Shown: one piece after another, positions 1-64,000 of the stretch
Layout of the letters: every line of letters begins with the position of its first letter
Numbering within the stretch: the stretch's first letter is position 1
Source of the DNA: Botryllus schlosseri
Lineage: Eukaryota
Reading direction: 5' to 3'
Length of the DNA: 64,000 bases
NCBI GenBank assembly: GCA_051294905.1
Contig: CM119371.1
Coordinates: 27,964,001 to 28,028,000, forward strand
The notes under the pieces: generated by a model
Database searches by the model: none
Seen by the model: the letters and a program-made list of their open reading frames with translations, nothing else
Told to the model about the DNA's origin: nothing
Program-made: the position numbers and the translations under genes

Positions 1-927
1 ACAATGATGATAAGACTGCTTGGATCGCAGGCTGGAGATCGGTGCAATCCCTTGGTTTTACTAATACGGGACCTTCCGATTAGCGAATGTGACTACAGTC
101 GAATCTGATTACCAACTCAATGTACTGTGGAACAGATTTAGCAACTTCAAAGAGGAATAGCGCTCAAAAGGAGATGTGTTCTCAAAACAGAATTGATAGT
201 TTTAAAGAGTTTTGGCAGCAACCGTTTCTCTCAGAACGCTACCGATTTCATGCTGCAGATACAATATTGTAGGCTACCATAGAGTTGCACCATTTTACTT
301 CATCCATATCTGAGGTATCAAGTGCACTCTTCATCATGCGTCATCGCTTCTTGGCCCTTAGCGAAATGATTATCACGCGATTAAGCAGTCAGGAATTTTC
401 GATACATCTTGGTCAACATTAAGAAGTATCTGTGTATCACGAAACACGACGGTTTATATGCAGCACAAAAGTATGCAATTGTCAACTTCATATAACGCCT
501 CTGCACAGCCGTTTTCAATTGCAAACTTCATGAAAGCTACAAGCTGGCAACTTGTTTAGAATTCCACACACAGATATACGCGGCTGAACGTCGTCTGTTG
601 TGCACCGCTATGCAGTAAACAAATATTTAAAGTGGTATCATAATATTCTTGAAATTTCTGCCTTCTGCCTCCACCCTTATTTGTATGGCATCGACCGCTA
701 ATTACGTGTAGGCCTACTGACTGGCTGTTTTTTTTCAAATTAGGGATATGGGAACGCATTGTAACAATTTGAAGGTCACACCGTTTAGTTCGTAATGCAA
801 CAATTGCGACAAACAAAATTTGAACTATACTATCGTACATGTGATTTTATTTGTTGGACAAACTTTACCATATTGGTTGTATATTTTTGAATCAGGATTA
901 CGCATACGGCGTAGGTAGGCTATACGT

Positions 928-1745
928 CAGGGCCGGGCAACTTCTCCAGTCGGCGAGCCGGATATAGGAAAATTAGGTACTCGACGGGCCGGATTGCTGA
1001 ATCGATACATCATTCGCTCATTTATCCACGTGTACAAGGAATAAATTGTATTCAATGAATGTACTTTACCGACAACAATGTCACTTCAAAGCCATTTCTC
1101 GCCGATAATGACGAAACAATGTAGATTTGAGAATATTGTCATACAGGCGCCGTCATGTCTGCTTCCAGATGATCAATGAACACATGGTGCAATCTTTAAT
1201 TAAGATTTCAAGGCATTCGATAAGCCCGATACGGCAAATTTACCAAGATATCAATTTATTAGGGTTGAGTAGGTGACGAGATAGCGTCGTTGTTCAACTT
1301 TGTGGCCTAATTAATCTCGATATTGAATTCATGCGGCCCGCGTCCTCCACGAAATTTGAAAAGTGGTCCGCGACCCGTTTTGAGTTGGCGACCCCTGACC
1401 GTGCTACAAGTCGGCGATTACGGATTAAAAAATAGGATATAACAGCCTGGTGTAAATGTTCATTGTAGTCGACAAACACCATGATTTCCACAAACGACAT
1501 TAGGGTTGAGTACATCGTAAATGCCAATAATGCAAGTCTTCTCGCTTCGACGAACTTACGCGTAAGCTCCACTCTCGCACGCTGCGGACACACGTATATA
1601 CTACAATACAGTCAATAAAATTTGACGTAGTAAGCAAATAGTGGGGAATCTCGTCAGACTGGGGCTGCGGGCCACATTATCATGTAAGGCGGAAAACTGT
1701 CCGCGGGCCGGATCCGGCCCGCGGGCCGTATGTTGCCCGCCCCTG
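928..1745. mobile_element. hAT (Buster/Charlie-type) MITE, chimeric
   Basis: TIR cagggccgggcaac...gttgcccgcccctg; perfect 8-bp TSD ctatacgt (920-927, 1746-1753); 928-1397 homologous to 23967-25130. Confidence 0.9.
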
Positions 1746-2446
1746 CTATACGTGATCACGGTACATAAATCAACAGGATTAAAAGTGGAATAATTGATAA
1801 AGATTCAATTCGGCGAATGTCGGTATCTTTTGCGCTGTAGCATGCTCGCTCAGCGTTGCTAATGAGCAGGGAATTCCACCAAGTCTCAAAAGGGGATCGA
1901 GAGCCTTCTAAAAGACACTTTTAGCAATTAACAAGCTTCAAAACTATTGCAGTGAATGCGTAGTAAGGTTTCAAGATGGTGCAACACAGGATAGTGTCAT
2001 TAATCTGTTAATCGAGTTGGCGATAAAGGTTTGTGATGAAACATACACCCACTGCGATATCAACCATGATGAAAATGCGCTCGCGTGCAGTTTTGCTTCA
2101 GCCTGGATAGCCTATGTATGTTCGGATGCCAACTGGCTCAACGAATCATATCGATTTTACGAGGCAGGTATCACTATTGCGGAGGGAATCCAGGCTCATG
2201 AAAACGCAAGCTGTCTGCGTCATGCTCACGCCAGATTCCTAAGATCGACACGGGCAAGTTAAGTCGAAGTTACCGTTGCCCTCAACAACGCTTTAGGGGA
2301 GGACAGCCAAATAGCTCCTCGCAATGAAAAGCTTATCAGACGGATCAAAAAGAGCGCACACGCCAACGGTAGACACGAGAAGCTAAGGATGAGAAATCTG
2401 TATTTCGCAGTAGTTAACTACGTAACATGATTTTTACCTTCTATCG

Positions 2447-2690
2447 CAGCGGCGAGATGACGTATTGGTATAATCTACAGCTGCAACACCAATGGGTTGC
2501 GGGTTCGAGTCCGGCCGGCTGTTTATCTAGGCTCCTCCTCGCCACATTATCCGTGTAAGCGGTGTCTTATAAAAAGCCTAGGAGTGGGCCGTGCTACAAG
2601 TCGGCAGCTACGGAATAATAATGATGAAAATGGGCCTGGTGTAAATGACCATTGTAGTCGACAAACACCATGAATACAACAACAACAACA
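2447..2690 (+). mobile_element. tRNA-derived SINE with (CAA)n tail
   Basis: A-box-like tgacgtattgg, B box ggttcgagtcc (2502-2512), (caa)n tail, TSD accttctatcg/accttctgtcg; a 3' fragment of the same SINE lies at ~1398-1485. Confidence 0.85.
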
Positions 2691-4011
2691 ACCTTCTGTC
2701 GTATGAAGAGATTCTATAGTGTCTTCATCCTAGCCCTGCACGTAATTCTAGTAGCATGACTTGGTGGCTTGGCACCTTTTGTTTTGCATTTCGGAGGGTG
2801 CTTTTCCACCAGCTTGGATCAGATAGTTGTGAATTTACTTCCACGTTCCGTCGTTAATCGGTCTACTTAATGAGATATGTCGTTAGCAATTCCAATTATT
2901 CTAAATGCACAAGTTTTAGTAGCAGACGAAAATGTATAGAAATCCGCGAAATCGACATTATCTGAAACTCAACCTCGGAAATTCTATCATAATCGACTGA
3001 GGTTGACGGTGATGCTCTAAAATTGCGAAGCAAAAAGTTGTGGCGGGAGTATCTTTCTTGACCCGAGAAAGGCGCCGTCTTCAATATGAGCTTGGGCGTT
3101 CTGCTTCTATGATTATACACTTTAATGTTCTAGGTATCAGTGGCGGCTCGTCCTGTAGGGCAACTGGGGCATTGACCAACCTAAATGGTCAATAACAATG
3201 ATTTACTATTTATAGACGCTCAGCAATCAATATATACTGGAATCATGGCGAAAATCGCATTCTTTTTGTGCTTTCACTTGTAAATGCCCATACATAGCGA
3301 ACTCTCGACGAAAATTGAATGATCTTCTGTGTTTTCGCTTTGTAAAAGCCTAGCCGGGACTTGCCCCGGTAGCGCTCATAACAAGCTTTCACTGTCTGTT
3401 CTCTCAAAGCCGCTCACAATAAAGAAACGCCGAACTACTCTCTCCTATTCATCAAATTACCGAGCAAGTGGGGCAACTTGGCGAATCGCCCTGCCAGTGT
3501 GATGTAACAACGGTATATATATCTGAACTCTGTTACCGTCCTATGCGTTGAGTCGACCTTTGGTGGTATAAGTCGATATTGACGCAGTGTTGGGATGACT
3601 CGAGTCACCTTTTTCGTATGACTTGACTTGACTCGAGTCACTTTGCAAACATGACTTAACTTGACTTGACTCGGTGTCTCAAAAATGTGGAATGACTCGT
3701 AACTCGGAGCAAATTTAACGAGTCAATTTCAAGTCATCAAGTAATCAGTGTAGATAGGAAGCGCTCTATATTCGGCATATGTTCGGATCGTTCTCGATAC
3801 GCTGGAGTGACCTGTGGCAGCGACCAATTTCATCATTCAGTGATTTTGCGTTCTACTGAAAATCCATTGCTCGATCACAAATCAAATTGAAGGTAAACGT
3901 AGTGGCCGGAACCTACAGCGCACTTTGTCGTCAACTAGTATTATAAGTAAAAATAATAGCAAAGTTTCGATCTCTGTTCTATAGACTGGTCACTGGTGCT
4001 AGGATAGATGC

Positions 4012-5008
4012 CAGTGTTGGGATCAAGTCACTACCTTCGAGTCAAGAGTCATCTCGAGTCATTGCAGATTTTGACTCGAGTCAAGTCAAGTCAATCGATT
4101 TTCGAAGGTGACTCGAGTCAAGTCAAGTCACTCGATTTTTTGAGGTGACTCGAGTCAAGTCGAGTCAAGTCAAGTCAAGTCAAGTCAAGTCAAGTCAAGT
4201 CACAATTCAAGTCAAATTGAATTTTCGAAGTATGAGCGATGATTCAAAGTCATTACATTTTGCTTGCTGTGTGAAAGGCAGAATAATTGATCATTTATCT
4301 TGTATCAAATAACGAATATCTAGTTAAATATACATGCAGAAAGACGTTGTATCCCTCACGCACACGTAGAGCTGCTAATGAAATACGTGAGTGACTGTAC
4401 AGCTACATGGTGCAGTCAGATATTATCAGCCAAGATATAGGACCTATGATACGAAGCTTCGAGAAATTGAAACAAATTGATATGGTACAATAGCCTACAC
4501 TACCCATCTACACATCCGTGAGAATATAAACGCACAAACTATATTTGTTCGATTTAAATCATACTAAAGGGTTGGTAAATGTGAGCACTGCGCAACGTGA
4601 GCACTGAGCCGTCTAAGAAACTGAGACACATTGATATTTAGATTAATCTTCTACTACTACTTCGACATCGTAAGCTGTGATCGTTTAGTATGCGGTCAAT
4701 TTATTTGTGATCTAACAATTGAGGATAGGGTAACGCAGAATGAGTGAATGACTGGTTGTTCTCACAAGTGACACCGCCGTATCTCGGACAATCCGAACAT
4801 ACACAAGATACAGCGATTTATTCGACACCGTTTACTTCATGACTTGAAATTGACTCGTAAATTTTGCTCCGAGTCACGAGTCAATGCACATTTTTGAAGC
4901 TCCGAGTCAAGTCAAGTCAAGTCATTTTTTCGAAGTGACTCGAGTCAAGTCAAGTCATACGAAAAAGTTGACTCGAGCCAAGTCATGACTCGAGTCATCC
5001 CAACATTG
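4012..5008. mobile_element. Same-family MITE nested in opposite orientation
   Basis: TIR cagtgttgggat...atcccaacattg; TSD atagatgc/ctagatgc; (caagt)n arrays. Confidence 0.9.
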
Positions 5009-5251
5009 CTAGATGCTAGCCTTAACCAACAACATGTATGATTTAAATGGAATTCGAGTATAGTTTACAAGTTTATATTACTCGTCAACCACTGGGACAG
5101 GCATAAATTGTATCACATGGATATTTAGTTAGGTAGTGCATCATATAAATTTGTTTCAATTATCTCAGGTTTCGTATTCTTTTCTTTATTTTGGCGGATA
5201 ATTATAGACTGAGGATATACAATAGTTACTTACGTACATTAGCAGTTCTAG

Positions 5252-6416
5252 TAGAGATGGTCAAAGTAGTCAATAAAGCTACTCAAGTAGAAGTAGAAGT
5301 AGCGACAGAAAAATCTACTCAAGTACGAGTAGAAGTACTTCTTACATAAGCAACCTAAAACTGCTTGAAATAAAAGTAGAATTGACCGACTTTAAATCTA
5401 CTCAGGTAAGTAAGTAGTTGTGAAAACGATCGTAATTCGTTCGCATGGACTGTCAAAAGCTGTAAATGGAGCTATGCGGAAGGTGTAACGAGATTGATTC
5501 ATATTTATGCATCCCAGGATGTGTCATTTTTTGACAGAATAAGCAGTCGTCCACATCATGGGATGTAAAGGATAGTATTGATATGGAAATGCGATGCTAA
5601 TCTTTTGTTTACTCGAACGCCCCATTTCGAGAAAATCATGGCATAGCCCCCTCCCCAAAATATAAGGCCCCTAATTCAGTCGAAGAGCAATACGGAGAAG
5701 TTGTGTCGGATACGGCTTTAACACTTTGCGCGATTAGTATACGTTAATTAAAAATATGGCAGATCGTAAAAATGTTATACAGTATTTAGCTTCATTTTCG
5801 GAAAATATAAGGCATACTACACTTGCTTTTCTACTTCAACATGTATGTTCTCCAGACAAAAGAACTGAAACTATAATTAGAACTCAACGTATAATACTCG
5901 TAATTGAAAGAAAAATACAAATATTACTTCTAAAAAATATATGTTTCATGTCTTTTGTCCAGAAAGTTTCAACGGTGGTCAGCTAAAACAGGTCTAACGT
6001 TGAAAAAGTCAATGTCCACTTTTCCAGATTAGGACACGTCATGGGCTGCTAGGTATAATGGGTAATTGCTAAATTGCGAAGCGATACTTTCATTAAAACA
6101 TATTTTTCACTCCATATCTACTATGCGCGAAGCGCAACGAAAATTCTGGGTATTACATGACTTTTATGAAAATTAAATGTTGGTACTACGTGAAAACAGC
6201 CCCAAAAGTCCTTCGGATATCTTTCTTGTTAGGGGATTAAACTACTTCTACTTGACAAACCGAAAATAGCGAAAAGTAAGTAAGTAGTTCACAAAATATT
6301 ACGAAGTACAAGTAGAAGTAGCGAAAACAAGATCTACTTGAGTAAGTACCAGAAGTAGAGAAAAACTACTTGAGTACTTCGAAAAAGTAGAAGTACTTCG
6401 TTACTGACCACCTCTG
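5252..6416. mobile_element. hAT-type MITE with aagtag/tactcaagta subterminal repeats
   Basis: Ends tagagatggtca...tgaccacctctg; degenerate TSD agttctag/agctctac; same family as 7510-7775. Confidence 0.8.
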
Positions 6417-7509
6417 AGCTCTACGCACGTGTGGGCTATACAATACAATGCCTTTTTGCATGTATATTATTACCTCTATATTTGTTCCTCGATTTAAAAT
6501 AAATGTCGATTCAAGCTATTTATTTCAAACAGGTTGCAGAATGCAATGACATACTCATGCGTCGTATTTCGAAAAGACAACTTGACTTGAATTGTGACTT
6601 GACTCGTGACTTGACTTGACTTGCCTCGACCTGACTCGAGTCACCTTCAAAAATCGAGTGAGTTGACTTGACTCAAGTCACTTTCAAAAAATCGATTGAC
6701 TTGACTTGACTCGAGTCAAAATGAGCAATGAATCGAAATGACTTGTGACTCGAGGGTAGTGATATGATCCCAACACTGTTTTGAAGGTGTTTCGCAACAT
6801 GATAATTCTTGAAACTTGGGGTGTAATGTCGTGATGGTGATATTTACCACTGCTCCAAGTTTCAGGGTTGTTGCATAAAGTATAGGGCAGTAATTTCGTT
6901 TCCAAAGTTGACTGTGTGCTGATCCGTCATGTATCGCAAACAGATTTTACTCGAAAGCGGGTATTGGCCTCTATTGATTTTTGTGATTTTCCATACCGAG
7001 AATGGTCATGACACAGCACAGTATGTCGTGGTTTTAGTATCGAACGCTGTGCCAAGTCCCAAGGTTGATACTCAATGATCAGGGCAGTAATTCGTTATCG
7101 AGGTCGAGTATGGTAGAGATGTACGCTGATCTGACACAGAGGCCTAACTACCACATTGCGGATTTCACGCAAAAGCTGGTGTTGATCTGTTATAATTTAA
7201 ATGTGTTTCATATTGAGATAGGTGATAAGATGATGATCTCATGAAACAGTTTAGTAAGGTTCTCGGTTTGCCATGTTTCTGCGCGGCACGCGAAATGATC
7301 GTGTGGCGACTATAGGCGCAGAAGCCTGTCTAATCTTGACGGTGGTAACCCCGGTATAAATCAAACACAGCCCTTTACTACAATGATTAAATATGTAATG
7401 ACACAAAGTAGGCAAGGGCAGAGTGAACGTAGAATTTATAACAACCGACCGCAAATCTTCAACCGTCCTTACAGCAAATTAACCAACAAAAACAGGTCTA
7501 CCAATTGAA

Positions 7510-7775
7510 CAGAGGTGGTCAAAGTAGTCACAATCGCTACTCAAGTAGAAGTAGAAGTAACACAGAAATTTCTACTCAAGTAGAAGTAGGAGTGGTGGTT
7601 CACAAGTAAGTAAGTAAGTAGGTATTCTACGCTTATTTTTGCCTACAAAACTGAAAACTGTCAAGTAGAAGTAGAAGTAGTCTAAAATCATAACTACTTA
7701 AAAAGTAGTGTGAGTAGGAAAAATCTACTCCAAGTACTTCAAAAAGTAGAAGTACTTCGTTACTGACCACCTCTG
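7510..7775. mobile_element. Short hAT-type MITE (family of 5252-6416)
   Basis: TIR cagaggtggtca...tgaccacctctg; perfect TSD caattgaa. Confidence 0.9.
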
Positions 7776-8667
7776 CAATTGAATATTTAGAGAAAGAAAA
7801 CGCGACTGATAATGATGATTACACCGAGCAGCAATCAAATAGAAATACTCAAATTACACACGAAACAAGGTAATGCCGTACGCACGCGCTAACAAATTTA
7901 CTTTATATTGCCAAATGTCAATTTCCCCGTGAAATTGTGGCCTTCAAGTCATTTGCTTACAACCCCCTATCAAGCGTGATAGCTACTTCGTTTTCGATGA
8001 CGGCTAACAGCTGACGAGTGTCAGCCGAAAATATTCGGGTTCATTTCAATATGAATATACTATTCAATTGTATACTGAAGTTCTGTACCTCCAAGGAGCT
8101 CTTCAAATATATTTTGCGCAAAATTCGGCGTTTTTACGCAAGACACGGCGCTTATCAGCCTGGTAATTGCCCATTGTTATAATCGTACGCCAGAGGAAAG
8201 CGCACTCTTACCTTTTCCCAACGTGTTTCGATAAAAATGAATGGCTGAAGCATATGCGAGGATAACGTCCCTATCATAAGGACGCCTTGTTATACCCTTT
8301 TACCTGCTGGTGGAAGGCGCAGTGTCTCTAGTTCGACCGAAATTGGGTATCGTGATCTGAAGCATGAGGTCTACTGCAAACGGTGTCTCGATATTACCTG
8401 ATGGTCGACATTGCTCGGCTCGAGTTGACTTAATTGTTTTTTTATATTGCAATACATCTTTTTCCGAAGTAGTTACCACTAGTGAATATTTAAAATTCCT
8501 ATAGTCGAAGAATCGCTTTCTATCAACTTTGCTGCAGTAATTAGGCTCGATGCGTTAGATGTGCTCACGATTCTTAACGATCTCATTCCGTTAAAATATG
8601 CAAGTATATGACCTACTGCAATTCATATTTTATTTCGAATAATTTTAAATACGTACGCTATGTTAAC

Positions 8668-8900
8668 TGTTGTGACCTTGCGAGGAAAACCCACCAATAG
8701 ACATACGGCTTTCTAGGCTTTTATTTACTAAAAGTGTAGACTATGCTACAAATAATATAAACGTTAAAACAGAAGTAAATCAGGAAACACATGCTACTCT
8801 CAGAACGCCCTACACAAGAATGATAAACTAACAGATAGACAAACGCACGAAATAATTACTAGCGGAAATGAAGAGACGGTAAGATAAATATATCACCACA
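8668..8900 (-). mobile_element. 3' LTR of a Gypsy-type retrotransposon
   Basis: On the minus strand TGTGGTG...CACAACA termini, preceded by a purine tract (ggggagat) just after the integrase stop; AATAAA at ~8720-8725. Confidence 0.7.
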
Positions 8901-8939
8901 ATCTCCCCAGCCGAAAATGATCGGCCCACTGAACTGAAG

Positions 8940-9770
8940 TCATGTTGTGCGGTCACCATACCAATCTGGCACTCGTCTGATTCTTGATGACCTTCGGATC
9001 GGTGGCTCATCAACAGTTGCATCGGAAACGTTACGACCGATTGAGGTATCGTGGGAGTCGTTTTGAGTATCGACAGGAGAGTTTGAATGATGATCTGAGG
9101 AGTTTTGAGATAATAAACCATTCTGGTCGTTGTTGATTTCGGCAGAACGCAAGTCGACTGCAGGCTCGATGGAACGGAAATCAAGCCCATTATCGTTCTC
9201 TTCGCGCAGGCACGGGGCTAGGTCCTTTACTGATATAGTTGATTCCGTCCCGTTCCTGTGACGAATTAATGCATATTTCGGGTTAGCATCTAAAAGCTCT
9301 ACTCTAACCACTTCGCGATCACTCTTGTTGCGAACAAAGTTCCGTAGCAGCACAGTATCATCGTTCAGTAGCCGATCAGGTATCGACACACCCAGCATAG
9401 ATCTGCGCTCGAAGCTGAAAAATCGGTCATGAGGACAACAGTTAGTAGACCTGCTGAGTAGAGACCTTATCGAATGAAAGGCATCGGGTAGGACTTGCTC
9501 CCACAACCGTTCAGGCAACCTTTGAGTAGTTAAGCGGAGTTTATTTGCCTTCCAGAGCGTTTGGTTCAAACGTTCACACCGAGCATTACCCGTTGGATGA
9601 TAGGGAGTTGATTTGCTTGTCGCAACACCTTTACGCGTCAGGAAGGCCGTTACGTCTTTTGATAGGAATGAAGTTCCCCGATCACTGTGGACGTATTCTG
9701 GGAGTCCAACAAGAGAAAACAATGAAGACAGGCAATTGATTACAGTACCAGGGTTCATATCACGACATGC
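8940..9770 (-). mobile_element. 5'-truncated Gypsy/Ty3-type integrase (rve core, C-terminal part)
   Basis: ORF 8940-9758 with HSDRGTSFLS (D), STPYHPTGNARCER (E) and terminal RRSSRIRRVPDWY; first catalytic D and HHCC domain missing. Confidence 0.9.
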
Positions 9771-11356
9771 ATTCTGATCTTTGCTACGATTTTAAGTGAC
9801 AGACACCTTCGTTGCCACGTTTGCTGGATAGAAAATGCTGAAGATGTTACGTTGGTAGAGGGAACGGTTTTGTTATTATTGTTCTATCGACTGTATATGC
9901 CAGCACACGAATGAAATAGGCTACACCGCGGACGGTGTGATAGCAGACGGTGTGATACACAACTAAAACCTGCGCTATGGCTTTATCCCGATAGATCATG
10001 CAAGACGTGATTTCGAAGAATCATACACCTGTACGGATTTGGATATGGGAGCACATTACATGAGAGTTGAACTTCCTAAGACAGTATATTCCTGAATTCT
10101 TATATCCTTTCCATTAGGTACAACATCGCCATATAGTCTACAAATCAAGCTGTTGGCTGTATATGGAATTTATCAGGCGTTGACAGGTCTCAAGTGTAAT
10201 AGTGTAGTGAGTGTTTCGATAATATTACCCTAATGCACAGGACAGTATGGTAGTTATATTGTCACTACTGAATCTGATGCGGCATCATACATGTCCAGTT
10301 GAAATTTTAAAGTCGAGGTCGGGAAGTTGACTTCTACACGGTATGTCTAGAGTCATTTTGGTCAAGAACTTTAACATCACAATTAACATCACAATAACGA
10401 TATGCAAATAATTAGCAAAATGCGCTCACATTAATCACATATATGTATCAGCTCGCCACATATATAGGCTACATCGACTATATAGTCGATTGAATGAGAT
10501 CAAAATATTACGGCGAAGTCGATGGTGTTTCTGGTTATGACCGTGACTTGAAATAGTTAGCGAAAAACAATTGCTCTCTGTGGTGTAACTCCTATGTGAT
10601 AGTCATGTTCCAAATTCGTGTAATTTGTTGTGTTTCAACTTTGACTGCCTTGCTTTTCGGACGAACGATATTTATTACTCATGCGCCAACTGATTATGTT
10701 CTGAAATTTAGCATCGGCCAAACTCTATTCTTTTTACTATTATTGCTTGTGATCGCGAAATATGTCTGCGAGTACGTTTACATTTTCGAGAATCCAACAG
10801 GGCTTCTGTTTGCTTCAACTATAGTAGCCTAATTACGTGCTCAAGTATATAGACTATCTTCAGTTTCACGTGAACTGTTTTAAAAGAATAATCATTATGT
10901 TTTGACTTGTAGAGGCTTTCAGGTAGAACATTGTATTGAAGTATATCCGCGTCATCGTGACGATGGAAACTACGTAACAAAACAATTATGCGATACAGAC
11001 TCTGAATGATCGCAAAAAATTATTTCGGGTACTTTTCATATCTTTATTTTCTACTTCTATTAGAGATAGTTTTGACATGCTCTGAAAATCACTACTTGTA
11101 CTTGCAATGCAAATTGACGGCATTACAGTTCTGCCGTTGTGTACTAGCAATAAATACTTTCACTATACCTCAGGCTGTGTTATATCGAATAATCGTCTTC
11201 TGCGATTCGATAAACCGTCTTTTTATGCTGTAATCTTTTTAAAATGGTAACACACGACTATAAACCAAATCATGCTTGATATTTAATGACAGGCTGATAC
11301 AACGCATTGTATGCACTTCACAGCGTAAGTCATAAACGTTTTTCGACTGGTAAGAA

Positions 11357-11983
11357 ATGGCCCCTTCCCAGCGTCGTAACGGCTCCAATGATAATATTTG
11401 CGAGGTGTGCGGGAAAAGCTTTATCCTCAAATGTAATCTGACAAGACACAAGAACATTCATGCTGCGTCCAAGGATTTTGAGTGCGACATATGCGGTAAA
11501 AGCTTTCTGCAAAGGCATTACTTTAGCACTCATCTTTCGAGCCACGCAGGAAGGAAGGATTATAATTGCGACATATGTCAGAGATCATTCAACACAAACT
11601 GCAACTTGAGAAATCACGTGAAAATTCCCGCCGGGGTGAAAGAGTTTGAGTGCTAATTCTGCGGAAAAGCATTTCGTACGAAGTCAAACCGTAATGGACA
11701 CATCAAGATGAAACACTCGAAAACCAGAGAATACGAGTGCGTTATATGCGAGAAAACATTTGTGCAAGCGTCTCACCCAAAGTGTCACTATTCCGTCCAC
11801 ACGGAAATGAAATACCCGTGTGACGTATGTGGGAAAATATTCAATAACATATCCAACTCGAGAAGACACAGCAAGATTCACTTGGGAGTAAAACAGCACG
11901 AGTGCGAAATATGCGGGAGCAGATTTAGTGAAAAGAGTTCTCTTCTGCGTCACTTACGAATCCACGGAAGCGACGGGAAGTAA
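11357..11983 (+). pseudogene. C2H2 zinc-finger gene, 7 fingers, in-frame premature stop (ZF copy 1)
   Basis: ORFs 11357-11656 and 11708-11983 are in the same frame; TAA at 11654 replaces the GAA of paralogues; finger 3 has lost its last His (KIPAG). Confidence 0.85.
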
Positions 11984-12682
11984 GGATGCGAGAATCCGTG
12001 GAACAATTAGGAGATGGGTGGTCATGGATCTAGTAAATTCATCCGTTACATCCGTGGATAAGTTTTGATAAGTATAAGTAATATCATATTACATCTTGGT
12101 AACAATGAATTGGTGTGGCGAGGTATTGTCGTCAGTCACAACAAGGTTTACATATGAGACCAATAAACATATTATCGTAGGGTAGAGCAATTTATGAGTA
12201 AGTAGACGTTTCGCGCAACTATCTTAAACTATAGTCTAGGATACCGGGACAGCGAAATTGGCCTCATTTAGACTACCGAAATCGAAATCTCGGTGGAATG
12301 TGATATCGCTGTTTGCGACGGAAGATCGATTTTCTTATCAAATGCACATTGACGATTACATGGTATCTTGAAGAACAAGGTTATTTGGCGTATAGCCCGT
12401 TGCTAATAGTCTTTAGGCGTTCGCTTTTAGGGATTATCGACGTGTTCTTCATGACATGGCGCATCATACTGTAGCGTACTGCTCGCCTGAATCGGCTTGT
12501 TTCTTGATTTGTTTGCGTGCACTCTTCGTTGTGTTACCTATTGCAGTTTGCGAACCGTATTCATCAGCAGCGGTATTTTTGCTTTTTTTAATAAAAGTGG
12601 AAGTATTTGTTGATTGTCAACTGCTCGAATTTTGTCTTCAATGTCAACGACGAACATGCTTGTATGCAACCTTGCATATAGT

Positions 12683-12837
12683 GATCCGCAGCTGAAATGC
12701 AAGGAATTTCTACAAAAGATGTGATATTGACGTTGCAAATTATAATATATGAAAAAGGTTCACAGTGCAGAACCTACCAAGGTTATTTGTGAACGTGAAC
12801 CTCTAGATTTCTGAGGTTCACGTTCACACCATCCGCA
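12683..12837. mobile_element. Fragment of the gtgaac/gttcac hAT MITE family (see 55471-58004)
   Basis: Matches ~57822-58004 including the terminal ggttcacgttcacaccatcc. Confidence 0.7.
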
Positions 12838-12985
12838 GTAAAACCATAATTGTTGACTCACATTTGCAAGTTACTGTAACCCAAACACCCCCCTTTTAGG
12901 GTTCTTGGGTATGGGCCGCAAAGGGCATAATGTTGGGTCACCACGGCACCGGCGCAATCTTTTAATTTGTATCTAATATTTGTTG

Positions 12986-13050
12986 GACCGTAACCGCCGC
13001 ACACCAAACCCCTCAATTGGGGGTCGAGGCGAGCTCGAAGGGGGGCTCAA
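12986..13050. mobile_element. Left-end fragment of the 44493-45847 MITE family
   Basis: ccgtaaccgccgcacaccaaacccctcaattggggg...gagctcgaagggg matches 44497-44555. Confidence 0.6.
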
Positions 13051-14262
13051 TATTCTCTTGCGAATGATAAAAATTACGGAGTAAAACTTTTTTCTATTTT
13101 TTGGGGCGCAAGGCCCGATATACTGCACCCGAATATCTTGATTTCTGGGTTCACTTCACACGGGGGACTTCACACGCCAGACGTTTGATTGATCATCCCG
13201 AGGAACAGAGTAACGCTTCTATCTTCGTCCGGTGTACGTAAATAGACCTATACTGCTCGAGGCTCGTTAAGCAGCAAAAGTCAAACTGCTGTTGACTAAG
13301 CGTAACCAAACATCAATGGATACGTTACTATTTGAGACCAGGCAAAGTTGTGATTATTATCCTGATGCGAGTTGGTGACTTCTGAGTGCATTGATGACAT
13401 GATATGAGGCATGGCGGATGTTCACACAACCACATTACGTATCTATTTACTGCGTGTGGATAATCCGTTACGCATTGACGAGCAAAGCCAACACTTAGGA
13501 TGTAATAAAGGGCGGCAGTTTCTGAAAATCAGACGTTTCTGCCATCAATAACCTGGAATATTATCGCACTTTTCACTGTTAAAGAATGTTCACTGTTCAG
13601 TGAGTTCATGTCGGAATCCTAGTACGAATAAAAAGCAATAGTTTTTTTCACAAAGAAATCGATCAGATATGTGAAATAGTGGAATACGATTACGATTAGC
13701 CTACTTTGGATATTTTTCGAATGTAATCGATTGCGATTGCGATTACTTGAAAATGCTGTAACCGTCGGATTCGATTACGATTACTAATCACGATTACCCC
13801 ATGTCCGATCTATAGTGAAACGTTGTGGCGCTCATGTTGTGGCAAACCGGCGATACCATGCGACACCACAACTCGATTGAATTTCTATTGCTAGTGATGA
13901 AGCACTGAATTACTAGCGAGTTGAAATATTTCACATTTTGCAATCGGCAGCGAATTTCGGCTTCGTTGGTAATTCGTCGATTGTGTTTCTACTTCCATAT
14001 GTTGCAGTATATCGTCCATATACAACTAGTTGAGCATAACGTTTATTCGCAGAGGCTGGTTATTCAACAACTAAGTAAATTCCGCGCTAGCACAAGTCGT
14101 GTAGGTGCCGGGAGTTGACAATTATGTTCATTAAACAGCACCGCGGATAATCCAATACTACATTCGATTAGAATGTTGACATGGTTTGAAATGATTAACA
14201 GATTGTGATAAACTATGTTGAATCTTTCGATTTATGTCTTCGCTGCATGGGGACATGGACAC

Positions 14263-16707
14263 TAGGGTTGTTCAGAATTGATCGACTTTCAAAATGTCGT
14301 GGTTTTCAGTCCGATTCCCATGCCTTATAACATAAAAACATATTCTAGGTACTTTTTTTCGTAATTCATCCCTTGCATCCGTGTGCACATTGAGCTGGAA
14401 GAATATCGGCTAAAAATAGGGGATTCCCCTAAAATTTGAGTGTCGCTATTCGGACTAGGCTAGTAAAACGTCATATATAAGCTGGTTTTATGTAGCTATT
14501 GCGGTTGGAGTGCTACATAACCTCACTATAGAAAGTATTGTCAGTTCAGGACACCATTTTCATGTCCCACACTGCCTTAGAACTTCTCAAAACTGCCTAA
14601 GACTGATAGTCATTTTGTTGGATCACCTATCCTACACTCCTCAACCCTATCCGAGATTGTTCATCAATTGCCGGGATCACCACGTGCAAGAATACAACTG
14701 TGAATGTATCATTCACTCACAGCCACATTATAAACATCACATTGTTCAAAGGAAACGAAACAAAAAGGCAAAGAAACAGATCAACTTGGCACATTGCATT
14801 GCACTGGGATGCAAAGCTCACTAGAAGTCGTTTCGGAGGGAAATTTGAGGCCTTGGCAGTGCTGGCATAGTCTGCATATTCCAACGCATTTGAGAAAGGG
14901 CAATCGAACTCTGGAGAGTGCTACAGGAAAAGCACAGGCTGATCTGTCATTTGAACTGATGGAACTTTATAATTTAACAAATAATGTCAGAGCTCTTGTG
15001 TTTGACACAACACCCTCAAACAATGGAAAAAATAAAGGCGCGGTTCTGTTACTTGAAGAATTGATAAACAGGAAAGTTTTCTGCTTTCTACTTCTGCTTG
15101 TCGCCATCATATTTATGAACTAGTCATCCGGGGAGGTCTGGAAGTGAAGTGTGTTTGGATCTGCGACCACAGGCCCTGAAAACAGATTTTAATACCGTCC
15201 AAGAAGTGGAAAGATATTGATCAATTAAGAAGCTCTAAAACACTTCAGTTTGATGAATGCAGCTGGTTGGCGATCAAAGCTTATGAAGCTGAGCAAGAAA
15301 TAATTCCACTGATGAAGCCATATAATGGAAAGCAGAAAGAAGTCTTGATAATAAATGACTACAGAGAATGTGCAACAGGCACCTTGGCGATTGTAGCTGC
15401 CCAATATATTGATAATCGTTTTCGCAAGCCTGGTGCTACTAATAGCACTGGATGGATGAGTCAAGTGCTGTACTGTCAAAAATGTTCATGTGGAGAGAGC
15501 AAATGGGCTATTCTGAAGAGTTCATTAGAAAGTTGCCCTGTTTTATGTCCCAGCTTGTTTGAAAACTGGTAATGCATGTGACGCACAGTATATTGATCTC
15601 AAATTCCTTCATGGCATGACAGACTTTTCATTGTGCGATTTCACAGTTGCTGATGTGGCATATAAAAAGATGCGAGAACATCATTGGCATCTCACCGAGG
15701 AAACGGTGGTATCAACAATGTTCTCGGCTAAACCAAAGATTCCTGACAAAGTGAAGGAAGCGATGGCTGCTAAATTGCTGCAAATGCCAATCCTTGAACA
15801 ATTTCGCAGAGGTAGGCTATACCTCTGAGTCTAATCTCTGACTCTGTCTCTGAGTCAATGAGTATGGTTGCTATAATTGAACCGGAATCATGGTTTCTAT
15901 TCAATGCTATACATGTCGAACATGATTGGTTTAGTCTTCCAGTTTCGGAATGGCATACTGATTCGCATTTCGTGACTGCTCAAGAATTTGTGAGTAGCGT
16001 TGAAATAGTTAACGGCGCAGCAGAGCGTTTGGTGAAATTGAATACCGACTTTGATGCTTTCGAAACAGATGACAAAGAACAGCGAGCGAGCCTCTTACAA
16101 GCCGTGGAAGATAACGGGAACAGATATGCCGATTTCTCTAAAGCAACCATTTCATCCGGACCTGATTTAAGTAGTATTTGCCAAGTTGATCTGTTTCTTT
16201 GCCTTTTTGTTTCGTTTCCTTTGAACAATGTGATGTTTATAATGTGGCTGTGAGTGAATGATACATTTACAGTTGTATTCTTGCACGTGGTAATCCCGGC
16301 AATTGATGAACAATCTCGGGTAGGGTTGAGGAGTGTAGGATAGGTGATCCAACAAAATGACTATCAGTCTTAGGCAGTTTTGAGGAGTTCTAAGGCAGTG
16401 TGGGACATGAAAATGGTGTCCTGAACTGACAATACTTTCTATAGTGAGGTTATGTAGCACTCCAACCGCAATAGCTACATAAAACCAGCTTATATATGAC
16501 GTTTTACTAGCCTAGTCCGAATAGCGACACTCAAATTTTAGGGGAATCCCCTATTTTTAGCCGATATTCTTCCAGCTCAATGTGCACACGGATGCAAGGG
16601 ATGAATTACGAAAAAAAGTACCTAGAATATGTTTTTATGGTATAAGGCATGGGAATCGGACTGAAAACCACGACATTTTGAAAGTCGATCAATTCTGAAC
16701 AACCCTA
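14263..16707 (+). mobile_element. Defective hATm-like DNA transposon with 529-bp inverted arms
   Basis: Termini TAGGGTTG...CAACCCTA; perfect TSD atggacac (14255-14262, 16708-16715); arms 14263-14791 and 16179-16707; empty paralogous site near 22446. Confidence 0.92.
14880..16160 (+). pseudogene. Frameshifted hATm-like transposase, C-terminal part
   Basis: Motifs spread over several frames: VFDTTPSNNG, (A)CRHHIYELV, DYRE, FRKPGA..GWM, HHWHLTEE, VNGAAERLV. Confidence 0.8.
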
Positions 16708-17336
16708 ATGGACACGCGAGTATAAACAAAGCGTTGCGTTGCAGACATACCCTGGGGCAAGCGCGTTACCTATGTCGGTGGTATTGGGATTAGTCTATTA
16801 CTCTATTTCATCAACGTGCTCTTTCAAGCATGAAAAGCGAGGAGTTTATGTTAGTCCATTCCATTATAGCAGTTTGGTCGATAAAAGGATAGTTTACTCA
16901 AGGCGACTTTGACATCCGTGTTATTTCTTATCAGAACACTAATAGCATCGACTTCGATTGGATAGCAATAGAAATAGTCCCGCAAGACCTACATTCGTTG
17001 TTATAGTCCTGTTTGAGTGTCATGATCTAAGGACGGTGATTGATGAGTTCATGATTACTATTACTGAGCACATAGTTGCCAACTTCCCACACATGCGCTG
17101 AGTATATTTGGTCGGAATTTCGGTGTCGCGACCATAAAATTTTTGAGAACTCCGGTTATGACGAATACTGAGCTTCTGTGATTGGAAAAAGCATATATTT
17201 TCATGGTTTATTCGTTTGAAAATTTTAGCACGCAGCAATAGAATAACTTGCTCACGATATTTATTGAGAGGCTCATTTATCGAACTGTATACTTCTCACA
17301 GCTAGAAAGCCGCAAAGTTTACACGCGAAGTTAGAA

Positions 17337-18635
17337 ATGGCCCATTTCCAGCGCCGTGAAAACTGCAGAGATATTATTTGCGAGGTATGTGGGATGGGAT
17401 TTAGCATGCAATATTATCTGACAAGACACATGAAAATTCACGCCACGTCGAAGGAGTTTGAGTGTGACATATGCGGAAAAAGCTTTTTGCAAAGGCCTTA
17501 CCTAATAGCTCATCTCTCGTCCCACACGGCAAAGAAGGATCATAAGTGCGATATATGCGGGAGATCATTCAATTTGAAATCAAACTTGAGAACACACGTG
17601 AAAATTCACTCCCGGGTAAAAGAGTTCGAGTGCGAAATATGCAGGAAAGGTTTCGTAAGGATGGCTCATTTAAAAACACATTACTTGAGTCATACTGGGG
17701 CGAAAGATTGCAAGTGTCAGGTATGCGACAAAGATTTCGCCCAGAAATCACATCTGAAACGTCATTCTTCGATTCATACTGAGTCGAGGGATTACGAGTG
17801 TCATATATGCGGAAAATCTTTTCGAGAAAATATCAGCCTGAAAAATCACTATTCGATTCATACTGCAGCGAAAGACTGTGAGTGTCAAATATGCGGAATA
17901 GGTTTTAAAACAAGTTCTCACCTGAAAAGTCATTATTTGATTCACGCCGACGATAAGGGACATCAGTGTAAAATTTGTGGGAAAACATTTCGTAGGAAGT
18001 CGTATGTTAAGACACACATCAAAATGATACACTCGAATACCGGAGAATATAAGTGCGAAATATGCGATAGAGCTTTTGTGCGAGAGTCTCACCTAAAGTG
18101 TCACTATTCCGTCCATGTGGAAATGAAATACCAGTGCGAGGTATGTGGAATACCATTCAATAGCAAATCCAGTATGGGAAGGCACATGAAAATCCACTTC
18201 GTATTGAAAGAGTTTGAGTGCGATGTATGCGCGAAATCATTCGTCATCGAATCCCACTTGAGAGCACACATGAAACGTCACGCCGGATTGAAAGAGTTTG
18301 AATGTAAGATTTGTGGTAAAGCATTCCGTTCGAGTTCGTACATTAAGATACACATGGAGTCGAGTCACTTACGGACAAAAAGATATGAGTGCGATATATG
18401 CGGGAAAACCTTTCGACAAATGACCAACCTAATAGGTCACTGTTCCGTCCACACGGAAAGAAAGTACCAGTGTGAATTATGTGGGAAAATATTCAATAAC
18501 ATATCCAACTCGAGAAGACACAGCAAGATTCACTTGGGAGTAAAAGAGCACGAGTGCGACATATGCGGGAGGACATTCAGTGAGAAGAGTTCTCTCGTTC
18601 GTCACTTACGAATACACCGAAGCGACGGCAAGTAA
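17337..18635 (+). CDS. C2H2 zinc-finger protein, 15 fingers, 432 aa (ZF copy 2)
   Basis: Uninterrupted ORF of tandem CxxC-x12-Hx3/4H repeats; ATG context agaaATG homologous to the other copies. Confidence 0.93.
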   Translation: MAHFQRRENCRDIICEVCGMGFSMQYYLTRHMKIHATSKEFECDICGKSFLQRPYLIAHLSSHTAKKDHKCDICGRSFNLKSNLRTHVKIHSRVKEFECEICRKGFVRMAHLKTHYLSHTGAKDCKCQVCDKDFAQKSHLKRHSSIHTESRDYECHICGKSFRENISLKNHYSIHTAAKDCECQICGIGFKTSSHLKSHYLIHADDKGHQCKICGKTFRRKSYVKTHIKMIHSNTGEYKCEICDRAFVRESHLKCHYSVHVEMKYQCEVCGIPFNSKSSMGRHMKIHFVLKEFECDVCAKSFVIESHLRAHMKRHAGLKEFECKICGKAFRSSSYIKIHMESSHLRTKRYECDICGKTFRQMTNLIGHCSVHTERKYQCELCGKIFNNISNSRRHSKIHLGVKEHECDICGRTFSEKSSLVRHLRIHRSDGK

Positions 18636-20124
18636 TATTGCGACATGCGACAATCCGTGCAAAAATTTCAGAAACTGATGGACGAAGTAGAAATAATCAT
18701 CGCTACTAAAACATTCGTCTAATACACCCGTGGGGACGCTTTGATAAATATGAACGATATCATATGGTATCTTGCTAACAATGAATTAGTGTGCTGCGGT
18801 ATTGGCATCGGTCGCATCATCGATTAGCACGGCACCAACAAACCTGAATATAACGCAGCGAAATGCGATGCAAGAGTGAATAGATGTTTCGTGCAACCAC
18901 TTGAAACTAGTCTAGCTAGAAGACCTGAGCAACAGAATTGGCCTCATTTACACTACTGAAATCGAATTCTAGGTGGAATGTAATATCTTTGCTTGCGACG
19001 AACGATCCATTTTCATTTCAAAAGTACATTGGGTATTACATAATATCTTGAAGAACAAGGTAATCTTGCGTATAGCTCTTGCTAATGGTCCTGGGGTTTT
19101 CTCTTTTAGGGATTATCGACGTGTTCTTCATCACATGGCGTTTCATACTGTAGCGTACTGTTCGCATGTATCGGCTTATTCCTTGCACTTTTTGTTGGGT
19201 TACCTCTTGCAGTTAGTGAACAATTTTTATCGATCTACTGTTATGATTCGTGCTGCAAGCTTCGCAGCGGTTTTTTTATCCGTTTTAATAAACGTGTTAC
19301 TTGAATGTCTTAGCTTCATCAATACAGAGTCCGCGGGCGCAAGACAACGAGCTATTGAACATATCGCCATAAGACTTATAGTTGATTTTCGTCCTTGTTA
19401 TCCAAGCTATACCTCAGAACAAATCCTCCAGCGGCATACGGCTCATGCCTCGTTTCCTGCGGCTCTGCGTTCAAATTGTGATTTTGTTCAACGCGAAAGC
19501 CTTTTAACTCTAAGCAGAGATTACACTATTTCGCTCACTATCAATATCATAGAGACCAGAGGTTCTCAAACTTTCTTAGACACGCCGCGCTTTTTGATAG
19601 TGAAAACCTCGCGCCTCCGTTATCGTGATATCACCAAATATTAAAGAGAGAAATCAGAATGCTAGCAATCCCAACGTTTGGTGGCATTGAAGGACGCTGA
19701 TAACTATCGGAATTGCTAACCTTTCAGTCGCAACCGCAATGTCAGCCTCAGCGTGCATATAGGGCAGTATATTTATTCATATCAACTGCCACATTTTGTC
19801 CAGTATGTGAATGACGAACATGTTTGTGTGCAACCTGCTATATGGTTGGAAATTAATCTGACAATTGCGGTCTGGTGAGAAACTGAGAGCTGTGTTCTAG
19901 AGATTGGGCGATTGCGATTACTGCTCAGGGTTGTAATGACCCGAGTCATGACTTGACTCGAACAGAGGCTGGTTGTTCAACTGCTAATTTCAAGCAGTCC
20001 CAGTGCTAGTCGTATTGGTAACGAGAGTTGATAATTATAATCATAAAACAGGCCCACGGATAATCTAATAATACATTAGAATTATAATGTTCACATGACT
20101 CGAAAAAATTAATTGATTATGATA

Positions 20125-22388
20125 CAGTGATTTTCAACCTTTTTTAGCTCCATTCGCACTTTTTGAAAAATAATTTCATTCGCACCAGTCAGCCAAAATT
20201 TAGTACACGAAAAGAAAATGAAGAAACTCATTACTTTTGTATTCGAAGAGCTTCTTGGAGGTACAGAGTTTCATTATTTTGCATTCAGCGTATCGTATTA
20301 TTGATTAATCAAGCACTAAAATCACTGCAGTAGAAAAATCACAGATATCGCACTCCCGTTGTTCTCAAGAAGTTCGTTGCATTTTCTTGGGGTATTGTGC
20401 AGTGATTCCTTGGAAGCTTAAAGGGCGAACCCAAGAACAATATTCACTTGCAACAATATCATTTTGCCACTAAATCCACATGTTGCGTCATCGCGATGTG
20501 GATGTGAATGTGTTTGCATTCAGAACGCACAAAATAATGAAACTGCACTTGAATCGTAGCATCAATATTGCGACTAGCACCTTTGGTTCATTTTTCTGAG
20601 AACATTCGAAAAGACGCTTCTCGTGCTGAGGTATGTTATATGGGGTTACCACGTCCTCCCTTAGGAGGATTTGTCCTTCTTTTACGGGTATTTGAAAATG
20701 TCCTCCGAGGACGCGTAAATGTCCTCTTTTTTGAGATTTTGCCCTCTTTTTTAGGAATTTTGGTCAAAGTTATAGCAAAATTCGACTGAGATATCGTAAA
20801 TCTGCACCGAAGTGACGCTCCAGGGCGTATTTCGGGAGCTGAGCGAAAGTAGACCTTTTTTTTATTTTAGTCAACCGACTACGAAGTGGTAAAAATTTAC
20901 CACTTTTTCAGGATTTTCCACCGGTATTCTGTGTTTAAAAATTTTGAAATAGTGTCCTCCTTTCCCGATTCCAAAATAACCCTAATGTTAGACGATTGGA
21001 TGGTACGGTGGGCGTTAAAATCAGGAATGCATTGCTATACAAACCCACATAATCCGAGTAATTGATGAATGTTTTTTATGGATAAGCTTAGGCTTCATTC
21101 ACTTCTTATCTATGCAGTACACAAATCAGCGTATCTTTCAATAACAACGTTCGGCATCCTTGTGTTGTCAAAGCCAACACTTCCACCTTCTTGAATAACT
21201 ATTACTCACATAAGATTCATGACTAAGACACAGTTATATCGACCCGGGTAGCCAACTGCGGGATGGCTCTTAGGTCAATCGTACATTATTGGAAAACCGA
21301 CTGAAATAATGCCAAATTATCTTTACTATCCCACACATCCTTATACATAACGAGTAATAAGGTTCAACAGTTTAAATAAGCCTAAATTAGGCTGCATAAT
21401 GAATATCGTAAGTCATACGGCTTGGTGGATTTGATTTTGCTCTGCAGAGGGTTCTCACTGCTCATCTGCTCAAGCTAACCCGGTAGAGTTCGGAGTATTT
21501 CAAAGTTTGTAGTACAAAGGCGGTACGAATACGAACTAGGCAAACTTTTCCTATAGATCAGCAAACTTAGTGGAATCACCAATATGTTGTATATAAGCCT
21601 ATGCCTTTACGATCTAGACTCGGCCTGAGATCATCAGTCCAAGAACAGGGAAGCGTGTCTAAGCCTAAATTGTGGAGTTCGCATTACAAACAGGCCATTG
21701 CTTTGGTCAGTAGATAAATTGCCCAGCGACTTAATAATTCGATGTGATGCAAGATAAATATTCATTGGACGTAAGACACAAATGTTCTGTGCTTGCACTA
21801 ATTTTATTTATAACAGCCTCTAATCCTTGGTTAGGTACACAAGTAAACAACACTTGTTATAAATCTAATGTGCTAATTGTTAAAGTTGAAGAAACGCTAA
21901 ATTCTGCAGTTAACCAACATGAATGTGTGCCACAATTCCAATATTTTGCATTCAAATATGCCAAATGTCAACACTGGCATCAGCTAGTATTACTTACATC
22001 CCTACAAGGTCCGTATACAATATCCATACACGGTGGATGTTTCCGAGCAAGTGAGCAACTGATACCGATCCAACTCCTTATTTTTCGATGCAGTGACGTA
22101 ATCCTATTATCTCAAACTTTGCATTATACAGTTATACACGCATCGGGAACGTTCCTCACTTGTGAACTAGAAAAGCCTATCTACCAACAAGTTTTTAGAA
22201 TTGCTTCCAAACGACAAAATTTACGCGCTCACTGTACTTAATATCGTGTTTATTTGAATTATTCCACGTCGGAGAAGTGAGAAACATGGACAATTTTCAT
22301 TCGCACCATTCGCATCACGATCCTCATTCGCACTGATTTTTGTTTCATTCGCACTAGTGCGAACCGTCACACAGGTTGAAAAGCACTG
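20125..22388. mobile_element. Old hAT (Buster-type) element
   Basis: TIR cagtgattttcaacct...aggttgaaaagcactg; partial TSD (tgata); absent from the paralogous site at ~14200-14215. Confidence 0.75.
20641..20984. mobile_element. Nested hAT (Blackjack-like) MITE
   Basis: Ends tggggttacc...taacccta; gtcct subterminal motifs; TSD atgttata/atgttaga. Confidence 0.7.
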
Positions 22389-23906
22389 TGATAGACTATG
22401 ATGAATCTTTCGAGTTAGATCCTCGCTGTGTGGAGACACCGAGACATGGACATGGACAATTGACTGTAAACCATATGAGTAACATAGCCGACACGCTCTG
22501 GGGTAAGCGCGCTATCTAGGTCAGTGATATTGGAATTAGTCTATTTCAACAACGTGCTCGTTCAAGCACGAAAAGCGGAGAGGTGACGGTAATCGCTTCC
22601 AGTGGTAGTGAGTGTGATAGATACAAGCATTGCACTGTGGCATCCGTGTTATTGCTATCGGAACACTTATATAGCAGCGTCGTGAAAGAGTATGGAAGCT
22701 ATTGTATATTTAGAATGTTATGCCTTGCTCCCGTTGTTTCGATTTTTGTCGTGGTAGTAGATGAGAATCGGTCGAGTATGGTTGGAAAGTTGAAATCAAG
22801 AGTTGAGATATAGTCCTATGCTGTCATTTATATATTTCATTATCTTATCCGGCAAGCATATTCAATATGTATTTTGAAATTTAACGCTAGCGCTTTCTGT
22901 TTAGCATCGTATTTTACTGCGCTAGTAATTCTATGGAACAAGGTGTTTCATTGCGTATATCTGATTATTATCAGCTTAGGTTCAATAATCCGTGATACGT
23001 ACATCTTACTATGTCTGATTTGTACAGAAAACTAATCGTCGGGTAGCTGACCGATGTCGCAGTGATTTACGTTCTCGATGAGTGTGTAAGGTACAACATT
23101 ACAGCACGTCACCACGGCTCTCGCCTCTCTCAGTAAAAGTCAACTCATATCCCCTTGGTGGTCTTGCATCGGATTGTGAACCATTGTTAGATCGTTTACT
23201 ATAGACACAACACCGTTCTAAATTCCCATGGAGCGAATACCGAATTCATACGCATGTTATTTGTTGTTCCGAATACGCAATACGTGTTATAAAATTATCC
23301 TAAAGCATATTGTTGTGTGATATGCTTGTCACATACGGAAGGGATGAAATGAGCCAACCATCGTCGAATTTGCCCTGAAGGTACGTAGAACTAAATAAGC
23401 CATGGGTGGGAATCCGATTACTGATGGTGTCACTTTGGAACCATAAATGGTTTTGTTGTATAGACTGCATATGTTCGCTCGCGAATGGTACAGCGCCAAC
23501 AGCTCAGCATAGAAGTGCGACTTCTGTGGCGCTTGGAGCATCGGTTACGAAGTTTTGTTGCTAAAATTCCGGACACCCTTTAGCATCTACTAGCTGGTTT
23601 TACAATGAGCTATGAACGTTACGCTAGTAAAGCTTTCACTATCGACAATATATAGGAATGGATTGGAACATAGGTCCCGATTTGGCAATCTCTAATGTCA
23701 GCTCAGGTGATTACTAAGGTCTGCAACAAATTTTTTTAAGTGATTGATGAAATCATCTGGAGAGCCGTATTCGGCTCGCTGGTCGTGTATTTGACAGCTC
23801 TGATATTCTGTTAGATCTGTGCGGTTATCTGGTTGTGTGTTGTAACCGGGTTCGAAACAACATTTTCACAACCCTATTCCGTACCCCCAAAATACTTATC
23901 TTAGGC

Positions 23907-24426
23907 CAGGGGTCACCAACTAGCGGCCCGCGGGCCGCATGCGTGAGATGTTCTTATGCCCTAATCCAGGGGCGGGCAACTTCTCCAGTCGGCGGGCCGG
24001 ATATAGGAAAATCAAGTACTTAGCGGGCCGGATTGCTGAATCGATACATTATTCGCCCGTTTATCCACATATACAAGGAATAAATCGTATTTAACGATGG
24101 TATTTTAACGACAGCAATGTCACTTCAAAGCCATTTCTCGCCAATAACGACGAGGATATAATGTGGATTTGGGAACTGCATTGTCATACAGACGCCGCCA
24201 TGTCTGCTTCTCTTTGATCACAGTGTCCTATATGGTGTGAACACAATCAAATCTGACGGCTCAGTGACATTGGTCTACGTCACACTTTCCATTTGGTCAA
24301 AGGCAATTTGACGGTAGTTTTTGACCGACTTGCCGAGCATTAAATTTGATAAAACGGCTATCTATCGAAAGCTACCGCGACGCTGGCTTTCAAAAAATAT
24401 AAATTCTATTCTGCTCGAGGTTCTGG

Positions 24427-24457
<31 letters not shown>

Positions 24458-25130
24458 AATCAGCCTGCAATGTTGCATTGTAACGGAGTTTGGTATTGTG
24501 ACGCAGCCATGCCATCTGAGCAGCTCAGGAGCAAGCGTGCACGAGAGTAAGAATGTGAATGCTCAATCGGTTGCGCAACAATGGCCAATACACTTGCGGT
24601 TTACTCTGCTCCTCACCTGCTCCCAGACGGCATGGCTGCGTCACAATACCAAACTCCGTTACAATGCAAGATTCGAAGCTGATTTTGGGGGTTCCATGAC
24701 CACGAGCAGAATACAATTTATATTTTCGCAATCAGTACCGCGGTAGCTTTCGATTGATACCAGTTTTATCAATTTTAATGCTTGACAAGCCGGTCAAAAA
24801 TGACGGTAAAATTGCCTTTGACCAAAGGGAAAGTGTGACGTAGAGCAATTTTACTGAGCCGTGAGATTTGCTTGTGTACACACCATATAGGACACTATGC
24901 TGTGATCAATCAACTTACGGTGCAATCTCTAATTAATATTTCAAGGCGTTCGATAAGCCCGGCACCCCAAATTTACCAAGATATCAATTCATTAGGGCTG
25001 GGTAGGTGATGAGATAGCGTCGTAGTTTATATGTGTGGCCTTATTTATCTCGATATTAAATTCATGCGGACCGCGGCATCTACGAAATTTGAAAAGTGGC
25101 CCGCGACCCGTTTTGAGTTGGCGACCCGTG
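23907..25130. mobile_element. Composite hAT MITE with two tandem left ends
   Basis: caggggtcaccaact (23907) and caggggcgggcaac (23967); right end agttggcgacccgtg; body shared with 928-1397; TSD only weakly preserved. Confidence 0.7.
24219..24899. mobile_element. Foldback (palindromic) MITE with 7-bp TSD, possibly P-element superfamily
   Basis: ~300-bp inverted arms starting cacagtgtcctatatggtg / catagtgtcctatatggtg; TSD ctttgat/ctgtgat; empty site at ~1160-1180. Confidence 0.8.
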
Positions 25131-25459
25131 GCATAAGCGTTGTATTACAAAAGCCTACAAGTGTAACTGCAGCAACGCCACATTAGCGCATGTCGCGAAC
25201 AGACTTTCGCTTTTTACCCAATACCGAATGGATTGAAATTCGACATTGATGCGCCTGTTCTCAGTCCGTCCGTTGTCGATCAAGTTTACTGGAATATATA
25301 AAGGTCTCCTTCAAAAGAACCGAATAAATGCAGAACTATAGTGCCACTGTAAATATGGTGTGCAGCGCACCGTGTCCGTAGCGAAATAAACTACACACGC
25401 TCATTGTGTGACAATTTGCATACGACTGTTTCGCGCAAACAAGAATTAAATCACTAAAC

Positions 25460-26812
25460 CAGTGGTTCTCAACCTTTTTCGACACGCGACCCCCTGGAGA
25501 TGGTCAAAAAACTCGCGCCCCCCTGACCTCCCTTGCATTTATCGTCATGTCAAAAAGAGCACATCATCTAATACAGAGGTGGGCAACGGTTTTGATAATC
25601 ATGACCGCATTTCGATTGCTTATGTAGCGTAAGGCCGCATTCCAGGGCATAGCCGCAATGAACGATCTGGACGCAAAATTCCTACGGTAAACTGTCCATA
25701 TCCATTCCCGGTGAACTCCGGACCATTCTACTTTTCTCAATGGCCTATTGTACGCACCGAAATCGCGAGTGGCAATGTTATGAATAGTTGCCGGGAGGGG
25801 CATATTGTCGCGCGGAGCGCGAAAATTTTTCAGGGCCGCGAACGAATAGCTATTTCTTGCCAATTCCCATTCCGGCTTAGATTAAGAAGGGCGCTACTGC
25901 ATTAAAATAGAAAAATGAAGTCTTGTTGAATTGCGCGGAGGGCGAAGAAAATTTCAAGATTAATTAAAATCTCTCGAAAATGCGGGAGTGAATTCGTAAT
26001 TGCAATTTGCATGTCTACGGCCGCCAACGCATAGCCTACTAATTGAATTAGGCGTCGACGGCCGCTCAAATTCCCTTCTACGGCTGCAGGCTGCCCACCC
26101 CTGATCTAATAGTATACATAAGGGATATCTTACGCCAATTTTGAATCTGCATTCCAATTGTTGAGTATTTTACATTGCTGACAAATTTCTTCAAACTTGT
26201 TTGAAAATAACAAAAAACATTGAACAAGACATCCATTAATTAATTTCAATGTAGGTCACCCTGAGACTAATCCTGATGCTGGTTGTGAGTACAGAGAGCA
26301 AGGCGTCGTTCTGTCCTGCCAGGCTAAATTTGATCAGCTTTCGAAATGAATTAATTGTGTTGATTTATAGCCTAATTGAGGGCGAAACCGAGCAACCTAT
26401 GTTGCATGTAAGTCTGTCTTAGGCAGTGCAGTTCGCAAGCTACTAACAAGAGCTTCCCAGCGCGACCAGCTTTAGGCTGCTGTCAAAGCTATGAAGCAAT
26501 GAATGACTTACACGTGGGAATTGCTCTCTATATCTCCAAAGAATTTCAAAAATTTGCTCAAATGAAGTTGAAATCAGACTGTATACTCAGTTGAGCACTG
26601 TTGCTAGAGTTTGTATTTTGCAAGCTTTCTTGAATATGGAATAAATTTCATCTTCATTAATCGTCTTCTGATATTGGATGTGAAACACATGTTCAGACAC
26701 GTACAATTTATACTGACTTTGTCAATTTCTCGCGCCTTCCCTATACTGACTTCGTCAATTTCTCGCCCCCCCCCCTGAGAGCCTCCCGCGCCCCCCAGGT
26801 TGAGAACCCCTG
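25460..26812. mobile_element. hAT (Buster/Charlie-type) MITE
   Basis: TIR cagtggttctcaacct...aggttgagaacccctg; perfect TSD cactaaac. Confidence 0.9.
25574..26103. mobile_element. Nested hAT MITE
   Basis: TIR cagaggtgggca...tgcccacccctg; perfect TSD atctaata. Confidence 0.88.
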
Positions 26813-27706
26813 CACTAAACAGATGATTAGCCTACTTACGGTAAAGCGGGCATTCAATCATTAATTCTTCTTCAATATATATCCAACTTGTGGCCAACCT
26901 ACTGAAATTTATACGGGAATCAAAACGTCAGATTTAACTACTGGCTCATTTTGTGTATTTGGAAATTTTCTTGAATCCTATTGGTCAAAATGTTTCAATC
27001 GCCGTGGTGCAAAAAACTTTGATGCTAAATGCACCACTAAATGCTTTTATACATATTACCAATTATTATAATAATCATATCCAACACCATGGGGTTCGGG
27101 CATCGAATTGACTAGCTCGCACAGCGAAAATTGTTCACGGACTATAACGGCGTTCTGGGATGCGTTTCTCTATTTACGTACGCAGATCCTAAAAGCAATA
27201 CACGCTCATGCGCAAGTTGAATTCCAATTCGCATGCACGCACAATAACAAACTGTTGAATTTCGCCGTATGATTAAAATGCTATCACCAAAGACCGGGCA
27301 TATGGTCGTCTAATTCTCATAGTAGACGGCGTACAGTATGTCTGCGTGCGCGCCTTCAAATCGACATGTGCAAGTGCAGCAAGGTCACGTTTATCCTCTG
27401 GCGTCGCATACAACATGGCGTACCACTAATTTGTTCTTCACTACAGGTCGTACCACCTAAATTACTTATTTTACTTGAATGTACCGGTGTTTGTTGGTTA
27501 TTCCTGCTGGTGCTACACCGCAACACTAACGGATAGTATACGACAGCACCATTTATTAATATTATTGCAACTGTTTCCTATGCAGAAGCTCGCCAATGAA
27601 GTACGACACTACTCCCAGCACTCTTCGCGTTCCACCTAGGAAGCTGTGTAGTACCACTGTGGTACGCGTACCACACTTTGAGAATCACTTGCTAATTACT
27701 CAGCAG

Positions 27707-28493
27707 TAGGGCGATTTTTTACCTAAAAAAGAAAGATTTTGACCTAAAAATTCCAAATTTTAACATTTTTCGACCGTAAAATACTTAATTTTGACCATAT
27801 TTTGAGACGAAACGTATGCAAATTAGCAGTTTCCCATTACGAAGTATAGTTTGGACTGGAAAAACTTTTTTGACTCAACAACTGAGTGATTTTTACATGA
27901 AAAATCTTTATTTTTACGAAATCTGGCCCTATGAAAAATTCCAGTAGTTACATCACGTAATATGGTAGAAATAATTAAAATTTGTTGTAGTACAACGAAA
28001 GATACTTTCCTACGGTCTCGGGTTAAAAATGTATGTCCTTACTAAGTAGCTTGCCAATAATGGAGAAAGAACGTTCAACAGCAGCCGTTGCTGGCTGGCA
28101 ACAATGAAGTTGTGCGTTCACTGCTGGTGATGACACACCGTGTTGCTTCATTCTGACAATGTTGTCTACATGACAATGTTTCATCATGCGCTTCTTGATA
28201 TAATAACCACGCAATGTCTACGCAGTCTTGCTTCAGTTAGGATATTGCGGCGAACACAATGTCAACCTATTTGTTACATTTGAATGTTTATGCTTCATAA
28301 TGAGCATACAATTGGCCGTCTACAACGGTAGGCCTATAAAGTAGGCAACGAGCTGTAAAATGTCAAATGATAAGTTCAACAATAGTTCAAAATCTACGAT
28401 ACTAACGAAATGCAGGTTACAGAAACAATTTGATATTTTGTGACGTAACGCTACAATTTTGACTTTTTTTGACATATCAAAATAATCACCCTA
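27707..28493 (-). mobile_element. hAT deletion derivative retaining the C-terminal dimerisation domain
   Basis: TIR tagggcgattttt...aaataatcacccta; TSD ctcagcag/ctcatcag; minus ORF CQPATAAVERSFSIIGKLL (hATC-like). Confidence 0.85.
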
Positions 28494-28804
28494 CTCATCA
28501 GTTAATTTGCTCAGCTCACATAAGCACCAGTCTAATTTTGTGAAATTCATTGTGATCAATATTTCTGGATTGCCATCAGTTTGTGTTGATGACGAAATTA
28601 CGCGTATGACGAATAACCACGTCCGAGAATATAGTAATACACGGGATATCTGGCAAAACCAGGTTTATCGCGTTTTATACGAACAGTTTGAACATGCTTA
28701 GTTTTAAAAAGGTAGCGACAGCGAGGCAACAATTCTTAATTTTTGAACGATTACCGTAAAATTTTGTGACTTCAGCCAAAAGTATTAGCACAGCATCCTA
28801 TAAA

Positions 28805-28939
28805 TACATCGGAGCTGGAGCTGCTTTTCAAACAACCGGCTCCAGGTCCTGCTCCGGCCCCATCAGAATCTTATTTAGAGCTCCAGCTCCGGCTCCGTTG
28901 AAAATACACGGCTCTGGGGCTCCGGCTCCCAAGCCCCGG
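28805..28939. mobile_element. Right-end remnant of a (ggctcc)n-type MITE
   Basis: Clustered ggagct/ggctcc motifs ending ccaagccccgg; left end not found. Confidence 0.45.
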
Positions 28940-29629
28940 GTTAGTACAACGCCCTGCTGACTAAAATGAGCGATGCTCATGGTTACCACAAAAGAAGTAA
29001 TATTTTAATAAAGTAGGAAAAATGCAACAATAAATACCATGATCATAAACGTGTGACTAATCAGTTAGACTTTTGTTGTTCCTTTCAAAGACAAGTTCAT
29101 ACAGTCTCGCGGCTTCGCATCTGGATAGTAAATCGCCATCGTGTTGTTCAGTCTTCGGTTCCGATTTCGAGCCACAACCTCCCTCGCTTACGCCACTGCA
29201 CACAACGTACCAATAAAACAGTCACAATACAAATGCTGATCGAACCTAATTGCCCACAACCAATGTTGGCCCAAACGGGTTTGTCTTCACAAATCAAATG
29301 TATGATTTTAGTGTCTGCTGTAACCCCCAAGGATCCCCTGAGACTGGCTCATGGAATGTCTGCGGTTCCCGGGAAAACTGGTTAAGAATCACGATCTAGT
29401 TAGTTTTGCTTTAATTAGTTCGTTGCGGATTTTTAAAGGTAGTTAGTTAATAGTTATAGTTCCTGCGATACTTGAGAGTTTTGAAAGTGAGTAGTTTTAG
29501 TTGTAGTTAAATTTGCATTTAAACAAATTGTGTTTCGAACAAATGCCTCGAAAAAACTAATTGTGCTTTGATTCAAACGTTGTATAATTATGCCATAAGT
29601 GTGTGAATTCATTCGAAAAACATCTAGAG

Positions 29630-30616
29630 CAGTGGTCGATAATCTATGGCTCGCGAGCCCTGCATGGCTCATTTGGGTATAAGATATGGCTCTTTATTGA
29701 TATACTTTTGATTTTGTACTAAATTATATCGATATTGCAGCAATTTGTTGGTAGTTTGTCTTAGCGGCCAGAATAATTACTCTCGTGGCAGCATAAACAG
29801 TTGAACACGTGTTTAAAAGTTCAAGGCAGTGTCGTATCCAGGGTTAAGGACTCGGACCCCTTTACAGAATACTCAAGTTTAAGTTGCTGTAGCGCTAGCG
29901 ACCAATATCTCTCGCGAATTCGATGTACCGGGCACGCGCGCAGCGTAATCTTGGATTGCACCATACGTTAGTTGATCAAGAGAATAGCAGACATCGGGAC
30001 GCCTATATAACAATCTAGTTTTGAAATATACATTGTCTTCCTGATCCACGCCGAGAAATGAACTGCCTTGGAAGTGACATTCCAATTACAAATCCAAATT
30101 ACAAACAACGCTTCGCTATCCACGCATCCAAATTGATTTGGTTAGCAGCTTCCTAGTAATGCATGCCCTTAAAATATAGGCGTCTCGTGCAACGTTTAAG
30201 TTACCATCGAATTGAGAAGTCGATCAGTATTTATTTTTGGAATCAGTGCTGTTGTATTAGATCTATATCAGTTAATATAAATTCTGAGCTATTGACGATG
30301 AATTGCGCTATCACAGGATGATTAGTAGCATACGATTTCAAAGACTACTCCAAGTCGTTTCGACACCTTTCTATCTTTTCCTTGTATCGCAGTTTCGTGG
30401 TGTTTTGAAATTATAAAAATATTTATACGAGTTTTACATAGGAAACAGGGCGCGCACGACAAATCCCATGTAGTGAGTTCGAATTAGTACTACGATAACG
30501 TCACGAACTTCCAATTGTGACGTAACAATTGATTGCCCTTTACGGCTCTTTGGTAAGTAAAATGGAAAATATAGGGATAACGTGGCTCTTCAGCCGAAAA
30601 AAGTTCCCGACCACTG
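29630..30616. mobile_element. hAT MITE inserted into an older copy of the 38605 family
   Basis: TIR cagtggtcga...tcccgaccactg; TSD atctagag/atgtagag; flanks ~29500-29629 and ~30625-30910 match 38640-38980; second copy at 51232-52543. Confidence 0.85.
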
Positions 30617-31244
30617 ATGTAGAGTATGAGCCTTTACGGACGATTCGCACTTAATAGAATTGACTTATACGATATGGAGTAGCTGGAACCCGCAAAATCT
30701 TCGTCAGTTCGACAGTTACAGCAAGCAGATATAAATCGTTGGTACGGAACGGGTGTTCTGGTGATGATGACCGCCGACCGTAAAAATGCTGCATAACAGT
30801 GTAGTCCTACCATGATTGAAGATATTTTTGGTCTGTTATGACGGTGGTCGGAAGACTATTTCGTCGAAGGAGCCATATTTACCTTTCGACCGTGAATGTC
30901 AATCCATAGTTTTCTCCTACCTCTATTGTCTACTTCCACCACAGGTAATGTTGGCACGCCCTGAAAATCGCTTCTTCCGCTTGTAATTGATTAGAATTGG
31001 ACGGTATTATAGTTCTATTTCTAGTTGCGTACTAGCAATAACTACTCTGCCTACCTCTGGCTATTATATAACGAACAATGAAATTTTGTGATTAGAAAAA
31101 ACATATCTTTTCATGATGTAATCTTTTGAAAATTTTAGAACGCAGCAATACACTAACTTGCTCACGATATTTGAAGAAAGTCCGATAAATCTAATTGTAT
31201 GCTCATCAAAGCTAAAGTCGCAAGGTGTACTCGCAAGGTTAGAA

Positions 31245-32645
31245 ATGCCCCATACCCAGCATCGTAAAGGATGCAATGATAATATTTGCGAGGTATGTGG
31301 AATGGGATTCATCATCAAATCTTATCTGACAAGACACATGAAAATTCACGCCACTTCGAAGCAGTTTGAGTGCGAGATATGCGGAAAAAGCTTTGTGCAA
31401 AGGCCTTACCTGATACATCATCTCGCGTCCCACGCGATAAAGAAGGAATATAAGTGTGACATATGCGGAAGATCATTCAACACTAGATGGAACTTGAGGA
31501 AACATGTGAGCATCCACGCCGGGGTGGAAGACTGTGAATGCGAAATTTGCGGAAAAGGTTTCGCTGGTAAGGGCTATTTGAAAACACATTTTTTGAGTCA
31601 TACTGGAGCCAAACATTACAAGTGTCATATATGCAGCAAAGGTTTCGGAGACAAAAGTAATCTTAAAAGTCATCAGTTGATTCATATCAAGACGAAAGTT
31701 TACGAGTGCAATATATGCGGCAAACTTTTCCGACGGAAAAATACACTGAACAATCATTACTTGATTCATACGAAGTGTAAAGATTACGCGTGTCAGGTAT
31801 GCGGCAAAGGTTTCCGAACAAAGTGGGACCAGAAAAGTCATTTTTCGATTCATACTGCAGCGAAAGATTACGAGTGCCGAATATGCGCAAAAGGATTCAA
31901 AACAGGATCTCATCTGGAGAGTCATTATTTAATTCACACCGGAGATAAGCAACATGAGTGCAAAATTTGTGGGAAAGCATTTCGTTGGAAATCGAGCCTT
32001 AAGGGACACGTGAAGGTGATACACTTGAATATGAAAGAATATGAGTGCGATTTTTGCGGGAAAGCTTTTGTGCAAGATAGCCATCTAAGATATCACTATG
32101 CTGCCCATATGGATCTGAAATCCCACATAGACATACAATACCAGTGCGAGGTATGTGGGAAACGATTCGATCTTAAATGCAATTTGGAAAAACACATGAA
32201 CGTTCACGTCGGATTGAAAGAGGATGAATGCGATGTATGTGCGAAACTATACGCCAACAAATCGCAATTAAGAGCACACATGAAATTTCACTCCGGATTT
32301 AAAGAGTTTGAATGCGATATTTGTGGTAAAGCATTCGGATCGAAGTCGTACGTTCAGATACACATAGAGTCGGCCCACTTAAACACGGAAGGATATGAGT
32401 GTGATACATGCGGTAAAGTCTTTCGGCAACAATCAAACCTTATAGCTCACTATTCCATCCACACGGAAACGAAATACCCGTGTGCAGTATGCGGGAAAAT
32501 ATTCAATGTCAAATCCTACTTGAGAATCCACAGCAAGATTCACTCGGGAGTAAAAGAGCATGAGTGCGATATATGCGGAAGGATGTTCGGTGCAAAGAGT
32601 TCTCTTCTTCGTCACTTGCGAATCCACGGAAGCGACGGGAAGTAA
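31245..32645 (+). CDS. C2H2 zinc-finger protein, 16 fingers, 466 aa (ZF copy 3)
   Basis: Intact ORF; the start homologous to the other copies is ttagaaATG at 31245, not the TTG at 31158 used by the ORF track. Confidence 0.92.
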   Translation: MPHTQHRKGCNDNICEVCGMGFIIKSYLTRHMKIHATSKQFECEICGKSFVQRPYLIHHLASHAIKKEYKCDICGRSFNTRWNLRKHVSIHAGVEDCECEICGKGFAGKGYLKTHFLSHTGAKHYKCHICSKGFGDKSNLKSHQLIHIKTKVYECNICGKLFRRKNTLNNHYLIHTKCKDYACQVCGKGFRTKWDQKSHFSIHTAAKDYECRICAKGFKTGSHLESHYLIHTGDKQHECKICGKAFRWKSSLKGHVKVIHLNMKEYECDFCGKAFVQDSHLRYHYAAHMDLKSHIDIQYQCEVCGKRFDLKCNLEKHMNVHVGLKEDECDVCAKLYANKSQLRAHMKFHSGFKEFECDICGKAFGSKSYVQIHIESAHLNTEGYECDTCGKVFRQQSNLIAHYSIHTETKYPCAVCGKIFNVKSYLRIHSKIHSGVKEHECDICGRMFGAKSSLLRHLRIHGSDGK

Positions 32646-33479
32646 GGATGCACATTTCGTGGGACAAATCGAAGACGGTAGAAATTGCTACAGTAGAAAA
32701 TGTCATCGCATCCAGAATATTCGTCCGCTGCATCCGTGGAGACGTTTTGATAAAAGAAGTGATATCTTGGTAACAATGAATTAGCCTGCTATGATATTGG
32801 TGTCGGTCGCAGCATCGAATACATATGGGACTAATAAACATTATTATAATGTAACGTAAACCAATTCAAGAGTAGGTACTAAGTAGACGCTTCGCACAAC
32901 CACTGTAAATTAGACTAGAGGACCGGGGCTATGGAATTGATCTGATTCATACTATACCGAAAGAGGATGGCAATATCTGTGTTTACGACAAGTTGATAGA
33001 TTTTTCTTTCGAAATGTAAATTGGGGATTTTATGATATTTTGAAGAGCAATGGAATTTCACGCGCACGCTCGCTGATAGCCCTTGAGCGTGTTCTTTTGA
33101 GGATTGGCGGTGTTTTCTTCATGACATGGTGCTTCATGCTTCTAGTATATTTTACGTTGTCATCCAAGCTATGCTTCAGGACGTGCGAACATGTCATCAT
33201 GCATTGGGAAGTAGTTATTTAGTATCAACTGTTCGAATTTACTTAAAAAAAAACAATGAATACATGCTTTTTAATGTGTAGGTTACTCTGCGTCAACCAC
33301 CAGCTAACGTGCGGCTTTTTGCCAGGTTTCGTGTCTTCTTTCTTTTGCTCGTCAATGCAAATGGCGATATATGCAAGTCAACTATGTAACTTGTCAACTC
33401 TCAACGACGAATGTCACATTACGGCAGCTATCAATATCTTACCGTCGCGAATACTTGTCTCATAGTCTTTGACCTTTCA

Positions 33480-35197
33480 GTCGCGACGCCGACGTGAACC
33501 CACATATCTCAGTATTTTTGTAATACCAATTGCTCGAATTATGTGTTGAATATGACCGACAAACATGATGCTTCAGTGCGGCCAGTTCTGTGGCGGTAAT
33601 TTCATCTGACAGTCGGGTGCCGCGTTCCAGACAAAGGGCAATTACATCTTTAATGTAATCGATAACAATTACAGATTGCGATATTAGTCGTTCCCAACCT
33701 TTTTCGACTCATCGCCCCCTTATCCAGCTCAACGCAAATCCCTCCTCCCATATTTACGCTCCCGAAAAAAAGAGGACATATATGCTAAACAGGAAAGCTA
33801 TTCACCTAATTCTCATCGCTGATGAATTGACCAAAAAAACATTTTCTGAGTATGTGCTCGAAAAACTGGTTTCAGTTGAGTTGACCTCTTCGTTTAGTCA
33901 ACTTTCGCGTCATATGCAGTATAAGCCGTCTTCACGTGCATTTTTGATCGTGTTGATTAAATATATCTCATTGGATATTCTATCATTTTCGCCCCCAGTC
34001 GCCCCCTTTGGTATTGTCGCCTTCTTGCTTCTCAAAATCATCCAAGAAGGGGATGGGGGTAGCCTACCGCCGACGTTAGCAACTACTGTACTAGACAGAG
34101 GTTTTGCAATGTAAACAACAATGAGATAATGACCATTTAGTTTAGGCCCTATGCATAACAAGGCTCTTCCCGGCAAACCCAAGCAATGTGCTGCTCTTAG
34201 CCTCCAACAGGTGGTCACCTCTGTTGGCTTGAAAGGTCAGTAGATATTTTGTGTCCACTATTCAACTTCAATGCGTGTCGATACACGAATTGCCAGTATA
34301 TAATGTTGAATAAATTGTAAATAGTGAACAACTGGTCTGGTCCATCGTTTTGCACCGTAATCGGCGGTGTCTGCAGTGCACTGACTATCCATAATGCGGG
34401 GAAGCCGTGGCGAGTATATCTGGTTATTGATATAGGTAATAATAATATTCCGGTCGCGTGATGCTGAACCGTGCAGTGCTAATTTGGTAGCGTTAGTGGA
34501 AATACGGTGTATTAAATTTAAGTCGACTTCGTTCATACTAGCTTACAATTAGTTTGACAGATTCTGGGCGAGAACCCATTTTGTATCCCAAAACGCCTTT
34601 TATCAATTGACAACGGGGGGAGCCGTCATGAAGATAGGAACGAGACATTACAAAAAGGAAAACCAAATTGGTCACGTCACTATTGCCAAATATAAGATTA
34701 GGGTGTAACATCGCTCGCCGTGAAAAAGATTAAATCGGGTAAATTTACTTTACATTACACTCACATACACCAATCTTATTTATGATTCCGATAAATCTCG
34801 TATCAAAAGAGCCGTTGAAGTGCATCAGAACACTACGTTTCAGTAGATTACATCAAGTATGTATAAAACTTGTTGAAGTAAGTATGCAAACAAATTACTA
34901 GCACATGAAACCTGTTGCGGTAGAAGCACTTTCTTACTGATGGCTATATAGTCCGATATGACAACTTTTGTTGCTCTCAAATCGTATTAAAGTTGCACTT
35001 GATTTTACCAAAAGATGCAGTAAAAAGTTTCATCTATAAAATGCCAACATTCAATCATCACCGCACTATGAAAAAAAGGGCCCTGACTGACAACTAGCCC
35101 TCTAGCCTCACTCAATCAGCCACGGAAGCAATACTGCGCAACAATCTTTCTTCGGTCTTCACTCACGCACGACCAATAAAAAGGTGATCGGATAGAG
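33480..35197 (+). repeat. Duplicated 3' flank of the ZF unit
   Basis: Colinear with ~49150-49610, 50425-51230, 52545-52686 and 53498-53745; a third partial copy at ~38500-38596, 39350-39492, 40106-40300. Confidence 0.85.
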
Positions 35198-37340
35198 CAG
35201 TGGTTCTTAACCTTGCTCCCAGCGCCCCCCAGGGGGCGCTAGCGATTTTGAAGGGGGGCGGAAACGCTCAAGGGGCGATATGGGGGGCGCTGGGTTCAGG
35301 GGGCGGTATGGGGGGCGCTGGAGAAAAATGGCTTCGCAGTAGATGATGTGGTGATAGGACATATCCTTAATGAGTATTCAGAGCAAATTAACACCGACAA
35401 CTTCGCTATATATAGCCTTCAAAGTACATATAGGTTTAATTGTCCATGGGCGCCTAAATGACTGGCACCGAATGTTCCTGTCTTGGCAATCTGAACCCCA
35501 GAACACGAATTCCATCTGGCAGGGAAAAATTATATGCCAGTGAAGAAATACCAATTTGAAATCGTGTGTGTCTCTTAGTTTAGTACGATTGGGCGACAAG
35601 GATATTCCTGTTGGGCGATATCCCTGTTGGGCGATTCTATATTTTTTGATATTGCAGACAGGAGGTCACGAAATAACATCATGCAACGAAGTCATATTAA
35701 CGGGTTCGCCCGCCCGAATATGTTATATTAACTAATATATTATTAGTTACGGGCCCTACAATTTCCAAGACACCTGACAATGTTCGCTTCAAGTTTTGAT
35801 GAGTCTGCGCACACGCACACTCAACAACTCACTGCGCTGACCCTTGGACAACAGTGCGTAACGACTCAAAAAAGGTCATAACTTCGGATTTGTTGCAGAG
35901 ATGGGCGGATTCCCAAATTTCGGGATCCGAATCTATCCGGATCCGGCTGGCAAGTGGAAATTCAGAGTCCGAAAAATTCCGGCTGGTGAAGGTCCAGTTC
36001 GGAATCCGAAAAAATCCTGCCAGAACAATGCTAATTAATCATATTGCAGCAAAAGAATCCGGCTAAAATCCGACCGTCACCGCAAATTCAGAATCCGGAT
36101 CCAGTCCGGTTAGGTAAAAAATCAATGAAATCCTGCTCCGGCTCCGGCTCCTGAACCGGACTGTGGCCATCTCTGATTTGTTGTGAGCAAAGTAGATTTT
36201 CTGTGCGCAGAGACGGTGTCAGCACTGCGCACGTGCGCAGCTTTGAGGGAACATTGCATCTCACTCAGCTCTACCGGTAAATCTGGTAACGTGCGCAGAG
36301 AGGACAAGAAATTGATAGCAATATATTTGCAATCCCCGGTCTTACTGACCGATTTTCGCATGAATTATCGAAAGTTTTCGCGCTTCGCACTGGCTCGCTA
36401 AACAGTACAGCTGATTCCGTGACAAAAGCGAACAACGTGATGGGGGGGGGGGGGGCGGTGGTCGGTTTATCACCCTATGGGAGCCCAAGACCCAAGTTTT
36501 TTCGGGGGATGTATAATTATTATTGAGGGTCCTACCTTTTCAAACACACATCACTCAGCTCTACCGGTAAATCTGTTTACGTGAGCAGAGAGAGGATAAA
36601 AATTGATCTCAATATACATGCAATTCCCGATCATATTGACCAATTTCAATCATTAATTAGTGAAATTTTCCGCGCGTCGCGCGTCTAGGCGAGTGTAGCT
36701 GCCTCAGTAAATGGACAGTTGGACACCCAATGTAGATACCTTGTATCAGCAAATAGCGGACAGCCGAGTGGGGGTCTGGGGGTGAAGTCCCCCGGAAGTT
36801 TGGTTTATCACCCGATGAGGGCCCAGCACCAACGTTTTTTGTTTGGGGGGGGGGCTGACGAAGTGCTGTTACGGCCCTGGTAACGAATAATTTTACCTAA
36901 TGGCACGCCCCAATATGTTTAATTATTACTTACGGGCCCTTTATTTTCCTATACAACAGCTCACTCAGCGCTACTGGTAAATCTGATTACGTGAGCTGAG
37001 AGGATAAAAAGTTTATAGCGACATATATATATATGAATTACCACCTATTCATTCATGCATTATAGAAGATTTTGGTAACTAGGGCGACCAGGCCACACAA
37101 ACTTTGCTGACCATCGAAATAACGCTATGGGGTTCGTGGGGGCGAAGCCCTCAGAAGTTTGGTTTATCACGCTATGGGTGCGCAAGGCAATCGTTTATAG
37201 GGGGGTCGACGAAGTGCTGTTACGGCCCTCCCTCTTACTCATTGTCTTTATTACATTCCTCATAATATGAAGTTGGGGGGCGCTGGAGCACGATAATTTT
37301 TGAAAGGGGGCGCTGGACGAAAAAAGGTTATGAACCACTG
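35198..37340. mobile_element. Composite hAT element carrying part of another MITE family
   Basis: TIR cagtggttcttaacct...aggttatgaaccactg; perfect TSD ggatagag; empty site near 53725; interior homologous to 44870-45847. Confidence 0.9.
35896..36175. mobile_element. Nested hAT MITE with ccgga subterminal repeats
   Basis: TIR cagagatgg...ccatctctg; perfect TSD atttgttg. Confidence 0.9.
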
Positions 37341-37368
37341 GGATAGAGCAACATCTAACATTCCATAC

Positions 37369-38495
37369 AAGTGGTTCTCGAGCTGGTGTCCGCGAGACAA
37401 TTCTTCAGGTCCACGAAAGAAGTTCCAAAAATTCCCATGATCCAAAAAACTTAATTCGTGTTATAAATATTTTCAAACAACGTATTGTTCAGACCAAATT
37501 CGAAGGTGACCTGAGGTTATACCGTAAGGCATCATACAGAAGAGTATTTTGGTGAAGAGTTATTCAATTTGAAATTTTTGTCGCGCATAGCTAGATTTAG
37601 TGTCACTTGATTTCTTGATTTTGTTGCGTGCACTGTGCATAACCACTCCCGAACAAAATAGTCATAACTTATTTGGTTATTTGGAAGCGCGTAGCGTGAA
37701 CATTTTCCGTATTTCATGGTGGCATTTGGTGAATGAGATTGCCAATTACATATATTACTATAACAGTTTGTCCCTTCTCTGCCCACGTGATCGTATTTAC
37801 CAGTTCACTGAGGGAAGTAGTGTCTTTGAAAAGTTCGGGCGGCGAATTCATTACCAATTTTCAGTAGTTACATCTTCGGGCGGGCCCGTTGTTACTACGT
37901 ACTTTTTGCATGTTTTCGCTTCGTGACCATACGTCTTTTGTATAGTCAAAATATATTGGAATCGACCGGAAAGTGCCAGACTAAAATAAAAGAAGAAATT
38001 ATTCGGTGTGACGCAGATTCCAAATTGACATTTCGTCTCATAGCGAATCATTTTTTCTTTGGGTCGTAGTTATCCTGTGGGGTTAATAATGCCAGGACTA
38101 CAATATTTGCGTCGCGGCAATTGTTTGCTGAATATAACGATAAATCGGTCTGGAATGCTACATTTACCGATCAACGTTAGCGAAGCCACTAGAGGAAAGA
38201 ATCAATTCCAATTCTCAGGCATTACACAGTAACGTACTGTCCAATTTCACGCTGCAATCAAATTGACTGTCACGAAAATCTGGCTGACGAATTATTGTGA
38301 GCACGCGGGATCACGGTGCGTATGGTTGCAAAAAATAATTATGTGAGTCGTGAAGTTACACCAGTTATGAAGCGAATCTGTCCCGTCATTTACCTAATTG
38401 AAAAAATAGTAATTAGGTTATCAGTCGTTTTGTGAATTTGGAGGTCTCACGGACCCCATGAAAATGCTTCGTGGACCCCCAGTTGAGAACCACTT
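37369..38495. mobile_element. hAT-type MITE
   Basis: TIR aagtggttctc...gagaaccactt; no clear TSD; interior shared with 53745-53940 and 54170-54850. Confidence 0.65.
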
Positions 38496-38604
38496 ATAGT
38501 GTAGTAAATTATATCGAGTTTCGTTCATTCTTGCTTTTAATTAGTTTGGTCGGTTCTGAGTGAGAATCCATGTTGTATCGGAAAACGCCTGTTATCTCCA
38601 TAGG

Positions 38605-39093
38605 TAGGGTTGCATTTTAAAAAAAATAGAAATAATAAATAAACAGATCGAGGCCTTTTAAATAAATGTATTTTTTAAGTTGTATAATTATCCCATAGTT
38701 GTGTAAATATTTTCCAAAAAATATGTTGTATGAGCCTACGGACGAATACCACCCGATATTTACCGACGTATACGATATGGGATGGTTGGAACCCTTGAAA
38801 TAGTCGGTTCCACAGCTATAGAATGAATGTTCTAATGATGATGACCAACGACCGCCAAAGTGCTGCATGAGGAAGTAGTCCTGATAAAAGATATTTTAGG
38901 TCCGTGACAGGCGTTGGAAGCCTATTTCGTCTAATGAGCTATATTTACCCTGTAATTACAATTGTGAATGCCAATCCACTATGACATCACAATTGAATAT
39001 TCGTTACCTCAGATTTAAATGACATGTTTCAAACAGGGGCCGTGTTTTAAACATGTTCGATTTGAATTGATTTTTGTTTTAAATACAACCCTA
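38605..39093. mobile_element. hAT-type MITE
   Basis: TIR tagggttgcattt...aaatacaacccta; TSD tccatagg/tccgtagg. Confidence 0.85.
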
Positions 39094-39492
39094 TCCGTAG
39101 GTACGACCTTATAGCGTAGCCATGATGAAAATATGGAGAGAGAGAGAGAGTTCTGATTTATTTTTGTCTGCACCATCGAGATGCTTTGCCGAGATAGATG
39201 CGCTAAGACCTTATGTAAGGTCAATTAGTCTGCAGCATCATTTTTGGCCTCTGTGATATGGGATGCAGAGCGCCTAGCGGAATAGCCGCGCATCCCAGTT
39301 TTCTAGTCTAAGGTGTGACGCGGTCTAGAAGCTAGGCGAATCAACGCTCGGAGGAGACATTACAAAACGGCTATAAAAATTGCTGTACGAAGATCAGTCA
39401 CAATTGTCAACTCGAAAATTAGGGTGTAACAGCGATCGTCCTGAAGAGGATCAACTTGGGAACAGTCGCGTTGCATTACACTTACATTACAC

Positions 39493-40105
39493 CTGTGTTT
39501 CTTATCCGGTGTTACACGGAACAGTAGGGGTTCTATGAGCCTGTCCCAGGAGTCAGGAGTTCAGTGGAGGACAAGATACACACTCAACTTATGCATCTGA
39601 TTTATGAGGATACGCATATCTTGACCATAATTGGTTGCAGGGCGCAGGGGAGGTTTAGGGGAGGTTTAGGTTTGTATTCAAATCCCTGACCTTCTGAAAT
39701 GCTAATTTTATCTCAAATATATATAAGCTCAATTGTAATGAGGTAATCGGTATCTTGGTGTTGCGTTTCGACCAAACAGTACGCTGTCACTTTGCATGGA
39801 AGCCTCGCGTTTCTAAATTGGTATCTGAAGGGGAACCGGAGAACTTGTACTGATTTTCAATTATCATTTTTTCGTTCTCTGTGAAAATTACATTTTATTG
39901 GTTCCGTTTTTTGAGGAAGGACTCCGTTGCTACACAGTTAATTTATGCACCAGTAATCACGAGTAACGTATCAGATGTGAACTTATATATGTATATTGTT
40001 AGACTGAAGATTTTATGGCCCGCGAAAATAGGGGTTCCGCGACGGCTTGCAGATTAGTGTAAGACTGTAAGTGTTCCGCGGGTTACTAAAGGTTAATAAC
40101 CACTG
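39493..40105. mobile_element. hAT-type MITE
   Basis: Degenerate left TIR ctgtgtttcttatcc, right ggttaataaccactg; TSD cattacac/catttcac; interrupts the paralogue of 34750-34790. Confidence 0.7.
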
Positions 40106-40430
40106 CATTTCACCAATTGAACTTGTTTATGAATCCTCTCAGCTTCGAAGCAACGCCTCATTGAAGTGGATCAAAAAATTACGTTTCACTTGACTACATC
40201 TAATATGTATAACTTGTTGAAGATTTACTAAGTGAAACAAGTAAATGAAATCTAATTTAGTAGTGTGTAAAAGTAGAAGTATTTAGTTTCTGATTACGAC
40301 CAACTTTTCGGGGCCGATGAATATATTTCTTTTAGCTGAATAACGGGGGGGGGGGGGGGGGGGGGATAAGTCAGAACGTCCTAAAATGGCTGGTTTAAGA
40401 ATTATCTGAGTTTCCGATCACTACCGTAGT

Positions 40431-40954
40431 CAGGGTTGCATTTAAAACAAATTGCTGTTTAAAACATGTTTTAAACAGTATTTTAAACAAAGGTCTTTTT
40501 TTTTAAATGTGTTTCTAATTATGCCATAATTCTGTAATTAATTTGCAAAAACATGTTGTATGAGCCTACGGACGGCGATTACTACCAGATATAGCCGACG
40601 TATACGACATGGGATGGTTAGAACCCTCGAAATAGTCGATTCAACAGCTAAGTAGGCTACGCAGATATAGATCATTGGTATGGAAATAATGTTCTGATGA
40701 TGATGCGTAAAAATGCTGCAAGACGATGTAGTCCTGGTTAAAGATATTTTGGTCCGTACATGACAGGGGTTCGAAGCCTATTTCGTCAAAGGAGCTATAC
40801 ACTTACCTTATATTTTAATTGTGTAATATCAATCCACTATGACGTTACAATTGAATATGCGTGACGTCATGGCTTAGAAAAAACATGTTTTTAACAAGGG
40901 CCTTGTTTTAAACATGTTCGTTTTAAATTGATATTTGTTTTAAACACAACCCTA
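40431..40954. mobile_element. hAT-type MITE (same family as 38605-39093)
   Basis: TIR cagggttgcatttaaa...tttaaacacaacccta; TSD accgtagt/agagtagt. Confidence 0.8.
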
Positions 40955-42419
40955 AGAGTAGTACTGTATAGTAGTTATCGCCGAATGGCTGTGCAGATTA
41001 CGAAGTAACGCTATTGATAGCTCAATAGGACATACCTTGTTTGCCATGGACCTTGTACACGAGTTCAGTAAGTCGTCATTTCACCCCTGGTTGGGAACCA
41101 GCGTATTGGACAGTAGGCATATCCTAATATACAATACCTCTCTAAGTTTACATGATGGTCAAAATCGAATCCATATGCATGTCAATTTGTTGTTGTACGT
41201 ACATAGGCACAATATTGTAAAATCGTTCCAGAGTATATTGATGAATAATATGCTTGCTTTATAGGTAGGAGTTGAAATGAGTCAATCGTCATCAAATTTG
41301 TCGTAACGAATAACGATACGAACTACAATGAGCCATGGATGCGAACAGCTGGCCAGCGTTGTCGAGTCGCAGGTGCAGTAGTGTCGTCTCGTCACTCATG
41401 AGTAGTTCGATGTCATTTCTCTCATTCACATGGGCATTACAGTCACAGTCACATTATGTGCTACTGAATATTATCCGGAATCATTCATGTACAGTTGAAA
41501 TTTCAAATCTGAGATTGAGGGGTTGATTTCCAAATGCTATATTATATCTAGGAGTTACAAATACTGCCGTTGCTATACTGGCAGCGTACATCGATGTACC
41601 GAGACCAGCACTACTTATAAAACCGCAAATATTGCAATATGTACTTGAATATGTTCGATCGACTGATAGAGCCAGGAACACATATTTATAATGTTTATGT
41701 AGTAGGCCTATGTTGCTTTCATGTTCAAGTTCAAATTTATCCATAGAATGTCATCATTTCAAAACATCACAAGACTGCGATACAATGAAAGATAGGGAGG
41801 AAGGTGCCGAAACGACTTGGAGTAGCCTTTGAGATCAGACACCCACCTGTGCCTAGGCGATGTATATAGGAGGCATGCACACGGAAGGAAAGTAAAAGAA
41901 GATAATATAAAATGATAAGCGACAAAATCAGATGGCTTGTGAAGAAAGGCGAGATCGAGACGTCAGGTAATTTTTGGTGCCTTGGCTATGATACGGAGGA
42001 TCTGATGTCGTAGTTTTTGCAGTGGCTTCAGTGCGCACCCACCGCCCAACAACAGATGATGCCGTATTGTAACTTTGATTGGAATAATGATCCAAAGATT
42101 ATCAGAAGGACCCAGACCGGCATGTAGTCTCTAGGCTGTAGAACATACCACATAGTTCAGTGATAATCTTTTTCTTGCGACCGAATGTGACTGTTCCAGG
42201 TTATTCTAGTCTACTAAAGCCCCAAGGTATTTCGCCATTTCCGAGTTAGAAATAGGTTGACCTGCGGTCAGGTTTTTTTTTCGGAGAATTATTTCTATGG
42301 CCATTGGCCAATAACTGGGATTTCGCGACGTTGACGCAAAGATTATTGTGGGCCGTTCACTCATGCACTTTGTGCATTTGGTCACTAATCACAGCACCCA
42401 ACTTAGCCGTAGACGACGA

Positions 42420-43100
42420 GTAAGAGATATTAGAAGACATAACAAACGGAGTGATTTCCATGTCGTGCAAGTTTGTATATGAATGATCGATCAAAGTTCT
42501 TGACTTACTAGCTATTCTAGTTGGCATGCATGCCATACGACGAAGACCGATTGATTTAACGGCATTGGAGTATGTGCCTGTGCCGTCTCCTTTGTATTTT
42601 AGAAGATATATATTAATATGTCCCGCAGTGAAAAACTTTTTTTGTCGCTGTTGACTTTGTCCATCGACTGTTTTTACGCTTTCGTGAATTACCACAACAG
42701 CAACGTTAAAGAATTAGTGAGTTCCAATTGACCGATCCTTTCCAGCCACAACTCCTCGCAACCTTTGACATTCAGATTGTAGTATGGAAAACTCTCGTAT
42801 GGAATTGTTTTTCAATGTAAATTCCAACACGTCCGTAGGACTTCGGCGCCAGGGTATACTCAAAGTTGTAGCCCGATATATGAACACTCCGAGTAGGTTC
42901 ATTTGTAAGGTTTAGTTCCGATATTTGCCACAAAACTAGGTAATCTCAGTTTAGTATGAAGTTCATTAGTCGATCGCGATTAGATTGCCCCCTCTAATAT
43001 CTGTACGAAGTGAACTTATTTGTGTGTCTTTCAGGGCTTGTAGACGTAATGTTGGTTCTGGTATAGATTGAATTACATATATTAATAAGCGGAAAGAAGT
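42420..43100 (-). mobile_element. Degenerate LINE (CR1/L2 group) AP-endonuclease remnant
   Basis: Minus-strand motifs AGHINIYLLK (GDFNIDLL-like), PTRIASKSRTLIDHSYTN, LLGVFIYR; frameshifted. Confidence 0.7.
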
Positions 43101-44234
43101 TGTTATTCATGATTCCGAGTTGACCCAGATCCCATGTCGGCGAGTTATGAGCTTAGTGTGCGGTAGCGTTTTTGTTTTCGGATTCACGCACGCTGAGTTA
43201 ATCCAATTACGTCGTGCTTTTCCGATGGGAAGCGAACGCTTACAGTAACATCAGCAGCATGAATTGAAGATTTTTCGCCAACCTTTATTAGTTGCCAATA
43301 TCAGGTAACGTCAGACCAGATTGCTCTTAATAATTGTCCGAAGATTGGCGAGATATTGCAGTCGATGATAACCCCCGATACGGCAAATTCAATACAAAAT
43401 TAATAAGTCGTTGATTCCATATTTCCTAATGCTATTTCGATCCTGTCTAATCACTATATCGCAGTCTTGTGGTGTTTTGAAACGATGAAATTTTATTAAT
43501 AAACTGAAGTGAACGTCATGAATACCAAAATAATTAACATCTCGCAGCCGGCACACAGCGGTGTTACGGCTCGCTAGCGCTCGATTAGACGATTACTGAT
43601 CAATCAATGGCGCGAGGCTACAATAGTTTGTTATCGTAGGTCCCGGATAGCTCTTTATTCGAGCTATTCTGCCACACAACGATATAGCAAGGGTAAAGTC
43701 TGATCAGATCCGCAAATGTGCACAGCGTTAGAGAAAGTTACAAGTAGCCTATTCACTATTTCATTAAAATTGAGATCTGATATCGTGGCGAACTAGCCGT
43801 CAGGTAGCTGACACCGACAGATGTCGCAGTGGTTCTCACCCGGTCATTTGAATAACGGTAACATGATTTGCAGGATTGAGCCCACATCAACATAGTCGAA
43901 CTGCACAAAGTCAACGGACCCGCTTGCAGGTGATATTACCACAATCTCAGATGATGCAGCTAGCGAACACGGCTACTTTTGAAATTTGTCGTATATTTAA
44001 CTCCTTTTTATGATTGTCATGTTCCAGTTCTGTGTTCCAGTTCTGTGTTCCAGTTCTGTGCCGATCGGCATGCTTTTCAGTCGGGCTTTGTCCATTTGTC
44101 GTGCGTCAGCTGATTATTAGTATCGTCTGAATATCAGTCTCGCTTTAACTGTTTTCCTTTTGCTCGTAATACTTCATAATCGCGTAATAAGTCTGGGAGG
44201 AAGTGTTACCAAATCAAATCGTATAGTGCTTTGA

Positions 44235-44240
<6 letters not shown>

Positions 44241-44272
<32 letters not shown>

Positions 44273-44460
44273 CTTTATTCGTATACATTACATATCAACA
44301 TTACACTACAAAAATATAACAGTGAAATGCGACATGCAAGGTTGACGGGAGGCTCGATATGACAAAGTCTTCAGAGCGGAGCCACCCAGGAAAGGAGCAA
44401 TTTTTACAGTCGATAACTATTAAAGTATAGAGTTATAGACCTCTCTATACTTGATCTGGT
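44241..44460 (-). repeat. (GA)15 microsatellite abutting a probable LINE 3' end
   Basis: (ga)15 at 44241-44270; the minus strand reads ...AATAAAGAT(TC)n; the LINE assignment is inference. Confidence 0.5.
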
Positions 44461-44492
44461 ATTGTGCTGTATGATTGATATACAGATTTGTA

Positions 44493-45847
44493 CAGGGCCG
44501 TAACTGCCGCACCCCAAACCCCCCAATTGGGGGGGGGCCGAGCTCGAAGGGGGCCCAAAATTATTTCGTGAATTAGCATAAATTGTTGAGCATTTTTGGA
44601 AAATTTAAGCAACTTTATCAAAAATTTTTCGCGCTGCGCGCGATTTCAAGGTGCCAAGTATCTTGAATATTGGGTAGGCCTACTCTTCCCACAAGAAAAA
44701 ATACGCAAGATTTATAGAAATGGGCATATCAGCGTCGGCCATTACCTCGCCACGACGCACCAAGACGTATAAAGTTTTAGGCCATGTAACACGCGACTGC
44801 AAGAAGTGTGCCAGAACGATCGGCAGCGAGAAAACCTTGGCCGAAAGGGACTCCCCTTATGCTGACCGAAAACTTCGTTATATATACAAAATACATGTGG
44901 GTTTAATAGTCCATAGGCGCCTAAATGACTGGCACCTAAATGTTCCTGTCTTGGCAATCTGAACCTAACAAGACAAATACCACCCCGCAGGGAAAAATTA
45001 TATGCCAGTGAAGAAATACCAATTTGAAATCGTGAGATCTTTTAGTTTAGTACGTTTGGGCGATTGTATATTTTTGATATAGCAGACAGGAGGTCACGAA
45101 ATAACATCATGTAACAAAGTCATACCAACGGCTCCACCTGCCCGAAGATGTTTAATTATAATTTACGGGCTCTAACTTTTTCCAAGACAGCACCTGACTC
45201 ACCTCTACCGGTAAATCTGATTACGTGAGCAACTGAGTATAGAGGACAAGAAATTGATGGCATTCCCGATCTTATTGACCGATTTTATCTTGAAATATCG
45301 AAAATTTTCGCGCTTCGCGCTGGCCTACTGCGCAGTAGCCTACATCTATAATTTCGTGGCGAAGTGAACAACGTGGTGGCGGCCTGGCGGGTCGGTTTGT
45401 CATCCTATGGGAGCCCAAGACTCCAGTTTTTTGGGGCCTGACGAAGTGCTGTTTCGTTCCTGCCAACGGGTATACAATACACCCGGAGAGGTTTATTTAT
45501 TATTGAGGGGTCCTACCCTTTCAAACACGCCTCACTCTGCTCTACCGGTAAATCTGATTACGTGAGCAGAGAAAGGATAAAAATTGATAGCAATATATAT
45601 GCAATTCCTGATCATATTGCCCGATTCAATCATCAATTATAGAATTTTTTCGCGCTTCGCGCGTTTAGCCGATAAAAACTGAGTCACTAAACGGACACCC
45701 AATATAGATGATAAGCAGCGGTAAACAACGAACAGCCTGAGGGGGGTCTGGGGGGCTTCGCCCCCCAGAAGTTAGGTTTATCACCCTATGGGGGGCCCAG
45801 GACCAACGTTTTGGGGGGGGGCCTGACGAAGTGCTGTTACGGCCCTG
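44493..45847. mobile_element. hAT-type MITE with internal ~340-bp tandem units
   Basis: TIR cagggccgtaac...gttacggccctg; perfect TSD gatttgta; units start ctctaccggtaaatctg at ~45203 and ~45540. Confidence 0.9.
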
Positions 45848-46543
45848 GATTTGTATCTGGAAACCATGTATATCGAGCCAACCTGGACATAATCCTGTTG
45901 TGCTATTTTCTTACATCGATTTTGTTTACTTTAACTTTAACTCTGTGGATGCTTAATGCTTTCTAATAGAAATTGGTCTTTAAGAATAGATCCTCATCAC
46001 TGCCACGGGGAAAATTGCATAACAAGACTACTCACAGTCCTTCCGGAACTCTTCGATCTTTTCATTATATCGCAATCTTGTGGGGTATTGTTTTGATTGA
46101 AAAACTAATAAAATGATGTCGATGATGATAACAACTATGCGATGTAAATTCTGTACGATCGTAACAGATAATTTCGAAACTAGCAGCTATTTTGATGGCC
46201 ATTAGTTAATCTATAGTTTGGGCATTCTCTGAAAATCAGTACTTATACTTGTCATCAATTAGAAATTACAGGTTTTATAGTTCTACTTTTAGTCGAGTAC
46301 TAGCAATAAATACTTTGGCCACCTCGGGATGTGTTGTAGTATAGATAACTAACCTACGGTATAGGATAGTTATCTATAGTTGTAGCGAAATATAATATTC
46401 TGTGGTGATGAAGCGTATTTCCATTCTGATATAATTTGAAAATATTGGCATGATAACGTGATAGACAATGAAGGGCTTATATATCGCATCGCATTGTTTA
46501 CCTGTCTCAGTTAAAATAGAAAAGGTTTCTCGATAAGTCAGAA

Positions 46544-46803
46544 ATGACCCATTCCCAACGTCGCAACAGCTGCAATGATCATATTTGCGAGGTAAGTGGA
46601 AAAACCTTCATCACCAAAGATTATCTGACAAGACACATGAAAATTCATGCCGCGTCGAAGCAGTTTCAATGCGACATATGCGGTAAAAGGTTTTTATGCA
46701 AAATCGTTCCCTGACAAGTCATCTCTCGGTCCATGCAGCAAAGAAAGATCATAAATGCGACATATGCGGGAGATCATTCAATTCGAACTCAAACTTGCGA
46801 AAT
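46544..46803 (+). pseudogene. Truncated, frameshifted C2H2 zinc-finger gene (ZF copy 4)
   Basis: MTHSQRRNSCNDHICEVSGK... (Cys to Ser in finger 1), frameshift near 46695, homology ends within finger 3. Confidence 0.85.
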
Positions 46804-47338
46804 CTCGAGTTATTCTGGGGTGTCGACTATGTTTATTTCACATTGAACGCTCTCTCATTCGAAATTTCATGCTGGTGACGTCATATTTTGTGATACGATT
46901 GTTGATATACAATGTTCTTTCCAATTCTCTACTAGTTGCCGACGATTACCCCTGAAGAGTGTCAGCCAAAAATATTCGGGTTCATTTCAATATGAATATA
47001 CTATTCATTTGTATATTGAAGTTTTGTACCTCCAAGAAGCTCTTCACAGGAATTTTGCAAACAAATTTTTCCACCACATGAACAAAGCATCTCTAAACAG
47101 TAATGTGTTTGTATTAGTATTTATTGGCAATTAAAATGAGTTTGCTTAGCAGAGTATTTCATCTCACACGGACATTTTGTGTAGGTGAGTCCTGGGTTTT
47201 TGGCAGTTATGAAGCGAAATTGCCCCGTGATTTCTCTAATTTAAATGAAATGCAAATTAGGTTATCAACCATTTTGCATATTTGGAGGTTTCGCGGAACC
47301 CCTGAAAACGATCCGCGGAACCCCAGTTGAGAACTACT
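46804..47338. mobile_element. One-ended hAT MITE remnant
   Basis: Right end ggaaccccagttgagaactact; 46952-47045 matches 8011-8105; left TIR absent. Confidence 0.55.
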
Positions 47339-47792
47339 ATATTTGAATATGCCTAAATGTCCGGAATTTTCATAAATTAGGGGTCAGTTAAAAAGTACGT
47401 TTACACGGTGGTCGGGGGCTATATCCCCGTTCACGTCAACAGTTGAAGAACAATATTCCCTATGTTTCGAAACGTAGCTGCTTTGGAAATTGATATTCAA
47501 GTCGATCCTCATCACTGTGGCTACGGACATTACATAACAGATATGGGATGTATAGATTTAACACGACCGCAACAGAATATTATTAAAATGGCAGCTATTC
47601 TTATGGTCATTAGTCATTCTGCACTGGTGTCATGCATTAAATTATTCTGACTTTACTTCAGTGGTTCTTATACCCATATCTCCTACTTCTACTACAGGTA
47701 GTTTTGGCTTGCTATAAATATCGCTATACTTCTACTTATGATTAGAAATTAAAGGTGTTATAGTTCGACATTTCAAGTTGTAATCTTTTGAA

Positions 47793-49088
47793 ATGAACCC
47801 TTTCCGAACTCTTAATGGCGGCGATGATCATATTTGCGAGGTATGCGGAAAAATCTTCATCGTCAAATCTTATTTGACAAGACACATGAAAATTCACGCC
47901 GCGTCGAAGGAGTTTGAGTGCGAAATATGCGGTAAAAGCTTTTTGCAAAGGCCTTCACTCATAAGTCATCTCTCGTTCCATGCAGCACGAAAAGATCGCA
48001 AGTGCGACATATGCGGGAGATCATTCATTTTCAAATCGAACTTGAGAAATCACATCAAAATTCACGCAGCCGTGAAAGAGTTTGAGTGTGAAATATGCGG
48101 GAAAGGTTTCGCAAGAAAGACTCATTTGGAAGCACATTATTTGAGCCATACTGGAGCGAAAGATTACGAGTGTCATATATGTGGCAAAAGTTTCGGACAA
48201 AAATATAAACTGAACAATCATTACTTGATTCATAAGTCTAAAGATTACGTGTGTCAGGTATGCGGCAAATGTTTCCGAAATAAAGGTAACCTGAAAGGTC
48301 ATTTTGCGATTCATACTGCAGCGAAAGTTTACGAGTGTCGAATATGCGCAAAAAGATTCAAAACCGGATCTTACATGGAGAGTCATTATTTGATTCACGC
48401 CGGAGATAAGAGACACAAGTGCGAAATTTGCGGGAAAGTATTTCGTTGGATGTCGAACCTTAAGGGACACGTCACGGTGATACACTTGAATATGAAAGAA
48501 TATCAGTGTGATATCTGCGGGAAAGCATTTTTGCATGAGAATCATCTAAGATATCACTATTCCGCCCATATGGGAACGGGATTCCAATGCGAGGTATGTG
48601 GGAAACGATTCAATTTTAAATCCCATATGAAAATACACATGAACATTCACGTCGGATTGAAAGAATTTGAGTGCGATGTATGTTCGAAACTATACGCCAA
48701 CAAATCCCATTTAAGAGCCCACATGGAATTTCACGCCGGATTGAGAGAGTTTGAATGTGAGATTTGCGGTAAAGCATTTCGATCGAAGTCGTACGTTCAG
48801 GTACACATGGAGTCGGCCCACTTAAAAACGAAAGGATATGAGTGCGATGCATGCGGTAAAGTCTTTCGACACCAATCAAACCTTGGAGGTCACTATTCCA
48901 TCCACACGGAAACGAAATACCCGTGTGAAATATGCGGGAAAATATTCAATGTCAAATCCTACTTGAGAAACCACAGCAAGATTCACTCGGGAGTAAAAGA
49001 GCATGGGTGCGATATATGCGGAAAAACATTCGGTATAAAGAGTACTCTTGTGCGTCACTTACGAATCCACAGAAGCAACGGAAAGTAA
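47793..49088 (+). CDS. C2H2 zinc-finger protein, 15 fingers, 431 aa (ZF copy 5)
   Basis: Intact ORF, closest to copy 3. Confidence 0.93.
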   Translation: MNPFRTLNGGDDHICEVCGKIFIVKSYLTRHMKIHAASKEFECEICGKSFLQRPSLISHLSFHAARKDRKCDICGRSFIFKSNLRNHIKIHAAVKEFECEICGKGFARKTHLEAHYLSHTGAKDYECHICGKSFGQKYKLNNHYLIHKSKDYVCQVCGKCFRNKGNLKGHFAIHTAAKVYECRICAKRFKTGSYMESHYLIHAGDKRHKCEICGKVFRWMSNLKGHVTVIHLNMKEYQCDICGKAFLHENHLRYHYSAHMGTGFQCEVCGKRFNFKSHMKIHMNIHVGLKEFECDVCSKLYANKSHLRAHMEFHAGLREFECEICGKAFRSKSYVQVHMESAHLKTKGYECDACGKVFRHQSNLGGHYSIHTETKYPCEICGKIFNVKSYLRNHSKIHSGVKEHGCDICGKTFGIKSTLVRHLRIHRSNGK

Positions 49089-51231
49089 AGGATGCGACAA
49101 TTGTCTTCGTGACATGATGCTCCATGCTCCTATTACATTTTCCTCTGTGTTATCCATGCTACACGTACACAGTTTATTTTACACCAATTGCTGGAATATT
49201 GTATTCAATATGAACGACGAACATGATGCTTGTGTGCGGCCAGCTCTGCCGCCGGGATGTGTATGACAACTGAGTGCTGTGTTCCAGACAGTGGGCAATT
49301 ACTGCTTCAATGTAATCGATTACAATTACAAATTGCGATATGGGGTATGACCAGATCTGTCGTTCCCAGTCTTCTTCGACTCATTGTCCCCTTATCAAGC
49401 TCGACACAAATTTTCGTCCTCGTATTTACTGATTCGAAAAATAAGGACGTATAGGCTAAACGGGAAATTTGTTCAGCTAACTCTCATCGGTGATGAATTG
49501 ACTAAAAAAATAATTGAAGGATGCGCTCAGAAAACAGGTTTCCGCGTGTACCCTCCATTGAGTTGACCTTTTTGTTTATCAAATTTCGCATCATATGCAG
49601 ATTAAGTCGCGGGAAGGTTTTGAGTGGCCAGCAAGGTAATTCTCGAAATTTGTTACATTACAAAAAATAAATTACCGGGGTAATATATTGTGAACTTACA
49701 GGGTCAACCAATAATTTGATTAGCCTCACCTCGAAATTTGGGATGTTGATGACTAACTTATCAGTTCCGACGCATTGTCGTAGCCACCAATTTTCGTAGA
49801 TCTTTGTGTATGACGATTAAGTACAGTATTTCGTGGCAAATGTATTTGACTTGATATTTTTATTAGCACTTCGTGCGATTTATAGTCACTCGAGTTCTTG
49901 CTTCTAGTATTGGTATCCATTCCTGAAAATTAAAAATACACCCAATTTATTGAATTGAGTCTGACTATATTCACAATTATGAGAGAACGTGTCGTCCAAT
50001 ATCCGACTTCGCATATGCACTCGCAGTAAGATCGTCGGAAAACTAAACCTTTGCACAAAAATATTGACGCATCTTCGCCGAAATATTCGATATGTCTATG
50101 TCCAAAAGCCGAGTACTCCTGTACTTGCCAAATGAGCGGAGCGGTATACAGGGGTGACGCGTAATGTATGCAAAGGACATTTTATTAATCGGATTCAATC
50201 ATTAACTTGGAAAAATTTTCGCGCTTGGCGCAGTTATGCCATGTATACACGTTGATTTTTCCAGACAAAATTGTAATCGATTTTGATGAATTTTGTTTTC
50301 ACCGTAATGTAACCTGACTCGCTCCTACCGGATGACTGAAAAATGGGCATCAACATTCAAGTGGCCCGCGCAATGGTTCGGAAAACTCATGTCGCCCTTT
50401 GAGCAAAATGCTTGACCACCCCTGATTTAGACCATATACATAACGAGGCTCTTTGTGGCAACACCAGGCAGAGTGCTGCTCCTATACTTCACCTGTGCGA
50501 GCTTGAAAGGTCAGTAGATATTTTGTGTCCACTATTCAACTTCAATGTGTGTCGAGACACGAATTGCCGGTATAATTTGTTGAATAAATTGTAAATAGTG
50601 AACACTTGGTCTGGGACATCGTTGTCGCTTCAGGTAGTGACAGCATGAGCGGAAAGTAAATGATCGCAGGAACAAAGTCACAGCTTTGCACCCTAATGGG
50701 TGGTGTCTGCAGTGCACTGACTATCAATATTTGCAGGGAAGCCGTGGCGAGTATTTGATTATTGGTGTCATTAATACTCCTGTCACGTGATGCTGACCCA
50801 GCGGTGATTTGGTAACATTAATAGAAATACGGTGTATTAAATTCAGGTCAACTTGGTTCATACTTGCGTAGAATTAGTTTGACAGATTTTGAGCGAAAAC
50901 CCAGTTGTATCCCGAAACGCCTTTTATCAATTGTCAACGGGGGTAGCCGTCATGAAAATAGGACCGAGACATTACAAAATGGAAACTGAATTGGTCACGT
51001 CACGAATGCCTAATCTAAGATTAGGGTGTGACAGCACTCGTCGTGAAAAGGATCAAATCGGGAAAATTTACTTTACATTGAACTTACACACCAACCGATA
51101 TTGTTTATGAATCCCCAAATCTCGTATCAAAGCGTCGTTGTAGTGCATCAAAACAATACGTTTCAGTAGATTACATCAAGTATGCAAAACTTGTTGAAGT
51201 ATGCAAACATAAATTCCAAGCACATGAAAAT

Positions 51232-52543
51232 TAATATGGCTCTTTTGGGCATAAAGTATGGCTCTTTGCGAAAATTCTAATTATGTGCATAATTTATCAA
51301 TATTGCAGCAACTTGTAATAAATCTTCAGCACGACCAGTGTAATTATTCTTGTGGCAGTATAAACATGTCTTTGAGAGGTGAATACAGTGGCGTATTCCG
51401 GGTTAGGGGCTCGGACCCCGTTTCAAAATCCTCAAATCTAAGTTGCTGTCTCGCCTCCGCCACGGAATCTCGGATTGCACGATGCGTTGATTGCTCAATG
51501 AGAATAGCAGACAAGGCGACGCCTGTATGACAATGCAGTTTTCAAATACACATTGTCTTCCTGATCTACGGCGAGAAATGAACTCCGTGGAAGGGACATT
51601 CACAATTACAAATTCAAAATACAAACAACGCCATAGTGATCCACGTTCTTGATTGAGAAAGTAGCTTTGTAGTTGATGTTCAAATGTAGGCGTGTGGCAC
51701 AACGTTGTGTTACCGCCGAATACTTTGAGAATTGAGAAATCGAATCGGAATCGGTGTGGCTATTACATTCAATTTTTTTTTTGAAATATTTTATTCCGCA
51801 TGAATACATGAAATGAAATATGCGGTACGAATAAATATAATCGCGACTTCAGTCTAAGAGCCGTTTCTGGGGTTTTCGAGGTTGTTGATTATGAATATCA
51901 CATTAGTGATTAGAGATTCGATCTTATAGGCCTACCCCTAAAAAAGTCCAAAATTACTGTATTTACCATTGAATATTTTACTTGGCAAGAAGAAAATCGT
52001 AGTTTTTTCTAATTTATACTGCACTTCAATAGATAATAATTTACTATGAAGAACCCTCATGTCGTCTCCATGGGTTATCTCCAAAATAAGGGCCAATCTG
52101 AGAAAACTAAGGTCATTTTCGGAATCAGCGCCCTTCAGAACCACCAAACCCACTCTCACTTTGTATGCCTAAAACTATGTGTTGACCAGTGTTATAAATA
52201 TTATAAATTCTATGATATTTACGATGAATTGCGCTATGCTAATCCCGGCCGTGCCTCACCAATGCCTTACCTCCCCTTTCACACTATATTTTCGAACAAT
52301 AAATAGGTAAGTTGCGTGATTTTCGTAGTAAAAATGCTCAAAATCTAGTAGACAGGTAAGGCCATATCGTCAAGACGAACCTACGATCTCGTATAACTGA
52401 CGAAAATCGACGAATTTGCGCTACCATGACGTCACAATTTTTCAATTGTGACGTATTGAATAAAACGTATGGCTCTTTGGAAGTTAAGATGAAAAGTATG
52501 GGGTCAATATGGCTCTTCGGACAAAAAAAGTTCCCGACCACTG
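51232..52543. mobile_element. Left-truncated copy of the 29630 MITE with an extra internal insertion (~51765-52195)
   Basis: Colinear with ~29660-30616; right end aaagttcccgaccactg. Confidence 0.75.
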
Positions 52544-52686
52544 CTGTAGTGCATCAAAACAATACGTTTCAGTAGATTACATCAAGTATGCAAAACTTGT
52601 AGAAGTATATGCAAACATAAATTCCAAGCACATGAAACCGGTTACGGTAGAAGCACTTTGTTAGTGATGGTTATAGTCCTATAGGG

Positions 52687-53489
52687 CGGGGGTGTCAAAC
52701 TCAACTTGGGTCGCGGGCTGGATTCAAAAGTTTTGATCGCTCGCGGGCCGGACCAGTCAATTATTCCATTATGTTACCGCCAAATCCATACCCTTGTTTT
52801 CCACTGGAATGCTTTATTGTCAGCGCTTTATGGAGAACAGTATTATATATAATATCGCGGATCATATGAGGATCTATTCGAGCAAACATTCGATGATTAG
52901 TCAATTTAATGCAGATATAAACAATTAACAGTGGCACTAACGACGATATAAGTGGAAATATTTCTATACTGCAGCGGTATTAATAACAATTCCTCGTTAG
53001 CCCTACGTATTTGGGGTGAGGAATACTAGATATTTGCTAGAAATTTGTTCGCTTTTTTCATAGAAGCTGAATAATTCACCGGTCGAGTTCCTCGGGAGAC
53101 CGGCGTTGGGGCCTTTTGAGTCAGCGTAAGGTTAACAGAGGTGCGACCAAAAACATTTGAATTATACTATTCGTTGAGCTCCTTGTATTTTACAACGGTG
53201 TCCCATTGTCATTTGCGCCTCTGTGAATATTAGTATCAGGTCCATTTTTTTTTCAGAAAACTCTGAACTCAATTTGTACTTTTTACGTTCTCAGAATGTA
53301 ATGACATTGTCACCGACTTGGTCTTGATGGTTAGGCTACTTGGGAAAGAACTCAACACTTCCGACATATGATTATAATGCCACCTATTCACATGTTCGAA
53401 ATTACTGTCTGGAATCTCTGTCAATTTGCTCAGAATGGCCTCGCGGACCGGATGAAATGGTCTGGCGGGCCGTATGATTGACATCCCTG
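52687..53489. mobile_element. hAT (Buster/Charlie-type) MITE
   Basis: TIR cgggggtgtcaa...ttgacatccctg; TSD ctataggg/ctacaggg; absent from the paralogue at ~34950. Confidence 0.85.
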
Positions 53490-54035
53490 CTACAGGGAAA
53501 GTTTCTGTTGCACTCAAATCGTGAGAAAGTTTCACCTAATTAACAAAAGTTGTAGTAAAAAGTTATAAAATATACCAGCAGGCACTCAACACTGCGCTAT
53601 GAAAACAAGTGCAGCAACTAACAACCAGCACTCTAGCCTCATTCAATCAGTTACGGAAGCATTACTGCGCTACAATCTCTCTTCTGTCTTTACTCACACT
53701 CACACACGACCAATAAAAAGACGAACGGAGAGAGTAACAGCTAATAAGTTCCAAAAATTCACATGATCTTGTCAAAACAAATCTTTGTGTTATAAATATT
53801 TTCACACGACTTGTTTTCCAAACCGAATTCGAAGGTGGCCCAAAATTATACCGGTAGTCATCATAGAGAAGAGTATTTTGATGCAGAGTTATTCAATTTG
53901 AAATTTTATTTGCGCATGGCGAACAAAATAGTCATAACTTCCACAAATAATTCTAACTCTATTAGCAATTATGAGAGTATCGCTAGAGGTCGTTTAGATA
54001 CTTGCATACATGTGCCCTGTCTGGGTCATTTAAAT

Positions 54036-54984
54036 CATTGGTTCCTAACCTTTTTCAGTTCGCGACCCACTATTCATGTAAATTTCATTACGCGACCAAC
54101 CAGACCCCGTTTCGCCACTATGGTTTTAACCACTACTCGTGGGTGCCAGTTTTTATGTTTCCAGTGCGCTATAGTTATTTGGTAGCGGGTAGCGTGAACA
54201 TTTTCCGGATTTCATGGTGGAATTCGGTGAATGAGATTAGCAATTGCATATATTAGCCTACTATAAACATTTTGTTCTCTTTCAGCCCAAGTGATCATAT
54301 TTACCAGTCGAGCTTTGGAAGGTAGTGTATTTGAAAAGTTCGAGCAGCAAATTCATTACCAATTATCAGAAATTACATCTTCGAGTGGGCCCGTTGTTAT
54401 AATTACTTTGTTGTGTGTTTTATTTTGTGACCAAGCGTCTGTTGTATATACAAAAGATATTTGAATCATCCGAATGTTCCAGCGACTAAAATAAAAGAAG
54501 AAATTATTCCGTGAGACGCAGATTGAAAATTGGCATTTCGTCGAGGATCGAATGATTTTTCCGGTCGGTCGCAGTTGTCCTGTGGGGTTCAGATTGCCAG
54601 GACTGCAATATTTGCGTCGCGGCAATTGTTTGCTGAATATAGCGATAAATCGGGCAGGATCGCTACATTTCCCGATCAACGTTAGCAAAGCCATTGGAAG
54701 AAAGAATCAATACCATTTCTCAGGCATACACAATAACGCACTGTCCAATTTCACGCTACAATCAAATTGACTGTTACGAAAATCCGGCTGACGAATTATT
54801 GTTAGCACGGGAATATGGCTCGAGGCGCTTATTGACGCAAAAAAATTATATAGAGAGAAACGTATATATGGTCACCTAATCATGAGAAGATAAGGTGTTT
54901 AGAATATTTGACAAATTGAATAGGAAACTGCAACATTTAGAAATGCTTCACGACCCACCTGAAATAGCTTCGCGGGAAGCACTG
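54036..54984. mobile_element. hAT-type MITE
   Basis: Ends cattggttcc...ggaagcactg; TSD atttaaat/ctttaaat. Confidence 0.7.
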
Positions 54985-55470
54985 CTTTAAATCAGTAATT
55001 CAATCAAAGTTACAATATGGCATCATCTGCTGGACGCTGCCAGTGTTAGAGCACTGACGTCACTGCAAACACTTCAGCATCATATCCTCCGTATCATAAC
55101 CAGAGCCCCAAAGTAGCATGAACGGAGATAACAGTTGCAATATAAAATTCTAACAAACAGCTAAAAACATCATGCTACATAAATCCCGAGTGTTTATGAA
55201 GCTGTCGGAAGCTGTAAAAGTCGCAAAAGTTGCAAAAACTCGCCGTGTTAACTAGTGTGTCAGATGGTATATTTCAGAAACAATGTCGTTGTAAGCTTCC
55301 ATGGTCGGCAAAACGATATCCATGTTCATTTCAATTTGTGGTTTTGCATAACCACAATATCATAACATATTCTAGATTATATTGTTGAATGACATGCAGA
55401 CTGAAATGAGTTAACCATCATTAAATCTTCCGTAAGTATGCGAACAACAAAACGAGCAACGGCTGCGAAC

Positions 55471-58004
55471 TAGGGATGGTGTGAACCTCTGAAAGGTTCA
55501 GGTTCGTGTGAACGCGAACCTTTTTGAAAGGTTCTGTGTGAACACGAACGTGAACCTCATGACGTTACGTGACGTCATATTGCCAATTCCAACCCTATCT
55601 TTCAATGAAGTGATAGCCTATATTAATGTACATGTACGTACTAGGGATGGTGTGAACGCGAGGTTCACGTTCGCGTTCTGTGTGTGAACCTCGGAAATTT
55701 AGAGGTTCGCGTTCACAACAGAACCTTGGTAGGTTCTACACTGTGAACCTTTTTCATATATTACAATTTTCACTTCATTGCAACATCTTTGTTTCATATT
55801 TATTGCATTTCAACTGCGGGCCACTCCATGCATGGCGCTGGCAGCATTAAAAATCAACACTAAACGAGCATGCACCTTGACAATCTCAAATGTTTTACTT
55901 GCTTTGTTACAAAAGTTTGCTCGAAATATCCAGGTATCCGTTTGTGACTCTCTGTTGTGAGTTTGACCCGCAATCAAAAACATCACGAGAAAAATACGTA
56001 GTCCAACGAATGATGCTTATTCAACCAATCAATGAAATTGATATCGTTTTCTGATGAAAAAAATCTAGCAGGCGTACGGGGTCAATCTTGACTTCGTATC
56101 TTTACTGCATCATTAAAACCAAATCCGTGCGATTAAAGTGTTGGCCACTGCTGTATGGTGTATAACTTCTTAATAGGGTAATATTTGTAGCAAGCATAGA
56201 AACCTATTTTACACACAGCTCAACTTCAATATAGCGATACTCAGACGCCGAATACATTTTCCGGTCTGGTCTCGACCGTTAAGGCGTAAGTTTATGTTCC
56301 CTGGTAAGTCCTCGTCGAAATTGTTGGCAAAGCGACAGAAAATATTGATTTTATGGGAGTATTATATCCTTTATTGCCTCAGTTGATACATTTAGGGCGA
56401 AGATAATAAAGTTGGATTAGCAATAAAGCCGATTAGCGCGTTCGTCAGATTTATCAACCCATGATTAAGGAAACCGGTTGATCGCGGCGCATAAAGTGTT
56501 AATCTCATGATTTAACAAACTGGAACAACTATAGATTTCTAGTTATGTATAGAAACTGCTTACCATTCCTACGTCTAATTATTCCCGATAATGACCGCTC
56601 CGATTATCTCCTAGGTTATGGCTTCACTAAACAACAATCACAGAATTATGTAGGACTACCCGCCATTGCAAAGCGATATCCGTTTCTTAGCTGTACCGTA
56701 CGAATTGGACACGACTTTCATTTCGCGATGATGATAATTCTACCTATTACAGTATCGTCATCAGCAGGCTGCTGTTTCATTATGGAGATTGTGGGATCTC
56801 TAGTTTTTTTCACCAACTAGCAGCCAATATATAACGCATTTTCGCATTATGATGCAACAGATAACGCCACTTGATTCAAAACTCGGGACACCGCGACTAA
56901 CCATCGTGCGTAACCCTCTTCACCTTCGTGCGTCGCGATTAGCAGTATTTAATCACACGATTAGCATTCTCCCGGATCAACTAACTTAATTATCTCCGCC
57001 CTCATCGACGTTTAAAACACCAATATGTACTTCGGCATTGTGGCATTATGTGGCCCGAGTCGTCACTAGGTATCGTGTACATTAGTAGGCTATCACTTCA
57101 TTGAAAGATAGGGTTGGAATTAGCAATATGACGTCACGTGACGTCATGAGGTTCACGTTCGTGTTCACACAGAACCTTTCAAAAAGGTTCGCGTTCACAC
57201 GAACCGGAACCTTTGCGAGGTTCACACCATCCCTAGTATACGTACACGATACCTAGCGACGACACGGGCCACATAATCCCACAATGCGGAAGTACATATT
57301 GGCGTTTTAAACGTCGCTGAATGTATCAACTGAGGCAAACAAATGATATAATACTTCCATAAAATCAATATTATCCGTCGCTTCGCCAACAACTTCGACG
57401 AGGACTGATCAGGGAATATAAGAAACACCTTAACGGTCTTGGCCAGACCGGACAGTATTCGGCGTCTGAGTATTGCTACATTGATTTTGAGCAGAGTGTA
57501 AAACAGGGTTTCTATGCTTGCTACCGATATTATCCCATTAATAAGTTATACATCAGTAGCCAAAACCCCCAATAAACAGATTAAGTCAAGATTGATTGGT
57601 TGAATAAGCATCATTCGTTGACTACTATAAGTGTATTTCGCTCGTGACATTGTGTGATTGCGAGTCGAGCTCACAGCGGAGAGTCGCTAAATATTCACAA
57701 TCGGAAAGCTGGATATTTGGAGCAAACTTTTGTAACAAAGCAAGTAATGTCATTGAGACTGCCAAGGTGCATATTCGTTTTGTGTTGATTTTTTCTGCTG
57801 CCAGCGCCATGCATAGAGGGACCGGCCCGCAGTTTAAATGCAATAAATTCCTACCAAAGATGTCATAATAAAGTAAAAATTGTAATATATTAAAAAGGTT
57901 CACAGTGCAGAACCTATCAAGGTTCTGTTGTGAACGCGAACCTCTGAATTTCCGAGGTTCACACACAGAACGCGAACGTGAACCTCACGTTCACATCATC
58001 CCTA
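55471..58004. mobile_element. hAT (Ac-type) MITE with gtgaac/gttcac repeats, outer copy
   Basis: TIR tagggatggtgtgaac...gttcacatcatcccta; perfect TSD ctgcgaac. Confidence 0.9.
55642..57235. mobile_element. Same-family MITE nested in opposite orientation
   Basis: TIR tagggatggtgtgaac...gttcacaccatcccta; approximate TSD gtacgtac; carries ~610 bp (56393-57002) missing from the outer copy. Confidence 0.88.
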
Positions 58005-58360
58005 CTGCGAACCCGATTACCGACGGTGTTACGTTGGCAGAGGAAATGGTTTTCGTTGCCATTGTTCTATCGGCAGTTTATGTCAGCGCGCGAACGGATA
58101 GATACAGCGAGGACGGCGCGGTAAACAAGTAAAACTCGCACATGCTTTGTCGCATAGATTAGATATAGCGCAATGCAGTAGCTTCATCTAGTCTAGTAGA
58201 TCATGTAAGACGTGATTTCAAAATACAATCGACCAGTACGAAAAAGATACGGCAGCACGTCACATGGTTACAGAGTTGCACTTTCAAAAACAGTTTAGTC
58301 GTGATATTCACGTCATAGTCAAAATCGCATCAAGGCGTTGGCTATCAGGTTAGTTGGCAG

Positions 58361-58490
58361 CAGGGCATGGTATGGTATGGTATGGTATGGATCGAAATTT
58401 TGGTTTGGAATATGGAACAATGCAAGTATGGTATGGAATGGAAGATTTTAATCTATGGCATGGAACGACATTTCCATACTTCCATACTTT
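58361..58490. mobile_element. Left end of a (tatgg)n-type MITE
   Basis: cagggcatgg followed by tatgg/ccata repeats; right end not identified. Confidence 0.5.
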
Positions 58491-58792
58491 GGTATTTTAT
58501 ACATTTTATCGTGATCTGTGCAAGCTTCATGAAGCTTATTCACGGAATATGATCGCTTTTGTTGCAGTATGTGTGAACGTGAACTATTGAACGCTGTGTA
58601 GGAACAAATACACGCTTGTGCAACGGTTTTAAGGAGCACTTGGAATGACATGATTCTGTGATGTAATAATGACAACAGTAATGTTGATCCGATATTCTAC
58701 CGAGTCCAGAGACGACGTCTCCAAGCATAGGCTGCCAGTAGTAGGGTTTGATCAAATATACGCCCGCCAATCCCAGAAGGCCACGTCGCCTT

Positions 58793-58962
58793 AATTGCCA
58801 CGCCTACATTGCCACATCATCCGCCCATTGCCGCACCTATAGCACACCTATTGCCACATCATCCGCCCATTGCCACATCACCTGCCACATTCATCTGTGT
58901 CACATCATCAAGCCCCACACCTATAGTGCCACATCATCCATTGCCACATCATCACCGCATTG
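58793..58962. repeat. Minisatellite (attgccacatcatccgccc-like units)
   Basis: Repeated gccacatcat core, irregular ~20-bp units. Confidence 0.8.
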
Positions 58963-59278
58963 ATTGCAGCATCTATATGACGCACAGCGCCTGATCTAGG
59001 TTGTAGGTTCGAACCCTATAGTCACCACATGTCATACTATTCCGCGCTTTTCGTATCTTCTAACACTTTACTCAGTCTCATTGAAATAGCATTGTATAGT
59101 GTACGAGTTCATTTTATTTCGAAAAAAGAGCATATCAATGATATCGTTGATCGTCATTGCGTCGATTCGCGTGCTGAAATCCTCCAGATCGGTTGATGTT
59201 TCGAGGTACACCGCTTTGCTGCCATCCGACGCTGCGATCCGAGTTCTTGCGTTCGATCTGACCGTTTTGTTTGCCGCA

Positions 59279-59572
59279 TTTGCTGTATCTGAAGTAGAGT
59301 TTCAGCGTCGTTATTCGCTATAAGCCGAGAAATGCACCTTCGCGCAATTTATATAGCCAAACGCATTAACTTTACTGCATCTGAAGTAGAATTTCAGCGT
59401 CGTTATTTGTTATAAGCCGAGAAATGTACCTTCGCGCAATTTTACAGGCGGTCTCACACACTTTGCTGCGTCTGAAGTAAAATTTCAGCGTCGTTGTTTG
59501 CTATAAGTCGGGAAATTAGAGTCGCTGCTTCGCACCATTTACAGGCAGTCTCACACACTTTGCTGCATCTGA
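59279..59572. repeat. ~92-bp tandem repeat, just over 3 copies
   Basis: Units tgctgcatctgaagtagaatttcagcgtcgtt... start at ~59281, 59373, 59464, 59561. Confidence 0.85.
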
Positions 59573-59779
59573 GCTTCATACTAATACATGCATAATTTTT
59601 GCATGACGAGAATAGGGTAATACGGTCAATAAACGCCGGAGGCGAGTCATTTAAACCTTGTTGCTAGATAATACCGCTTTCGGCTACAACAAAGTTGCCC
59701 TGCAACAAAAAATAGAAGCCCTGATGATCATGCAGAGGAAAGTTCAATTATACATCGAATTATTCGAATAGACTATCTA

Positions 59780-62700
59780 CATTGTGTAGGTATGAAGTGA
59801 AATAGAACGGAGTTCACGCAAAAGTTGCTATTGATCATATACCAAGCTTGCTTTCAGAGCTGGAAACTAAATGCATATGAAAATTTACTTAGGTTTTCCC
59901 CACACGCATCAAATGTAGGCCTACTCAAGTGTTTATGAGGTGGCGAATAGTAGGTTGTTGGCATGCAATGACGTCACATAGAATTGTGGAGTTTTCTGTA
60001 AACTATAATCCAGTGATCTATTTTCAATCACTATATTTTTCAATAATCTAAACTAAGTACTGTTAGTAGGCAAACCCTAGGAAAGTATCCTCTGATAAAA
60101 GCAGGAGTAATTTGTTATCCGTGAAATTAATAGATGGTGCGCAATATGAGCGGTGCCGCGATGACTGACAAATACTTTGAAATAATGTATAGAAGTAGCG
60201 ATTTCGAACTACGTAAAAGTTAGTCCAGCTCACGCATTTTCCATTTTCAAAAGTCAAAACACGACATTTTTGTAAAATGAATACTAATTTTAATAAAAAA
60301 TAGGAAAAAAAGAGCGAAAAATTACATTTTATCCCGGAACGCAACAAGAAAAATCGTATGAATTTGTAAACTACTTATTCATGACATAATATTAATTCTA
60401 CTTGTACACTTTTTCACATTTTATAACACTTTTAGTAGTACTTAACAGTTTCAGTTTTAAATAAACTAATCGAAAAATTCGGTAACCAATTTCGCGTAGG
60501 CTATGCATACAAATGAGGAACGTTACATCAACGCGTGTTAACTAGTTGTATTATGTAGCTTGTAATTCATGCAAGTAAGTCGGACAAATTCGTCGCATGA
60601 ACACGACTCTAATGGACATAAAGAAATGAAAATTTTGTAAAGTAGATATTTTTCGGTATGCTAAATTCGGCTACGCGGTGCTAGTCTTCTTGGCCGCATG
60701 AAATAGGATGTTTTAGCTTCAACCTCAACGCATTAGCACACCGAATTTAAATATAGGCGATAAATAATATACAGTAGCTCCAATTTTAATGAAAAAATAA
60801 AAATAAAAAAGCCCACTAACTTTGAAATCTCTACTTGTACTTGTATTCGAGCAGAATTGCGACCGATGCATTAATGACTTTAATACTATGTACGGTGAAT
60901 TATCCACACCTATGAGTCGAAATGTTGTTAAGTAACTCATGTTTTCAACATAACCTAAACGCAAAGTTGACGAATTTCCATGTTGATCAAATACCACAAC
61001 TTTTTCTTGCTTTCTGAGTTGGTAACTAAGCGCATCACAGAATTTACCCAAAAAAGTCGGTACTCCGAAAATTTTGTAAAGTAGAGCTTTTGGCGTTGGA
61101 CGTAAGTTCCAATGAACAAGTGTTCGCGTAGGTTCGAGGTCTGAATGAGTCTTTTAAAGTAGATAGAAACGAAAAAACTAATCGAAAAAATTTACGAAGT
61201 TTTGATGCGGCATATTTAGGTTTTTTAAAAATAAATACGATTCGAAATATTGTTAACTAGCTTATGTTTTCGACATAAGATAAGCGTGAAGTGTACAAAT
61301 TTCGATGTTGCGCAAATACCACAAACTTTGCTTGCTTTCAGAGCTGACAACTAAATGCAAGATAGACTTTACGCAAAAAACTTATACTTGAGCACTACGA
61401 AATGTACAAGTACTTCACCTTTACACGACGTTTTTTGTAAAATGAATACTAATTTAAATAAAAATAAAAAAGAGCGAAAAACTACATTTTATCCCGGAAC
61501 GCGACATGAGAAATCGTTTCGATAATATCCAACATGCTGGTTCACTTCGAGGGTAATTTGTAAAACTGAAATATTGCAAGGTAGGACTTCGCAAATTTTC
61601 GATTTATTTTTGCTATTTTTAAATTTCGTTAGTTCTCCGCCTTCAAATATCATCCAATTTCGCGTAGGCTATGCATACAAATGAGGAACGTTACATCAAC
61701 GCGTGTTAACTAGTTGTATTATGTAGCTTGTAATTCATGCAAGTAAGTCGGGCAAATTCGTCGCATGAACACGACTCTAAGGGACATAAAGAAATGAAAA
61801 TTTTGTAAAGTAGATATTTTTCGGTATGCTAAATTCGGATACGCGGTGCTAGTCTTCTTGGCCGCATGAAATAGGATGTTTAGCTTCAACCTCAACGCAT
61901 TAGCACACCGAATTTAAATATAGGCGATTAATAATATACAGTAGCTCCAATTTAATTGAAAAAATAAAAAAGCGCGAAAAAATTGCATTTATCCTGGAAC
62001 GCACCAAGAAAAACCGTGTGAATTTGTAAAGTAGTTAGAAAACTAAACTATTCCGCTACACTAAAGACTTTGACAATCCGGATTTTGTATGGTGTATACT
62101 AATTTTACATTGCGGAGTATTCATTATTATGTAGCTTGTACCTCATGCAAGTAAGTCGGACAAATTCGTCGCATGAACACGACTCTAATGGACATAACGA
62201 AATGAAAATTTTGTCAAGTAGATCTTTTTCAGTATGCTAAATGTGATGTTGTTCCATACCGAATAGCACTCGTCAAGGTTATACAAGCATAACCCTGGTT
62301 TCAACACTTTTACAGCGATTCTTCTTGCTTCCTATAACATCCCACTCGAAGCCCTCGTTATTAGACTATGATCTCAGCCTGAGCTATGTCTTGAAGCCTA
62401 CGGGACTCTGCAAATTGTTTCGATTTAAGGAAGCCCATTTCACTTAATGTATCGATGTCTACGGTACTCTACAAAATTTTCTGATTAATTCTCCCTATGT
62501 TAATTTACCATAAGAAAGACAATTTGACTCCTAAAGTCCGAAATACTTGTTCGCTTGAGCTAAGCCGCAGCGCCTGGAGTGGAATTTCATAGTTCTTGTA
62601 AAAAGTTGTTTGTACACAATATATGTTTAAGGTAAGTCCTACTCATTCATGATTTCGTCCGAGTTTGTATTTTAGTAGTATATACTAATTTACGATACCG

Positions 62701-63080
62701 CGTTTGTAACTTATGCAAGTACAGGAATATCATAGTTCTTGAACCGTGCTCAATGCTTAATAGACCATTTTTGCTATTTTTCATTACCATAAGTCATTCT
62801 GGACCGCGTAAACGCATTGTACGATATAGATGAAACTTATGCAAATCCTAGGATCCTCATTTTCAAAGTAGCTTAGATATCGAAATAAGCTCTGACTCGC
62901 TATTCTCCTCATAGCATGGAATTATCACGAGTATCACCTTCGATCACTGAAGAAAAGGATGAAATACTTTAAGTAGTACTTAACAGTTTCGGAATATAAA
63001 CTAATCGAAAAATTCGGTAATCAATTTCGCTTAGGCTATGCATACAAATGAGGAAAGTTACATCAACGCGTGTTAACGAG
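59780..63080. repeat. Mosaic of shuffled direct-repeat modules
   Basis: 60486-60810 nearly identical to 61654-61965; partial copies at 62126-62242 and 62972-63077; other modules at 60260/61423/61960 and 59835/60990/61313. Confidence 0.85.
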
Positions 63081-63169
63081 TTTTATCGAGTTATCGAATG
63101 ATTTTTTTCTTACATCAAAATAACTAAAATGTGTAACTACATTAAAACGTATCTAAATGAGCTCCAGGG

Positions 63170-64000
63170 CATTGCGATTATGCAGCATACCAAATTGCAT
63201 CACACATTTCATGATGTAACAACTTTAAAACTAACGCAGTTCTATAGCAACTTTTGCCTAAATCTGTTTTCGGTAGCGTGTACATATACATAGTCAGCTT
63301 TAATAACAGAATTACCATGCTAATATGTGACTCCTCACCTTGAAACTTGGTACGTAGTTGTAGTGTTTATGCAGTATACCAAATTTCCTCACGCATTTCA
63401 TAATGGAACAACTTTAAAACTATCGCGGCTCTACATCAACTTTTTGCGTACATCTGTTTTGCGGGAGCGTATAGCACGTACCTATACATAGTCAACTTTA
63501 ATAACGGAATTACCATGCTTAACATTGCATCCCAACTCTAAACTTGATACGTAGTTGTAGGACATTATGGCAATGCACCATGCTAAATTTCATCACACAT
63601 CTAATGATGGAACACCTTTAAAACTAACGCAGTCGAATACCGACTTTTACGCATATCTGTTTTGCGTGAACATAGCATATACCTATCCATATTCAATTTT
63701 AATAGCAGAATTACCGTGTTAAACATTGAATTCCCACCGTGGAAGTTGGTACGCGGTTATAGGACAGTATAACAATGAACCATACCAAATTCCATCACAC
63801 ATTTCATGATGCTGGAACAACTTTAAAACTAACGCGGCTCTACATCGACTTTTTGCGTACATCTGTTTTGCGGGAGCGTATAGCACGTACCTATACATAG
63901 TCAACTTTAATAACGGAATTACCATGCTTAACATTGAATCCCAAGTCCAAACTTGATACGTAGTTGTAGGATATTATGGCAATGCACCATGCTAAATTTC
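63170..64000. repeat. ~200-bp tandem satellite with ~409-bp dimeric period
   Basis: Unit starts (ataccaaatt/atgctaaatt) at ~63187, 63376, 63580, 63782, 63989; 63431-63590 almost identical to 63840-64000. Confidence 0.88.

What the first reader, a model, noticed from the sequence alone, without database searches (positions are those of the whole stretch)
11357..49088. Birth-and-death cluster of effector-less, single-exon C2H2 zinc-finger genes embedded in dense transposon sequence
Seen: five same-strand paralogues (7, 15, 16, under 3 and 15 fingers), each with only ~14 aa before finger 1; the four that reach their end share a (G/R)S(D/N)GK C-terminus. No KRAB, ZAD, SCAN, BTB or SET domain is visible. 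Two copies are dead, and none of the many MITE insertions interrupts the three intact ORFs. Known: KRAB-ZFP clusters in tetrapods evolve this way and repress TEs. Inference: this may be a lineage-specific, effector-independent (or novel-effector) TE-recognition repertoire in an invertebrate.
Basis: partly seen in the sequence, partly recalled or inferred. Interest (0 to 1): 0.72.

Follow-up and report, generated by a model that had tools for sequence, protein, structure and literature searches.

The report
Finger-only zinc-finger gene cluster
Five neighbouring copies of a gene that seems to encode only a string of DNA-reading zinc fingers (three intact, two broken) lie among transposons in what looks like a sea-squirt genome; such clusters are already known from other animals, and a role in silencing transposons is untested.

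Summary
Observation confirmed: five + strand C2H2 paralogues (7, 15, 16, under 3 and 15 fingers), each with a 14-aa leader; copies 1 and 4 are broken. The three intact copies are under purifying selection (dN/dS 0.33-0.37). Their base-contacting residues change at about the neutral rate (0.67-0.89), not demonstrably above it. Sequence argues against an upstream effector exon: in-frame stops and frame-breaking indels lie just before the ATG, and no other Pfam domain was found. RNA was too thin to settle it, so 'single coding exon' is likely and 'single exon' is unproven. No close homologue was found (best 44-45% identity). The host is probably an ascidian. The absence of MITEs from intact ORFs is weak, circular evidence, and nothing links the fingers to TEs. 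The architecture matches the hemipteran ZF271-like/APEZ finger-only clusters (PMC6444547). The scan noted a similar cluster in another genome (e1-7498679). One oddity: none of 43 linkers is TGEKP. Verdict: new member of a known kind.

The parts
11357..11983 (+). c1: broken ZF copy, 7 finger units; stop at 11654-11656, His->Pro in finger 3, internal deletion of middle fingers
   Evidence: dN/dS against c2 still 0.33, so loss is probably recent (inference)
17337..18635 (+). c2: intact ORF, 432 aa, 15 C2H2 fingers, 14-aa leader, ends RSDGK
   Evidence: a few RNA reads on its 3' third in run X8
31245..32645 (+). c3: intact ORF, 466 aa, 16 C2H2 fingers, ends GSDGK
46544..46807 (+). c4: broken, truncated copy (under 3 fingers; Cys->Ser in finger 1, frameshift in finger 2)
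47793..49088 (+). c5: intact ORF, 431 aa, 15 C2H2 fingers, ends RSNGK; in-frame stop 4 codons before the ATG with no AG between them
10173..11356 (+). 5' flank of c1, colinear with the c4 flank (41352-46543, interrupted by insertions); non-coding
   Evidence: acceptor-like site ending 11063
30912..31244 (+). 5' flank of c3 shared with c1, c4, c5 (c2 shares only from about 17150); acceptor-like site ending 30944; probable 5' UTR or intron end
   Evidence: indels of 2, 5 and 16 nt; in-frame stops
32646..38342 (+). 3' flank of c3, colinear with the c5 flank (49089-54849): evidence that whole gene units were tandemly duplicated
14263..16707 (.). DNA transposon with about 530-bp TIRs (99% complementary), 8-bp target duplication, decayed transposase-like frames inside
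   Evidence: no Pfam or Atlas hit for the frames; hAT-type label is recalled from the 8-bp duplication, from no call
25460..26812 (.). TIR element with 8-bp target duplication, holding a nested one (25574-26103)
35198..37340 (.). TIR element with 8-bp target duplication
38605..39093 (.). MITE with 8-bp target duplication (1 mismatch)
44493..45847 (.). TIR element with 8-bp target duplication inside the c4 5' flank

Best explanation
A lineage-restricted subfamily of finger-only, many-fingered C2H2 proteins, probably in an ascidian. SHOWN: 5-17 kb units were tandemly duplicated with their flanks; arrays gained, lost and fused fingers in frame; two copies died; three are kept by purifying selection on the zinc-binding frame while the recognition helix drifts fast. 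INFERRED: translation starts at the conserved ATG (one coding exon, probably with a non-coding 5' exon). The basic proteins (pI 9.1-9.4) bind DNA in the nucleus through subsets of their 15-16 fingers, each paralogue with a different preference. With no separate effector they would act by occupying sites or by recruiting co-factors on the surface of some fingers. I put the chance that the main targets are transposon-derived sequences, to be repressed, at about 0.35; otherwise ordinary promoters or repeats.
For: dN/dS 0.37, 0.33, 0.37 at dS 0.36-0.55 over 13-14 homologous fingers per pair; Cys/Cys/Phe/Leu/His positions 0.05-0.06; contact positions 0.67-0.89. 12-21 nonsense changes per ORF would be expected under neutrality, none seen (rough). 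Same GAAATG context in 5 of 5 copies, while 71 of 162 ungapped upstream columns are invariant among c1-c4. Upstream indels of 2, 5 and 16 nt, none a multiple of 3. In-frame stops 4, 24 and 42 codons before the ATG in c5, c2 and c3. Leader evolves without constraint (pN 0.35-0.57 against pS 0.14-0.31, 11 codons). 149 of 150 non-ZF ORFs have no Pfam hit; the one hit is an integrase. Best database identity 43%, 45% and 44%, while c2 and c3 would score 608 and 746 bits against a list floor of 416. Lys kept at linker position 4 in 31 of 36 seven-residue linkers, the DNA-backbone contact according to PMC8084297. Precedents: PMC6444547, PMC3971581 ZNF-only class, finger-borne co-factor binding in Kipferl (PMC11245307).
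Against: Expression was barely seen: depth 0-1.5 in two bulk RNA runs sampled at 6% and 13%, no splice joint into either ORF among the 15 joints shown (145 more not shown), no start sites; c1, c4 and c5 were not in the stretch laid. c2 and c3 keep possible in-frame acceptors: an AG 33-36 nt before the ATG and a CAG at leader codon 5, so a hidden exon is not excluded for them. Helix positions -2 and +1 vary as much as +3 and more than +2 (18, 20, 19 and 14 of 40), so the fast change may be relaxed constraint. No linker is canonical (0 of 43), which could weaken DNA binding. No binding or TE test was possible.
Confidence: 0.7

Rival explanations
1. KRAB/FiNZ-like two-part gene: a short effector exon upstream is spliced to the finger exon, and the ATG seen here is internal or secondary.
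For: This is the standard layout of KZNF and FiNZ genes (PMC10547256). The c2 frame is open 23 codons and the c3 frame 41 codons upstream. c2 has a fair acceptor 36 nt before the ATG; c1-c3 have a CAG at leader codon 5. A 28-aa unknown exon would escape the Pfam scan (ORFs of 50 aa or more). A scan note reports such an unrecognised exon in another genome (e1-7506451, unchecked).
Against: The proximal AG has different phases in c2 and c3, is followed by stops in c1 and c4, and is deleted in c5. c5 has a stop 4 codons before its ATG with no AG between, and lacks the leader CAG, yet is as well conserved. No protein-level block is shared upstream of all three intact copies among 1006 open segments of 20 aa or more (judged by eye). 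Intact copies share only about 190-380 nt of 5' flank.
Confidence: 0.2
2. TE-recognition repertoire: paralogues diversify to bind the young MITE and transposon families and seed their silencing through a finger-bound co-repressor.
For: Contact residues change 1.05-3.1 times faster than other non-structural positions (bootstrap ranges). A further one-finger-shorter variant occurs in run X5. ZNF number tracks retroelement number across metazoans regardless of accessory domain (PMC10547256).
Against: No dN/dS above 1 (intervals 0.63-1.36, 0.47-1.12, 0.60-1.15). Neighbouring TEs prove nothing, and TE-rich DNA itself promotes duplication. Hemipteran finger-only families do not track repeat content; dipteran ZAD-ZNFs do not either.
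Confidence: 0.35
3. Largely passive expansion: duplication driven by recombination between repeats; copies are redundant regulators of ordinary genes, kept for dosage, with relaxed recognition helices.
For: Whole flanks including TEs are duplicated. 2 of 5 copies are dead. Contact-site rates do not exceed neutral, and non-contact helix positions vary as much. Expression is near zero in the two RNA runs laid.
Against: Three copies stayed open and constrained across dS 0.36-0.55; about half of the contact residues differ between copies (26-29 of 52-56), which is hard to square with full redundancy.
Confidence: 0.3
4. The arrays bind RNA or proteins more than DNA.
For: 0 of 43 linkers are TGE[KR]P and 0 of 36 seven-residue linkers have Pro at position 5, against 585 and 911 of 1256 in the hits; TGEKP is described as typical of DNA-binding arrays. 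Hydrophobic or aromatic residues fill 33 of 138 positions -1/3/6 against 875 of 5052 in the hits (p = 0.053).
Against: Linker length and the position-4 Lys are kept; variation peaks at -1 and +6 (26 and 23 of 40) as in DNA readers; the comparison set is vertebrate-heavy, with no tunicate control.
Confidence: 0.12

Closest known systems
ZF271-like / APEZ finger-only C2H2 families of Hemiptera (milkweed bug, pea aphid; PMC6444547, section 11 read whole)
   Same: No domain besides the finger array; tandem clusters of 4-8 genes; pseudogenes; changing finger number; independent lineage-specific expansion; function untested.
   Different: Different phylum and no sequence relationship tested or seen, so an analogue and not a member. 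Oncopeltus genes vary in exon number and are strongly expressed (98% with support); here one coding exon and almost no RNA seen. Linkers here are non-canonical.
Vertebrate 'ZNF-only' polydactyl genes (PMC3971581, passages)
   Same: Architecture class: polydactyl C2H2 array with no KRAB, SCAN or BTB; 212 human to 1026 zebra finch models in its Table 1.
   Different: Many human ZNF-only genes are old and conserved; this set is young and has no close homologue.
KRAB-ZFPs of tetrapods and FiNZ-ZNFs of cyprinids (PMC10547256, parts 1-3 of 9 and passages)
   Same: Single exon holding the whole array, tandem clusters in repeat-rich DNA, fast change at contact residues, birth and death.
   Different: No KRAB or FiNZ-like exon found; positive selection not shown; TE binding and embryonic expression untested.
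Ascidian C2H2 repertoires (Styela clava, PMC8122590, passages)
   Same: C2H2 is the largest and most variable transcription-factor family among tunicates (154 genes in S. clava); probable host group.
   Different: The passages seen give counts and expression only, not this subfamily; no tunicate protein appeared among the listed named hits for the ZF proteins.
Kipferl (Drosophila ZAD-ZNF; PMC11245307, passages)
   Same: Precedent that one finger of an array can recruit a heterochromatin protein, which is how an effector-less array could act.
   Different: Kipferl has a ZAD domain and a known partner; nothing of the kind is shown here.

Membership tests
Polydactyl C2H2 zinc-finger proteins | Tandem C-x2-C-x12-H-x3/4-H repeats (PF00096), at least five | tested here: met
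   15, 16 and 15 fingers; PF00096 248-274 bits
Polydactyl C2H2 zinc-finger proteins | Canonical TGEKP linker | tested here: not met
   0 of 43 linkers; length and Lys4 kept. A typical feature, not a required one.
KRAB-ZFP | N-terminal KRAB domain, usually on an upstream exon | tested here: not met
   No KRAB hit in the 3 proteins or in 150 other ORFs (open segments under 50 aa not scanned)
KRAB-ZFP | TRIM28/KAP1-dependent repression of TEs | not testable with these tools
   No genome held, no binding data
ZAD, SCAN, BTB or SET zinc-finger families | The named N-terminal domain | tested here: not met
   same size limit
FiNZ-like genes (unknown short effector exon) | Conserved short coding exon spliced in frame to the finger exon | tested here: inconclusive
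   No shared coding block seen; excluded upstream of the ATG for c5; possible acceptors remain in c2 and c3; RNA too thin
Finger-only tandem clusters (ZF271-like/APEZ type, as an architecture) | No domain besides the array | tested here: met
   96% of each protein lies between first and last finger; subject to the exon caveat above
Finger-only tandem clusters (ZF271-like/APEZ type, as an architecture) | Tandem paralogues with pseudogenes and finger gain or loss | tested here: met
Finger-only tandem clusters (ZF271-like/APEZ type, as an architecture) | Lineage restriction | tested here: met
   No listed hit above 45% identity; only the best 120, 120 and 150 hits were seen, and proteins of 237-255 or over 816 aa only
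ZF271-like/APEZ as a clade | Phylogenetic membership in the hemipteran subfamily | not tested
   No tree built; unlikely given the host group
Arms-race TE repressors | dN/dS above 1 at base-contacting residues | tested here: inconclusive
   0.67-0.89, intervals include 1; three non-independent pairs
Arms-race TE repressors | Binding to TEs; germline or early-embryo expression | not testable with these tools
   Tissue of runs unknown; depth 0-1.5

The most novel reading that the evidence does not exclude
An ascidian-specific family of finger-only proteins with a proline-free linker (xxxK[E/D][Y/F/H]) forms a KRAB-independent TE-recognition repertoire in the sister group of vertebrates, recruiting silencing factors through the fingers themselves, and is tractable in a species with many RNA data sets.
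Probability: 0.2. Interest if true: 0.62.

Novelty: new member of a known kind. Interest (0 to 1): 0.3.

Why it matters
How finger-only arrays act, and whether invertebrate zinc-finger expansions really police transposons, is open: PMC6444547 calls for finding their partners, and PMC10547256 says direct validation outside mammals is still needed. A compact three-gene set in a probable ascidian would be a usable test case close to the vertebrate root. By itself the cluster adds one more example of a pattern already published, and gives no evidence on the TE question.

Tried and rejected
Genome-wide census: no genome held. Exact look-up of the 3 proteins: 0 of 3 in the collection. Run search: no RNA holder listed; not used as evidence. 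Read laying on 14801-34800: X1 and X5 cover all 30 bins and behave as DNA; X8 and X12 gave too few reads for splicing or start sites. Atlas search of c3 gave generic C2H2 clusters, with a recognition score below the tool's threshold; the transposase-like frame gave no usable hit. The leader as a novel effector motif: rejected, it is unconstrained. The SDGK tail as an effector: 5 residues, function unknown, absent from the C-termini of all fetched hits; not pursued. MITE avoidance as evidence of function: rejected as weak and circular. Low-copy blocks repeated upstream of several copies (23031-23516, 40973-41345, 55248-55471, 58006-58343, 9835-10158) as a shared coding exon: gap-ridden alignment with no common frame seen; could still be promoter or non-coding exon. 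Motif prediction against the MITEs was not run: PMC10547256 reports that only 11 of 236 predicted motifs matched measured ones, too weak for three proteins. No fold or complex prediction was run, since the fold is not in doubt and no partner is known. Literature searches listed no paper on this cluster; the library lacks most subscription papers.
Full report
1. Observation. A six-frame motif scan of the window finds C2H2 fingers only in five + strand places. With starts at 11357, 17337, 31245, 46544 and 47793 the copies hold 7, 15, 16, under 3 and 15 fingers. c2, c3 and c5 are open (432, 466, 431 aa); c5 and c2 are 73% and 64% identical to c3. c1 has a stop in finger 4, His->Pro in finger 3 and an internal deletion. 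c4 has Cys->Ser in finger 1, a frameshift and a truncation.

2. Surroundings. Flanks are colinear between copies: c1/c4 upstream (10173-11618 with 41352-46807), c1/c2 downstream, and c3/c5 downstream (to 38342 and 54849). Whole units were therefore duplicated in tandem. Six elements with terminal inverted repeats and 8-bp target duplications were found in the interval by a strict short-TIR scan, one nested in another; this is a lower bound. In run X1, 19 of 30 bins exceed depth 100 while the 6 ORF bins are at 4-16. An integrase fragment at 8943-9791 has Styela clava (52-56%) and Ciona (49%) as its best named hits among 78. That, and unchecked scan notes calling this genome sea-squirt-like, suggest an ascidian; a transposon is a loose taxonomic marker.

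3. Are the genes functional? Nei-Gojobori counts on homologous fingers give dN/dS 0.37 (c3/c5, 14 fingers), 0.33 (c3/c2, 13) and 0.37 (c5/c2, 13) at dS 0.36-0.55. Middle fingers with unclear homology (c3 5-6 or 5-7, c2 5-6, c5 5 or 5-6) and mid-linker codons were left out. Structural positions are at 0.05-0.06, contact positions at 0.67-0.89, with bootstrap intervals that include 1. The three pairs are not independent. Positions -1 and +6 vary most, but -2 and +1 vary as much as +3, so relaxation is not excluded. A neutral ORF would have gathered roughly 12-21 stops. RNA support is thin: in two bulk runs depth over c2 and c3 is 0-1.3, with a few reads on the 3' third of c2 and just 3' of c3 in X8.

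4. Is there an effector? None in the ORFs. I scanned 150 other ORFs: 140 of the 190 + strand open segments of 50 aa or more (all 139 upstream of c5 and one downstream), the 2 in-frame extensions of c2 and c3, and 8 - strand ORFs. The only hit was the integrase. The 5' flanks behave as non-coding: indels of 2, 5 and 16 nt, 71 of 162 columns invariant among c1-c4, but GAAATG in all five copies. c5 has a stop four codons before its ATG with no AG between. The leader is unconstrained. Pyrimidine-rich acceptor-like sites at 11063, 30944 and 47697 are homologous and are followed by in-frame stops, which fits a non-coding first exon. Against this: c2 and c3 retain possible in-frame acceptors shortly before the ATG and at leader codon 5, and a short unknown exon would escape Pfam. 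I put finger-only at about 0.85 for c5 and 0.7 for c2 and c3 (judgement).

5. Relatives. Best identities among listed hits: 43% (120 listed of 7699), 45% (120 of 226 short proteins), 44% (150 of 175361). A protein as close as c2 is to c5 would have scored 608 bits, above the list floor of 416. None of the fetched hits carries the tail or the finger-1 motif. Run X5 holds a contig that skips 107 nt of c2 and puts in 26, a net loss of one finger; by my hand reading it also carries an in-frame stop, so a further broken allele or paralogue exists. Another X5 contig matches the c3 start at about 89%.

6. None of 43 linkers is TGE[KR]P; 18 of 36 seven-residue linkers read xxxK[ED][YFH], a pattern that reaches 30% in 0 of 285 database arrays, and only 6 of 285 lack the proline altogether. 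The comparison set is vertebrate-heavy. Lys4, described as the backbone contact (PMC8084297, passages), is kept.

7. Mechanism. Most likely these are nuclear DNA-binding proteins with paralogue-specific preferences that act by site occupancy or by finger-borne co-factor recruitment, as shown for Kipferl (PMC11245307, passages). Only the evolution is shown; binding, targets and repression are inferred. TE targets are possible (0.35) but nothing here tests them, and the absence of MITEs from intact ORFs is weak and circular.

8. Comparison. The architecture is that of the hemipteran ZF271-like/APEZ families: finger-only, clusters of 4-8, pseudogenes, no correlation with repeat content (PMC6444547, section 11 whole and passages). 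ZNF-only models number in the hundreds in vertebrates (PMC3971581, passages). C2H2 genes are the most variable family among tunicates (PMC8122590, passages). The TE-driven model is PMC10547256 (parts 1-3 of 9 and passages); the word 'tunicate' does not occur in its main text. No supplements were read. Searches listed no paper on this cluster. The scan has a note on a like cluster in another genome and on contact-residue bias in ZF pairs elsewhere in this genome; both are unchecked AI notes.

9. Verdict. Real, correctly described, under selection, probably finger-only; a new member of a known kind. Interest 0.3.

Noticed in passing
window 8943-9791 (-): 283-codon open fragment of an LTR-retroelement-type integrase (Pfam rve, 29.3 bits, below cut-off); best named hits Styela clava 52-56% and Ciona 49%.
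   Followed up: partly
window 14263-16707: Young-looking DNA transposon: TIRs about 530 bp at 99%, intact 8-bp target duplication, but a fragmented transposase-like interior with no Pfam or Atlas hit; part of the TIR seems to repeat the end of the interior. High copy, and relatives have RNA reads (depth up to 15 in X8).
   Followed up: partly
window 55469-58012: Nested long inverted repeats (152 nt at 97%, 201 nt at 88% and more) splitting a block that is also found upstream of c1, c3 and c4; may mark the flank of a lost sixth unit.
   Followed up: no
window 3596-6778: Nested palindromic elements built on a GACTT/AAGTC pentamer repeat.
   Followed up: no
window 60259-64000: AT-rich region of local duplications and a tandem repeat of about 190-200 bp (63166-64000).
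   Followed up: no
window 26512-26572: A short stretch with very high RNA depth (about 250 reads per strand in X12) whose reads run on into other sequence: a repeat fragment inside an abundant transcript from elsewhere.
   Followed up: no
whole window: No CpG depletion (observed/expected 1.12), GC about 40%.
   Followed up: no
window 18370-18478: Run X5 carries a variant one finger shorter than c2: a further allele or paralogue.
   Followed up: partly
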